A DNA stretch of 64,000 nt from Malacoraja senta (GCA_038087875.1 CM075987.1:16556001-16620000), one strand, 5' to 3'. Counted from the first letter of the stretch, positions 1-64,000 are shown. Notes: generated by a model from the sequence alone, not told the origin. Numbers and translations: made by a program.

Positions 1-908
1 TTCTCCAGCACTTTGTCATTTTGTTTATTAAACATCATGTAGAGTTCTACAGAAGGCTTGAACTCAAAGTGGATTCATATCCTCTCATCATTATGACATG
101 TAAAATGTGAGCAGCAAGTGATCGAGAGCAGCAGGCGACAGGAACTCTGTCCGGTGTGGTTTGGCTAATGCCAATCTTGCTTCTCGGAGATCTACTCCAG
201 GGACTTGAGCACAAGTTCCAGGCTGGCATTTGGAATGTGGTCTTAAGGAAACAGTGCACTATTTGAGATGCCATCTTTCAGATTGGCCATGGAACTGTAT
301 AAACAAACTTTCTCCAGTATTTAGCCAAAATTTGTTGCTCAACCAACTCAAAGGACAAATGGTCTTTACTATAGCCTTGAGACACAAACTGCAGATGCTG
401 CAATCCTGTGCAAAAGTGCTGGAGGAACTTATTGCGTCATGCAGCATCTGGGGAGGGAATGGACAGACGGCGTTTTGGCTCAGGACCCTTCTTTACACTG
501 TCCATTCCTTCCTCAGGTGCCTGGTCCACTGAGTCCCTCCAGCACTTTGTGTTTTATTATAACATTGCTGTTCATGATATGTTGCCACACTGCCTATATT
601 GAAAGTACTTCACTGGGTGCCACAACTTGCAAAAGACATTTATTGGCTAAGCAGAGACTTATCTTTTGGCAACAAAATTCTTATCTTTTGTTCATTACAT
701 ACTAACAACACCATCTTGCCACTTTCCCCCCCCTTCCCTCAACCACGTGACCTTCCACTGGAGGATCCCAATCCAAGTCTGAAAACTATTAAAATAAACA
801 ATCTAGAGCAGTATACTGGAGGAGCTGGAAATGTGATGTTAAAAGAGAAAATGCTGGAAATACTCGGGTCAGGCAGTATTTGTGAAGGAACTAAAACATT
901 ACCTGTTT

Positions 909-1112
909 AAGAAGGAACTGCAGATGCTGGAAAATCGAAGGTAGACAAAAGTGCTGGAGAAACTCAGCGGGTGCAGCAGCATCTATGGAGCAAAGGAAAT
1001 AGGCAAAGTTTCGGTCTGAAGAAGGGTTTCGGCCTGAAACGTTACCTATTTCCTTCGCTCAATAGATGCTGCTGCACCCGCTGAGTTTCTCCAGCACTTT
1101 TGTCTACCTTTA
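909..1112. mobile_element. Short fold-back Penelope-derived element with hammerhead-like core
   Basis: Left and right arms are reverse complements; CTGAAGAAGGG...GAAACGTT from 1016; 16-bp TSD AAAACATTACCTGTTT at 893-908 and 1113-1128. Confidence 0.8.
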
Positions 1113-4100
1113 AAAACATTACCTGTTTTTCGTTCACCATAGAAGCTGTCTGACCTCGTGCATTTCCAGCATTTTCTGTTTTGTTTTATTGCCAGCTGCC
1201 TAGAAGTCAGATTTGTGTCTGGCATTGATGTACAGGATTTGTGCATCATTCTGGTGTAAAATTGATTGTCAGCTATACGGTGTGCAATTTGTTATCCCCC
1301 AGTAATGCACTGAGCATTAGTATAAGCAGCTGAGGAATTACGAGAATCCTCGAGCGAGGGCTTTGACCTGTGAAAACTATGGTAGAGTGGAGCAGATGAT
1401 TGAGGGTTACCAGTGGGACACATCAGTTTTTTGTGAAACTTCAACGTCAGGAAAACAACCCTCCTCTCTTCTCCTCTCACCGCTCTCAACCTTCCCCACC
1501 ATGCGACTGGCCCGAGGTGACATTTGGACAGATATAGAGACAGGAAGGGTTTCCAGGGCTATGTAGCAAATGCGGACAAATGGGACTAGCCCAGAAGACC
1601 AATTTGGTCAGCATGGACAAGGTGGGCTGAAGGGCCCGTTTCTGTTCTGTGTACTGCAAATACATTGCAAACGAGATTAGACAATATATCCTGGATTCAG
1701 GATATTGTATATGATGCATGAGGAGATGAGAGGATCTAATCCATTTGAATATGTATTTGAGGCTTCGATGCACAAAACGAGGTCATGTAATGATAGTTAC
1801 ATTTGCATGGGGCCTCCGTATATCACAACATATTGACGTTCCTGAGGAGCACCTGTGCGCTGCCAGTATGCAAAGACTCACAAGTGAAGGACACAATCTG
1901 GTAATAATCAACACCCGGAGAGGCATGCTATATTTAAACAAGGATTCCAGCATCATTGCTCCCCGTGTACACAGTGGATTTATAAATCTGCAGATACTGT
2001 TGGAATAAAAGTGAAGTTCTGTATTTGTCTTCCTCTTTTCTGTCCCCTTTGTAAATGCCATAATGTATTTGTGCTCTCTTTAGCACTATTTGAGCATCTT
2101 TCCTCGTGAACTGAAATAGTGAGAGTGATGGACGGCATCCAGGAAAGCTGGCAGGCATTGAGCATCAACCTCGGTAAAACTCCCACCTCGGCAAAACGTT
2201 GAGCTGATATTTTGGTGCAGAAATGAGGGCATGCCACACTGCCAGAGGTTTAAGTTTATCATTGTCATACTTGGGGTACAGTGAAAAACATTATTTTCCA
2301 TGCTATCCAATCAAATCAAATAATACTATACATGAATACATAGAAACATAGAAAATAGGTGCAGGAGTAGGCCATTCGGCACTTTGAGCCAGCACCGCCA
2401 TTCAATATGATCATGGCTGATCATCCAAAATCAGGACCCCGTTCCTGCTTTCTCCCCATATCCATTGATTCCGTTATATCTAACTCTCGCTTAATGCAAT
2501 TAATCCAAACTCAAGTACAACAGGTAGATGAACTTGGGGTGAAGGGGAATAAGTTAGGCAGCATCCGTGGAAGGAAAGAGTCCGAAGATGTTTCTGTTCG
2601 GGGCCTTTCTTCAGATTGATTGGTGCTAGTTCTATGTACATTTTGTTTAGGTGAAAGAAAATTGCTAATGTGATCTCTGGTCTTAATGTTCTTGACTAAA
2701 GTCAGATTTTGGTGTGCACAGTCTATCTTTTGGTGGCTGTGAAGAGAAGAGGGAATCAGTCTTGACAATCTGCCCAAATGTTTGTATGGTTGGTGTAATA
2801 AATCTCTACTGTCTGATTGGGATCATTTCATTTGAACATCTGAAAGTAGGATATCCATTCCCCTTTCACACACTTTGATTCCCATGTATTAGCTATATTC
2901 ACTTTAACTCTTAACAGATTAGTCAGTCCTGGTTCTGTTCATAGTTACGGTTTTATTCTATAAACAAAGTGCTGGAGGAACTCAGCAGCTTCTGTTGAGG
3001 AAATGGACAGACAACATCTCGGGTTGGGGTCCTTCTTCAGACTGTTTTATGCTGTTGTGTTTCATTTGATTGGTTGAATGAAGGTGAGGGGATAATCTCC
3101 CCTTTATGGTTTAATTCAAAATTGGAAGATTATAATGTGTTGCCATTGGCACCCGAGAGACGGGAATGAATAAAATGTATTTTGACTGCGCTGAGATGCA
3201 GATCTTGGGTATTTTGCTCAGTTCCACACCCTAGGAAATGATGCTTCTTGGTGATTCTCACTGAACCGTGAGATTAGTTACCTTTACTGAAGAATGAATA
3301 AACTGACAAATTTCCACAGACCTTTTCATTTTGTTGCAGTTTGAGAAAGTAAGGAATTGCAAACCTGACTGACTGTAACCTCCTGCAATAATAATACTCT
3401 CAAAGTTGGCAGCAAACTCAATTCAGACCAGAATTTGGACAGTATTTATTCACAACAATAATTTGTAAAGGTTTGGCACGTTTCCTATTATAAAGCACCA
3501 CAAGCTTCAGGGGGAACATAATCAGACAGAAAATGGTTCCAAGGCACATTTGGACATGTGATTAAAAGCTAGCTCAAGAAGTAGCATTTAAAAGGGAAGG
3601 GAAGTAATGAGGCCAAAAGCATTGGGAGGAAATTCTTGGATTTAGACTGGCCACCAACAGTCAAGTAAGGGAGTGGGCAGTAGGCCAGGGTCAGAGTCAC
3701 AGAGCTATACTGCATGAAAACAGGCGCTTCGGCCCACCTCGTCCACGCCGATCAAATTGGCATATTGTGCTGTCCCATTTGCCTGCATTTGGCCCATTTT
3801 CCTCTAAACCCTTCCTATCCATGTATCCATCCAACTTCCCTGTAATCTAATCATCGAGAGCAATGTACCATATGGGGCCTGTCAAAAAGCTTGCGAAAGT
3901 CCATATGGACAATGCCCAACACCATGCCCTCTTCAATCCTTTTGGTGACCTCTTCAAAGGCTCAGATTTGTGAGACACCACATTTCCCATGCAGAAAGCC
4001 AGAGATTTTGTAGCTTCGGGCTGGGATAAGGGTAGGGTGGAGTGGTGGAATTTGAGCAAGAGGACAAGAATGTTAAACTTTTAGATGTTGATTGAATAGG

Positions 4101-4499
4101 TGAGTCAATGAGTGTAAACGGGAATGATTTGAGAATGTGAAAGTTAAATCCGGCATCTAAGTATTTTTCAAATGAGCGAAAGAATGCTTAACGCCTTTCT
4201 TCCTGTGGATATTAAAAACACCCACATCCTTTGACAGTTTGTCTCTAGCTTTTAAGCTAGATTTTTGCAGTGCACCAAGTTCCACCGGAGACGCATGAGA
4301 CTGCAGATGCTGGAATGCAAAACGCAAAATGTACGTTTCTGTGGGTCAGGACTCTTTCTCAGACTGATTGGAGTAGGGGGACTGATGTAGGTTCTTGACC
4401 CAAATTGTGGCCTGTCTATTGACTTGACATTTCTCTCCTCAAGGGGAGCAGTTTTTACACACTCATCGCAGGAAACCGTCAGGACTTACAATCAGCATT

Positions 4500-4524
4500 C
4501 CCCCCCCCCCCCCCCCCCCCCCCC
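4500..4524. repeat. poly-C tract
   Basis: Run of about 25 C. Confidence 0.9.
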
Positions 4525-5309
4525 TGTTTTTTGGTTTTCCTTCCATTTTGTTTGGCTGATGCAATTGTTGTCACCCTCTCTCCCTCTGAATAGTTTGGAC
4601 TTCCTTGACAATTGTCTGCATCTTTAGAAACAAATGGGCTTCCGAATGTTGGATGAAGAAAGGTCTGGAACAGAGCAACTAAAAGTTGGGAGATGAAATA
4701 AACAAATGTAGGCATTTTTATTTGTATCCAGAAGTGGATGTTCCAGGTAGGGCCATTTCGGAGGGTAGTTAAGAGTCAAACTTCATTTCTCGTGTTGCAA
4801 GTGCAGCTAACCAGTAAGAATACCAGATTTTATTCACTAAAGGACGTTGGTGTACCTGGTGACTTTTTATGACATTGCAGTATTTTTCTGGTCATTTTTA
4901 TTCATAAAAGCCTTTTAATTCCTAGTTTACTTATTTAACCACATTTGAATTCCCCAAGAATCCAGGTAGGATTTATACATATGAAGTGGGATGTTACTTT
5001 ACGTCTCTAGATACTGGTGTAGTAATTTAACCACAATGTATTTTTGCATTGTGAGATAGAGGATTAAATTGAGATATACAAATGAGTGTTCGTTGGAACT
5101 ATTTACATGAGCAGATACCTGCTAAATGTCTTCAGTCTAAGGGAGATCATTTACTTTACAGGGAGAGTAATAGCTTCAGTTTCAAACACTGGGAAAAGTC
5201 TTGCCTGCAACATTTTTGTCTAGCCCTCGGCTTTCCATGCTTACCTCAATGTTGGAAAGTGACAGAGACTACCCAAATGTGACAATTTCAATTGTTTATT
5301 TTCTCCCTT

Positions 5310-5560
5310 CAGTTATCAACGCGATCACCTGCTCCCATTAGTTCTATGTTATCCCACTTACTCATCCACTCCCTACACATTAGAGGCAATTTACAGTGTC
5401 CAAATAACCTATAAACCCGCATGTCTTTGGGATGTGAGAGGAAACCCACGTACTCACGGGGAAAATGTGCAAACTCCACACAGACAGCACCCAAGGTCAG
5501 GATTGAACCCAGGTCTCTGGCGCTGTAAAGCAGCAGCTCTTCCAACTGGGCCACTGTCTG
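5310..5560 (-). mobile_element. tRNA-derived SINE (HE1/V-SINE-like)
   Basis: Reverse strand shows the A-box/B-box head (GGGTTCAATCC) and the GGTGCTGTCTGTGTGGAGTTTGCAC core shared with the other copies. Confidence 0.8.
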
Positions 5561-6232
5561 CCCCTCTGTTTTGCTCAAGACTCCAGCATCTGTAGTGTCT
5601 TGTGTCAGCAACGACTACTTCAGTAGTTGTTACATACTTTATAGGACACTGATACATTTAATGTTGGCGGAATATTAAATCAAGGAAAGAGTCAAAAATT
5701 ATCTCAAGAATAGGTAAAAGTATAATAATAATAATAAAGGACTTTGAATTCTGAATATAAAGTGGTATTTTGCATTGAAACCAAATTTGTAACGTGTTGG
5801 GAGCAAAACTGTGGGAGGTTCCAGTTATCAGTTTTCCAATAAGACAATGTTAACTTTCATAACAAATTGTTGGACACTAAATGCTGGAGAAACTCAGCGG
5901 GTGAGGCAGCATCTATGGAGAGAAGGAATTGGCGACGTTTTGGGTCGAGAGCCATAACAAGGTGTCTGGGGAATTGTGTAGGATTTGAACAGTTTACACA
6001 CAAGTACAATCTCAGGGCAGATTTGCCTGTGGGAAGGAAGCTGCTAATCTAAGGTGACTGGGTGGCAGTGCAGTTTGTCATGCTCATCTCGTGGGGTGGG
6101 GTAAATTGAATTTGGAATTAAAATCTGAAATAGCAAAGGCATTAGGATCTGAAACATTGTGTCTATATTCTGTGATCAGTATTGCCAATGCAGTCCTAGT
6201 CAGAATAAAGCACAGTGTTATTGAACTTGTAA

Positions 6233-6554
6233 AACCCCTGTCCCACGGTACGAGTTCATTCCAAGAGTTCTCCCGAGTTTGCCCTGATTCGAACTCGGAG
6301 ATTTACGGTAATGGCCACTCGTCGGTACTCGGGGCTCTCGTGGACATTTTTCATCATGTTGAAAAATCTTCACGAGTCTTCCCGTGCTTACCTGCCGTTA
6401 GCGAGTCTTCCCGAGTACCTGCCGTTAGCGATAAGAGACGTCCCTGAGCTCCGACGTACCCGCTACGTTCATTCTCCGTGCTTACCACGAGTCTGATTTT
6501 TTTTTAAAACTCGGGAGAGCTCTTGGAATGAACTAGTACCGTGGGACAGGGCTT
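6233..6554. mobile_element. PIF/Harbinger-type MITE
   Basis: ~50-bp TIRs (CCCTGTCCCACGGTACGAGTTCATTCCAAGAG... / ...CTCTTGGAATGAACTAGTACCGTGGGACAGGG), 3-bp TAA TSD, no ORF. Confidence 0.85.
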
Positions 6555-6923
6555 TAAAGATGTATGAGGTGAATGGACAATGTAGGGAAATCAAAAACTA
6601 GAAGTCATGGGTTTATGGTGAGAAGGGAAAGATTTAATAGGGGTAACTGTTCAAATCAAGTCAAGTCAAGAGAGTTTATTGTCATGTGTCCCAGATGGGA
6701 CAATGAAATTCTTGCTTGCTGCAGCACAACAGAATATTGTAGGCATAAATACAGAACAGTTCAATGTGTCCATATACCATAGAAAATATATATATACACA
6801 TAAATAAACAGATAAAGTGCAATAGGCTGTTATAGTTCACACAGAAGATGGTGGGTATACTGCCAGAGGAAGTAGTTGAGACGGATACGATAACAATTAA
6901 AAAAAAAAACAGTTGTACAGAAG

Positions 6924-8299
6924 ATTGCACAGAAAGTTGTACAGAAAATTCACTTGGACCATCTCCGCCATCTCCCTACTGTTTCTGGATCTCACCGTCT
7001 CCATCACAGAAAATTCACGTGGACCATCTCCGCCATCTCCCTACTGTTTCTGGATCTCACCATCTCCATCACAGAAAATTCACTTGGACCATCTCCGCCA
7101 TCTCCCTACTGTTTCTGGATCTCACCGTCTCCATCAAAGAAAATTCACTTGGACCATCTCCGCCATCTCCCTACTGTTTCTGGATCTCACCGTCTCCATC
7201 ACAGGAGACAGACGATTGACCAACATCTACTACAAACCTCCTGACTCCCATAGCTATCTAGACTACACTTCTTCCCACCCTGCATCCTATAAAGACTCTA
7301 TCCCCTCCTCACAATTCCTCCGTCTACGCCGCATCTGTGCCCAGGATGAGGTTTTTCAAATTAGATCATCGGAGATGTCCTCATTCTTTAGGAAACGGGG
7401 GTTCCCCTCTTCCATTATAGATGAGGCTCTCACTAGGGTCTCCTCGATATCCCACATCTCCACTCTTGCTCCCCCTCCCCCCCATTTGCAACAAGGACAG
7501 AGTCCCCCTTGTCCTCACCTTCCACCCCATCAGCTGTCGCATACAGCATATAATCCTCCAACATGTTCACCACCTCCAACGGATCCCACTACTGCCCACA
7601 TTTTCCCTTCTCCACCCCTTTCCTCTTTTAGCAGAGACCATTCCCTCCGCAACTCCCTGGTCAACTCGTCCCTTCCCACCCAAACTACCCCCTCCCCAGG
7701 TACTTTCCCCTGCAACCGCAGGAGATGCAACACCTGTCCCTTTACCTCCCCCCTCGACTCCATCCAAGGACCCCCGACAGTCTTTTCAGGTGAGGCAGAG
7801 GTTCACTTGCACCTCCTCCAACCTCATCCACTGTATTTACTGTTCCAGGAGTCAACTGTACATTGGTGCGACCAAGCGCAGGCTCAGCGACCGTTTCGCT
7901 GAACACGTCCGCTCAATCCGCCTTAACCTACTTGAACTCTCGGTTGCTCAGCACTAACTCCCCCACCCATTCCCAATCTGATCTTTCTGCCCTGGGCCTC
8001 CATTGCCAGAGTGAGGCCCAGCACAAGTTGGAGGAACGGCACCTCATATTTTGCTTGGGTAGCTTACCCCCCAGCGGTATGAACATTGACTTCTCTAACT
8101 TCAAATAGCCCTTGCTTTCCCTCTCTCCATCCCCTCCCTCTTCCCAGTTCTCCCACCAGTCTTACTGTCTCCGATTCTGTCTCGCCCACATCCCCAGCAT
8201 CAGTCTAAAGAAAGGGCTCGATCCAAAACGTCACCCATTCCTTCTATCCAGAGATGCTGCCTGTCCCGCTGAGTTACTCCAGCATTTTGTGTCTGATTT
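6924..8299 (+). mobile_element. 5'-truncated Penelope-like retroelement (RT C-terminus, GIY-YIG endonuclease, 3' pLTR), frameshifted
   Basis: KFTWTIS..LFLDLTVSI..TNIYYKPPDSHSYLDYTSSHP..SQFLRLRRIC (PLE RT thumb); CNRRRCNTC linker; SSNLIHCIYCSRSQLYIGATKRRLSDRFAEH (GIY-YIG); 14-bp TSD CAGTTGTACAGAAG at 6910-6923 and 8300-8313. Confidence 0.9.
6941..7200 (+). repeat. Tandem repeat, 4 x 65 bp, at the 5' end of the PLE
   Basis: Unit ACAGAAAATTCACTTGGACCATCTCCGCCATCTCCCTACTGTTTCTGGATCTCACCGTCTCCATC starting at 6941, 7006, 7071, 7136 with few differences. Confidence 0.95.
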
Positions 8300-9244
8300 C
8301 AGTTGTACAGAAGTATGGGCAGGAAAGATTTGGGGAGATATGGGTAATACGGGGGAGTCGGCAAGTCAGCATGAATGGTTCAGCATGGTCTAGTTGGGCT
8401 GAAGAGTCTGTTTCCGTGCGGTATAACTAAAGTAAAACGGTTGACATTGGATCAGTATATATTCTGCCTGTTTTTGTCTGTGCCCTACCACCGCTGTCAA
8501 CTGAAAGAAATATCACCCGAGGTGGATAATGGGTGTCATAACTCCTCTTGGTGAGGACCTAGCATCGGGCGCCAGTCTTAGGAGGGGTGAACCTGCTGCC
8601 GGTTTAGCAAGCTGACTGGGTTGGTTTTGAGAGGGAGGCAGTCTTCAGAAGGGATCCTCCCTGTTATAATGCAATACTCAAACTGTCGTGGTACTGTCTG
8701 CTTGTGGGTGTTTACCAAATTACCAAATTCCAGTCTTTAATTGAAGGTTTGGTACCGTGTGGGCCGGTCCTAGTGATTCCAATTAAAACTGTGTGTGTGT
8801 GTGCAAACCATCTGTGCAGGGTGTTATCTGCCTGAAGAGTTGCAAATTATAAATTGCAGCCGACCTCAACTCTGCACAGAAAACATCTTTGGCTTTTTCA
8901 ATTTGTCTCTTTCTCTGGCAATCTACTGAGTACTGGTTTCAGGAGAATTTTTGAAGGATAGAGCCAAAGGATTTAACAACAATGAAGCATGTTGTTTAGC
9001 CCAATGTACTGGGTAGCGAACTAAAGTTGTGTTTTTGTAAACTGTTTGTGCGAGGTGGAACGCCTTCAGAATTCTTCTCTCCTATACCCCTCTACCGACT
9101 GCATGACCCCAGACTGGACCACCAGTCACCGGTGGACTCATCCTGCTGCTCATTCCTTGTTCCAGGGAGGGAATTGTTCTTCTCTCATTTACTTGACCAA
9201 ATCTTCTCCAAATTTTGAGTCTTTCTGTGAGGCCGTTAGGTTAG

Positions 9245-9535
9245 TTGATTTGATTGAAAGATGCGACATGGAAATGGGCCCTTCGGCCCACCATGCTGAC
9301 CATCGATCAACTCATTCACACTATTTTTGAGTTATACAACTCTCTCTTCCACTCCCTACACACTCAGGGCAGTTTACAGAGGCCAATTAACCTACAAACC
9401 CGCACGTCATTGGGATGTGAAAGGAAACCCACACAGTCACAGGGAGAACTTGCAAACTCTACACAGGCAGTATCCGAAATCAGGATTGAACCCAGTCACT
9501 GGTGCTGTGAGACAGCAGCTGCACCACTGTGTTGC
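9245..9535 (-). mobile_element. tRNA-derived SINE, degenerate
   Basis: Same family as 35078-35381 on the reverse strand. Confidence 0.7.
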
Positions 9536-9775
9536 CAGTAAGTTTCTATTGATTTATTTTGGACACAAGTCCAATCGATGTATATCGGGTCAGGCCAGGA
9601 AGATGGGATTGAAGGGATCGTATTGAATGGTGGAGGAGGGTCAAGGCATCATCTTACCTGCTCTCTCTCGTTCTTAAAGTGCTGGAGTAACTCGGCGGTT
9701 AGGTTTGCTTTGTGTTTTGCTCAAGATTCCAGCATCTACGGTTCCTTGTGTCTCTCTCGTTCTTTAGAATATTTA

Positions 9776-9955
9776 CAGTGCCCTCCATAATGTTTGGGAC
9801 AAAGACCCATCATTTATTTATTTGCCTCTGTACTCCACAATTTGAGATTTGTAATAGAAATAAAATCACATGTGGTTAAAGTGCACATTGTCAGATTTTA
9901 TTAAAGGCCATTTTTATACATTTGGTTTCACCATACAGCTGTGTTTATACATTCC
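9776..9955 (+). mobile_element. Tc1/mariner terminal fragment
   Basis: TA|CAGTGCCCTCCATAATGTTTGGGACA is a Tc1-type TIR start; no partner TIR seen. Confidence 0.6.
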
Positions 9956-11024
9956 CTCTTTTCCATGATGGACCTGGTCCTACTAGAATTAGGCAATCTG
10001 TGGTTCCTTACTCTGTACATTGTTGTAAGGAGAGTCTAACTTTCATAGTCTTTAAAGTTTTATTCAAAGAGAAAATTATCTCCAAAACCCAGATTGTCTT
10101 CTGGCCATCAGGAGACCTGCTGTCTAATGTCAGATGCATTCTCCCAGCATTGACCTGCAGTCAGTTGTATCACATCATGGGATAGGGGTTAAGTTACTGG
10201 GCGAGTTTCCAGATCTCCGGAATTTTGACCTAAAGATATAAACTTGAATTTCACCATGGCAACTGTGGAATTTGGGGTTTATTTTCTCATTTGAATTCAA
10301 AGTTCATAAAAATGGCCCATAATAGTGACTCTGAAACTATTCAATTATCATAAAATGTAATTTCCTTCCCACAAAGAGATGTCATCCAGTTTGCCCAAGA
10401 AATGGGTAGACATAACAATAAACAAAACTAAGATGTGCCATTCTTCCATCTTGAATATATCCAATGTGCTCCGAGTTAGAATTCGTGAGAATACAGCCCT
10501 GCAAGAAAGGACATTGCTCCTTGACTCTGTGTGCTGTCCAGAAGAGAATCTATTGTAAGCGTATATGGTATGATTTGAGGTCATGCATGCAGAACAAGAA
10601 TTTCACTGTGTCTGTACATGTCACAATACACCATTGAAATGGGTGATCCCTTATTCTGATGCTGTGCCCCTTGGTTTGGGACATCAACACCAGGTGAAAG
10701 GTCCTCTTGGCATCCGCCCTGTCAATCCCCTATTGGATCCCACATGTGTCAATAACATTGTCTCTCATTCTTCTGAACTCTGGTTAAAGCACCTCGGGAA
10801 TGGTTCGGTTGAGAGCACTGGACAGTAACGAATGCGGAAGCAAAAAGGGAATTTCTCTGGTCTCCTGCAAGTAGCTACACCGTCCTTGCAATTCTAAATG
10901 AGTTGCTGTTCAAAACTTACTTTACAACTATTTATTTAATAACCTCACCTCCTCCAGGAACAGGAATGTTGGCCCACCGCCACCCCACCCCACAGTAAAC
11001 CAGCACTTGTCTACACAGAGGAGC

Positions 11025-11585
11025 AGCTGGTTGAGCTGCTGCCTCGCAGCGTCAGAGACCCGGGTTTGATCCTGACTTTGGATGCTGTCTGCAGGTTCTC
11101 CCTATGACCAAGTGTGTTTCCTCCGGGTGCTCCGGTTTCCACCCACATCCCAAAGACCTGCGGGTTTGTAGGATAATTGATCTCTGTGAATTGCCTCCAG
11201 TGTGTAGAGAGTGGATGAGAAAGTGGGACAACATAGAACTAGTGGGAACGGGCAGTTAATGGTCGGCAGGGACTCGGTGGGCCAAGGGCCTGTCTTCACG
11301 TGAAAGCTGCCACAGCCAGACATAAAAACAGCTTTTTTCCACGAGCAGTAGCTCTACTCAACAACCAAATGTCTGTAGCCTCCATTTGCTCTGGTATTTT
11401 ATTTTTCACACGTTTAAACTATAATGTTTTATTCTTAATGTTTTAATATTTTATGTTTTATTCTTAATTGTTTACTGTATGTCGTGTTGTTACTTGCGAG
11501 CGGAGCACCAAGGCAAATTCCTTGTATGTGCACATACTTGGCCAATAAACTTGTTAATTCATCTCTAAACTATACTAAACTAAAC
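11025..11585 (+). mobile_element. tRNA-derived SINE interrupted near its 3' end by a LINE 3' fragment (~11300-11560)
   Basis: SINE head and body 11025-11300; inserted AT-rich LINE-like tail ending GGCCAATAAA; SINE tail TCTCTAAACTATACTAAACTAAAC resumes at ~11562. Confidence 0.7.
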
Positions 11586-12000
11586 CAGAGTTCTTTTCTC
11601 TTGTGCTGTTTAACAAAAATAACAGACATTAAATTTAATCAGAGGAACTAATAAAACAAGATTTAACATGCCTTCACTTTCTTAAAGGCCATCCTTGTGT
11701 GAACAGAACTAATGTCTTTACTTGGGTCAGTGTAGATGTTTTGACTGATTATGTGCCTGTGGCATGCTTGGCCACACTAAGAGCATTGTTTAAAAAGCAA
11801 GCGGTTGCTGAGTAGCAGAAATCCAAGTACCCACTCCATTTATGGAAGGTGGAGGATGATTTGGCGATCCCATTATCACGATCGCAGGCAGCTCCACATT
11901 CCACTGTAGTTTTGGCCCACTCCGAACCACACTTCCTGATGCAGCTGCCGCTACCCAGTGTGTCAGTTATAGATGCTCCTGTCTTCCAAGCAGGATGTGT

Positions 12001-12120
12001 AGGAAAGAACTGTAGATGCTGGTTTAAACACAAAATGCTGAAGTAACTCAGCAGGACAGGCAACATCTCTGGAGAGAAGGAATGGGTGACGTTTTGGGTC
12101 GAGACCCTTCTTCAGACTTA
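12001..12120 (-). mobile_element. Short PLE-derived element with hammerhead-like core
   Basis: Reverse strand CTGAAGAAGGGTCTCGACCCAAAACGTC; 17-bp TSD TTCCAAGCAGGATGTGT at 11984-12000 and 12121-12137. Confidence 0.8.
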
Positions 12121-13157
12121 TTCCAAGCAGGATGTGTGTGTGTGGGTTCACTCTAGAGGCTTGAGCCTGTAATCCAGATATGACATTCCATTGCAGCAAT
12201 GCACTCTTGAGATGCCAGCATTTAGAGGAGATATATTAAACTGAGGCCCTGTTAACCCTTAGACACAACCATGAACAATCCCACAACATTAATCTGAAGT
12301 AAAGAAGGGAAGTTATTCTGTGCTGTATTTTTTCACTTTCTAGCCCAATTTTATCCCTAAGCTAATATAGCTAGAATATTAACAAAATGATTGCAATGTT
12401 TGTGGGAACTTGCTATTTACTAACTAACTCCTATTCCCATTCAGACAACAAAAAAGATTGTAAATGCTATAATCTGGAACAAATGAAGTACACTGAAAGA
12501 ACTCAGCAGGTCAAGCAGCATCTCTATGGGCAAAACATGTGAACAGGTCTTCCCCAGGTTACAAATGGCCACCTTGTGTACAGCCCTTGTAATTGGGAGA
12601 TGAGCGAGATGGATTTGCTGGCTGCTGCAGGCATCTTCTGCCATGTGGGAACCCGGTCACATTTCTGATTAGCAATCTGTTCGGGTTGCGAACCCTTCAC
12701 AGGATCGGAACCTGCCCTAGCCGCGAGAGGGCCCACATTGACTTTTCTGGTCAAGACCCCGCATCAGTCTCTGCAGCATGAGCTGTGATGCCGGGTCTCA
12801 ACCCAAAACATTGACGTACTCCTTTTGCCTCCACAGCTGCTGCTTGACCCACAGTTTTTCCAGCATGATGTCTTTGTTCCTATTTCCATCAGTATGATTC
12901 AAAGATATTTGGATGATGATAAATGATTTGGGACATCAGAGGCTGGGGAGTGTGAAAGAAATGTAAGCTTGTCTTTGCTTTAGTTACTGTGTGGTAGTTA
13001 TGTGAAACGGTGGAATTAAACAGGAGGAGCAGAGGTTCATCCAGTACTGTGGTTGTACACTTCTGGGACAGGGTGGTTGTAGGGATTTCATGGTTCGGAT
13101 GAAGGATGGGGTGCCATTAATGAGACTTGCTGTCACTGCACTGTTGTCTTTGAACAG

Positions 13158-13318
13158 CCCTGAAGGAGATCCACCAAACCCTGGGGAAATCCATGCAGTT
13201 GTACTGCTCCGGAGAATGGACCTTTGGCGAGTTGCCTGCAGGCACTGTGAACCTCGACCATTTACTGGAAGCCTCCCCATCACATCACCCTCCCCTCTCC
13301 AGAACCGAGGATTCACAG
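13158..13318 (+). CDS. SLC27A4: SLC27A4 (FATP4, long-chain fatty acid transport protein 4) coding exon equivalent to human exon 4; apparent 1-nt frameshift
   Basis: aacAG acceptor; reads (A)LKEIHQTLGKSMQLYCSGEWTFGELPAGTVNLDHLLEASPSHHP, then LQNRGFT(D) in a shifted frame; CAG|GTAC donor. Resembles FATP4 ...LFCSGSW...HLDPLL...KGFTD. Length 161 nt is not a multiple of 3 for a phase1-phase1 exon. Confidence 0.85.
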
Positions 13319-14544
13319 GTACGAACATGCTAGCTATGAAAAGCAGGAAAAGTCAACAGTTTAATTGTCATACGTAGCGATAATGGAACAATGAACTTCT
13401 TTACTTGCACCAACCTAACAGGACTGTAAATGCAATGCATGTAAAATAATATATAGTTTATTAAAACTTCAATACATTAATAGCCATAGTGCAGAAAAAC
13501 GAAGAGTTTAGTGCAACTAAAGACAGTCCAGAGAAGTTCATAGTTGCTGGGGTTAGTGTTGTGTGGCATTCAAGAGCCTGTTGGTTGCTGGGTGGAAGCT
13601 GTTCTCAATCTTGGTGGTCATGGAGCAACATGAGGGCATGGCCAGAGTGATGTGGGTCCTTGATGATATTGGCTTTCGTTTTGAGGCAGCACCTCCTGTA
13701 GATCCCTTCGATGGTGGGAGGTCAGTAACTGTGGGACTGGGCAGTGTCTATCACTCTCATTAATCTCCATCTTTATTGGGAGTTCATTGAACACTCTCAT
13801 TCATGCCAAATCCTCTCATTCTTTGAAGGAAGTGGAGACATTGATGGGCATTCATTGTGATTGCATCTGTACCGGGCCCAGGACAGATGTTGAGAGATAT
13901 GCACGCCCAGGTTGGCAGCTTGCCATACACACAATTGTGAATCCTAATCTCACAATATTTGCACCTTCCATATGATGACAATAAAATGTCCCTTTGATCT
14001 TGGGGTGAGTTTGGAGAGAAAAACATCTTTGAAATTCCTCTCTGATCCCCACCTGCAGACAATGTTTGGGGAAGGTGTCCCTCCTTAACAGCATGTGTTG
14101 TATACCTGCATCTCGAGGATTGTAGCGGTCCAAGAAAGCAGTTCACCACCACCACCTCGAGGGCAATTGGACGTGGTCTATTAACTGCTGGTTCAAGCCT
14201 GCAAGGCCCTCGTCCCTTGAATAATTCAAAAGAGAAAAAAAATCAGGGAGATCCTGCCATCCCTGAATTCCTTGTTTTACTTGGTGTTTGTGCAAGGTCT
14301 TACCAGCAGATTGGGATGATTGAGTAGACTGTTGCAGAGGTCCTCCATTCTCTGGGGAAAGAGGCATTTACCTCAACTTCTAACCTAGCACTGGCCTTAA
14401 TCAACCAAATGTGGAGGTCTCTTGCTCTTCTTGACCTAATGGAGCAATCTGTGAGTTAAGACAGTCAGCTTATTCCATTCGCCATCAGATAGTTTCTGAT
14501 GAAATGACCAAAGCTTGCACTTCTGTGAACCATAGACTCCTTAG

Positions 14545-14670
<126 letters not shown>

Positions 14671-15574
14671 TAAGGACCATGAGCCATGAACATCAATGGC
14701 CATTTACCCCATTGAACTCGCCCCATGGTGTTCCATCTCACTCAATCTAATATCCACTCCCATCTGAACATTAGTAATGTCTTAGACCCCTGTACTTAAA
14801 ATATTTCAGTGGAAAGATTTTTCTGAATTATAACACAGTTACAACACAACAGAATTCCTGACCCCAAACGTCACCTATCCAGATCTCCAGATAGGCTGCT
14901 TGGCCCGCTGAGTTACTCCCGCATTTTGTGTCTACAACAGAATTGATGTTTGGAATGACCTATCGAACAAGTTTGTGCTCCGTGTTGCTCAGTTGATTCA
15001 AAATGTTCTGGGCTTCCTTTCTTGTCTTCTCCCATTCATCCCTTCACTCTTCCTCTTCTGACAGGGAGAACAGGTGAGTCAAACCTGAGTCATTGTCAGC
15101 TGTTGGTGCTTCCATCCCCTTTCCCAGCTCTCCGGGTAATGTGCCAGTCTCACAACGGGAGGCACCTTCTCTTACGGTGAGAGAAATCTCTAACGGTTGC
15201 TGAGGAGTCAGGAGAGTGTCCTAAATGTAACTACACAAAGAGGTTTGACACACTCTGGCATGCGGAGTTACTCAGCCAACTGTTGACTTGAAGATCTGCG
15301 CCAGTTCCCACCTGCTGTTTCGTCACTTTGGGAACTGATAATAACAACACCCTTTTAATTAAACACTGCCTGTAACATAATGAAATATCTCAAAGCTTTT
15401 CAGAAGAATGTTACAAAGTCATTGAGGAACAAGCTCGTTGGTCCCCACTGACCATCAAGCACCCACGTTCGTCGTAATCCTAATATAAACCATTTATCCC
15501 ATGTTCCCATCAACTTCCCCCAGATTCTACCAACCACCCATATAGTAAGTTCATTTTACAGTTGTCAATTAATG

Positions 15575-15880
15575 GGCAGTACAGTGGTGCGGCTGTAGAG
15601 CTGCAGCCTCAGTGCCAAAGACTCGGTTCGAACCTGGCCTCTGGTGCTGTGTATGTGGAGTTTGCATGCTTTCCCTGTTACTGTGCGTGTTTTGACCGGG
15701 TACATGGGTTTCCTCCCGCATCTCAAAGACGTGCGGGTTTGTACGTTAATTGACCTCTGTAAATTGCGCCTCTTGTGTGGGATCAGTGTGGATTAGAAAG
15801 TGGGATAACATTGACCTAGTGTGAATGAGTGATCGATCAGAGGGCCTGTTTCTGTGCTGTATCTCTAAACTAAATTAAAC
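15575..15880 (+). mobile_element. tRNA-derived SINE
   Basis: GGTTCGAACC B-box, conserved core, CTAAACTAAA tail. Confidence 0.8.
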
Positions 15881-18019
15881 TTACCAACTTGCACACTTTA
15901 GGGTTATGGCAGGAAACCAGAGCACCTGGAGGAACCCCATGTGGTCACGGAGAACGTGCAAACGCCACACAGACAGCACAGCTCAAACAAAGTTTGATTC
16001 CAAGCTGCAAGCAGATACAAAGCAGGTGGCCCAGAGATCATAATCATCATAATCATAATCTATTAGCCAAGTATGTTTCGCAACATACGAGGAATTTGAT
16101 TTGCCACAGTCATACCAATAAAAAGCAACAAAACACTCAAAATACATTTTAACATAAACATCCACCACAGTGACTCCTCCACATTCCTCACTGTGATGGA
16201 AGGCGAAAGAAAACTTCATTCTCTTCCGTTCAGGAAGCTGTGTTATAAGGAGGAAGACTTGGAGTGAAGTCCAGAGCTTGGGTTTTGGTGCCAAAGGCCA
16301 TCTGTGAATGACTGAGTGGCTAAATTCAGGAATGTAAAAGGGGCAGAATTAGAGCAACACAATTTGGAGGCTAGAGAATATTGCGAAAGGGGAAAATTAG
16401 GCCATGGAGGGATTTGAAAGAAGAATAAATGCAAATTTTGAAATTAAGACATTGGTTAAGTAGGAACAATTGTTGTAAGCCAATGGTGGATGAATGGAAT
16501 GGTGAGGGTTGGAACAAAGATTTAGAAGATCCTGAATTTCATTGAGCATAGAACAAGGAAAGCCAAATGGTGTGGATGATGCTCTCAGCAGCAGGTAAGC
16601 TCAGCCAGAGATAGACACAAAACGGTCAAGACACAAAACGCCACCCATTCCTTTTCTCCAGAGATGCTGCCTGTCCCGCTGAGTTACTCCAGCTTTTTGT
16701 GTCTATCTTCTGTTTAAACCAGCATCTGCAATTCCTTCCTACACACAAGGTCAGCCAAAGATAGAATTGGGTAATTGTATGGAGGTAAAAGCTGGTGGAC
16801 TTACTAATGTGGAGAATAAATGGTCTCAAACTCATCGCCGCTTTAAACATGACCTTGCCTGTGATCAGATGTCAGGAAAAGGGATAAGGTTGATGGTGAA
16901 GGAGAACAATAAGTTAACAAAATACATTATGGCTGAATTTCCTCAGGGATTGGGGGAGGGGGTTAATGGAATCTGTTGTACCTCTTTATTTGTACAACAC
17001 TGAGTTACTGGAAAAGGGGTAAATTGAAGGAACATAAGAACAGTACAGGAACAGGCCCTTCGGCCCACATGGTCTGTGCCAACCACGAGGCTATTTTAAA
17101 CTAATCCCATCTGTCTGCTCATGGTCTCGATACCTCCATCCCCTGCCTCTTAACATTTGCTATCGTATTTGCTTCCACCACCTCTCCTACCATTGCATTC
17201 CAGGTACCAACCATGCTCTATATGAAAAAGCATGCCTCGCAAATCGCCTTTGATCCTTCTTGCTCCCACCTCAAATCTATGCCCTTCCTTATTTGACATT
17301 TGCAACCTGGGAGAAAGACTCCATCTGCCCCCGATTTGCCTCTCAACCTCAATCCCACCTGGAGCATTTAACATGGCTCCTGTCATGGAATAGGATTAGC
17401 CTCGAGGCCGCTGCACTTTAAATGGAGCTAGTTTGTGGGGAGCAGCAGATTCCACCGGACTGTTCTGCACACACAACAGCAGGACACAACGGGTTACAGG
17501 GTTATACCCGATTGTTCAGGTGCTTGAAAAAAATGAGGTGCTCCTGTTTTTACCCGTCATCTGTGGGAGCAGCTGCCCAGAGTTGCCATTCCAGGGATCA
17601 GCTGCCCGAAGTTGTGGTTCCCACACCATTTGGCACGGCCACTTGCCTTTTTATTTATAGACCTTGACATCGAGAGCCAGCAAACTGCTCACAGACAGGC
17701 ACGTCCTTAAAGCTGACACTTTCTGCAACATAACCTTTGCCTCGGAAAAGCTGCCAATATAATCAAAGAGTTGTCCCACTCCAGTCATCCCTCCTTCTCT
17801 CTGCTCCTGTTCAGCAGAAGGTAGAGAAGCTAGACAGGAAAAAAAGAGACAATGTGCTGGAGTAACTCTGCTGGTCAGGCAGTATCTGTGGATAACTTGG
17901 ACAGGTGACATTTCAGATCGGAATCCTTCCTCAGAAGACGGGTCCTGCCTCAACCGGCTGAGTTACCCCAGCGTTTGTCTATTTTGTTCTCCTTGTAACT
18001 AATAATGGGCTCATGTATT

Positions 18020-19069
18020 TAGCAATGTTACAAAATTTTGAGATTTTAAAAATAAAGTCTGCAATTTATCCCATCAGATAAAGCATAAAAATAAGTTTAA
18101 TTTGACACCTAATTCACTTTCATATCTTCAGTATTAAAAAAGTTATGGCCATTTTCATACTCGGAAATTAGCATCTTGTTCCCTATTGCTTTTCCATTGA
18201 CTTAACACAAAAGCTGTGATCGAGGACAGTCAAAAGCCCATAACTTTCTTAAAAATTAAGAGAACTGAAAGAAATTTTCAGTTATTATAGATTGAAGCAT
18301 TCTGAAACAAATATGAAACAATCTTACTTAGATGACATGAAATTAAAGCATATAATTAGTTAGTTACCTAATTGTAGCTAATTACAAAATTCAATTACTA
18401 GATCTAAACATCTATCAATTTCTTACGAATAGATTAACATTTTTAAATAGCCTAAGTGTCCAAAAAACATTCACACAAGAATTCACAATATAACATAATT
18501 TTTAAATCTCATTGTCATGAATTTACAGGCCAAATGGAAGGAATTGAATGTTTAATACCTTTAAATTAATGGGAATTTAAATCAGTTTGCGAGTGAGGTT
18601 TTCTGGAACGCGATCATTTGGAACGTTGATTTGCGGTGAATTTAACCCCGTATCGGCATGAAAAATTCTGCCGTTAGTTCGGGGAAAAGAATCACCGTTT
18701 CGCATGAAAAAAAATTAATTAAAGGCTTCTTAAGAAGCACTTTTATACATTAAAATAAACTACTTTCGTTTACCTGTCCCGTGTGTGAAATCCGTCCCCG
18801 TTGTCGGCGTTGACTGCTTCAGAAGCTGATTTTAAAATGACTCCAGCGCTGAACATTGTCGATTTAATAAAAATAAAAAATACACAAAACCCCCGTAGGA
18901 ACAATTTTTCAGCAAAAGGTTGCACTCCCAACGAAATATAATACAGGACAAGGTAGGAATAACCCGCGTTTTAACCCCGCCCCCCCCCCCCCTTAAAGGC
19001 GCCAAAATCGCGCACACGGCCAGTGGCAGAATTACAGCGCCGCTGAAGGTAAGTATTGTAACATACCTA
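18020..19069. mobile_element. Putative non-autonomous DNA transposon (~1.05 kb), hAT-like ends
   Basis: Imperfect TIR TAGCAATGTTACA / TGTAACATACCTA; flanks ATGTATT / ATGTTTT; abrupt compositional change (AT-rich half, CpG-retaining half). Confidence 0.5.
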
Positions 19070-19219
19070 ATGTTTTCTCTTCTGAGGCTGACACATAATA
19101 TGAGCGCTTGATCGTTCCCTAGTCTTGGCATGGCTGTAATGACCAACCTGGTGGGTGGAGATTATTCTGAAAGTTCTTGCATTTGAGGTTAAATGATGGG
19201 CGTAATGTTCTCTCTCCAG

Positions 19220-19311
19220 GTATTACCGGATGGCAGCTTTGGTTTACTATGGTTACCGGATGTGCGCTGATGACATTGTCTATGACTGTTTGCCTCTCTA
19301 TCACTCTGCAG
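19220..19311 (+). CDS. SLC27A4: SLC27A4 exon (92 nt)
   Basis: ccAG|G...G|GTAAT; (R)[30 protein letters not shown](G); phase-compatible with neighbouring exons. Confidence 0.97.
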
Positions 19312-19908
19312 GTAATCTGGCTGGGAGTTGTGGGCTGGATGGGCGGGCTGGCTCAGCGTACACAAATGAAATGTTTTTCAGCCATTGACCAAGCTTTGGG
19401 CTCCCACTACAGCTTTCTCTTTCTACGCCACCTCCCCATTTCCAACAGACATCACTCTCTCAATTACAAATGTTTGCCTTCAGTGGGGTAAAATCCATTG
19501 TGACAACTTGTAGTGTTTTTAACATGGATTGGTTCAGTACATTTTGATGCTGGATTCTTGAGCAAGACACAAAGTGCTGGAGGAACCCACTGTTTCCCAA
19601 CCCCAACCAGTCATGCTGTTCCATCCCCTCCGTGTGCTTTCCCCCCAGCCCCGGGTCCTCTTTCTTGTTATCCCACGGACCTCCCCGTCCATCTATATGC
19701 CTCTCTCCAGCTTTACATTCCACTCCTCTTCTCTCCGTATCTGACACCATTTTCCCAGGCTTTGTCCTGCCCCCCGTTTTCTCCCCAATTCCAATCATTC
19801 TGACAATCTGAAACATCACCTCTTGTTTGATCCCTGACCCACTGAGTTCCTCCAGCACTGTCTCTTGCTCAAGTGTGCAGTTCTGATGCTTCAACCATTA
19901 TAGACAAT

Positions 19909-20117
19909 AGACAATAGGTGCAGGAGTAGGCCATTTGGCCCTTCGAGCCAGCACCGCCATTCAGTGTGATCATGGCTGATCATCCCCAATCAGTACCCCG
20001 TTCCTACCTTTTCCCCATATCCCCTGAATCCGCTATCTTTAAGAGCCCTATCTAGCTCTCTCTTGAAAGTATCCAGAGAACCGGCCTCCACCGCCCTCTG
20101 AGGCAGAGAATTCCACA
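19909..20117 (-). mobile_element. CR1-type LINE 3' end
   Basis: (TAGACAA)n tail followed by TAGGTGCAGGAGTAGGCCATT..., matching the 3' UTR of the 49439-52500 element. Confidence 0.85.
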
Positions 20118-20264
20118 TTCTGAGCAGAGCCTAGCGTAATGCATCAGCTAATCTATTTTGACCGTATTTAATTTACCTATCCACCGATTTTGTTGGTTGG
20201 AATAAGATGGAATTCTTTGGAAACTGAATTGCAAAGTCACTCATTTGAGTGCTTTCTTTTCCAG

Positions 20265-20374
20265 GGAATATTGTGGGGATAGGTCAATGCCTTTTACATG
20301 GACTGACTGTTGTAATCAGGAAAAAATTCTCTGCCTCTCGCTTTTGGGATGACTGCATCAAGTACAGGTGCACG
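20265..20374 (+). CDS. SLC27A4: SLC27A4 exon (110 nt)
   Basis: ccAG|GG...ACG|GTGAGT; (G)[36 protein letters not shown]. Confidence 0.97.
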
Positions 20375-21121
20375 GTGAGTCAGCTGAAGAATTCATTGGT
20401 TTTCAATCTGTTACCTTCCCATTTGACCCTCGTCTAAAACAATAATTACACACACTGTAAACAGCTGTAAAAAGTATCCGCAACCATCTCTATTCTTCAG
20501 AAAGCAATCCTGGTTATTTTTTGTAATATTTCTGTCTGATCTGGAGAATCAGCTTCGTTAACAACTAAATCCCCGGAACACTGGGGATAAGGGATAATGG
20601 TAGATCCCGAAAGACTTCCTCTTAAGTACCACCCCCACCCTGGAGAATCCCCTGGTGATACTAATACCCTTCTGGGATCCCCTTTCATGTTCCGATACCC
20701 AAGAATATACAGGGCCAGTACAGTGTTCTATAGAGACTGTTATCCATATGAATAAAACTTGTGCTTTATAACATAGAACAGTACCCTGCATATCAATGTG
20801 CTGATCTAAAAGCCTCTTAAATGCCACTATCATATCTGCCTTCACCACCACCCCTGGCAGCATGTTCCAGGCACTCACCACCCTCTGTGCAAAAAAACAA
20901 ACTTGCCCCACACATCTCCCTTAAACTTTGCCCCTCTCACCTTAAACCTCTTGATATTTCCCGAAACCTAAAACACACTGACATTACCCAGGGTTTCTAG
21001 AAGAGTGTTTTCTGAAATTGATTGCTTCATTGTAATTTTACAGCAACGACTATTGTTTCAATCCCTAACTATTTAAGTTTTGCCCAAGGTCAGAGGCTGT
21101 GATGCATATTTGCTTCTGCAG

Positions 21122-21331
21122 ATTATCCAGTATATTGGGGAGATTTGCCGCTACCTCCTCAGCCAGCCCCAGCGCAGCGTGGAGAGGGAGCACTGTGTCC
21201 GCATGGCCCTGGGAAACGGCCTGCGCCCATCCATCTGGGAGGACTTCACCTCCCGCTTCCAGATCCCGCAGATAGCCGAGTTTTACGGGGCCACGGAATG
21301 CAACTGCAGCCTGGGCAACTTTGACAACAAG
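21122..21331 (+). CDS. SLC27A4: SLC27A4 exon (210 nt)
   Basis: gcAG|ATT...[77 protein letters not shown] (FYGATE motif). Confidence 0.97.
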
Positions 21332-23814
21332 GTACTGCACATGAATAGCGTCATGTCAGCAGAATGAACGCTGGCTAATTAATGTCCGCAGAACAGTATT
21401 GCACTGGAACAGGCTCTTCGTCCCACAATATCCGTGCCGAACTGAACGCCAAGTGAAACTGATCTCCATTGCCTGCACGTGCTCAATATGCTTCTACTCC
21501 CCACATATCCATGTACCCATCATAAATGCCCCTCTCATGTCTGCCTCCACCACCACCACCACTAGCAGTGTGTTCCAGGCGCTCTGCACCCTCTGTGTAA
21601 ATGTTATTAAATGATCCCGCCCATCTTCTTTAAACTTTGTCTCTCTCGCCTTTAAAGCTTTGCCTTTTTATCCTTGACGTTTACTCCCTGTAGAAAAAAA
21701 GGTACTAATTATCTACCCTATCTATTGCCTCTCATTTCCTCAACTTCCAACGTTCCAGAGAAAACAATCCAAGTTTGCCCGACCTCTCCTGATGGGTGAT
21801 CCTTTCTAAACATGGGAAACATCTTTTGCATTCTCTCCAAACCCTGCACTCCCTTTCTTAGATAGATCCAATTCATGAAACATAGAAACGTAGGTGCCGA
21901 TGTAGGCACCATGATTCAATATGATCATGGCAGAGTCCTTTTATTCTGCCCTATTTCTATGTCTTTTTCTGTCTCAAATATTCATCAACCTTTGCCTTCA
22001 AGGTTCCACTATCCCTAACCACTTCGTAAAACTAAAGATGTTTCCCCTTGCTTCCCACTTTCCTGATGGGTATTTAATACAGATGATTCTCCCATCATCA
22101 CTGACTCCCCAACAAGTACAAATAGTCTTTCCCTCACCCCAGTGGGAATGGTGCGGGAATTCCACATCTCTCTGGATATCATTGCTTCCTCAACCACCAT
22201 CGACTCCATTAGTTACTATGTTACTGTTTATGAGTGCTAGTTCCAAGTTCTTTGGCTGACATTTTCCCACTTCAATTTTAGCTAATCCTTCAATGTTAAT
22301 TTTTGCAACAATCCTATGCTTTGTCTTTTCCCACTGCTGCTCTTCTGTGCAAAGAAATACCTGGGGTTCTCCCAACTGTACTTCCACCACATAAACCTTT
22401 ACACAGAACAGCAGCCGGCCCTTCAGCCCACAATGTCTGAGCTGAACATGATACCAGGATAAAATAATTTCCTCTGCTTGCATGTAATCCATCTCCCTCC
22501 ATTCCCTGCCTGTCCACGTGCCTATCTAAATGCCTCTTAAACATGACTATTGTATCTGCCCCCACCACCACCACCCCACCGCACATTTCAGGCACCTACC
22601 ACTCTCTGTGTAGGGGGGGGGGGAAACATCTCACTTAAACTTTGTACCTCTCACTGCAGAGCTCTGCCCGCTAGTTTTTTACATTTGCACCCTGGGAGAA
22701 AAAGGCTTACTGATGCATAGCAGCTATTGAGGTTATTCCTAAACTAGTTTTGGCCTCTTATGTATTGCATCTTCTTATTGCTCAAACATAGACACCTGGG
22801 GCTTCACTTGCTTATGCTGTTAGACTTGCAAGTTCCTCCTTAAACCTCTCCACTTTCCTCCTTTTAAAACACTCGTTTAAACCTAGATCTTGGTCGTTTG
22901 AACACGCCTCCTTTTTGCTTAATGTCAGTTTTAATCTGCAATGTTTCACACAGAATTTAGAATTGTTGCTTATGTCTGTGATTTTAAACTCTTGAACAAG
23001 TGCCTGTAATGTTTGGCTGTGCTAAAGACACGAAGCAAATGCGTGTTATTGTAAATAAATGCGTCAGGCAGCCAACCTTGGCCAGACTCTGGTTCAGTTT
23101 TCTCATGATATGAAGAGGATTGGGCGTTGCCTTGAAACATTGCAACAAAATGATAAGATGCTGTATATATGTGTGAATATTTTTGTTGTTGGTGCCAACT
23201 AGAGTAATTGTTGGACTACACGAGATAATTCTCTGTAAGCACATGTTACTGGGAAATTTAGTCACAAACACATTTGAAGAGGAAACCTGAAATTTGTTGG
23301 GGAAAAAAAGATACAAAGTGTTGGAGTAACATAGCAGGTCAGGCAGCATCTTTGGAGAACATCAATAGGTGACATAATGGATCGGGACCCTTCTTTGGAC
23401 TGAATGGGTCTGAAGAAGGGTGCCGACCCAAAACAACACCTATCCATGTTCTCCAGTGATGCTGTCTGACCTGCTGAATTACTCCAGCACTTTGTGACCT
23501 TATATTGTAAACCAGCATCTGCAGTTCCTTGTTTCTCCTCTCTGAAATTTGTTAAGTTTAGGTTCATTATTGTCACATGTACTGAGGTACAGTGAAATAC
23601 TTTGTTTTGCAGGCTATGCAATCAGGTTAGATGACACTATACATGTAACATGAAATGATGACACAATAAAGTCGAGCTCAAGTACAATAGGTGGAGCAAA
23701 GGGGAAGATACAGGGTGCAGAATATAGTTCTCTGCATTGTAGCGCATCAGTTCCAGAGACAAAGTCCAATATCCACAAGAGGTGCATGGGACAGTACCTG
23801 TAGCCAGTAAACCT

Positions 23815-24370
23815 TTGGGAGCTTGTTGGCAATGAGTTGTAGGCCCCCCTCGGTCATGACTGTCCATGGGCGATGCATCCTAGTTGTTGGCTGCTTGCTC
23901 CAAACCTCGGCTAGAGCAACGTCGCTTGTGCCTGAAGAGACCAATGCGGGAGTGACAGTCTCTGTCGCAATGGTCACATTTATGTGTGGTCTCTGGTTTG
24001 TTGAAGTTGCTGCGCTACTTTCTGCGTGCCCACTTGTCTGCCACTGCGTTCAACAGTTTCTCTTCCCCCGTTTTGAGATGTTGGTTCAGGGTACCTCTCC
24101 ACCTCGTGCGGTCAGCAAGACTCCACCTTGATGTCGGGCGCATTCATATGTCTCTTGCAAGACATCCTTGTAACGTAGCTGTGGGCGGCCGATGGTTCTC
24201 CTCCCAGATGTCAGCTCTCCATAGAGGATGTCTTTTGGAATACGGCCATCCTGCATGTGGTGGACATGGCCCAGCCACCGCAGTCTGCGCTGCCTGAGTA
24301 GAGTGTACATACTGGGAAGGCCAGTGCGAGACAGGATCTCGGCGTTGGACACTCTGTCTTGCCAGGATAC
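23815..24370 (-). mobile_element. RTE-clade LINE 3' fragment
   Basis: SNAEILSRTGLPSMYTLLRQRRLRWLGHVHHMQDGRIPKDILYGELTSGRRTIGRPQLRYKDV is the typical RTE ORF C-terminal motif. Confidence 0.85.
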
Positions 24371-24399
24371 GGCGGATGCTGTTGCAATTCCAAGCCGTG

Positions 24400-24805
24400 G
24401 TCAATGGGGGTGGTTCTGGGGGTGGAGTTGGATTCATGGGAGGTGGTCTTGGAGGGGAGGATGCTCCTCAAACTGCGGAGCATCCTGGACAATACAGCTC
24501 ACCCCCTCCATGCAACTCTGGTCAACCTGAGGAGTACCTCCAGCAACAGACTGGTTCCACCAAGATGCAGCACAGAACACCACAGGAGATCCTTGTTCAA
24601 ACTGTACAACTCCTCTCCCTTCTGTTGTTTGTCCAGACTAACTCCCTTTTCCCTCCCCCCCCTCCCCAATCTTTGCACATCCCGAATCCTCGACTTTCCA
24701 CTCGTCATTTTAATTTAACTTTAATTTCATGTTACATGTATTTTGTTGTATTTATGACTGTTGGCGGCCAATTTCCCTCCGGGGATAAATAAAGTTGTAT
24801 CGTAT
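24400..24805 (+). mobile_element. Rex1/Babar-like LINE 3' fragment
   Basis: VLGVELDSWEVVLEGRMLLKLRSILDNTAHPLHATL...RLVPPRCSTEHHRRS..KLYNSS; ends GGGATAAATAAAGTTGTATCGTAT. Confidence 0.75.
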
Positions 24806-24837
24806 GTTAATCGATGTTCCTTATTTTTTCTTTGTAG

Positions 24838-24964
24838 ATTGGTGCGTGTGGTTTTAATAGCCGCATTCTTCCGTTTGTCTACCCAATTCGATTGGTTAAG
24901 GTGGATGAGGACACGATGGAGTTGATTCGAGATTCCAAAGGTGTCTGCATTCCCTGTCAACCAG
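24838..24964 (+). CDS. SLC27A4: SLC27A4 exon (127 nt)
   Basis: tgtAG|ATT...[51 protein letters not shown](G). Confidence 0.97.
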
Positions 24965-25044
24965 GTATTCCCGCAACCACTGGTAAACTGGCGACAAGCC
25001 ATTTCACATTCTCCTGGAATTAAGTCAATTTATGATTCTATCTT

Positions 25045-25335
25045 TAGTTTAGTTTAGAGATACAGCGTGGAAACAGGCCCTTCGGCCCACCGGGTCCACG
25101 GTAACACTATCCTACACACGCTAGGGACCATTTTTACATTTACCGAACCAATTAACCTACATGCCTGTACGTCTTTGGAGTGTGGGAGGAAAGCGAAGTT
25201 CTCGGAGAAAACCCCCGCAGGTCACGGGAAGAACGTACAAACTCTGTATAGACAGCACCTGTAGTCGGGATCGAACCCGGGTCTCCGGCGCTGCATTCGC
25301 TGTAAGGCTGCAACTCTACCGCTGCGCCACCGTAC
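25045..25335 (-). mobile_element. tRNA-derived SINE, relatively young
   Basis: Reverse strand ACGGTGGCGCAGCGGTAGAGTTGCAGCCTTACAGC...GGGTTCGATCCC; tail (CTAAA)n; CpGs retained. Confidence 0.85.
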
Positions 25336-25550
25336 CGCTCTACCGTCGTGCTGCCCTTTTTTGCGTTTAAAAGGAAAAATCAGTTCTGTATTATTAACTG
25401 CGAGCAGAGAGGGTTTGAGTTAGGGATCAGTTTCCAACTGCTCATCAGCCGAAGTTTGCCCGTGAATGTGCCCCGTCTATTTCCTGTTGAATTTTAAACA
25501 TTGTGGGGGTTTAGCTGTTCTGTTCTGACTCTATTCTTTTTCCCGTCTAG

Positions 25551-25688
25551 GGGAGCCGGGCCAGCTGGTGGGGCGTATTGTCCAAAATGACCCCCTCCGG
25601 AGGTTTGATGGATATGTAAACAATTCAGCGACAACGCATAAGATCGCAAACGATGTGTTCAAGAAAGGAGACATGGCCTATCTTTCAG
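25551..25688 (+). CDS. SLC27A4: SLC27A4 exon (138 nt)
   Basis: tctAG|GG...TCAG|GTAAG; (G)[45 protein letters not shown](G). Confidence 0.97.
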
Positions 25689-25964
25689 GTAAGGGGTGGA
25701 TGGAATGGGTGAATTTAATATCCAGGAACAAATCAGTTTTCAAGAGAGAGTTGGATTTGGCTCTTAGGGCTAACAGAATCAGTGGATATGGGGACAAAGC
25801 AGGAACAAGGTACAGATTTTGAATGATCAGCCATGATCATGTTGAATGGCGGTGCTGGCTCGAAGGGCCGAATGGCCTACTCCTGCACCTATTTTCTATG
25901 TTTCTATTGCCAACCCGGGAGTGAGCAGGTTGCCACTTAGTACTTCACAGTTCTCTCAACCGTT

Positions 25965-26265
25965 ACTGGGCGCAGTGGTAGAACCGCTGGCTTGCAGCGT
26001 TAGAGACCCGGGTTCGATACTGACTAGGTACTGCCTGTGTGGAGTTTGCACGTTCTCACTATGACCGTAAGGGTTTCTTCGGGGTGCTCCAGTTTCCTCC
26101 TATATCCCAAAGTGCGGGTTTGCAGGTTAATGGGTCTGCAAATTGCCCCTGGTGTGTAGGGAGTAGATGTGATCGAGAGATAACATAGAACTAATGTGAA
26201 CGGGAGATCGATGGTCAGTATGGACTCGGTGGGCCGAAGGACCTATTTTCATGCTGTTTTTTTCA
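25965..26265 (+). mobile_element. tRNA-derived SINE
   Basis: GGCGCAGTGGTAGA...GGGTTCGATAC head and family core. Confidence 0.8.
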
Positions 26266-26943
26266 GTCAATTTACTCGTTCCTCGAATCGTGACATTCAA
26301 GTCAAGATGTGGCACTCAGGAATATCTTAAGGATGAAAAAGAGTTTAAAAATGTCTTCAACTGCAGGGACTGAGGGTTTTTTGTGTCACCCTCGCAAGCC
26401 AAGCTTAAATCCAGGCCAGACTGACGTGACATCAAATGAAGTTACATTGGATAAGTTTCATGGTATTTCAGCCACGTCCTAAAGCAAAGAAATCAATACA
26501 TGCTTTAATTTTCATTGCACTGCTTCTTGGCTTTGCAATTTTATTGCTTTACACCAATAATCTATTGTAATGTAGGAATTATCAACCAGTACATACACAC
26601 CACTAACTACAATGCCCAGAGGATCTGTTTCCATGGTTTGAGGGTAAACATTGGCTAGCATGCCATCTTTACTCTTCTGCTTTTGTGAAAGGTTTGCTTT
26701 GGGACTTTTTACATATGCACAAGGATACAAACAGATCCTCAATTTAACATTTCAACCAGAAGGTGGCACCTTTGACTGTTTTTTCCTCCCTCAACAATGC
26801 AGTGAGGTATCCGCCAGCTTGAACTAGAGAGAGGACTTTCCACTCCCGTACCTGGCAGTGTATTTCTAATTGGGAGGAACTCATTGTGTGCAGTTTACTC
26901 ACCCAGCGACCTTTGTGATTTTGCTCTGTCCTGTTGTGAGCAG

Positions 26944-27108
26944 GTGATGTCTTGGTGATGGATGACTATGGCTACATGTATTTCCGGGACCGTACTGGGG
27001 ACACTTTCCGTTGGAAAGGTGAGAACGTGTCGACCACAGAGGTTGAGGGAATTCTAAGTCGCTATCTCAGCATGGCCGACGTTGTTGTCTACGGAGTAGA
27101 GGTGCCAG
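26944..27108 (+). CDS. SLC27A4: SLC27A4 exon (165 nt) with FATP/VLACS signature
   Basis: gcAG|GT...CCAG|GTAAG; (G)[54 protein letters not shown](G). Confidence 0.98.
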
Positions 27109-27162
27109 GTAAGAGAACTCCATCTGTGGATGTGTGTTAGTGTCATGGTGGTCAGTTTCTAT

Positions 27163-27764
27163 CAAAGATCCTATAGCAAGCAAGATAGATCACTCGACAA
27201 AAAAGACGTAGTACGGTCATGGGCAGATTCATGGGTAATTTTAGGCCCCATTTCCGTAACCGGCTTCCGTCTCCGCACCAAAGATCCCATAGCGGAGCAA
27301 AGATAACTAGTGCGGAGACGGAAGCCGGTTACGGAAACATCCTCGTAAAAATCAAAGTTATTTGGTAAAAATCTTCTCCTCGTTTTCAGAATTTTAATTT
27401 ATTTATGTAGATGATATATGCATGTGCCTTTAACATAGTGACCTCATACCTACTAACCACTCCCCATATCACAAGTATAACTACAACCTCCCCACCCACA
27501 GATCGCTCTCTAGTTCCTGTGACAGACCACGTACAGCTAGTGCAATATGTAATGCTCCAGTATGAATAAAGATAGTAAAGTAACGATGCCTCGTTATAGC
27601 TTCTTTACAATTTACACAAACTGTTCCCCCGCAACGTTGATTACACTGCGATTCGGGTCGGGTCGGGATGAAAAAAAGGCCCACGTTCCGTTCCGTTGCA
27701 TACTACACGTCAGCCCATTGCATTTAGCAGGAGTGGTCTATCTTGCTCCGCTATAGGATCTTTG
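27163..27764. mobile_element. Non-autonomous hAT DNA transposon (602 bp)
   Basis: TIR CAAAGATCCTATAGC...AGCAAGATAGATCACTC / GAGTGGTCTATCTTGCTCCGCTATAGGATCTTTG; perfect 8-bp TSD GTTTCTAT at 27155-27162 and 27765-27772. Confidence 0.9.
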
Positions 27765-28598
27765 GTTTCTATGTCCTTATTTCAGCAGGAGCACATCAAC
27801 TTCAGTTTCTACGGCAGACTGTAGAGAAACCGTCAGGTTTTTAACCTCCCGAGTTCGACCCATTCACCTCTGCCTGTAGCACCCATTGGGCTTCAGCTGA
27901 GGGCTTTGCACTGAGACTGAAACACCATGGTTCAGGTTTATTATCGTCACATGTACTGAGGTACAGTGAGAGGCTTTGCATGCTCTCCAATCAGATCAGA
28001 TAATACAATCACATCACACTCCAGTGCTATAGAGCCGAGAGGAAGGTACCGAGTGCAGCAAATAGTTCTCAGGAATGTAGCGCACCAGTTCCAATGTGGT
28101 GGAGGTGAATTGGACAGTACCTTAACTCATTGTAGGACCATTCAGAAGCCTGATAACAGAGGGGAAGCGGCTTTTTCTGAGTCTGGAGGTGCGCACTTTC
28201 AAGCTTCAAGCTGACGGGAGCAGGGCTGAGCAGAGCAAAGGCGGAATTACTTTTCTAGGGACTTGTAGGTCAGTTACTTGGCAGAGGTGGTGAAGGGGAG
28301 CCAAAGTCTGTACAAGGTCACTGTTTTTCTTGTCAAAAATAGCAGAGAGAAGATTTGAGTTGGAGCTGCTTTTAGATTCACTGGAAAAGTCTGTGTGAAC
28401 TGACCTGAATGATGGTCCTTTTCATCATTAATCATCAACTATACCGTGACTGACCTTGTGATCTTTTCTTTATTTGCAATGAGGACAGTAGGACCAAGCC
28501 ACCAATTCCAGATCATTTGACCACTCCAGAATGCTCAAGTCATCTCTAGTGATGCTGTATTTCCACCCCTCTCTTTCTTTCCCCAACCCTTACTCTAG

Positions 28599-28745
28599 GT
28601 GCGGATGGTAAAGCTGGGATGGCTGCCATATCAGACACCAGTGGTTGGATAGACTTGGAGAAGTTCTACGTGGACCTTGAGATGGCTTTGCCACCGTACG
28701 CACGGCCTGTGTTCCTGCGGTTGCTGCCAGTAGTGAGCAAGACGG
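28599..28745 (+). CDS. SLC27A4: SLC27A4 exon (147 nt)
   Basis: tctAG|GT...ACGG|GTATG; (G)ADGKAGMAAISDTSGWIDLEKFYVDLEMALPPYARPVFLRLLPVVSKT(G). Confidence 0.96.
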
Positions 28746-29267
28746 GTATGTAGCTATCCAATCTCAGCCAGAGGTTTGGGAATATTTGGGAAGCAATGCA
28801 TTCATTGTGGGCCGGAAAGTGGAGAGATAATTGATCAAGTAACATCCTTCCGTGATGTTGGTTGAAATATGAAAGTTAACCTTCATTGTTTAGGACCTCT
28901 TGCATATCTCCAATTAGGCGGGGGTTTGGGGTCCAGCTGAGGGAGCAAGGCATGGGACTTCATCTTAACCCTGCATCTGACCGATGGTACTTCCAACAAT
29001 ACAGTGCCCCCCCCTATAAATTGGACATTTGAAGAGGTACACGATAGGACAGGTTTAGAGGGATGAGCCAAAAGTGGGACTAGTGGTTGGCAGGGACAAG
29101 TTGGGCTAAATGGCCAGTTTCCCTGCTGTATGAGTCTGTAAGTGTCGAACCAAGATCGTGACCATGAACTTGCGACCTGTGACTCGGAGATGAAAGCTCT
29201 ACTCACGGCTGATACCTAACATTCATTATACTCAACACTAGCCTTTTCCTTATTTTCCCATTCCCAG

Positions 29268-29425
29268 GGACCTACAAGTTCCAAAAAACAGAGATGAGAA
29301 AGGAAGGATTTGACCCAAGATTCATCAAGGACAGACTTTATCTCCTGGATCAACGACAGCAGAAATATGTATCACTGGAGGAAGAGCTTTTTAAAAAGAT
29401 CCAATCGGGAATAATGAAGCTATGA
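29268..29425 (+). CDS. SLC27A4: SLC27A4 terminal coding exon to stop codon
   Basis: cccAG|GG; (G)TYKFQKTEMRKEGFDPRFIKDRLYLLDQRQQKYVSLEEELFKKIQSGIMKL*, TGA at 29423-29425. SLC27A4 rather than SLC27A1 is supported by the sequence ([19 protein letters not shown]) and adjacency to URM1. Confidence 0.96.
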
Positions 29426-31784
29426 TTAAAATGATATCTATAAATATACTGTTACCTCATTGTTACTCTTGTCAGTAGCCACAACAAGCAGAAGGGATAA
29501 TTTGTCCCACTTCAGTTACTTGACCAGACTTGCATGTACAGGAACTTTACAGAAATTTTTGTTATTTTTCTTTATCTAAGTTTATTACAGATTTGCTAGT
29601 AATTTATGAAGAGAGATTATTACAATTTTGCACAAGAAAAATTATAATTAATTTTTATTGCCTGTACTGTTTTGGGTCTTATTTTTTAAGTGGGATAAAG
29701 CTTTCTCTTTGTTCATTTCTTGAGAACCTGCGAACATCCTCGAGTGTGTTGAGAATGTAATTAAACAGGATTCAATAAGAAGAGGCCTTTTGCAATTCAA
29801 AGCCTCACTCGGTCTTGGTCCTTTCATCTCTCTGATTGCTCTTCCTTCTGGAACTGGGAATCGTGTAGTAGATAACGCTCCGTATGAAAGAGGTCTCACA
29901 AGATTCATTCCTGTAATCAAAGCCGTACAAGTGGGCTGTACGCTGTGCTTTTTGGAAGACTGAGAGGTAATCTCTTTGAAATGTGCAGAATTCATAGAGG
30001 GCTTGATGAGGTACATTCCAAAAAGTTACTTCCTTTGGCTAGCTTGGCAAAGAATAAGAAATGGGAGCAATTATTGAACAGGCTGGGGATATATATATAT
30101 GTATGTATGTGTGCATATGTATGTATGTGTGTGTGTGTGTACAAGATACATTTATTTGTCAGTTGGTACAGTGAAATGTGTGGTCACCATACAGCCGTAC
30201 AAATAATAAAAGAACACAACACACGATAGAGTCCAACATAAAACATCCCCACACAGCAGAATCAAAGTTTCCCACTGTGACACACACACACATGTAAGGT
30301 CTCTACTGTTAAAGTCAGTGTGAAGATGCCAACCAGGAAATAACAACAATGAGAATGCGAACTCAATGACCGCAAACTCCGGCCATAATTCCAGTCCTTA
30401 AACACAAAGTCCACTGCAGAGACCATGATATCTATTCTTCGGTCAAAGGGTAAACTGCCCACAGACAGTCACCACTGTAGTGTTGCTGCTGCACAGAGTG
30501 TGTCCTCCGGCTGAGTTGCCCTGGCAAGGTTCTGACCATGAACGCTCTGCGTTCATATAGATGTCTCCTACTCACCCATCCTGGTTCTACAACTAGAGTG
30601 TAGTACATTGGTCATACCATCTGTGATCTGTGGTAGACTCAGCCCTGCACCCAGAGAATGGTGACGGCATGATTAAATTAATGGAGCAGAAATCCAGCGA
30701 CCTGACATAATCCAGTGGATTCAAAATATAAATTCAGTTAATTAAGTCTATCCAGAGTTAAAATCCTTGCATTCATGATGGTGGCTTTGAAATTCCGAGC
30801 TGCCTCCACTGGTTTATCCAGCTTTACAGTTCATTGAATTACTGAATTATTACAGAACTGATGGGGGCCCATGAAGTTCTTCCTCAGATGCCTCGTGTCG
30901 TTTGGCCATAATTTAAAATCTATGTCTCCTGGTCCTTGAACAATGTGCGAATAGGAATAGCATCTCCCTAATCCATGATCTTGATCTGTACTCTGTTGGG
31001 GAGCGTCCTAACAAATGGAGTTCGTTCTGTTGGTATTTCAAGGTCTCTATCCAAATTCTATCAAACCTCCTTGTTCTTCTAAGGAGAATGGCCCCAGGTT
31101 CTCCTGCCCAACCTGGCCGATAGCCCACACCCCCTCTCCTCCCTGTAAATTATTTTGACATCCTCTCAAGCATCTTCATGTCCTCCCTAGGGTTACAATG
31201 ATAAGGGTTTAGTTACAATTCAAGTGCAATGTTCAGATTTTAAGACAGTTGGAGATGGGCAACAATGCTGGCTGAGGTATCACTGTCCTCATCCTGTAGA
31301 ATTGCATGGGACAGGAAGGAAGAGCAGTCAAAGGGGGAACAACTGGAGCCACATGGATCCTGTCATTTCCTTGCAGTACTCAGATCGTGCCACTGGGTGT
31401 CACTGTCCATGCACAGTGCAGTTATCCCCGACTCATTCTCCTGGGATCAGGGTTGGCCACTTCCCCTCAAGTCCAACAGGTGCTAAGGTGGTTGACAACA
31501 AAGATCCTGAAGCAAAGAAGCCCAAGAGTAGAGCAACTGGAATCTTGATATTGCTATTATTTTTCCAAATGCTGCAGTTGTGAACAGTGTGATTAGATGA
31601 ATTACAGAGTGCAAGCGTAATACAAAAACCAACTCAATCACAGCACATGAGCCATTTAAAAAGAAATGTTTTAAAAATACATTAAAAAAGAAAATTAACA
31701 GAATCATAATTTATAAACATATAACAAAAATTAACAGAATTATGAATTAATTGAATTATGAATCTAACCCTATATCACACACAC

Positions 31785-31940
31785 AAGCTGTTTCCCCGCA
31801 ACGCTGATTACACTAAGAGAGGGATAACCAAAGTCAGGTTGGGATTTCTGAAATGTCCCACGTTCCGCTCCGTTGCGTACTACACGTCAGCCCATTGGAT
31901 TTAGCAGGAGTGGACCATCTTGCTCGCTATAGGATCTTTG
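31785..31940. mobile_element. Right-end fragment of the same hAT family
   Basis: CGTTGCGTACTACACGTCAGCCCATTG...GCTATAGGATCTTTG matches 27620-27764. Confidence 0.8.
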
Positions 31941-33130
31941 GTTGACAAGGCCAGTGAGGGTCTCCTCAGATACTACCACAGGGCGGGGCATGAGGGGGCA
32001 AGCAGACAGGAGCAACTGCCTCAACAAGGCAGACAATATCAAAGCACACACCACCCTGGCCACGCTCTCATTTCACTCCTACTATCAGGAAGAAAGTACA
32101 GGAGCATGAAAACCATGACCACTAGGTTCAAGAAAAGCTTCTTCCCAGCAACCATCAGTCTCTTGAACACTGCACAACACTAACCTCAGCAACTACGGTC
32201 TTCTATGGACTGTGTCTTGGTTGCTGTACAGACTTCAGGTTTGCACTATTATAGTCGGGTTACCTAATACCACATGGAGTAGTATAGCACAGTAACTGGT
32301 CTTTTGGTCCACAATGTCTGTTATTGATTTGTTATATTATTGATCATTATTTATTTAGGTTAATGGGCCTGTTAAGCTGTAGTAAGTAAGAATTTAATTG
32401 TCCCATTGCTAGTACAGAAACACTTTCTCACGTTATAAAAAAATGATGTATTCAAGAGAGAGTTAGATTTAGCTCTTAGTGCTGACAGAGTCAAGGGATA
32501 TGGGGAGAAAGCAGGAGCGGGGTGCTGATTTTGGATGATCAGCCATGATCATATTGAATGGCGATGCTGGCTCGAAGGGCCGAATGACCTACTCCTGCAC
32601 CTATTTTCTATGTTTGCTCGAAGGGCCGAATGGTCTTCTGCATTGTTTTCCATGGTTCTTGACTCTTGAGGTTTGTGAGGTGGTGTCCTTCCTCCATTGC
32701 GTCTGTTTTAGCACAAGTGAAACACTCCCAGGCCCCTCACTCGTGTTTACTCTCGTGTTCACTCGGTTGAACGACCGCACAGTTCTGAGGCATCGCTGCA
32801 CTATTGGAAGTGCTGCCTGGCAGCTGAGCCTTTAATTCAAGGCCCTGTCAGCTCTCTTCAATCAATATCAGATATCCCGGGGCATGACTTTGAAGAACAG
32901 CATAGTTATCCCTGGCGTCAGCATCTCTAAAATGGATTATTTGGTCATCACAACAGTCAAAGTGTACAGCAACAGGCTCCTCGGCCCAACTCGCCAATGC
33001 CACCAAAATGCCCCATCTAATATAGTGGGCCATATTACTCAAAACATTTCCTATCCATGTATCAGGCCAAATGTATTTTAAATGTTATTATTGTACCTGC
33101 TCAACTACTTCCTCTAGTAGTTTGTTCCAT

Positions 33131-33645
33131 ATAATAATAATAATAATACATTTTATTTGTGGGCGCCTATACAAAAGTCTCAAGGACACCTTACAGAATA
33201 TAACAGAGAAACAAATAATCGGAGTAAAATAAGTTATAAAGATATCACCAATACACAAATTAAAGACAGAATTCGATTCAAAGACATTAAAAAAATCAGA
33301 AACACAATGTGAAGAGAGAGCAGCGCCAGCTAAACCGCGCCAGCGTCCACTCTCCCTTCCGACCGCCATCTTGGACACAGACTAACAAAGAGACTACACA
33401 CAAAAATCATCCCCCCACAATGGTTACCACTGTGGGGGAAGGCACAATGTCCAGTCCCCATCCCCAGTTCTCCCAAAGTCAGGCCTATTGGGGCCCCCGC
33501 TATTGCCTCTACGGAGGCCCGATGTTCCTGGCCGTTCTCACCGGGTGCTGTTGCTCCGGCGTCGGGAGAGTCCTCTCAGCGGCTGGGCCACCTGGAACGG
33601 CCGATTCCCTACTGGAGTCCGTGGCTTCCGAAGCCGACAGGGGCG
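33131..33645 (-). mobile_element. Retroposon 3' end with L2-like tail, nested in an older CR1 fragment
   Basis: Reverse strand ...TGTAAGGTGTCCTTGAG...GGCGCCCACAAATAAAATG(TAT)n; CR1 sequence resumes on both sides. Confidence 0.55.
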
Positions 33646-34417
33646 CGCCATCACCCACCACCCTCTGTGTGAAAAAGTTGTCTCTCAGGTTCCTATTTAA
33701 TCTTTCCCCTCTCACTTTCAACCTACGCCCTCTTGTTATTGATACTCCTACCTTGGGGGAAAAAAGACTCTGTACATTCTATCTATTCCCCTAATGATTT
33801 TATGCACCTCTATAAGATCACCCCTTAGCCTGAACTCCAAATAATAATATCCTAGTCTGCTGAGCCTCGCTCTACAGCTCAGCCCCTCAAGTCCTGGCAA
33901 CATCCTCAAATCTTCTCTGCACCTTTCCAGCTGAATGGCATCTTTCCTATAATGGGGTGACCGATACTCATCAACTTCAATGGCCTCACCAACTTCTCAT
34001 GCAGCATTTTGCTGTGGATGGGACCTTGCTCTGCACAGCTTTGCTGCTGCTTTTTCCAGCATCACAAAAGTGACAATTAAAAATATATATTGTAGTGCCT
34101 TATGGTGCTGAGATGGGATGTGAAACGGGCCACATAAACTCCAGTTTTTATTTTCTCCAGTCAGGGAAACACTGACACCAGGTAGCAGCTCCGTAAACCA
34201 TTAACTAGTCAAAGAAATCAGGTGGTTGAGGATGAGAAATGGAAAGGTTTAGGAAGAGCCGTTGGCACTCTGGACTGAAGAGATGGCTGGGTTTGTGAGG
34301 ACTGCAGAGAATGTTAGAGCTGGAGGGGAAATGGAGAAAGGGTTGTAGATAGACACATGGACATGCAGGGGATGGAGGAATATAGATCACAGGCAAGCAG
34401 AGAAAATTAGTTTAACG

Positions 34418-34700
34418 TCGTGGCACAGCTGGTAGATCTGCTGCCTCACAGCACCACAGACCCAGGTTTGACCCTGACCTCGGCTGCTGTCTGTGCGGAG
34501 TTAGCACATTCTCCCTGTGACCATGTGGGTTTCCTCCCACATCCCATAGACGTCTGGGTTTGTACGTTATTTGGACTCTCTAAATTCCCCTTAGTGTGTA
34601 GGGAAGTAGATGAGAAAGTGGGATGATATGGAATTAGGGTGAATGAGTGATCAATGGTCGGCGTGGGCTGAAGGGCCAGTTTCCAGGCTCTGTCTTTCAG
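34418..34700 (+). mobile_element. tRNA-derived SINE
   Basis: GTGGCACAGCTGGTAGA head and family core. Confidence 0.75.
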
Positions 34701-35077
34701 TCAATCAAAAACCAAGCACCATGTTCGGCGTGGACATTGTGAGCTGAAGGGCCTGTTCCTGTGCTGTACTGTTCATTGTTCTATGTTTAAGGAATAAGGC
34801 TGAAGGAGGTTGCTGAGGCAGAGGTAATATGGCCAAGGTAGGATTTCATTGTGTGAATGACAAGTTCGGGCCCTCTGCCAAAGTTGGAGCTAAAGATTTT
34901 CTCAATGCCATGCAACATTACTAAAGAGATGCTGCAGCTGGAAAAGTCAAAATTAGAATCATTGTGTGCATGATGGAGTGGAAATTAATGACAGTGCAGG
35001 GACAGTTATTAACAGGATTATCGGAAAGGTCGAGAGTTCTGTCGCAGAGTGAGTCTTCAACCCATGCCTCGTAGCAT

Positions 35078-35381
35078 GGCACGGTTTGCCAGCGGTAGGG
35101 TTGCTGCCTTACAGCGCTAGAGACCCGGGTTCGATTCTGACTAAGGGTGCTTGTCTGTACGGAGTTCCTACGTTCTCCCCGTGACCTGTGTGGATTTTCT
35201 CCGGGATCTCCTCCCACAATCCAAAGACGTACAGGTTTGTAGGCTAACTGGCTTGGTATAATTGTAAAATGTCCCTAGTGTGTGTAGGGTAGTGTAAGTG
35301 TTTGGAGATCGCTGGTCAGTGCAGATTCGGTGGGCCGAAGAGCCTGTTTCCGTGCTATATCTCTAAACTAAACTAAACTAA
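35078..35381 (+). mobile_element. Near full-length tRNA-derived SINE (HE1/V-SINE-like)
   Basis: GGCACGG...AGCGGTAG A-box, GGGTTCGATTC B-box, central core, LINE-like 3' end GGTGGGCCGAAGAGCCTGTTTCCGTGCT and (CTAAA)n tail. Confidence 0.85.
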
Positions 35382-35940
35382 AGCTGCTCCTCACAAGCCT
35401 CCATCCCCATCCTATTTACCCTATAGATAGGGTAGACAGTCAGAACCTTTCTGCTAGAGTGGAAATGTCAAAGACTAGAGGGCATACAGTCGCTTTAACG
35501 TGAGAGGGGCAAAGTTTAAAGGAGATGTGCAGGGCAGGTTTTTGACAAAATGTGGTGGGTGCCTGGAAAGCACTGTCAGGGGTAGAGGTGGAGGCAGATA
35601 TGATAGTGGTGTTGAAGAGGCACATGAATACGCAGGAAATAGAGGGTATTGGATCATGTACAGGAGATTAGTTTACCTTGGCTTCGTGTACGGCATGGAT
35701 GTTATGGACCAATGGGCCTGTTCCTGTGCTGTACTCTTTGTTCTATGTAGACACAAGGAATATTGTGGAGATGCAGGAGTTTTTACAAATAAAGCACAAA
35801 GAGCCGGAGTAACTCAGTGCGTCAGGCAGCATCTCTGGAAGACATGGATAGGCGACGTTTCGGATTGTGCCCTTCTTCAGTCTGATCCAAAATGTCACCT
35901 ACTCATGTCTTCAAGAGATGCTGCCTAACGCGCTGTGTTA

Positions 35941-36415
35941 AGGGCCTGTCCCACGGGTATGCGACTCCATGCGGCAAGCGGGACCTAACCGGAAGCGGGG
36001 GCCGCGCGGAGGTTGAGTGATCCCCGTACAGGGCCGGTCCCACCAGCATGCGGCTGCATGCGGCAAGCGCGACCAAACCGGAAGCGGGGGCCGCGCGGAG
36101 GTCGAGTGAGTGACGCGGGAAGTTCGCGCGTGACGTATGGCGTCAAGACACTGCGTACGGCGTCGAGACGCTGCGCACGCCCATCGAGGCGGTGCATACG
36201 GTGTCGAGGTGGCTGCGGGCCGGCAGGCCGTTGCCGCACGGAATTTTTGAACACGGTCAGTTTTTCGGAGCCCCGCGTGATGTCGGGACTAGCTCCGCAA
36301 ACTCCATACGGCTCCGGCGATCGAAGTGGGACCGGCCCCGCGAGGCCGTACGGCTCAAGCGACCACGTTAGGTCCCGCTTGCCACATGGAGTCGCATGCT
36401 GGTGGGACAGGACCT
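35941..36415. mobile_element. GC/CpG-rich PIF/Harbinger-type MITE nested in a PLE-derived short element
   Basis: ~48-bp TIRs AGGGCCTGTCCCAC...GGGACCTAAC / GTTAGGTCCC...GTGGGACAGGACCT; TTA TSD at 35938-35940 and 36416-36418. Confidence 0.9.
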
Positions 36416-37534
36416 TTACTCCAGTATTTTTTGTATTGTTCTACATTCCAGCCCCTCTCTCTCCCCAACACTTGATGACTGAACTTGTACGTATTGAACG
36501 AGGGTAGTAGTGGAAGTGCTACGCCAAAACTCTTTGGACTGCACACAGCAATCAGAGCTCTCCTGCAATGATAATGTCCTGCAATCAAACTGTAGTTCCA
36601 TAGGTGAGAAGGTTGCCTGCTAACCCACGGCATCTCTGTACACTATTTTTCAGAGCACTCTGAATCATTCCAGTGTCCGTCAGTCAGAACAAGGTGGCAG
36701 TTTGTTGGCAGTGGCGGTGTTGCTGCCTTGGTGACACGGAGGTCTTCCAACAGAGTGTGCCAATGACATTTAATTATTTCCCCCCCCGGCTCGCGTTAAG
36801 AAATGTTTTCCTTTTATGTGGCAGTAACTAGATACTGTGAAAATCGCAGCCTGCGAATCTTGGCAATGGTTTTCCATTTGAAATCCAGATATTCCCTGAT
36901 GGCAAGGCTGGTATCTGCAGCGAGGCATAAGGGTGTTAATATGGGAGGGCGCCCACTGGCCAGCATGGATGGGTTGGGCCGAGTGGCCTCGTTTCAATGC
37001 TGCAAGACTCGATGATTCCAGGAATCAGACAGAAGGCCCAACCTCACAGCAGTGTAGCAGTGCAGACTGAAGGACAGTTCCTCATTGTATCTGAACACTA
37101 CTAATCCACGTGGGCTGTTATACCTGACAGTTGTTTTCGTGGGGACACAGGGAACTGCAGGTGCTGGAATTTTGAACAAAACACAAAGTGTCCTATCTGG
37201 GACACATGACAATAAACTCTCTTGAATCTCTTGAATCTTGAAGTGCTGGAGTAACTCAGTGTGTCCGGTAGGATCTATGGAGGGAATGGATAGGCGACGT
37301 TTTGGGTTGGGACTGAAAGGTCGCTGTTCCATTGCATCCGTGGATGATGCCTGACCTGCTGAGTTCCAGCACTTTCTGTGTGGCAGTTGATTTACTGGCG
37401 TCTCATTAAACTGTGTGAACAATATGACAACTAATAATACAAGCGTGATTACGCATCGAAGCTTCGACAGGCAGAGGTCGGTAAAGATGCAATATCAAAA
37501 TCAAGCCAAGTGTGTTTAATTGTCAGATGTACCA

Positions 37535-37897
37535 GCAGCAGAACACTTCAACTCCCCCTCCCATTCCGAATCTGACCTTTCTGTCCTGGGCCTCCTCCAT
37601 GGCCAGAGTGAGGATCACCGTAAATTGGAGGAGCAGCACCTCACATTTCGCTTGGGCAGTTTACACCCCAGCGGTATAAACATAGACTTCTCTAATTTCA
37701 GGTAGTCCCTGCTTTCTCCTCCCCTTCCCAGCTCTCCCTCAGCCCACTGTCTCCGCCTCTTCCTTTCTTCTTCCTGCCCCCCCCCCCCCCACGCTCACAT
37801 CAGTCTGAAGAAGGGTCTCGACCCGAAACGTCGCCTATTTCCTTCGCTCCATAGATGCTGCCTCACCCGCTGAGTTTCTCCAGCAGTTTTGTCTACC
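37535..37897 (+). mobile_element. PLE 3' fragment (GIY-YIG C-terminus plus pLTR with hammerhead-like core)
   Basis: EHFNSPSHSESDLSVLGLLHGQSEDHRKLEEQHLTFRLGSLHPSGINIDFSNFR*; CTGAAGAAGGGTCTCGACCCGAAACGTC at 37805-37832. Confidence 0.85.
37805..37832 (+). ncRNA. Minimal type I hammerhead ribozyme-like motif (best-conserved copy; similar at 38422, 40310, 43919, 59381)
   Basis: CUGAAGA-A-[GGGU cucg ACCC]-GAAA-CG-UC; palindromic ACGU stem III; position in the PLE 3' pLTR as described for PLE hammerheads. Stem I is weak and activity is unproven. Confidence 0.6.
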
Positions 37898-38324
37898 AAT
37901 GAAATTCTTTTACTTGCTGCAGCTTAACAGGCCCACTCATAGATAAATATATAACCAATAATAAAATAAAGTACAACACTAGGTAACCATGACAGCTTTC
38001 AACGGTGAGATGTTACAACTAATGATAACTATTCCTGGAGTTCTAGTAGTATTTCACAGCCTCAGTAATCCCAAAGTACTATTCTCCACCCACGAAACCG
38101 ATTACAGCGAAATCCTGACCGCACAAACATCAGGCTCAGTCTTTAGATCATGGCAAGGCTTGCACACTATAATGGGCCACAAGGGAAAGATGTGCCATAT
38201 CGCTGGCAACAATAGGTCCCTCCCCAATGGACTCAATGCATTCCACACCCACTCTGAATAGAAGATCGGTGATAGAATGCCAGCCACACTGCCAGTCGCG
38301 GGAGCGCCTGTACCAATGGTGATT

Positions 38325-38550
38325 GAAGACAGACACCAAATGCTGGAGTAACTCAGCGGGGCAGATAGCATCTCTGGATAGAAGGGATGGGTGACGTTTT
38401 GGGTCGAGACCTTTCTTCTGACTGAAGAAGGGTCTCGACCTGAAACGTCACCCATTCCTTTTCTCCAGAGATGCTGCCTGTCCTGCTGAGTTACTATAGC
38501 ATTTTGGGTCTATCTTCAGTGTAAACCAGCATCTACAGTTCCTTCCTACA
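38325..38550. mobile_element. Fold-back PLE-derived element
   Basis: Inverted arms meeting at ~38420 with hammerhead-like cores on both strands; ACCAATGGT repeated at both flanks. Confidence 0.8.
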
Positions 38551-40212
38551 CCAATGGTTATGGAGGTAGATGTAAGATTGGCTTTCCTGAGATTGAATCC
38601 ATAGAAAGCTGCGGCAGCCGCATCCTCAGGACCTAAGCTGACTTTCCACCATTGACTCCATCTACACTTCCCACGAGCTGACAATAGATGGGAAGAAGCT
38701 GTTCCTGAGTCTGATGTTGTACACTTTCAAGCTTCTGTGTCTTCTTCCTGACAGGAGTGGGCAGACGTGGGAATGACCGGGTGGGACAAGTCGTTGATTA
38801 TGTTGACTGCGTTTCCGAGGCAGCGTGAAGTGTAGATGGAGTCAATGTTGGGGAGTCTGGTTTGTGTGATGGACTGGGCTACCACTCCAACTCTCTACAG
38901 ATTCTTGCGGTCTTGGGCAGAGCTGATCCCAAACCAAGCTGTGATACAGCCCACCACTATGCTTTCTATGGTGTGAGACGGTCGTCCAGAGATGTTGGGG
39001 TGTGGGGAGGCAATGCAGTCACAGGGGCACAGAGTGATTGGACTGCAGGATGAGAATGTGGGCAGAGCTGGGTGGGTGTCTACAGGACACTTGGCAGCAG
39101 GAACCAGGCTCTGGTGTGCTTGTGTGTGGCCCACTTATTTTTTTTAAGTCACTAGACAGTTTATTGAGACACTGCGTATTATGTCAAGTAACAGTGAATT
39201 AAATGTTATATTTGATATTAATAGAAATAGCATCCAATAGACAGGGAAATCTGCTAGTCTGGCACCACCGAAGGATCAACTGTGCATATTGTTGAAGGGA
39301 CATCTCATAAGCTAATAATGCATCCCTAATCTTCCAATCTACCTCACTGCAGCCCTCGCAGTTTTCTTTGTCTGGAGCTGTGACACTGTATTCTGCACAC
39401 TATTTATTTTCACTTTTTGGACCACCAATGTGCGGTTTGGTTACACTCATGTACAGTATGATCTGCCTGTATAGCACACACAACAACGTGTGTCCATGTA
39501 TCTCAGTGCACGTGACAATAACAAATTGATACCAAGACCAGAGGTTTCCTGTCCTATGTTCATTACTAAACACAGATGACTCAGCATAGACCATGAATCA
39601 AACTTGTGCCGTCACATGTTGTATCTACACAGGGAATCACTGGATGAGCACAAGCGAAACACTTTCATGTTAAGTATAAAATTAAAGGTGTCCCTATCCC
39701 ATGCATAACATTCTGCGACATTCCCCAAAGATATAAGACTATTTACATAAGCTGTCCAATCTTTGTAATTCATAATTAAACACTTTACTGTTTCCATGAG
39801 ATTGTCAGTGATGAAATGTTAATTATTATTAACAATAATAATGTAAAGGTTTTGGGAAAGCAATTGAAAAATACTTTTGAGTGAACCATCTGTGAGAAGT
39901 TGTTTGGTGCTGTAGGTGGTTTGTTAATGAGACGCTGGAACCTGTGAGGTAGCAAGGCTTTCAAAACCTGTTGTGAAAGTGCAAACCACATTTGCAGAAC
40001 AACATGAATGAATTTAATGGGCAATACTCCAAAGGAACATTGCATGAGTAACGACATAACTCCATATTGCACTGAACTCACTTCACCCATGTAAGCTGGA
40101 AGTACCTGTTAAAGTCGCAAGATGCAATCCTGAAATTGTCACGTTGCATTCCTTTGCAAACAATAACCGATTTTTATCTGCTTGGCACTGAATGAAATAC
40201 CATTTCATGAAT

Positions 40213-40441
40213 ATAGACACAAAATGCTGGAGTAACTCAACGGGACAAGCAGCATCACTGGAGCGAAGGAACGGCTGACATTTCGGGTCGAGTCCCTTCT
40301 TCAGGCAGACTGACGAAGGGTCTCGACCAGAAACGTCACCCATTCCTTCTCTCCAGAGACGCTGCCTGTCCCGCTGAGTTACTCCAGCATTTTGTGTCTA
40401 CCTTCGGTGTAAACCAGCATCTACAGTTCTTTCTTACAATA
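40213..40441. mobile_element. Fold-back PLE-derived element
   Basis: Inverted arms; CTGACGAAGGGTCTCGACCAGAAACGTC at 40310; 14-bp TSD ACCATTTCATGAAT at 40199-40212 and 40442-40455. Confidence 0.85.
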
Positions 40442-41059
40442 ACCATTTCATGAATGGTTTTCAGGACAGCGTCTCTCGTTTTTTTCTTCTGAAGACACCA
40501 GAGGGCAGTATTTGTAATAAACATTTGTCGTGAGCCATCTCTGTTGCTCTTAATAGTTCAGTGACGGCCACTGCCACGTCCTCAGAGACAAAGAACGGGC
40601 TCTCCTCAATAAATATTGGGAGAAAAATATAGTGACATTTCTGATATTAGGATGGCGATAAGTATTGGCAGGGTTTATAGCCACTGGTTGCACTGGGAAG
40701 CATGGGACAAAATTAAAGGTGGGCCAGTCAGTTAGCGAAAAAAGTGTTCAGCTTCAATCGACTGAGTGTCTCAACTGAGACCAATGAGAGCTTTGTGCAG
40801 AAAGGTACTGAGAGATATGCTTTAGTACGAATGGACAGAGTTAAGGTACTGAGGAATTTGATCAAATTGAATGGCGGAAAGGCTCTGGGAGCAGAATTCC
40901 TATTATCTTGTTTATTCCTGTCCTAATGTATTGAATTGGTGGAGCAACAGCAGTTTGTGGGTGGCAGACCCAGGGGTCGGGCTGACCATTTTATATGCAA
41001 GCTTACAGACATTACATCTCACTCAGGTGCCTGACTGTGGGACAAGCACAGAACACTTA

Positions 41060-41272
41060 TGCACACACACACACATATGCACAAACATATATTCACACAC
41101 ATATGCTCACAGAAGCACACGCAGACATGCACATACACTCACACACACACATATACTCACACACATCTGTACAAACACCCTCATACACCTGCACACACAT
41201 ATATAGACATACATTTGCACGCACACACATACGCATACACTAAACACATCTGCGCACACACGCACATACATG
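41060..41272. repeat. Degenerate (CA)n / alternating purine-pyrimidine microsatellite
   Basis: CACACACATATGCACA... over ~210 bp. Confidence 0.9.
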
Positions 41273-43509
41273 CGGTGGTAGTTCTTGGATAAGCTTTATT
41301 CTAGGAATCATATATTAAACTGGGAAATATGATATACTTTTACACTTGGAATGTACCCTGGGCAAGGCTGTAAAATCGAGTTAATCAGACCAAGCTGAAG
41401 CTTACATTTACAGGCAAATATACCCAATTTCCTGGAGATTCAATGGTCGATTCCAACAGCAGATACTGTGCCAGGTGCTCCCACCTCCAATCCATATTCC
41501 CACACTCCAGTGATTCCAGAGTACAAATCAAAGGATGACGCAGCCAGCACTAAAATTACTCAGATAGCTGGGACATGGAATACCAGACAATGCTTCCCGA
41601 TAGAGATCAAATAGATGGACTTCACCACAAGTGCCATTTGCCAGACGGCAATGAAAGCAAGAAGGAACCGATAAAGACTGCCAAGCCTTTTTTTTCCTGG
41701 GGGGACAGCACCTCATATTCAAATTGGGAAAGGGCAATGATTTGTCCAATTTTAAGTCATGCCCCCCCTATCGCGGGACTTTCTGTTACTCCACACCCCC
41801 TCCCCCATCCCAGTTCACACGCATTTCTCTCCCTATTCCGTCCCTCTTTTCCACCCCCAGCCCCAATCTCCTTCCTCCTATATCTGTCCCTCTGGCTTTA
41901 CGTTTCACTTTTCTAATCTGCCATGCTTTTGTCTCCTTTTCAGTTCTGGCCTTTATCACGTACTCCACCCATCTGCCAGTCAAATCCCACCTATCAGTTG
42001 CCAACTGTGTCCTGCCCCCAACACTTTTCCAGCATCCTCCCACCCCCCAACCCGCTCTATCAGTCTGTTGAAGGGTCCGGACACAAAACGATGCCTATCC
42101 ATTCCCTCTGCAGACACTGCCTGACCCAGCTGAGTTCCTTTGTATCCTTCAGACCACAAAGCCTCAAGGACTATCACCTTGCGACCATTGCTGGAAAGCA
42201 GGAGACGAGTTGGTAATTGGTGCAACATTTTGCCTATTTCTTTTCTATTTCTGTCTACATTTCTACAAAACCTGAGTGAATCTCACAATTCCAGCTTCCC
42301 AGAGCCCAGTGCTGTAAGTTCATTGTTGCGAAGAAGCTGCATTGCTGAATGTGCTGTGTCTCCATTCAGAAATTAAACCGAGCCTCAGTCTATTCTCCTC
42401 CAGACACTACAGTTACCAAAGCAATATTTTGAAGAGTAAAAATCAAGTTTCCCCCATAAATCTTGACAAATATTTATCCCTCAGTTTCAACTAAGAGCAG
42501 ACAATCTGGCTTTCACTCTGCCTTCTTCGGATCTGCTATGCACTAGTTGTCTGCCAAAATTTTACTTCACAAGATTAACTTCTGTAAAAACTTCTGTATC
42601 TGGACATCCTGATGTTCTGAAATGCTCTTTATTAAAGCAAGTTGCATTTGCACTTAATAACAATTTGTTTTGTTCTTTTAAACCTGCCTCAATGTCTCCT
42701 AAATCATGGTTCTTGCTTCAAGTCATTTGTTTAATGCACTTAGATTGTGGTGGCACCGGGTGCTATAGCTCTGTACCTTGATACAGATACATGATGGACA
42801 AGGTCTTGTGTTACTCAACAATGACTGACTTGTTGGACCAGAGAGGGAAATAATCCTCTTGATCCCCAAGACTTATTGCTATTCCAGTGCACGTACGCAA
42901 GTGCATGGCAAGTTGGTGGAGAATTGCATTTGATAAACTTCAAGGTCGAATAACCGCCTGATGAAGTTCAAGTTGGGTAGCATCCAGGCAGGGAATGTGC
43001 ACCACATAGGGAATGGTGAAGGGGGCATTAAGGAAGTAGGGAGACACGTATCAATTGACATGGAGCCAGGCATTGTACAAATAAGAGAGCTCCTGGTGTA
43101 TTGTAATGACTGTCTTATTTGGACATGTTAAAGGTGTTCAAAAACCCTTCAAACTGGGGCATTCAAGAAAGAGGGACCATAAATAGGGAGAGAACAAATT
43201 GCACGAGTCTCCCCTCAGCTTCTGTATAAAGTGTTGGAGTTGCTGGTGATCAATTGAAGAATTCAAAACTGCGACTGATGTAATTGATTGACAGAGACTG
43301 AGTCTGAAGAAAGGTCCCGACCTGAAATATCATCCGTCCTTTTTTCTCCTCAGATGCTGCCTGACCTGCTGAGTTTCTCCAGCATTTTGTGTTTTACTCG
43401 AGATTCCAGAATGTGTCGTTTCTTGGGTCTCCACAGAATTTTGTTGGTAAATGAATCGAGGTGAATTCTACTTCTTGTGGGATCCAAAGCTGAGTGTCAT
43501 AAATGTATA

Positions 43510-44003
43510 AGAAAGAACTGCAGATGCTGGAAAATCGAAGGTAGACAAAAAATGCTGGAGAAACTCAGCGGGTGAGGCAGCATCTGAGGAGAAAAAAACG
43601 GGCGGATGATATTTCAGGTCGGGACCCTTCTTCAGACTCAGTCTCTGTCAATCAATTACTCAGCACTTCAACTCCCCCTCCCATTCCGAATCCGACCTTT
43701 CTGTCCTCGGCCTCCTCCATGGCCAGAGTGAGGACCACCATAAATTGGAGGAGCAGCACCTCATATTTCGCTTGGGCAGTTTGCACCCCAGCAGTATGAA
43801 CATTGACTTCTTTAATTTCAGGTAGTCCTTACTTTCTCCTCCCCTTCTCAGCTCTCCCTCAGCCCACTGGCTCCTCTTCTTCCTTTCTTCTTCTTCCTGC
43901 CCCCACCCTCACATCAGTCTGAAGAAGGGTTTTGGCCCGAAACGTTGCCTATTTCCTTCGCTCCATAGATGCTGCCTCACCCGCTGAGTTTCTCCAGCAT
44001 TTT
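43510..44003 (+). mobile_element. PLE insertion: inverted 5' pLTR arm, captured flank, GIY-YIG tail, pLTR
   Basis: 15-bp TSD TGTCATAAATGTATA at 43495-43509 and 44004-44018; GIY-YIG C-terminal remnant 43660-43825; hammerhead-like core at 43919. Confidence 0.88.
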
Positions 44004-45024
44004 TGTCATAAATGTATATTCATTTGCAAGACCGATCTGGAGTTCAAGAGAAGCTGTTTCACTCTCACAGTGGTTCAAATATGAAACTGCCACATGGATG
44101 GCTGAGGTGAATAGCCATCAATGATTTTAAAGGAAACCAACGAACATTATGGGATGGGATGGGATATAATAATATGGTGAGATGTGGTTGACGATGGCTC
44201 ATGCAGAGCAGAAACACTTTCATATGGATTTCAGACTTACAATTTGATCCAATGTTGATCTACATCAATGATAAAGCAAGCTTGAAGGACTGAATTTCCA
44301 TGTTCTGTTCCTAATATTCCTGAGGGAAATAACTAGCATTTGTATTCTCAGTTGAATCCTCTCAGCAAAATGAATCCCTGACTGTTTGCGTGGTGGGTGA
44401 TGTTAGCACGGTATGTTGGATTTGTGCGGTTGATTTTTTTTTGTGGCCATTAACTGTATGAACTCACAGCTGCTTGAACTCACAGCACTGTTCATATGCA
44501 ATTTCACGCATTGAAAACGTCTCTCCCTTCTCTCTCTGTCGCGCTGCCTTGAATGTACAAAACAAAAGAAAGGCAATTCGCTGAGTACCACAGCCGCACA
44601 ATTCTTCACCACAAATGTGTGTAAATGGGGTTCAGCAAGGGGTCCAAAGGGTTATCTGCTTTGTACCCATCTGTTAGCTGGTGCTTTCTTTAGCTAGTTA
44701 ATACATCTAATTCTGAAATAGTGTCATGTGTATAAGGTGGTGGCAAAGATATCAATATTTTCAGAATATCCTGCATGTTCTTGCTGGGCCCATGAGCAAA
44801 AGTGTTAGTATAAGCAAGGCATGTCAAAATCTACTGCACAAATTAAAACACGCCATGCTGATATTAACCACATAAATAGTCAGGGCAAGACACAAACTGC
44901 TGAAGAAACACAGGCCGCATCTGTGGGGGGAATGGACAGACGACATATTAGGTCAGGACCCTTCTTCAGCCTGTGATTCATTTAGTAGAGGATTCAAGTG
45001 AGAATATTCTCAACATTTATTTGC

Positions 45025-45635
45025 CTGTCTAAGCACTGTTCCAAAACAGGGATGTAATGCTGAGGCTTTATATGGCACTGGTCAGACCATTTTTGGAGTA
45101 TTGTTTAGGCTGTTTTGGGCCCCATATCTGAGGAAGGATGTGCTGACATTGGAGAAGGTCCAGAGGAGGTTTTTTAGGAGAAAGACCAGAGGGATGAATG
45201 GGTTAACGTATGATGAGCGTATGACGGCACTGGGCCTGTACTCATTGGAGTTTAGAAGAATTAGGGGGTGCCTCATTGAAACTTAACGAAAGGCCTAGAT
45301 AGAGTGGATGTGAGAGGATATTTCCACTGGTGGCAGAGTCTAGGACCAGAGGCCACAGCCTCAGAATAAAAGGAAGTACCTGTTGGGAGGAGATGAGGAG
45401 GAATTTCTTTAGTCAGAGGGTGCTGAATCTGTGGAATTAATTGCCACATAAGGCTGTGGAGGCCAAGTCAATAGGTATTTTTAAGGTGGAGATTGACAGA
45501 TTCTTGATTAGTAAGGGTGTCGAGGGTTGTGGGGAGAAGGCAGGAGAATGGGTTTGAGAGGGAATTATAAATCAGCCATGATTGAATGGCGGAGTAGACT
45601 TGGGTCGAATTCTACTATAATTTATGAACATGAAC
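45025..45635 (+). mobile_element. CR1-type LINE 3' fragment, degenerate
   Basis: FWAPYLRKDVLTLEKVQRRF...YDERMTALGLYSLEFRRIRG. Confidence 0.85.
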
Positions 45636-47134
45636 ACTGTTCTGAACATTAGAAATAGAAGCTGGCAATTTGCTCCTTCAAGCTTGCGTTATCATTTACA
45701 TAAACACAACAAGCTACAGGTGCTGGAATCTTGATAATTTATGTAGATCAACATTGGTTACAATTTAAGTTGGAAATCTGAAAGGAAATATTACTGCTCT
45801 GCAGGAGTGTGTCAATATTGTAAGAGCTTCAAAGATTGTATCAGTCCGGAGAGCTTTTGGGGCATGTGTTGGTAAATGGGGAGATTTCTGTCACGAGTAT
45901 CAAGATACAGTGAAAAGCTTTGCTTGCTGTCCAGTCACATCATACTGTACACAAGTACAACCAAGCCATACACAAGTACAACAGGTCATGCAATAAGAAA
46001 CACATCAGAGTGCAGAATACAGTATTCCAACATTATAGTGTTACAATTACAAGTAAAGTGCAGATTTTAAAAAGTGCACCATCCACAATGAGGTAGGTTG
46101 GAAGATGGGAGGACTATTCAGTTGTCTGACAACAGCGGGGAAAGAGTTGATCCTGAATATGTGTAGCTTAGGTTGGTACTGAGCATACAAGCTATGTATG
46201 AACATAAGGACGAGGTGTCAGGAATGGACCCTTGAGTATGTCACTTAATAACATCTGTCCATCTTTGCTCAAAATTTACAAACACTCCCGCAGTCCGAAG
46301 AAGTTTCTTGCTTTTTCCACATCGTACGATGGCATGATTTGCTATGCATAGCTGGATATGGTGTCGAAACAGCTTCAATAGTAATCTTCAAAATGGTGAA
46401 GTAATTCTTCATCCTTGAGTGGACTAATCTGTTCAGAGTTAGCTCCCTGTGCAGAGGTCAGTTGATTCATCCCAACCCTTAACTCGCCAGAGGTGAAGCT
46501 TACTCTGCACAGGTTACACTCTGCACGGTAACGTGGGACACGTGAAATTAATAAACCTAAACTTATTAACCCTGTCACCTTCTTGATTCTTTTAAGCCAT
46601 TGTCACACCAGGCATTGAGACCAGGCTGTCGAAGGTGGAAGGAAATGGATGAACCAATGTGATTACCTAAATCACTCTGATACATTGATGCTCGCTTCTG
46701 CTCAAAGGTTGTACTTCTGCCTCGAGGACAGGAGTAAATAACAAACAAGATAACAAAATAAACGTATTTATGTAAGGCCTTTCATTATCTCAGAATATCC
46801 CAAAGCATTTCACGTTAAATACTTTTTAAAGTGCAATCTTTGCTTTAAATAGGTGAACATGCAAATGCCAAGGCCTCACAGCTAAACATGAGGTAAACGA
46901 CTAGGTAGTCTGTCTCTGGTAATATTAATTGTGTGTCATCCTTTCTCGAGAGAGCTACCCTGCTCATGGTGATATGGTACAATGGGTCTTTTTCATCTAA
47001 CTGCAAGGCACGATGGGGGATTGGCTTTCTTGCACTTCCAAACCTGCCTCACTGAATCATCAGCCTCAGCTAGGTATCTGGAGTGCAGTTTAAACCATGA
47101 CCTATGACTCAGGGCCAAGGATGCCACTAATGCA

Positions 47135-47740
47135 CAGGAGCCTCTACAACTCTAGAAGATTGAGGAGATTCTTCACTATGTCATTGCCTACTTTATCGGA
47201 CTTCAACAAGAGTACGGTAGAGAACATACTGACTGGTTGCATTATTGCCTGGTTCGGCAATTTGAACGCCCAGGAACGAAGGACACTGCAGAGAGTTGTG
47301 GGCATTGCCTGGTCCATCACTAGCACTGACCTCCCCACTAAAGGATCTATAGGAGGCGTAGCCACAAAAAGCCAGCCAATATCAACAAAGACTCACACCA
47401 CCATTGCCTTCTTTTAATTTCTTTCCTATCATCGGGAAGAAGGTACAGGAGCCTGAAAACCGTGACTCCAAGTTGAAGAACAGCTTCTTCCTAGCAACCA
47501 TCAGGCTCTTGAACACTACACAACACTAACCCCAGCAACTATAATCTTCTAAGGACTGTGTCTTCGGTTGCACTGCAGACTTTGGTTTTGCACTACCTGG
47601 TAATACTGTTATTAATTTATTGTGTTATTGATAATTATACATTTATCTCTGTTGCATTTACGGGCCTATTAAACTGCAGCAAGTAAGAATTTCATTGTTC
47701 CTTTGCCGGAACATAGGACAATTAAACGCTCTTGACTTGT
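47135..47740 (+). mobile_element. Rex1-like LINE 3' fragment (related pieces at ~32000-32420, 13370-13760 minus, 38690-38975 minus)
   Basis: RRLRRFF..STVENILTGCIIAWFGNLNAQERRTLQRVV, with a 3' tail ending CTCTTGACTTG. Confidence 0.7.
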
Positions 47741-49438
47741 TTGAGTATTTTCAGAGAACACAGATTTAAAGTACATGATAAAAGAACCAGAAGAGGAGAT
47801 GAGAAGAATTTCTTTCTTTATGTAGTAAGATACAGTATATACTGCTGGTCATGATGGAGAGAAAGACTCAATTGTAATCTTCAAAAGGTAATTGGGAATA
47901 TAATTTGAAAGAGAAAAAAAATGCATTGCTTTTGAGAAAGAACAATAGACTAATTGGATTGCTCTTTCAAAAGAAAACAAAACTGGCCCAAAGGTCTTTT
48001 AATGCGTTGCATTGTTCAATGTGTGCATATCCCACTCTCTCAAGTTTGAGGTAGAATCCACCAGATCTTTCAATCAATAGCTCTTGCAAGTTGGAGTGGG
48101 AGGGGGCAGGTAGCATCAATTCAGAGAAGTGTTTCAATGTCCATTTGCAGGGATTCATTGTCCATTTGCATTGTGAAAAGCCTTTCAATTATGGATATTA
48201 AACACACTGGTAAATTGAGATTATAACTCACGGTGTAAAATGCAAGTGAATTGTTCTGCAGTGAAAAGGAACACTTAAAATGAGAGAGAGATTGCAGGCT
48301 AAGACATTTTACTCCGATCAGAAAGATTAGTTGACACTTCACGACATATATATGTTTTCGGCAATTACTTAATGAAACAGATTTAGGAAAGAGTTCCCGA
48401 TGAGCACATTAAACGTGGTTATTTCTATTCACATTTTTACAAACATCGTTCTTCCCAGCCTGTGAGAACACCATTTTTTAAAGATGCCCGGGTTAAGTGG
48501 TTTATTTTCGAGGCCTTTGTTTGATTGGTTTGCTTTAATTAAAAATACAATTCATTGTGAACACAAGGGGCTCCCACCAAGCCGCTTCCTGCATTTCCAA
48601 GGGCTCGTCGGTGTCATTCGGAGTTCTAAGGCTTCCTCTAATCCTTTATTTTTATTCAGTTTAACCTGTGCAAAGCGGCAAGGTCAGCTTGGCCCATTGC
48701 ATGCTTCACTGTCAATTAGCACATGAACAGGGAGACTGCAAATGGCCCCCACAGCTCTGACAGAAGCCAGTGATACACAGGATCTGCAATTCAAATCTTT
48801 CCTGGGACATTTTAAAGAGACAGTGCCCCTGTTTGTCATGGATTATGGTCGGGATCAAAAAACAAAAAAATAACAAATTTTTCCCACAGAGCCTGTTGAA
48901 AATAATCTGCCATTTTCACCTCGCTAATCCCAAGAATAAAGTGTAAAAATAACAAACAAGAAAATATGACGATTACTTATTATGTCCCAATAGTAACAGT
49001 AAACTCCAGAAAATGTTTGTTTTTTACATGGTTGTGGTTTCATTGGAGGCTTTGGGTGTAAAGGCTTTTGGAGAGGTTGCAGAAGAGGTTTATCAGAATG
49101 ATGGCTGGATTAGAGGGTATTGGCAATAAGGAGAGGCTGGACAGACTTGGATTGTTTTCTCTGGAACACTGGACATTGAGGTGAAACCTAATAGAAGTGT
49201 GTAAAATTATGGGAGTATGTAAAATAGGATAGACAGTCAGAACCTTTTCCCCAGGGTGGAAATGTCAAAGATTAGAGATTATAGTTTTAAAGTGAGAGGG
49301 GCAAAGTTTAAAGGAGATGTGTGGTGGGGGCCTGGAATGTGCAGCCAGGGCTGGTGATGGAGGCAGATAGGATAATAACATTTAAGAGGCTTCAGATAAG
49401 CACCTGGATGTGCAGGGAACAGGGGATGTGGATCATGT

Positions 49439-52400
49439 ATCCTGGCGGGGAGATCTGCAAAGGCTACTGGGGAGACTTTAAACTAGAATGGTTGGGGGGA
49501 GGGACTCAAATAGAGAATGCTATTAGACAGTGTGTGAGGCAGGAGGCAGAGAAGGAAAGCACTCAGACCCAACATGTAGGGGGGAAAGAAGAAAACAATA
49601 ATAAACAGAGAATAAGAGGTGGTGGGGTTCTTAAATGGGTGAGCAGAGAAACAGAGGGGTGTAAAATGCGGGCGGAAGCAATAGGTAGCAAGGTGAAAAG
49701 TAAAAGTGGCAGGCAGACAAATCCAGGGCAAAAATCAAAAAGAGCCACTTTTCAACATAATTGTATAAGGGGTAAGAGCGTTGTAAAAACAAGCCTGGAG
49801 GCTTTGTGTCTCAATGCAAGGAGCATTCGTAATAAGGTGGATGAGTTGAACGTGCAGATAGCAATTAATGATTATGATATAGTTGGGATCACGGAGACAT
49901 GGCTCCAGGGTGACCAAGGCTGGGAGCTGAACATCCAGGGATATTCAATATTCAGGAGGGATAGAGAGAAAGGAAAAGGAGGTGTGGTAGCGTTGCTGGT
50001 TAGAGAGGAGATTAACGCAGTGGAAAGGAAGGACATTAGCTTGGAGGATGTGGAATCGGTATGGGTAGAGCTGCGAAACACTAAGGGGCAGAAAACGCTG
50101 GTGGGTGTTGTGTACAGGCCACCTAGCAGTAGTAGTGAAGTTGGGGATGGCATCAAACAGGAAATTAGAAATGCGTGCAACAAAGGCAAAACAGTTATAA
50201 TGGGTGACTTCAATCTACATATAGATTGGGTGAATCAAATTGGCAGGGGTGCTGAGGAAGAGGATTTCTTGGAATGTATGAGGGATAGTTATCTAAACCA
50301 ACATGTAGAGGAACCAACGAGAGAGCAGGCTATTCTAGACTGGGTATTGAGTAATGAGGAACGGTTAGTTAGCAGACTTGTTGTGTGTGCCCCCTTGGGC
50401 AAGAGTGACCATAATATGGTTGAGTTCTTCACTAGGATGGAGAGTGACATTGTTAATTCAGAAACAACGGTTTTGAACTTAAAGAAAGGTAACTTTGAGG
50501 GTATGAGACGTGAATTGGCCAAGATTGACTGGCAATTAGTTCTAAAAGGGTTGACGGTGGATATGCAATGGAAGGCATTTAAAGACTGCATGGATGAACT
50601 ACAAAAATTGTTCATCCCAGTTTGGCAAAAGAATAAATCAGGGAAGGTAGTGCATCCGTGGATAACAAGGGAAATCAGGGATAGTATCAAAGCAAAAGAT
50701 GATGCGTACAAATTAGCCAGAAAAAGCAGCATACCAGAGGACTGGGAGAAATTCAGAGACCAGCAGAGGAGGACAAAGGGCTTAATTAGGAAAGGGAAAA
50801 TAGATTATGAAAGGAAACTGGCAGGGAACATAAAAACTGACTGCAAAAGTTTTTATAGATATGTGAAGAGAAAGAGATTAGTTAAAACAAATGTAGGTCC
50901 CTTGCAGTCAGAAACAGGTGAATTGATCATGGGGAACAAGGATATGGCGGACCAATTGAATAACTACTTTGGTTCCGTCTTCACTAAGGAAGACATAAAT
51001 AATCTGCCGGAAAGAGCAGGGGGCCGCGGGTCAAAGGAGATGGAGGAACTGAGTGAAATCCAGGTTAGTCGGGAAGTGGTGTTGGGTAAATTGAATGGAT
51101 TAAAGGCCGATAAATCACCAGGGCCAGATAGGCTGCATCCAGAGTACTTAAGGAAGTAGCTCCAGAAATAGTGGATGCATTAGTGATACTTTTTCAAAAC
51201 TCTTTAGATTCTGGAGTAGTTCCTGAGGATTGGAGGGTAGCAAACGTAACCCCACTTTTTAAGAAGGGAGGGAGAGAGAAAACGGGGAATTACAGACCAG
51301 TTAGTCTAACATCGGTAGTGGGGAAACTGGTAGAGTCAGTTATTAAAGATGGGATAGCAGCACATTTGGAAAGTGGTGAAATCATTGGACAAAGTCAGCA
51401 TGGATTTATGAAAGGTAAATCGTGTCTGACGAAACTTATAGAATTTTTCGCAATGGCAGGCAGTGACTAGTGGGGTACCGCAAGGCTCAGTGCTGGGACC
51501 CCAGGTATTTACAATTTATATTAATGATCTGGACGAGGGAATTGAAAGCAACATCTCCAAGTTTGCGGATGACACTAAGCTGGGGGGCAGTGTTAGCTGT
51601 GAGGACGATGCTAGGAGACTGCAAGGTGACTTGGATAGGCTGGGTGAGTGGGCAAATGTTTGGCAGATGCAGTATAATGTGGATAAATGTGAGGTTATCC
51701 ACTTTGGTGGCAAAAACGAGAAGGCAGACTATTATCTAAATGGTGGCCGATTAGGAAATGGGGAGATGCAGCGAGACCTGGGTGTCATGGTACACCAGTC
51801 ATTGAAAGTAGGCATGCAGGTGCAGCAGGCAGTGAAGAAAGCGAATGGTATGTTGGCTTTCATAGGAAGAGGATTTGAGTATAGGAGCAGGGAGCTTCTA
51901 CTGCAGTTGTACAGGGTCTTGGTGAGACCACACCTGGAGTATTGCGTACAGTTTTGGTCTCCAAATCTGAGGAAGGACATTATAGCCATAGAGGGAGTGC
52001 AGAGAAGGTTCACCAGACTGATTCCTGGGATGTCAGGACTTTCATATGAAGAAAGACTGGATAGACTTGGCTTATACTCGCTAGAATTTAGGAGATTGAG
52101 AGGGGATCTTATAGAAACGTACAAAATTCTTATGGGGTCGGACAGGCTAGATGCAGGAAGATTGTTCCCGATGTTGGGGAAGTCCAGGACATGGGGTCAC
52201 AGCTTAAGGATAAGGGGGAAATCCTTTAAGACCGAGATGAGGAAAAACTTTTTCACACAGAGAGTGGTGAATCTCTGGAACTCTCTGCCACAGAGGTAGT
52301 TGAGGCCAGTTCATTGGCTATATTTAAGAGGGAGTTAGATGTGGCCCTTGTGGCTAAAGGGATCAAGGGGTATGGAGAGAAGGCAGGTACGGGATACTGA

Positions 52401-52500
52401 GTTGGATGATCAGCCATGATCATATTGAATGGCGGTGCAGGCTCGAAGGGCCGAATGGCCTACTCCTGCACCTATTTTCTATGTATCTATCTATGTATCT
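49439..52500 (+). mobile_element. Young 5'-truncated CR1-clade LINE (ORF1 C-terminus, ORF2 APE endonuclease and RT), inactivated
   Basis: ILAGRSAKATGETLN* (ORF1 end, 49439-49486); LCLNARSIRNK..VGITETWL..GDFN..SDHN (APE); NYRPVSLTS, GVPQGSVLGP, FADD (RT); frameshift at ~51140, internal deletion at ~51451; (CTATGTAT)n tail; nested in an older CR1 fragment with ATGT at both junctions. Confidence 0.95.
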
Positions 52501-53077
52501 ATGTGCAGGCATAGGCGATTAGTTTAATTTAACATCATGTTCAGCACGCACTGTGTGGGTCGAAGGGCCTGTTCCTGTGCCTCATTGTTCTATGTTCTAC
52601 GACTGTCCTCAGCTGAGTGGCTCTCTTCACTTTGGTGCATCACAGCTGAGCTTGCTCCCGCCAGCGTGCAGGAATTACATAACAGCGAGTAGAAACAAGG
52701 AACTGCAGATGCTGGTTTACAAAAAAAACACACAAAGTGCTCGAGTTAGCAGGTTAGGCAGCATCTCTGTAGAACATGGATAGGTGATATTTAGAGTCGG
52801 GACCCATGGTATTGATGATCTCAAGAGAATCAGGAGGTCCTAGCACTGGAAGGAGGTCACCATATCACCAACAATCCACCTACCTGCCCATGTGCCCGTA
52901 GTTTCCACACTTACCCCAGAAACCACAAAGCTGGAATGGAAGCGAGTATGAGTTGCCTAAAAAGAACATTGAAGAACATTTGAATTATCGTTTAGAGACA
53001 CAAAGAACTGGAAATGCTAAAATCCAGAAAAACGCAGCAGGTCAGGCAGCATCTATGGAGGGAAAGGAATGGTTGAT

Positions 53078-54250
53078 AGAAACATAGACATAGAAACATA
53101 GAAAATAGGTGCAGGAGTAGGCCATTCGGCCCTTCGAGCCTGCACCGCCATTCAATATGATCATGGCTGATTATCCAACTCAGTATCCTGTACCTGCCTT
53201 CTCTCCATACCCCCTGATCCCTTTAGCCACAAGGGCCACATCTAACTCCCTCTTAAATATAGCCAATGAACTGGCCTCAACTACCTTCTGTGGCAGAGAA
53301 TTCCACAGATTCACCACTCTCTGTGTGAAAAATAATGTTCTCATCTCGGTCCTAAAAGACTTCCCCCTTATCCTTAAACAGTGACCCCTTGTTCTGGACT
53401 TCCCCAACATCGGGAACAATCTTCCTGCATCTAGCCTGTCCAACCCCTTAAGAATCTTGTAAGTTTCTATAAGATCCCCCCTCAATCTTCTAAATTCTAG
53501 CGAGTACAAGCCGAGTCTATCCAGTCTTTCTTCATATCAAAGTCCTGCCATCCCAGGAATCAGTCTGGTGAACCTTCTCTGTACTCCCTCTATGGCAAGA
53601 ATGTCTTTCCTCAGATTTGGTGACCAAAACTGTACACAATACTCCAGGTGTGGCCTCACCAAGACCCTGTACAACTGCAGTAGAACCTCCCTGCTCGTAT
53701 ACTCAAATCCTTTTGCTATGAATGCTAACTTACCATTCGCTTTCTTCACTGCCTGCTGCACCTGCATGCCTACTTTCAATGACTGGTGTACCATGACACC
53801 CAGATCTCGTTGCATCTCCCCTTTTCCTAATCGGCCACCATTCAGATAATAGTCTACTTTCCTGTTTTTGCCACCAAAGTGGATAACCTCACATTTATCC
53901 ACATTATACTGCATCTGCCATGCATTTGCCCACTCACCCAACCTATCCAAGTCACCTTGCAGCCTCCTAGCATCCTCCTCACAGCTAACACTGCCCCCCA
54001 GCTTCGTGTCATCCGCAAACTTGGAGATGTTGCATTCAATTCCCTCATCCAGATCATTAATATATATTGTAAATAGCTGGGGTCCCAGCACTGAGCCTTG
54101 CGGTACCCCACTAGTCACTGCCTGCCATTCTGAAAAGGACCCGTTTACTCCTACTCCTACTCTTTGCTTCCTGTCTGCCAGCCAGTTCTCTATTCACATC
54201 AATACTGAACCCCCAATACCATGTGCTTTAAGTTTGCATACTAATCTCTT
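53078..54250 (-). mobile_element. Young 5'-truncated CR1-clade LINE, same family, opposite strand
   Basis: TSGVPQGSVLGPQLFTIYINDLD..KFADDTKLGG..; premature TGA at 53537-53539; (CATAGAAA)n tail at 53078-53105. Confidence 0.95.
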
Positions 54251-56229
54251 AGACCTCAGGTTTCAGGTCGCGACCTGAAACCTGATGTTTCAGGTCACGA
54301 CCCTGCATCAGGACTGACAGCATAGAAGGAGGATGGCCAGTATGAAGGGAAGGTGAGTGGGGGGGGGGGGGTGGCGGCTAGAATGGGAGGGAGGGACTTG
54401 TAGAGGATAGGTTGACCTAGGTAGAATGGGGATGATAGACTGATGGGAAGGAAGGGGAAATGGGCGGGGTGGTGTTGGAAATGAGGTTGACGGTGATAGG
54501 TGGAAACGGACAAGAAAAGGAAAGGGTGTCAGTGTGTGGAAGGTGAAGGTAGGGTACGTGAAAGGAACTGCCAGAAGAAGTGATAGAGGCAGGTACAATG
54601 ACGTAATTTAAGAGACATTTGGACAGGTACGTGAATAGGACGTTTTAGAGGGAAATGGGCCAAATGCAGGGAAATGGTTCTAGCTCAGATGGGCAGCTTG
54701 GTCGGCGCAGCCAAGTTGGGCCAAAGTGCCAATTTCCGTGCTGTATAAATCAATGACTTTCTTCTGGAAGGACAAAGAAGAATATCATCTTGACAGTGAT
54801 TTTTTTCTGTCATGAATGGTCTAGCCGAGCATCTGGCCGACTTCCCCGGGGGGATAGTGATTGTCTCGGTCGTGTTCCTCCAGTGCAATGTAAACACCAT
54901 TGACTCCATCTACACTACGCTGCGTCAGAAAAGCAGGCAACAAAATCAAAGCTAGGATGCTGACCGATTCATCTCTCCCCCATTGTGGATATTGGGCTTT
55001 GTCTATGGAACTGTTGTGCTACAATGCTGAGAACTATATTCGGCACTCTGTATCTTCCTCAACCTAATGTACGTGTTTGAGTTGATTGTATTTATGTATA
55101 GTATTATCTGAACTGTTTGGATAGCATGCACAACAAAACTGTTCACTGTACCTCAGTACACCTGATAATAAACCTAAAGTATGGATATCAGCAGTACATC
55201 TCCATCGCCGACCATGAAATCTCCACCTGACAAAAGCTAACTTCTCCAGACAGAGCTCTTTGAAGGTCTTCTCTGAACCAATGAGTCAGAGATATGGGCC
55301 AAAGGTTGGCAAATGGGACTATGTTAGATGGGGCATTTTGATTGGCATGGACGAGTTGGGCCGGAGGGCCTGTTTCCATGCTGTATGACTCTGACAGGTT
55401 TGATGAGAAGCTAACATCCAGTTGTTAATTAATTTCAAATACAGGGCATTTTTTGGATTGGAAACTCAAAGGTAAAAAAGAAGAGTCCCGACCCGAAACA
55501 TCACCTCTCCATGTTCTCCAGAAAAGCTACCTCATCTGCTGAGTTATTCCAGCATTTTGTTTTTTTTGGTAAAACTATAACTGCAGGCACCTGGAGACTA
55601 TGGTAGTATAGATAACCCATGACTTAAAAATAGATAATGCCTGGAATAGACTGTGATTCAGCAAGTTGCTTTTAATCATGAGTGGTTTGGATGCTTCAGC
55701 ACTATGGAGGCCAAACACTGAATGGTCCTCCCAGCCAGGAACCAAGCACCAAAGTAACCATCAAGGGCAGAAACACGATAGACGGAAAAAGCTGGAGTAA
55801 CTCAGCGGGACAGGGAGCATCGCTGGAGAGAAGGAATGGGTGACGTTTCAGGTCGAGACCATTCTTCAGACTGGTTAGGGATAAGGGTAAACGGTATAGA
55901 CGGTGATGTGGAGAGATAAAGAACAATGAACGATGATAAAGGAAAAGTAACGACGCTAATAACAGCCTGTTTGAAGGGTGAAAATTTGATTTATCTGTTT
56001 CTTCAAGTCAAGTCGTCAAGTCAAGTTTATTCGTCACATACACATACGAGATGATCAGTTTCTTATCGAGATCTTCGGTTTAAACCAGCATCTGCAGTTC
56101 CTTCTTACACGAGGGCGGAAACACAGTCAATATTCATAACAGAGAATGCTATTTTGTACGTATTTGCCACGTATTTTGTATAATGGCCACATTTCACTCA
56201 GGTGTTCACCTGCTGCTCCCTTGACCAAA

Positions 56230-56300
56230 GGACTACTGTCTCACTCACTTCCGGGTGCAGCACAACAACTTCCGGGTTGGCGGCAGCAAGATGGCGGCGT
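56230..56300 (+). promoter_or_regulatory. URM1 proximal promoter/5' UTR: tandem ETS (GABP-type) sites and YY1 motif in a small CpG-rich island
   Basis: ACTTCCGG at 56247-56254 and 56268-56275; CAAGATGGCGGC (YY1 consensus) at 56287-56298 overlapping the ATG; CpG-rich to ~56500; typical TATA-less housekeeping layout. Confidence 0.75.
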
Positions 56301-56325
56301 CCATCGACGTTCATCTGGAGTTCAG
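56291..56325 (+). CDS. URM1: URM1 (ubiquitin-related modifier 1) coding exon 1
   Basis: Kozak AAGATGG; MAASIDVHLEF(R), 35 nt, donor AG|GTGAGT; compare human MAAPLSVEVEFG. Confidence 0.9.
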
Positions 56326-57234
56326 GTGAGTTCAGGCTTTCCCGTTGGAGGCGGCCACGGCCGGGACGGGATGGGATGGGATGGCGCGGCGGTGTGTGGA
56401 GCTGCGAGCCGGGGTTTCTCCAGGTGCCGGTCACGTTGTGTCTTCAAATGTAACCTCACGCTGGCAGCGAAGCCCGGGACAGCGCGACCGGCCCTCGCAC
56501 AGTTAAACTCTCCTCACAATGTTGTTCTTGTACCGGCCTCTTGTACTCGTCTGGCAGCTCCTTCCATAGACCCACCGCCCTCTGAGTTGGACTCCCCCCT
56601 CCTCCCCAGGTTCTTATTAAATCTTGTCCTTCTCTTTAAACCCGTGTCCCCTGGTTAATGGAAGCTGTCAGATTGTTGTTGTGCTGGGATAGGTGTGTGA
56701 TGGAGAGGGTAGGAAGGAGCTGCAGATGCTGGTTTAAACCGAAGACAGACACACAAAGCTGGAGTAACTCAGTGGGTCAGACAGCATCTCTGGAGAAAAG
56801 GAATAGGTAACGTTTCGGGTCAGACCCCTGAAACATCACCTATTCCTATTATCCAGAGATGCTGTGTGACCCGCTGAGTTACTCCAGCTTTTTGTGTCGA
56901 TTTTAGTTGATGGAGAAGGTGGGTTTGAAAAACCGTGGGCTGGGGGCAAAAATTGAGTAGCGTTTAGTGTTGGTAGTAGAATTATACTATGTACTTCATA
57001 GTCAAGCAAACCAACAGTCGGTTTTCCGCTAGAATGTACCGTCTGCATCGATGGTTGCATTAATCCAATCCTTGACACCTCTTGTCGCTCAGCCCCAAAG
57101 CTCTGTATAGTATTTGTTTCCTCACATTCTGTCATTGGGTCAAGACAGTCGAGAATTATTAATTGTCATATGTACTGAAAACCGGACAAAACGGTTCAAT
57201 ATGTAGAAACAAAGAACCAGCTCTATAATCTTTG

Positions 57235-57440
57235 CAAAGAACTGCAGTTGCTAGTTTATACCAAAGATGGCACAAAGTGCTGGAGTAACTCAGTGGGTCA
57301 GGCAGCAGCTCTGGAGAAAAAGGATGGGTGACATTTCCGGTTGGGACCCTTCTTCAGCCCAACCCGAAATGTGACCCATCCTTTTTCTCAGGAGATGCTG
57401 CCTGATCCGCTGAGTTACTCCAGCACTTTGTGTCCATCTT
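57235..57440. mobile_element. Fold-back PLE-derived element in URM1 intron 1 (similar at 56710-56900)
   Basis: AAAGATGG-CACAAAGTGCTGGAGTAACTCAG... / ...CTGAGTTACTCCAGCACTTTGTGTCCATCTTT inverted arms. Confidence 0.8.
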
Positions 57441-58504
57441 TCCTAATATGGTAAAATAATTTTACAATACTTTATTGTCACATGTCTCCAGGTACAGTGT
57501 AATTCTTGTTGTGTACAGTTCAATAACAATCTTACAATATATAGGCACAATCATACTTAAGTTTAAGAATGTAAGATAGTAGATTAAATTGAGGCAGTAC
57601 GCATAAGTTGCCATGTTTCCATTGCTATCTTGTATCCTTCAAGTTCAGAATTGTTAAAGATGTTAGAGTCTTAACTTCGCCATAAAGGTCCATTATCCTG
57701 GCTCTGGGTTAGAGTTGCACCGGTCAGCCTGACCAGGCGAGGTTGTCAGTCTCTGATCTGCTGCCATTCCGTGCAGCTGCAAGCTGTGTCTGATCTGTGC
57801 GCTGGGACACTTGGAGCAGCGACCGATCTAATCGAGCCTCAGGCTGTTGCAAGGCCTCCAGTGGCCCACGCCACCGACATTTCAATCCAGACACATCAAC
57901 CCACAAACGAGCTGTCCCTTGCCTCACATGGCCACTGCCCAGCCTCTGGGACTTAGGGCACCTCCCATAGTGAACTTTGGAACACCCAGAGCGCCTCCAT
58001 GGACGTGGGAGGTAAGACCCCAGCCTGCTCACCGGACCTGTTCTTTTCCTCCATCTGACACCACCTTATCAGGCCCATAAATCCAATAGAACAGAGATAA
58101 ATATCTAATTTTTAATAGTACAATAAATAACTGTAATAAAACTTAAAACATAGAAGGGTACAGGGCAGCTGCAGGCCCTTCAGCCCACAATGTCTGTGCC
58201 ATACATGATGCCAAGTTAAACTAATCTCCTCTGCCTAGTTGGCGTGGACACGGTGGGCCAATGTGTTTGTTTCCACGCTGTATCTCTAAACTAAATTAAA
58301 ATAATTGAATAGTACAACAAGTTAAAAAGGCAAACGGGCAATACATCCAATACATCTATGTCATTGTGTTTTGGTCTCGCCATGAAAAGTTAGAACATTG
58401 GTGGTATTGGCGACTGCTGCAGAGGTTATGGTCATAGTGTAATGTGGGGTTAGAACAGAGGGTTCATGACAGATTAGTGAGACCATTCTCTTCCTAGATG
58501 ACAC

Positions 58505-58803
58505 AATGGCAGAGCAGGTAAAGATGCTGCCTTACCGCATCGGAGATGCATGTTCAAACCTGACCTCGGGTGCTGTCTGTGTGGAGTTTGCACTTCCTCC
58601 CTGTGACTGCGTGGGTTTCCTATCACATCCCAACGACATGTGGGTTTGTAGATTAATTGGCCTCTAAATTGCCCCAAGTGTGTAGGGAGTGGATGCAAAA
58701 GTGGGATATCATCGAACTAGTGTGAATGGGTGATCGATGGTCGGCGCAGACTTGGTGGGCTAAAAGGCTTGTTTCCACACTGCATCTCTGAACTAAACTA
58801 ACT
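58505..58803 (+). mobile_element. tRNA-derived SINE
   Basis: Family core GGTGCTGTCTGTGTGGAGTTTGCAC and CTAAACTAA tail. Confidence 0.8.
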
Positions 58804-59125
58804 GAATATCAGAACACGTATAAGAAACAGAAGGGACATCCCATGTACTATGCCATTGTGATTTTGGTCTCACCATGAAAGGAACACTGGATGTATTGGC
58901 CAGTGCTGCATGGTCAGTTTGTTGTGGGGTTAGAACAGAGGGATCGGGACACGTATCCTCTTCGCATTTGGGATTTCTTGATCTGACACTGGGTGCTCAG
59001 AAGATTCTTCTTTGAAACTCAGTGCAGACAATTATTTATCCGCAAGGTCACAGTGAAATAACTGTGTTTTTCCTAGACATGTTGCTCTTAATTAAATTAT
59101 TCATTTATTTTCTGATTAATTATAG

Positions 59126-59196
59126 AGGAGGTGCTGAGCTGCTGTTCAACGGGGCGAAGGAGCAGCACGTCACATTGCCGAGCCAGCCAACGCCAT
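59126..59196 (+). CDS. URM1: URM1 coding exon 2 (71 nt); remaining exons not seen in window
   Basis: tatAG|A...CCAT|GTGAGT; (R)GGAELLFNGAKEQHVTLPSQPTP(W); compare human [25 protein letters not shown]; in phase with exon 1. Confidence 0.93.
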
Positions 59197-62100
59197 GTGA
59201 GTGTAATTACATTAAAAAATAGAATTCTCTTCTAAATAACCAAATTAAACGTGGGCAATTGTGCTGATTTTGGGCGTATCATCTTGGGCGTGGGGTAGGG
59301 GAAGCTGCAGGGACAAGAATACAAATGTATAGAAATGTTCAATTGGAGAAAATTAACTGGTGCATCAAAGGCATCAGGGTCTGAAGAAGGGTCCCGACCC
59401 GAAACGTCATCTATCCATTTCCTGTCTTTTGTTCAAATTTCCAGCATCTGCAGTTCCTTGTGGCTACATCAATGCAATCCATAGCTCATGATGAGCTAGA
59501 CACTTCTTGCCCCTCCCTTACTTACTGCCAACGATCTCCTGACAGGGATAAAATCCCACCACCAATCAATACAGAAGAGAACTCTCTGAACATTTATTCT
59601 CTAACTCATTCGTCTACCTGAAACAAATCCAGAAGTTCATGCTTTTGTCTGTTCAAACCATTCATGCCTTCTTTTAATGCCATCTTTCATCATGTCCGGA
59701 GATGGTCAAGCTGCCTTGTGAAAACATCATGGAGATTCTGCAGCTACAAGGAACTACAGATGGAATCTTGAACAAAACACACAAAGTGCTGGAGTAACTC
59801 AACAGGTCAGGCAGCATTTGTGCATGGAATGGATAAACAATGTTTCAAATTGGGACCTTTCTGTAGACGTGAAGAAGGATCCCGACCCACCTTTACATTA
59901 CATCCATAGATACTGCCTGCCCCCCCCCCCTTGTTTTTTTCCATAGTTTTAAACCATGTTGCCTAATATGTGTCTGATGAAAATCCCAACCCAAAACATA
60001 TCCATGTTCTCTAGAGATGCTGCCTAGCCGCTGAGTTCCTCCAGCAATTTATATTTTGCTCAAGATTTAAGCATCGAGTTCCTTGTGTTTCTGTTATGCG
60101 GGCTATTGTTGTGAACACTGAATAAAACATTGCACTATTATTGGGTGGGTTTTCACAAGCACTTGGGGGAAATCATATCACATGTCTTGGGGGAAATCTA
60201 TAAAATTATGGGAATTATAGGTTTTTGTTTTTCAGGGTCAAAGAAAGGGCACCAAGGTAAAAGGGGCAAAATTTAAACCAGATGTGCGGGGAAAGTTTAT
60301 TTACACAGAGTGGTGGGCACCGGGAATGTACTGCCCTTCCCTTACTGCCAATGACGATGACAATGAAATTTCAGCACCAATCAATGCAGAAAAAAACACT
60401 CTGGAAACATAGAGGTGGTGGTGGAGGCAAAGACGATAGCGGCATTTAAGAGGTTTTTAGATAAGCGCATGGATATGCAGAGAATGAGGGATATAGATCA
60501 GGTGCAGGCAGATGAGGTTTGTTTTACCTTGCATCATGTTGGGCACAGGCGTGGGCTGAAGGGCCTGTCCTATGCTGCACTATCTTATGATTCTGCCAGT
60601 CTTGCAAAAAGAAGCTGAAAATTGCTGATGGTGCATTAACACCCAACATTGCTTCTGTAAAGATCTTTTGGGAATAGTTTTACAATGTTAATCCAAGCCT
60701 TGGTTTAGTAGTGAGTTGTGGTTGCCACAGACTTAACTGCTGCTGTAATTGGGTTCTTGTCATTTTGCTTTGGTAAGTAAATGCTCAGTAGTTCTGCAGC
60801 TGTTTGGATTGGTAAAGTTTTGGGAGGCAAATTAGTCATTCCGGAATTAATTTGGAAATTATGACAGTAGTTTGCATTTCACAATGCAAAGCGGGATAAT
60901 GAATTGGAGAAGCCACATTAGTTCTGCTATCTGGAGGTCATGTTTGAAAGTAGTTTCTTTAGGATTCCTTGTTTTAATGTTTCTCATTGGAAAACACACA
61001 TAGATAATTGAAAATTAATCCAGCGAGGGAAGTTTGCAGTGCACTGAGCAAAGACTGATCAAATCCTTGCTATATCCCATCCCGAATACAGTAATTCACT
61101 AAAACAAATTGTTAATATTCTTGAATGAGTTTGTTGCAGGAAGGTTATGAGATGTGATAACCAAGAGAGGGTTTTATCACAATATTTCTGTGGGTCCTTT
61201 TGTTCTTTTTTTGTCCTTGTTAGCTATGGTTCAGTGGTGGAACACTTGACTCTGAATCCGAAGTTAGGTGGATTGGTCTCGTCTTTCAGAGAAAGCCTTC
61301 GACTAGGACCAGGCCATCACTCTCACCTCCCACTGCCGTACCAGCTCATCGCATGGAACCAGAAAAGCTGCAAACTCTCTGCGGATCAGACAGCTTCTGT
61401 GGACAGAGAAGCAGCTAGCAGGCCAGATCAAAGACCCTTTGTTAGTACCCTGACCCTTCTGACAAAGAGTCTTTGGCTTGAAACATAAACTTTCTTTCTC
61501 TTTGCACAGATGCATTCTGATGTGATGTGTTTTCAGCGTTTTCTGTTTTTATTTGATTTTTTTAGATCTTCAGCTCCTGAAATATCCAGTGGCACTATTT
61601 TCAAGAGGAGCAAAGGAAAACTCCTCAATGATCATTCCTTACTCCTGAACTAACACCATTGAAACTGTCATCTTATGCTATCTCAAAGCTGTTACATGGA
61701 AATTGCTGTGTTCAATTTGGCTGCCATTACTTTAGATAGGTGACCATACTTCCAATGGATGTTATTGGCTGCAACACACTTTAGGATGCCTTAAGGTCAC
61801 ATAAGGTGTAAAGTGTCTCGCTTTCTCATTCTCTCGGCCATCCAGTAATCTTGAAGTGCCTGAGCATTTACCATGAAACAATTTCCATGAGGTATAACAC
61901 AAAGTGCTGGAGGAACTCAGCGAAGTCAGGCAGCATCTGTGGACGGAGTGGACAGACGACGCTTTGGGTCAAGACACTTCTTCAGACCCAAAAAGACCTG
62001 TCCATTCCCTCCACAGATTCTGCCTGACCCAATGAGTTTCTCCAGCACATTTGTTTTTTTTGCTCAAAATTCCAGCATCTACAGTTTCTTGCGTCTGTTG

Positions 62101-63420
62101 GTTCCATTCTTAGCTATCCGGTCCTAGCCAGGGAGGGTGACTCTGCAGTGGCTTTTTTCACCCCATTCCTTCACTATTACCTCAAGTGTCTCTCCAGGAG
62201 CTGGGTTGTTTTTTGCACCTCTTGGGTTCTGCTGAAAATTCCAGCATCTGTAGTTCCCTGTGATTTCTATGAGGTATCGTTGGCGTCAGTTCTCTCAGCG
62301 CAGGTATGTTACAAACCTGGAGACATTGAATGTTCAAATGTGCAGTTTCCAGCACAGTTCAGTGGCAGTGCAACTCTCGTGGCTGTTATTTCCCTGACAC
62401 TTTCCCATCTATTTTCAGGTTTAGTCGGTTGCGTTTCGAGACTTGCCACAGTGGCATTTGAACTCCCAACCTCTGTCTCTCTGGCCCACAACACTATCAT
62501 TTCCAATGTGTACTGAGCATTCACAGCAGTCAGCCTGTGTACTGCGGTGCCATAAGCTCCTGACGCTTGACTTTGCATTCATGTAACCATTGTAACCATT
62601 GCCCCCCGCAGAGCCCAAATGTGTGAAAGTGTTCTGCTTTACTACTCCAAGATAATCTTTGATTTCCACTCCTGCCCTCCCCCCAAACAGGTTATGCCCA
62701 GCTTTGCTCTTTAAAATGCTCTATTTAGTGCGTGAATGGGTATCTTATGATCCCATTGTTGGGCCATTTTGAAACAAATGTTCTGTGCTCTTTCTATTTA
62801 CTTAATTATTCTTAATCCTGAATTAAGTTCAACATTTGTTTTCTCTTGTAATATCCAGACATTGCAGATGGGGAGTGATACCAAACATGGGCACAAAATG
62901 CAAAATGCTGGAGTAACTCAGTGGGTCAGGTAGAACATGGATAGGTGATGTTTTGGGTTGCAACCCTGCTTCAGACTTGTTTTCTCTTGCCTGCTGCACT
63001 GTTTGCAAGGTGAAAGCTTATCAACGGCCTCCCCTTGCTTCTGTTGGCCCACCATCCTAATTTAAAATCAGATTTCTTAACTCTCTTTGACGTTTTGTGC
63101 TCTGTTATTTATAGTACCTTCTTTAAAAAAGTTGTTATGGCTGGTGAATAAAATTGTCACCACTTTTCCCTTTTACCCACTTGCTCTTCCATGTGCAGAA
63201 TGCTCTCTCTCTCCCCCGGGTCAGGTAAGGTACGGACCAGTGGCTGTTGCAGTGCTAGGCAACTGTGGCATTGTTCCAACAATGCTGCCTTGAACTGTGA
63301 CAATTGGCCTGCTGAGAAGCTCTCAATAAAGAGGGGAAGAAAAGGATTCTCTGCCACGCCACAGCTTTGCATGGGCCAGGAATTTCCAAATGTTAAATCG
63401 AAACACTACGACTGGGATGC

Positions 63421-63750
63421 AGAAACATAGAACATAGAAAAATAGGTGAAGGAGTAGGCCATTCGGCTGATCATCTAAAATCAGTATACCCTTCCTGCTT
63501 TTTCCCCATATCCCTTGATTCCTTTAGCCCTAATAGCTAAATTTAACTCTCTCTTGAAAACATCAAGTGAATTGGCCTCCACTGCCTTCTGTGGCAGAGA
63601 ATTCCACAGATTCACAACTCTGGGTGAAAAAGTTTTTCCTCACCTCAGTCCTAAATGGCCTATCCCTTATTCTTAAACTGTGACCCCTGGTTCTGGACTC
63701 CCCCAACATCGGGAACATTTTTCCTGCATCTAGCCTGTCCAATCCCTCAA
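63421..63750 (-). mobile_element. CR1-type LINE 3' fragment
   Basis: GLDRLDAGKMFPMLGESRTRGHSLRIR; CATAGAA tail. Confidence 0.85.
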
Positions 63751-64000
63751 GACTCCGTTTGGTACTCAAATGATTTAATATTGTTGGTATTTACAATGCA
63801 TGACTTTAAATCAGTTCATGTTCTTGGATTAAACTGAGGTACTTAAGTAGAAGTGAACATGACTAAATTAGGGACACTTTATTCGAACTGAAAAACAGAG
63901 ATGGTTCCAATTTTAAATACTGGAGACACAAATTCTGTCTTTCTGTAGACTTGCATTCAAAAGTGCATAAACACTTTAATGTGGATAAGAATATTAGATT

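What the first reader, a model, noticed from the sequence alone, without database searches (positions are those of the whole stretch)
909..62980. Very dense family of short, non-coding Penelope-derived insertions carrying a minimal hammerhead ribozyme core (retrozyme-like system)
Seen: a ~110-230 bp module (CTGAAGAAGGGTCTCGACCCGAAACGTCACCCATTCC...GATGCTGCC...GCTGAGTTACTCCAGCA...) recurs in more than 30 remnants on both strands. It is the same sequence as the 3' pLTR of the GIY-YIG-coding PLE fragments at 6924-8299, 37535-37897 and 43510-44003. Stand-alone copies have their own 14-17 bp TSDs (893/1113, 11984/12121, 40199/40442), so they inserted as units. The motif folds as CUGAnGA-A-stem II-GAAA-CG-UC. 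Loop bases vary (CUCG, CCCG, GCCG, UUUG) while the GGGU/ACCC or GGGU/GCCC stem is kept. Known: PLEs encode minimal type I hammerheads whose palindromic stem III (here ACGU) requires dimerisation to cleave. Inference: a very high-copy non-autonomous or extremely truncated PLE family has seeded ribozyme-like motifs about every 2 kb, including introns of two housekeeping genes. Caveat: stem I is only 2-6 bp and the core has an extra A.
Basis: partly seen in the sequence, partly recalled or inferred. Interest (0 to 1): 0.75.

Follow-up and report, generated by a model that had tools for sequence, protein, structure and literature searches.

The report
Truncated Penelope retroelement ends with hammerhead motif
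The window is littered with about 100-base tail-end copies of a Penelope-like jumping gene, each carrying the small hammerhead ribozyme motif already described for such elements, so the catch is real but of a known kind and most copies are decayed.

Summary
An ~85-135 bp module recurs 39 times by blastn and 53 times by nhmmer in 64 kb. It continues without a break from three GIY-YIG-coding fragments. The three cited target-site duplications are exact.

It is the pLTR core of an endonuclease-positive Penelope-like element (PLE) of an elasmobranch-type genome. A tandem copy elsewhere in the genome has an open 1250-aa RT/GIY-YIG frame and a 3997-bp period.

The units carry the published PLE insertion signatures:
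- two alternative 3' ends about 35 nt apart (the "tail");
- head-to-head inverted 5'-truncated arms, with the tail on one side only (11 of 14 pairs);
- TSDs of variable length.

The motif fits the PLE minimal hammerhead of Cervera and De la Pena 2014. The "extra A" is a hallmark of that class, not a defect. Helix I is only 2 bp, and no Rfam hammerhead model matches. The core boxes survive in 26 of 80 copies and the full motif in 8 of 80; G12 is lost in 34 of 80, a change at a CpG.

There are no tandem arrays, so "retrozyme-like" is not supported. This is a new member of a known kind. The scan has noted the same thing on other shark-type DNA.

One feature is not explained by random truncation: 5' ends pile up 2-7 nt upstream of CUGA.

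The parts
6901..8108 (+). C-terminal fragment of the PLE ORF, frameshifted. It holds the CX4CXXC linker and the GIY-YIG region and ends at a stop at 8106-8108. A 65-bp x 4.1 tandem repeat lies inside it at 6941-7204.
   Evidence: 48% identity to aa 1030-1198 of the L051 ORF, E 2e-39
8109..8311 (+). 3'UTR plus module (hammerhead region 8205-8232) with no tail. The core is decayed (CTAAAGA; G12 is A).
37520..37920 (+). PLE copy truncated inside the GIY-YIG domain (ORF end 37520-37705), then the pyrimidine-rich 3'UTR and the module. A complete minimal hammerhead lies at 37805-37832. No tail.
43508..43658 (-). Short inverted arm: module plus tail plus 23 nt of upstream sequence shared with the older copy at 43296-43424.
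43659..44003 (+). ORF-bearing arm of the same insertion unit. A complete hammerhead motif lies at 43919-43946. No tail. TSD at 43494-43508 / 44003-44017.
909..1112 (.). Head-to-head inverted pair. The left arm is antisense with tail, the right arm sense without tail. 16-bp TSD at 893-908 / 1113-1128. It is inserted into an older copy (849-892, 1113-1174).
12001..12120 (-). Solo unit with tail. Its 5' end lies about 4 nt upstream of CTGA. 17-bp TSD at 11984-12000 / 12121-12137. G12 is A.
38329..38551 (.). Head-to-head inverted pair with the tail on the right arm only. The flanks share ccaatggt.at.
40213..40441 (.). Head-to-head inverted pair with the tail on the right arm only (read by eye). 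14-bp TSD at 40199-40212 / 40442-40455. It folds as one hairpin of -141.3 kcal/mol.
23294..23538 (.). Head-to-head inverted pair with a 9-11 nt spacer and the tail on the right arm.
56710..56900 (.). Head-to-head inverted pair with the tail on the left arm only.
57235..57435 (.). Head-to-head inverted pair with the tail on the left arm only.
61898..62151 (.). Head-to-head inverted pair with the tail on the right arm only.
59378..59475 (+). Copy with a complete hammerhead motif at 59381-59408. It is the only window copy with a 4-bp helix I.
43296..43424 (+). Older solo copy with a diverged tail.
413..548 (.). Old inverted pair (arms 413-495 antisense, 497-548 sense).
35765..35939 (.). Old inverted pair (arms 35798-35880 antisense, 35882-35939 sense).
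37241..37375 (.). Old inverted pair with both arms truncated inside the hammerhead region.
59746..60086 (.). Inverted pair 59783-59866 / 59870-59923, followed by a further sense copy at 59974-60050. All are decayed.
61363..61541 (.). Very diverged inverted pair.
55786..55886 (-). Solo unit without tail. The CUGAAGA box is kept, but G10.1 reads T (GAATGG), so it fails the full descriptor. Other solo or fragmentary copies lie at 2552-2615(-), 2966-3046(-), 5874-5956(-), 12786-12866(+), 14856-14934(+), 16620-16754(+), 17851-17976, 19804-19859(+), 42047-42140(+), 44894-44969(-), 52693-52808(-), 53027-53076(-), 55478-55561(+) and 62861-62978(-).

Best explanation
These are by-products of a recently active, endonuclease-positive Penelope-like element (PLE) family of an elasmobranch-type genome.

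The master element, seen at locus L051, is a tandem unit of about 4.0 kb with one ORF of about 1250 aa (reverse transcriptase, a CX4CXXC linker, a C-terminal GIY-YIG nuclease). Between the stop codon and the next ATG lies a short pLTR made of:
- a pyrimidine-rich stretch of about 120 nt ending in ...tatcagt;
- the minimal hammerhead motif: CUGAAGA, one extra A, a 4-bp helix II with a tetraloop, GAAA, the palindromic CG step, then UC or UU;
- about 60 nt up to a first 3' end (about +90 to +100 from CUGA);
- a 33-nt 'tail';
- a second 3' end (about +125 to +135);
- the ATG, at about +164.

Shown here: genomic copies end at one or the other of these two 3' ends. Most stop 2-7 nt upstream of CUGA, giving units of about 90-135 bp with their own TSDs of 9-17 bp (the exact matches found). 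About one in eight runs on into the ORF. About a quarter of the units carry a second, inverted arm, so that both 3' ends face outward, and the tail sits on one arm only.

Inferred, from the anole PLE studied in vitro (PMC11167929): the element's protein nicks both DNA strands and starts reverse transcription at two adjacent internal sites of its RNA. That gives the optional tail and the inverted arms. The copies lack whatever lies 3' of the start site, so they are dead on arrival.

After insertion the copies decay neutrally. The commonest losses are transitions at CpG dinucleotides (G12 and the CG step).

If the hammerhead cleaves at all, it would do so in multi-unit transcripts of the master copies, as a dimer or with protein help. 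In the dispersed copies it is inert.
For: PLE identity:
- Longer relatives of the ORF fragment carry RVT_1 plus GIY-YIG. P0004 scores 36.4 bits on RVT_1 and P0001 scores 23.2 bits on GIY-YIG, both above their cut-offs.
- 51 genomic matches to P0004 were listed at about 50% identity over about 735 aa, 49 of them without an internal stop, out of 66,580 first-look candidates.
- L051 shows the module twice, 3997 bp apart, around an open 1250-aa frame.
- The window fragments match its C-terminus.

Insertion signatures, as described in passages read from PMC8557442 (inverted 5'-truncated copy; a 30-40 bp tail often at one end only):
- Among 107 hits in 264 kb, 3' ends fall in two groups: 33 at +85 to +99 and 48 at +115 to +139.
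- The tail is contiguous with the module in the master copy.
- Of 14 head-to-head pairs, 11 have the tail on one arm only by the automatic rule. By eye it is 13 of 14.
- Exact TSDs of 9 nt or more flank 8 of 53 solo copies, against 1 of 52 in a control shifted by 150 nt.
- Five TSDs were read by eye.

Hammerhead:
- All four emergent features listed in PMC4209133 are present.
- Core positions outside CpG are 93-96% conserved over 80 copies, against 46-81% just downstream.
- Helix II is paired in 85.5% of cells. The covariation score is 0.230 against 0.176 in shuffles (0 of 500 reached it) and 0.05-0.12 in slid controls.

Boundaries in other data: contigs of other public runs break at the same 5' boundary and the same two 3' ends (table 7).

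Abundance: 97 hits in 20 arbitrarily chosen 10-kb regions.
Against: - No Rfam hammerhead family matches, either at gathering scores over the whole window or at E up to 10 on the best copy.
- Helix I has only 2 supported pairs. The next two positions pair in 24-26% of copies.
- Nearest-neighbour folding does not favour the hammerhead fold. The monomer MFE of -19 kcal/mol has z = 0.12 and a different pairing. The dimer MFE is -20.9 kcal/mol, against -12.7 for the hammerhead-compatible dimer.
- The covariation signal is small. All four helix II pairs show some double changes, but in few copies (1-5 of 79 each). Shared descent of subfamilies could produce the excess over shuffles.
- On the genome's own copies Pfam scores are below cut-off: RVT_1 26.4 against 29.6 bits, GIY-YIG 19.2-20.9 against 22.6 bits. 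The three window ORF fragments gave no Pfam hit for GIY-YIG or RT.
- Cleavage, transcription and the reverse-transcription start sites were not observed for this element. They are carried over from another PLE.
- Random 5' truncation does not explain why 5' ends cluster just upstream of CUGA.
Confidence: 0.85

Rival explanations
1. The short modules are a separate non-autonomous family (mini-PLE, SINE-like or retrozyme-like). It is transcribed on its own or within host introns and is mobilised again and again in trans by the PLE protein.
For: - The 5' end is discrete. About 47 of 107 hits start between -10 and +4 of CUGA, 14 reach the ORF, and only about 3 start between -155 and -46.
- TSDs abut 2-5 nt upstream of CUGA in 5 of the 8 solo copies that have an exact TSD.
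- Copy number is very high.
- The inverted arm at 43508-43658 carries 23 nt of the upstream flank of the neighbouring copy at 43296-43424. An already inserted copy or its transcript may have served as template.
- A 2026 preprint argues that animal retrozymes derive from PLE pLTRs (10.64898/2026.07.22.740005; abstract, Results part 1 and passages read).
Against: - There are no head-to-tail arrays of the module in the window, so there is no route to a ribozyme-excised circle.
- The module sequence, including the tail, is contiguous in the ORF-bearing master.
- The subfamilies seen as short copies also occur attached to ORF ends.
- In the anole PLE the RNA needed for insertion extends 3' of the reverse-transcription start site (PMC11167929). 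Copies would then lack it.
- No pol III promoter boxes were seen by eye (not tested by a tool).
Confidence: 0.15
2. The conserved CUGAAGA...GAAA block is homologous to PLE hammerheads but is no longer, or never was, a working ribozyme in this family. It is kept for another reason, such as a core promoter or initiator, or a protein-binding site at the RNA 5' end.
For: - Helix I is 2 bp, and no thermodynamic preference for the fold was found.
- The tcagtct just upstream resembles an initiator element (consensus recalled, not tested), and copy 5' ends lie there.
- In the anole PLE, hammerhead mutants did not affect insertion in vitro, and no RNA-seq reads ended at the cleavage site (PMC11167929).
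- PLE clades without hammerheads proliferate well (PMC8557442).
- 5' ends do not pile up at the predicted cleavage site: 4 of 150 hits start at model positions 28-32.
Against: - Every core position, the extra nucleotide, the G10.1-C11.1 pair and the palindromic step are kept together in the master copies and across subfamilies.
- The D. virilis PLE hammerhead also has a 2-bp helix I (PMC4209133).
- The anole hammerhead does cleave when the protein is added (PMC11167929).
Confidence: 0.3
3. The units are fold-back DNA transposons or MITEs that merely resemble a PLE end.
For: Many units are near-perfect inverted repeats with TSDs. One example is 40213-40441, a hairpin of -141.3 kcal/mol with z = -17.6.
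Against: - TSD length varies from 9 to 17 bp.
- The arms are unequal, with the tail on one side only.
- Solo one-armed units with their own TSDs are common.
- The arm sequence continues from the PLE ORF end.
Confidence: 0.02

Closest known systems
Minimal hammerheads (min-HHR) in the pLTRs of metazoan Penelope-like elements (Cervera and De la Pena 2014, PMC4209133, whole text read). Dimer cleavage by Lunse, Weinberg and Breaker 2017 was seen only as a citation and a review passage in PMC6765202; the paper itself is not held.
   Same: - Type I layout with CUGANGA and GAAA boxes.
- One unpaired nucleotide between A9 and 10.1.
- A G10.1-C11.1 pair.
- No real helix III, but a palindromic 15.2/16.2 step that implies dimers.
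- Location in the pLTR.
- Most genomic motifs are single or lie on opposite strands close together, as truncated PLE copies.
   Different: - Helix II is 4 bp here, against 7-8 bp in the Schistosoma families.
- Helix I is 2 bp, against 4-5 bp in most families but 2 bp in D. virilis.
- The host is an elasmobranch-type genome. The paper lists bony fishes, coelacanth, Xenopus and reptiles.
- Abundance looks far higher. About 5 complete motifs per 200 kb would scale to tens of thousands, against about 4,000 (coelacanth) and 9,000 (Xenopus) reported.
Canonical EN+ PLE insertion units: pLTR, adjacent inverted 5'-truncated copy, one-sided 30-40 bp tail (Craig et al. 2021, PMC8557442, passages read; Frangieh et al. 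2024, PMC11167929, main text read).
   Same: - Tandem master copies.
- Heavy 5' truncation.
- An inverted arm at the 5' end.
- A tail at one end only.
- Two alternative 3' ends, matching two reverse-transcription start sites.
- Insertion into older copies of the same family (909-1112).
   Different: - Here both 3' ends lie about 30-75 nt upstream of the ATG. In the anole element they lie 111-118 nt inside the ORF.
- The great majority of units stop within a few nucleotides of the hammerhead's 5' edge. I did not find that stated in the texts I read.
Non-LTR retrozymes of animals (PMC7229834, search listing and abstract only; Li, Clavereau and Pollet 2026 preprint 10.64898/2026.07.22.740005, abstract, Results part 1 and passages read).
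   Same: Short, non-coding, PLE-related sequence with a type I hammerhead. Monomeric derivatives are dispersed through genomes, introns included.
   Different: Retrozymes are head-to-tail arrays whose units are cut out by two hammerheads and circularised. The window has no such array.
Rfam hammerhead families (Hammerhead_1 and relatives).
   Same: The catalytic core boxes.
   Different: No match at the gathering score or at E up to 10. My inference is that those models expect a closed helix III and a longer helix I.

Membership tests
Endonuclease-positive Penelope-like element (canonical, C-terminal GIY-YIG) | A single ORF with a reverse transcriptase followed by a C-terminal GIY-YIG nuclease | tested here: met
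   The L051 ORF has RVT_1 at aa 734-903 (26.4 bits) and GIY-YIG at aa 1154-1187 (19.2 bits). The order is right but both are below Pfam cut-offs. It is 50% identical over about 735 aa to P0004, which passes RVT_1. P0001, 51% identical to a genome copy of the ORF end, passes GIY-YIG.
Endonuclease-positive Penelope-like element (canonical, C-terminal GIY-YIG) | Tandem or partial-tandem copies forming pseudo-LTRs | tested here: met
   Two ORF matches lie 3997 bp apart on one contig. The module occurs at positions 410 and 4407 of L051 in element orientation.
Endonuclease-positive Penelope-like element (canonical, C-terminal GIY-YIG) | An inverted 5'-truncated copy adjacent to the 5' end | tested here: met
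   14 head-to-head pairs in 264 kb. In the window, 13 adjacent minus/plus hit pairs plus the unit at 43508-44003.
Endonuclease-positive Penelope-like element (canonical, C-terminal GIY-YIG) | An optional 30-40 bp tail, often at one end only | tested here: met
   The 3' ends are bimodal. The 33-nt tail is contiguous in the master copy. 11 of 14 pairs have one tail by the automatic rule, and 13 of 14 by eye.
Endonuclease-positive Penelope-like element (canonical, C-terminal GIY-YIG) | Clade placement by RT phylogeny (Penelope/Poseidon, Neptune or Nematis) | not tested
   Only the CX4CXXC linker between RT and EN was seen, in the subject line of the alignment. PMC8557442 ties this motif to Neptune and Nematis. 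No tree was built.
PLE minimal hammerhead (min-HHR, PMC4209133) | Core boxes CUGANGA, GAAA and U16.1-H17 in type I order | tested here: met
   Present in the master L051 and in 26 of 80 genomic copies. The full descriptor is met by 3 copies in the window, against 0 in 50 shuffles, and by 5 in the 200 kb of sampled regions.
PLE minimal hammerhead (min-HHR, PMC4209133) | One nucleotide between A9 and 10.1 | tested here: met
   It is A in 77 of 80 copies.
PLE minimal hammerhead (min-HHR, PMC4209133) | A conserved G10.1-C11.1 pair closing helix II | tested here: met
   G-C in 49, G-U in 10, A-U in 5 and unpaired in 14 of the 78 copies with letters on both sides, out of 79 distinct rows. C11.1 sits in a CpG.
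PLE minimal hammerhead (min-HHR, PMC4209133) | Palindromic 15.2/16.2 in place of a closed helix III | tested here: met
   CG in 40 of 80 copies. CA or TG, the products of CpG decay, in 28 of 80.
PLE minimal hammerhead (min-HHR, PMC4209133) | Helix I of about 4-5 bp | tested here: not met
   Only 2 pairs are supported, at 85% and 71% of copies. The next two pair in 24-26%. 7 of the 8 complete motifs have a 2-bp helix I. The D. virilis variant in the same paper also has 2 bp.
PLE minimal hammerhead (min-HHR, PMC4209133) | Self-cleavage 3' of H17, as a dimer or with protein help | not testable with these tools
   No RNA run is on record. The contigs that were laid cannot show RNA ends.
Rfam hammerhead families | A score at or above the family's gathering threshold | tested here: not met
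   0 matches in the window. No hammerhead family appears among the 8 matches at E up to 10 on 37760-37910.
Non-LTR retrozyme | Head-to-tail tandem repeats, each unit with a hammerhead | tested here: not met
   Tandem Repeats Finder gives 3 arrays in the window, none of them the module. The reference-based search found no same-strand neighbours within 300 bp in the window. One same-strand neighbour about 100 bp away (59870 and 59974) is decayed and irregular.
Non-LTR retrozyme | Circular RNA product | not testable with these tools
   No RNA data.
MITE / fold-back DNA transposon | A fixed TSD length and symmetric terminal inverted repeats | tested here: not met
   TSDs run from 9 to 17 bp. The arms are unequal and the tail is one-sided.

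The most novel reading that the evidence does not exclude
The ~100-bp units are not random truncations but full-length run-off copies of the first ~100-135 nt of the element's RNA.

On this reading, transcripts start a few nucleotides upstream of CUGA, at the initiator-like tcagtct. The reverse transcriptase binds the start sites nearest the RNA 5' end as readily as those in a downstream pLTR, and runs off after copying only the hammerhead leader. The hammerhead would then be the very 5' end of the PLE RNA. That would explain the two-peaked distribution of 5' ends and a copy number near 10^6.

It also leaves room for tailed copies transcribed inside host introns to be used again as templates, as the flank-carrying arm at 43508-43658 hints. 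Intronic inverted pairs would be a ready source of long hairpin RNA against the element.
Probability: 0.25. Interest if true: 0.5.

Novelty: new member of a known kind. Interest (0 to 1): 0.3.

Why it matters
It adds a very abundant elasmobranch-type family to the known association of minimal hammerheads with Penelope-like elements. Module hits cover about 3% of the sampled bases, which scales to an order of 10^5-10^6 copies (20 arbitrarily chosen regions, a rough figure).

The genomic record matches the in vitro findings for the anole PLE: two reverse-transcription start sites and priming on both strands.

For annotation, these motifs should be masked as PLE ends and not called as ribozyme genes, because most are decayed or locked in hairpins.

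The one point that could interest a specialist is the sharp 5' boundary just upstream of the hammerhead. It suggests a defined RNA 5' end and could be tested directly.

Tried and rejected
- Rfam: nothing at gathering scores on the whole window. At E up to 10 on 37760-37910 there were only chance lncRNA and miRNA hits.
- Pfam on the three window ORF fragments: no domain. Genome copies gave only sub-threshold GIY-YIG.
- RNA evidence: no RNA holder is listed for the L051 junction. The four runs that were laid are contigs and cannot show RNA starts, ends or levels. Their depth figures were not used as copy numbers.
- Cleavage-derived 5' ends: I looked for a pile-up of copy 5' ends at the base after GUC. 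Only 4 of 150 hits start at model positions 28-32.
- Thermodynamic folding of the monomer and the dimer did not return the hammerhead fold. This is not decisive for a motif that depends on tertiary contacts or protein.
Smaller requests were then used, so the sample of young copies is 20, of which L036 and L037 are the same sequence.
- Host genes: Pfam on 40 of the 212 open frames of 75 aa or more found only LINE domains. The 'two housekeeping genes' remain unchecked.
- Lunse et al. 2017 could not be read.
- Dfam and Repbase cannot be searched here, so I cannot say whether this family is catalogued.
- A search for Penelope + elasmobranch + transposable listed 4 papers, none on hammerheads by their titles and the start of their abstracts.
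- The idea that the pyrimidine tract plus cag upstream of CUGA is a 3' splice site, as in D. virilis Penelope, was considered. It is not supported by the short copies: beyond about 7 nt upstream they carry target flank, not a shared exon.

Full report
**What is in the window**

The 28-mer at 37805-37832 recurs 8 times at up to 3 mismatches, against none in 100 shuffles. blastn with 37800-37900 finds 39 hits on both strands. Three rounds of nhmmer find 53 hits. Tandem Repeats Finder finds no array of the module.

The three cited TSDs are exact:
- 893-908 / 1113-1128 (16 bp)
- 11984-12000 / 12121-12137 (17 bp)
- 40199-40212 / 40442-40455 (14 bp)

I read two more: 43494-43508 / 44003-44017, and ccaatggt.at around 38329-38551.

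**What the modules belong to**

Upstream of three copies the sequence codes for the end of a protein with a CX4CXXC motif and a GIY-YIG-like block. Pfam does not call these three fragments. Better-preserved genome copies give GIY-YIG only below the cut-off.

Longer relatives found in the protein collection come from sharks and rays. They carry RVT_1 followed by GIY-YIG, above cut-off in P0004 (RVT_1) and P0001 (GIY-YIG).

The window's own 1.94-Gb assembly holds many copies. A search with P0004 listed 51 matches at about 50% identity over about 735 aa. 49 of them have no stop, and open frames reach 1302 aa.

One contig has two copies 3997 bp apart. I fetched that unit as L051. In element orientation it reads:
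- ORF end;
- about 120 nt of pyrimidine-rich 3'UTR ending ...ccctatcagt;
- CTGAAGAAGGGTTTCGGCCCGAAACGTT;
- about 60 nt;
- the 33-nt stretch ccttcgattttccagcatctgcagttccttctt;
- the ATG of the next 1250-aa frame, about 164 nt after CTGA.

The window's coding fragments align to the C-terminus of that frame (48% identity, E 2e-39; 76% identity, E 4e-29). The DNA at 8021-8311, 37614-37920 and 43734-44043 aligns to its ORF end, UTR and module without a break. The module is therefore the pLTR core of an endonuclease-positive Penelope-like element.

**Architecture of the units**

An antisense arm is followed by a sense arm. Both 3' ends face outward, and the CTGA ends meet in the middle. In the window, 13 adjacent minus/plus hit pairs plus the unit at 43508-44003 have this form. 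The 53 arms therefore make about 40 insertion units.

I added 20 arbitrarily chosen 10-kb regions of the genome as a sample. With the L051 junction as query, the 264 kb gave 107 hits.

The 3' ends fall into two groups: 33 at +85 to +99 from CUGA and 48 at +115 to +139. These are copies without and with the 33-nt tail.

Of 14 head-to-head pairs, 11 have the tail on exactly one arm by an automatic rule. One pair was scored TT and one as undecided; both are one-tailed when read by eye. One pair has no tail. Among unpaired hits the tail is present in 43 and absent in 33. If the arms were independent, about half the pairs would be discordant. By my own arithmetic from those counts, 11 or more of 14 has a probability of roughly 0.02.

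Craig et al. 2021 describe exactly this picture for PLEs: heavy 5' truncation, an adjacent inverted 5'-truncated copy, and a 30-40 bp tail often at one end only (PMC8557442, passages read). It also fits the anole PLE protein in vitro. That protein cuts and extends both strands and starts reverse transcription at two adjacent internal sites (PMC11167929, main text read).

**The hammerhead motif**

The motif reads CUGAAGA, one A, GGGU-loop-RCCC, GAAA, CG, UC or UU. Cervera and De la Pena list four features that emerged from their PLE min-HHR searches (PMC4209133):
- families of variants;
- the G10.1-C11.1 pair;
- a palindromic 15.2-16.2 step.

All are present here.

Over those 80 copies (30 from the window, 50 from the sampled regions):
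- Helix II is paired in 85.5% of cells.
- The covariation score is 0.230, against 0.176 in shuffles (0 of 500 reached it) and 0.05-0.12 in slid controls.
- The signal is small and could come from shared descent.
- Helix I has only two supported pairs.
- Core positions outside CpG are 93-96% conserved, while positions just downstream are 46-81%.

Evidence against a working ribozyme:
- No Rfam hammerhead family matches.
- Nearest-neighbour folding does not prefer the hammerhead fold.
- In inverted pairs the motif is locked in a hairpin of -141.3 kcal/mol.

Most copies are dead:
- G12 is A in 34 of 80 (a change at the C11.1-G12 CpG).
- The CG step reads CA or TG in 28 of 80.
- The core boxes survive in 26 of 80.
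- A full descriptor is met by 3 copies in the window (37805, 43919, 59381; none in 50 shuffles) and by 5 in the 200 kb sample.

**The 5' ends**

Of the 107 hits, 14 reach back to -155 or further, into the 3'UTR and ORF. About 47 start between -10 and +4 of CUGA, and only about 3 start between -155 and -46.

This is not an alignment artefact. Among 53 solo copies, 8 have an exact flanking repeat of 9 nt or more, against 1 of 52 in a shifted control. In 5 of those 8 the repeat ends 2-5 nt upstream of CUGA. Young copies show the same.

Contigs of other public runs break at -2/-3 and at the two 3' ends (table 7). Contigs show boundaries of the repeat, not RNA ends.

Copy 5' ends do not pile up at the predicted cleavage site (4 of 150 hits). 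The templates that were copied were therefore uncleaved, as in the anole system.

Random truncation does not explain the sharp boundary. My preferred but untested reading is that the element's RNA begins there. The sequence tcagtct resembles an initiator (consensus recalled). In D. virilis Penelope the transcription start lies shortly upstream of the hammerhead region (PMC2377424, passages read; PMC4209133). Short units would then be run-off copies made when reverse transcription starts at the site nearest the RNA 5' end.

**Abundance**

The 20 sampled regions hold 97 module hits, 3.4% of their bases, with 0 to 24 per region. The window holds 53 in 64 kb. Scaled to 1.94 Gb, this is of the order of 10^5-10^6 arms and tens of thousands of complete motifs. 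These are rough figures from a small sample that was not randomised.

**Comparison and verdict**

- It works like, and passes the tests for, canonical EN+ PLE insertion units and the PLE min-HHR class. The exception is the short helix I, which the D. virilis variant shares.
- It fails the Rfam hammerhead thresholds.
- It fails the defining tandem layout of retrozymes.
- It is not a MITE.

The kind has been in print since 2014. The scan's own earlier notes on other shark-type DNA reached the same reading (e1-7788964, e1-7788970, e1-7788743), which I checked independently here.

I could not search Dfam or Repbase, read Lunse et al. 2017, see the supplements of the 2026 preprint, or obtain RNA data.

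Noticed in passing
window 43280-43658: The antisense arm at 43508-43658 and the older sense copy at 43296-43424 share 23 nt of sequence upstream of CTGA (gtaattgattgacagagactgag) and private variants in the hammerhead region. They differ in their 3' halves and tails. This mosaic suggests a template switch to the neighbouring copy or its transcript, or repair synthesis, during insertion.
   Followed up: partly
window 849-1174: The inverted pair at 909-1112 sits inside an older copy of the same family (849-892 and 1113-1174). Its TSD (aaaacattacctgttt) looks like the old copy's decayed GAAACGTCACC region. This is an insertion of a PLE end into a PLE end.
   Followed up: partly
window 6941-7204: A 65-bp unit repeated 4.1 times (96% matches) lies inside the open frame of the PLE fragment.
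   Followed up: no
window 49312-52296 (+) and 53540-54193 (-): A LINE-type element with a 615-aa open frame carrying Exo_endo_phos domains, followed by an RVT_1 frame. A second RVT_1 fragment lies on the other strand.
   Followed up: partly
window 54283-54330: A different palindromic, hammerhead-like stretch (CCTGATGCAGGGTCGTGACCTGAAACATCAGG followed by its inverted copy). C replaces A9, so it is probably another decayed PLE family.
   Followed up: no
window 35941-36109: A GC-rich 89-bp unit repeated 1.9 times lies next to an old inverted pair.
   Followed up: no
L051 (element orientation 290-410) and window 37706-37804: The 3'UTR upstream of the hammerhead is a pyrimidine tract of about 100 nt ending in cag. 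It looks like a 3' splice site. In D. virilis Penelope an intron ends at the 5' edge of helix I.
   Followed up: partly
L036 and L037 (two different contigs of G000): Identical sequence including the flanks: a duplicated region, or an assembly duplicate.
   Followed up: no
L028 (G000:C10:11000001-11010000): 24 module hits in 10 kb, five times the sample mean: a local cluster of PLE ends.
   Followed up: no
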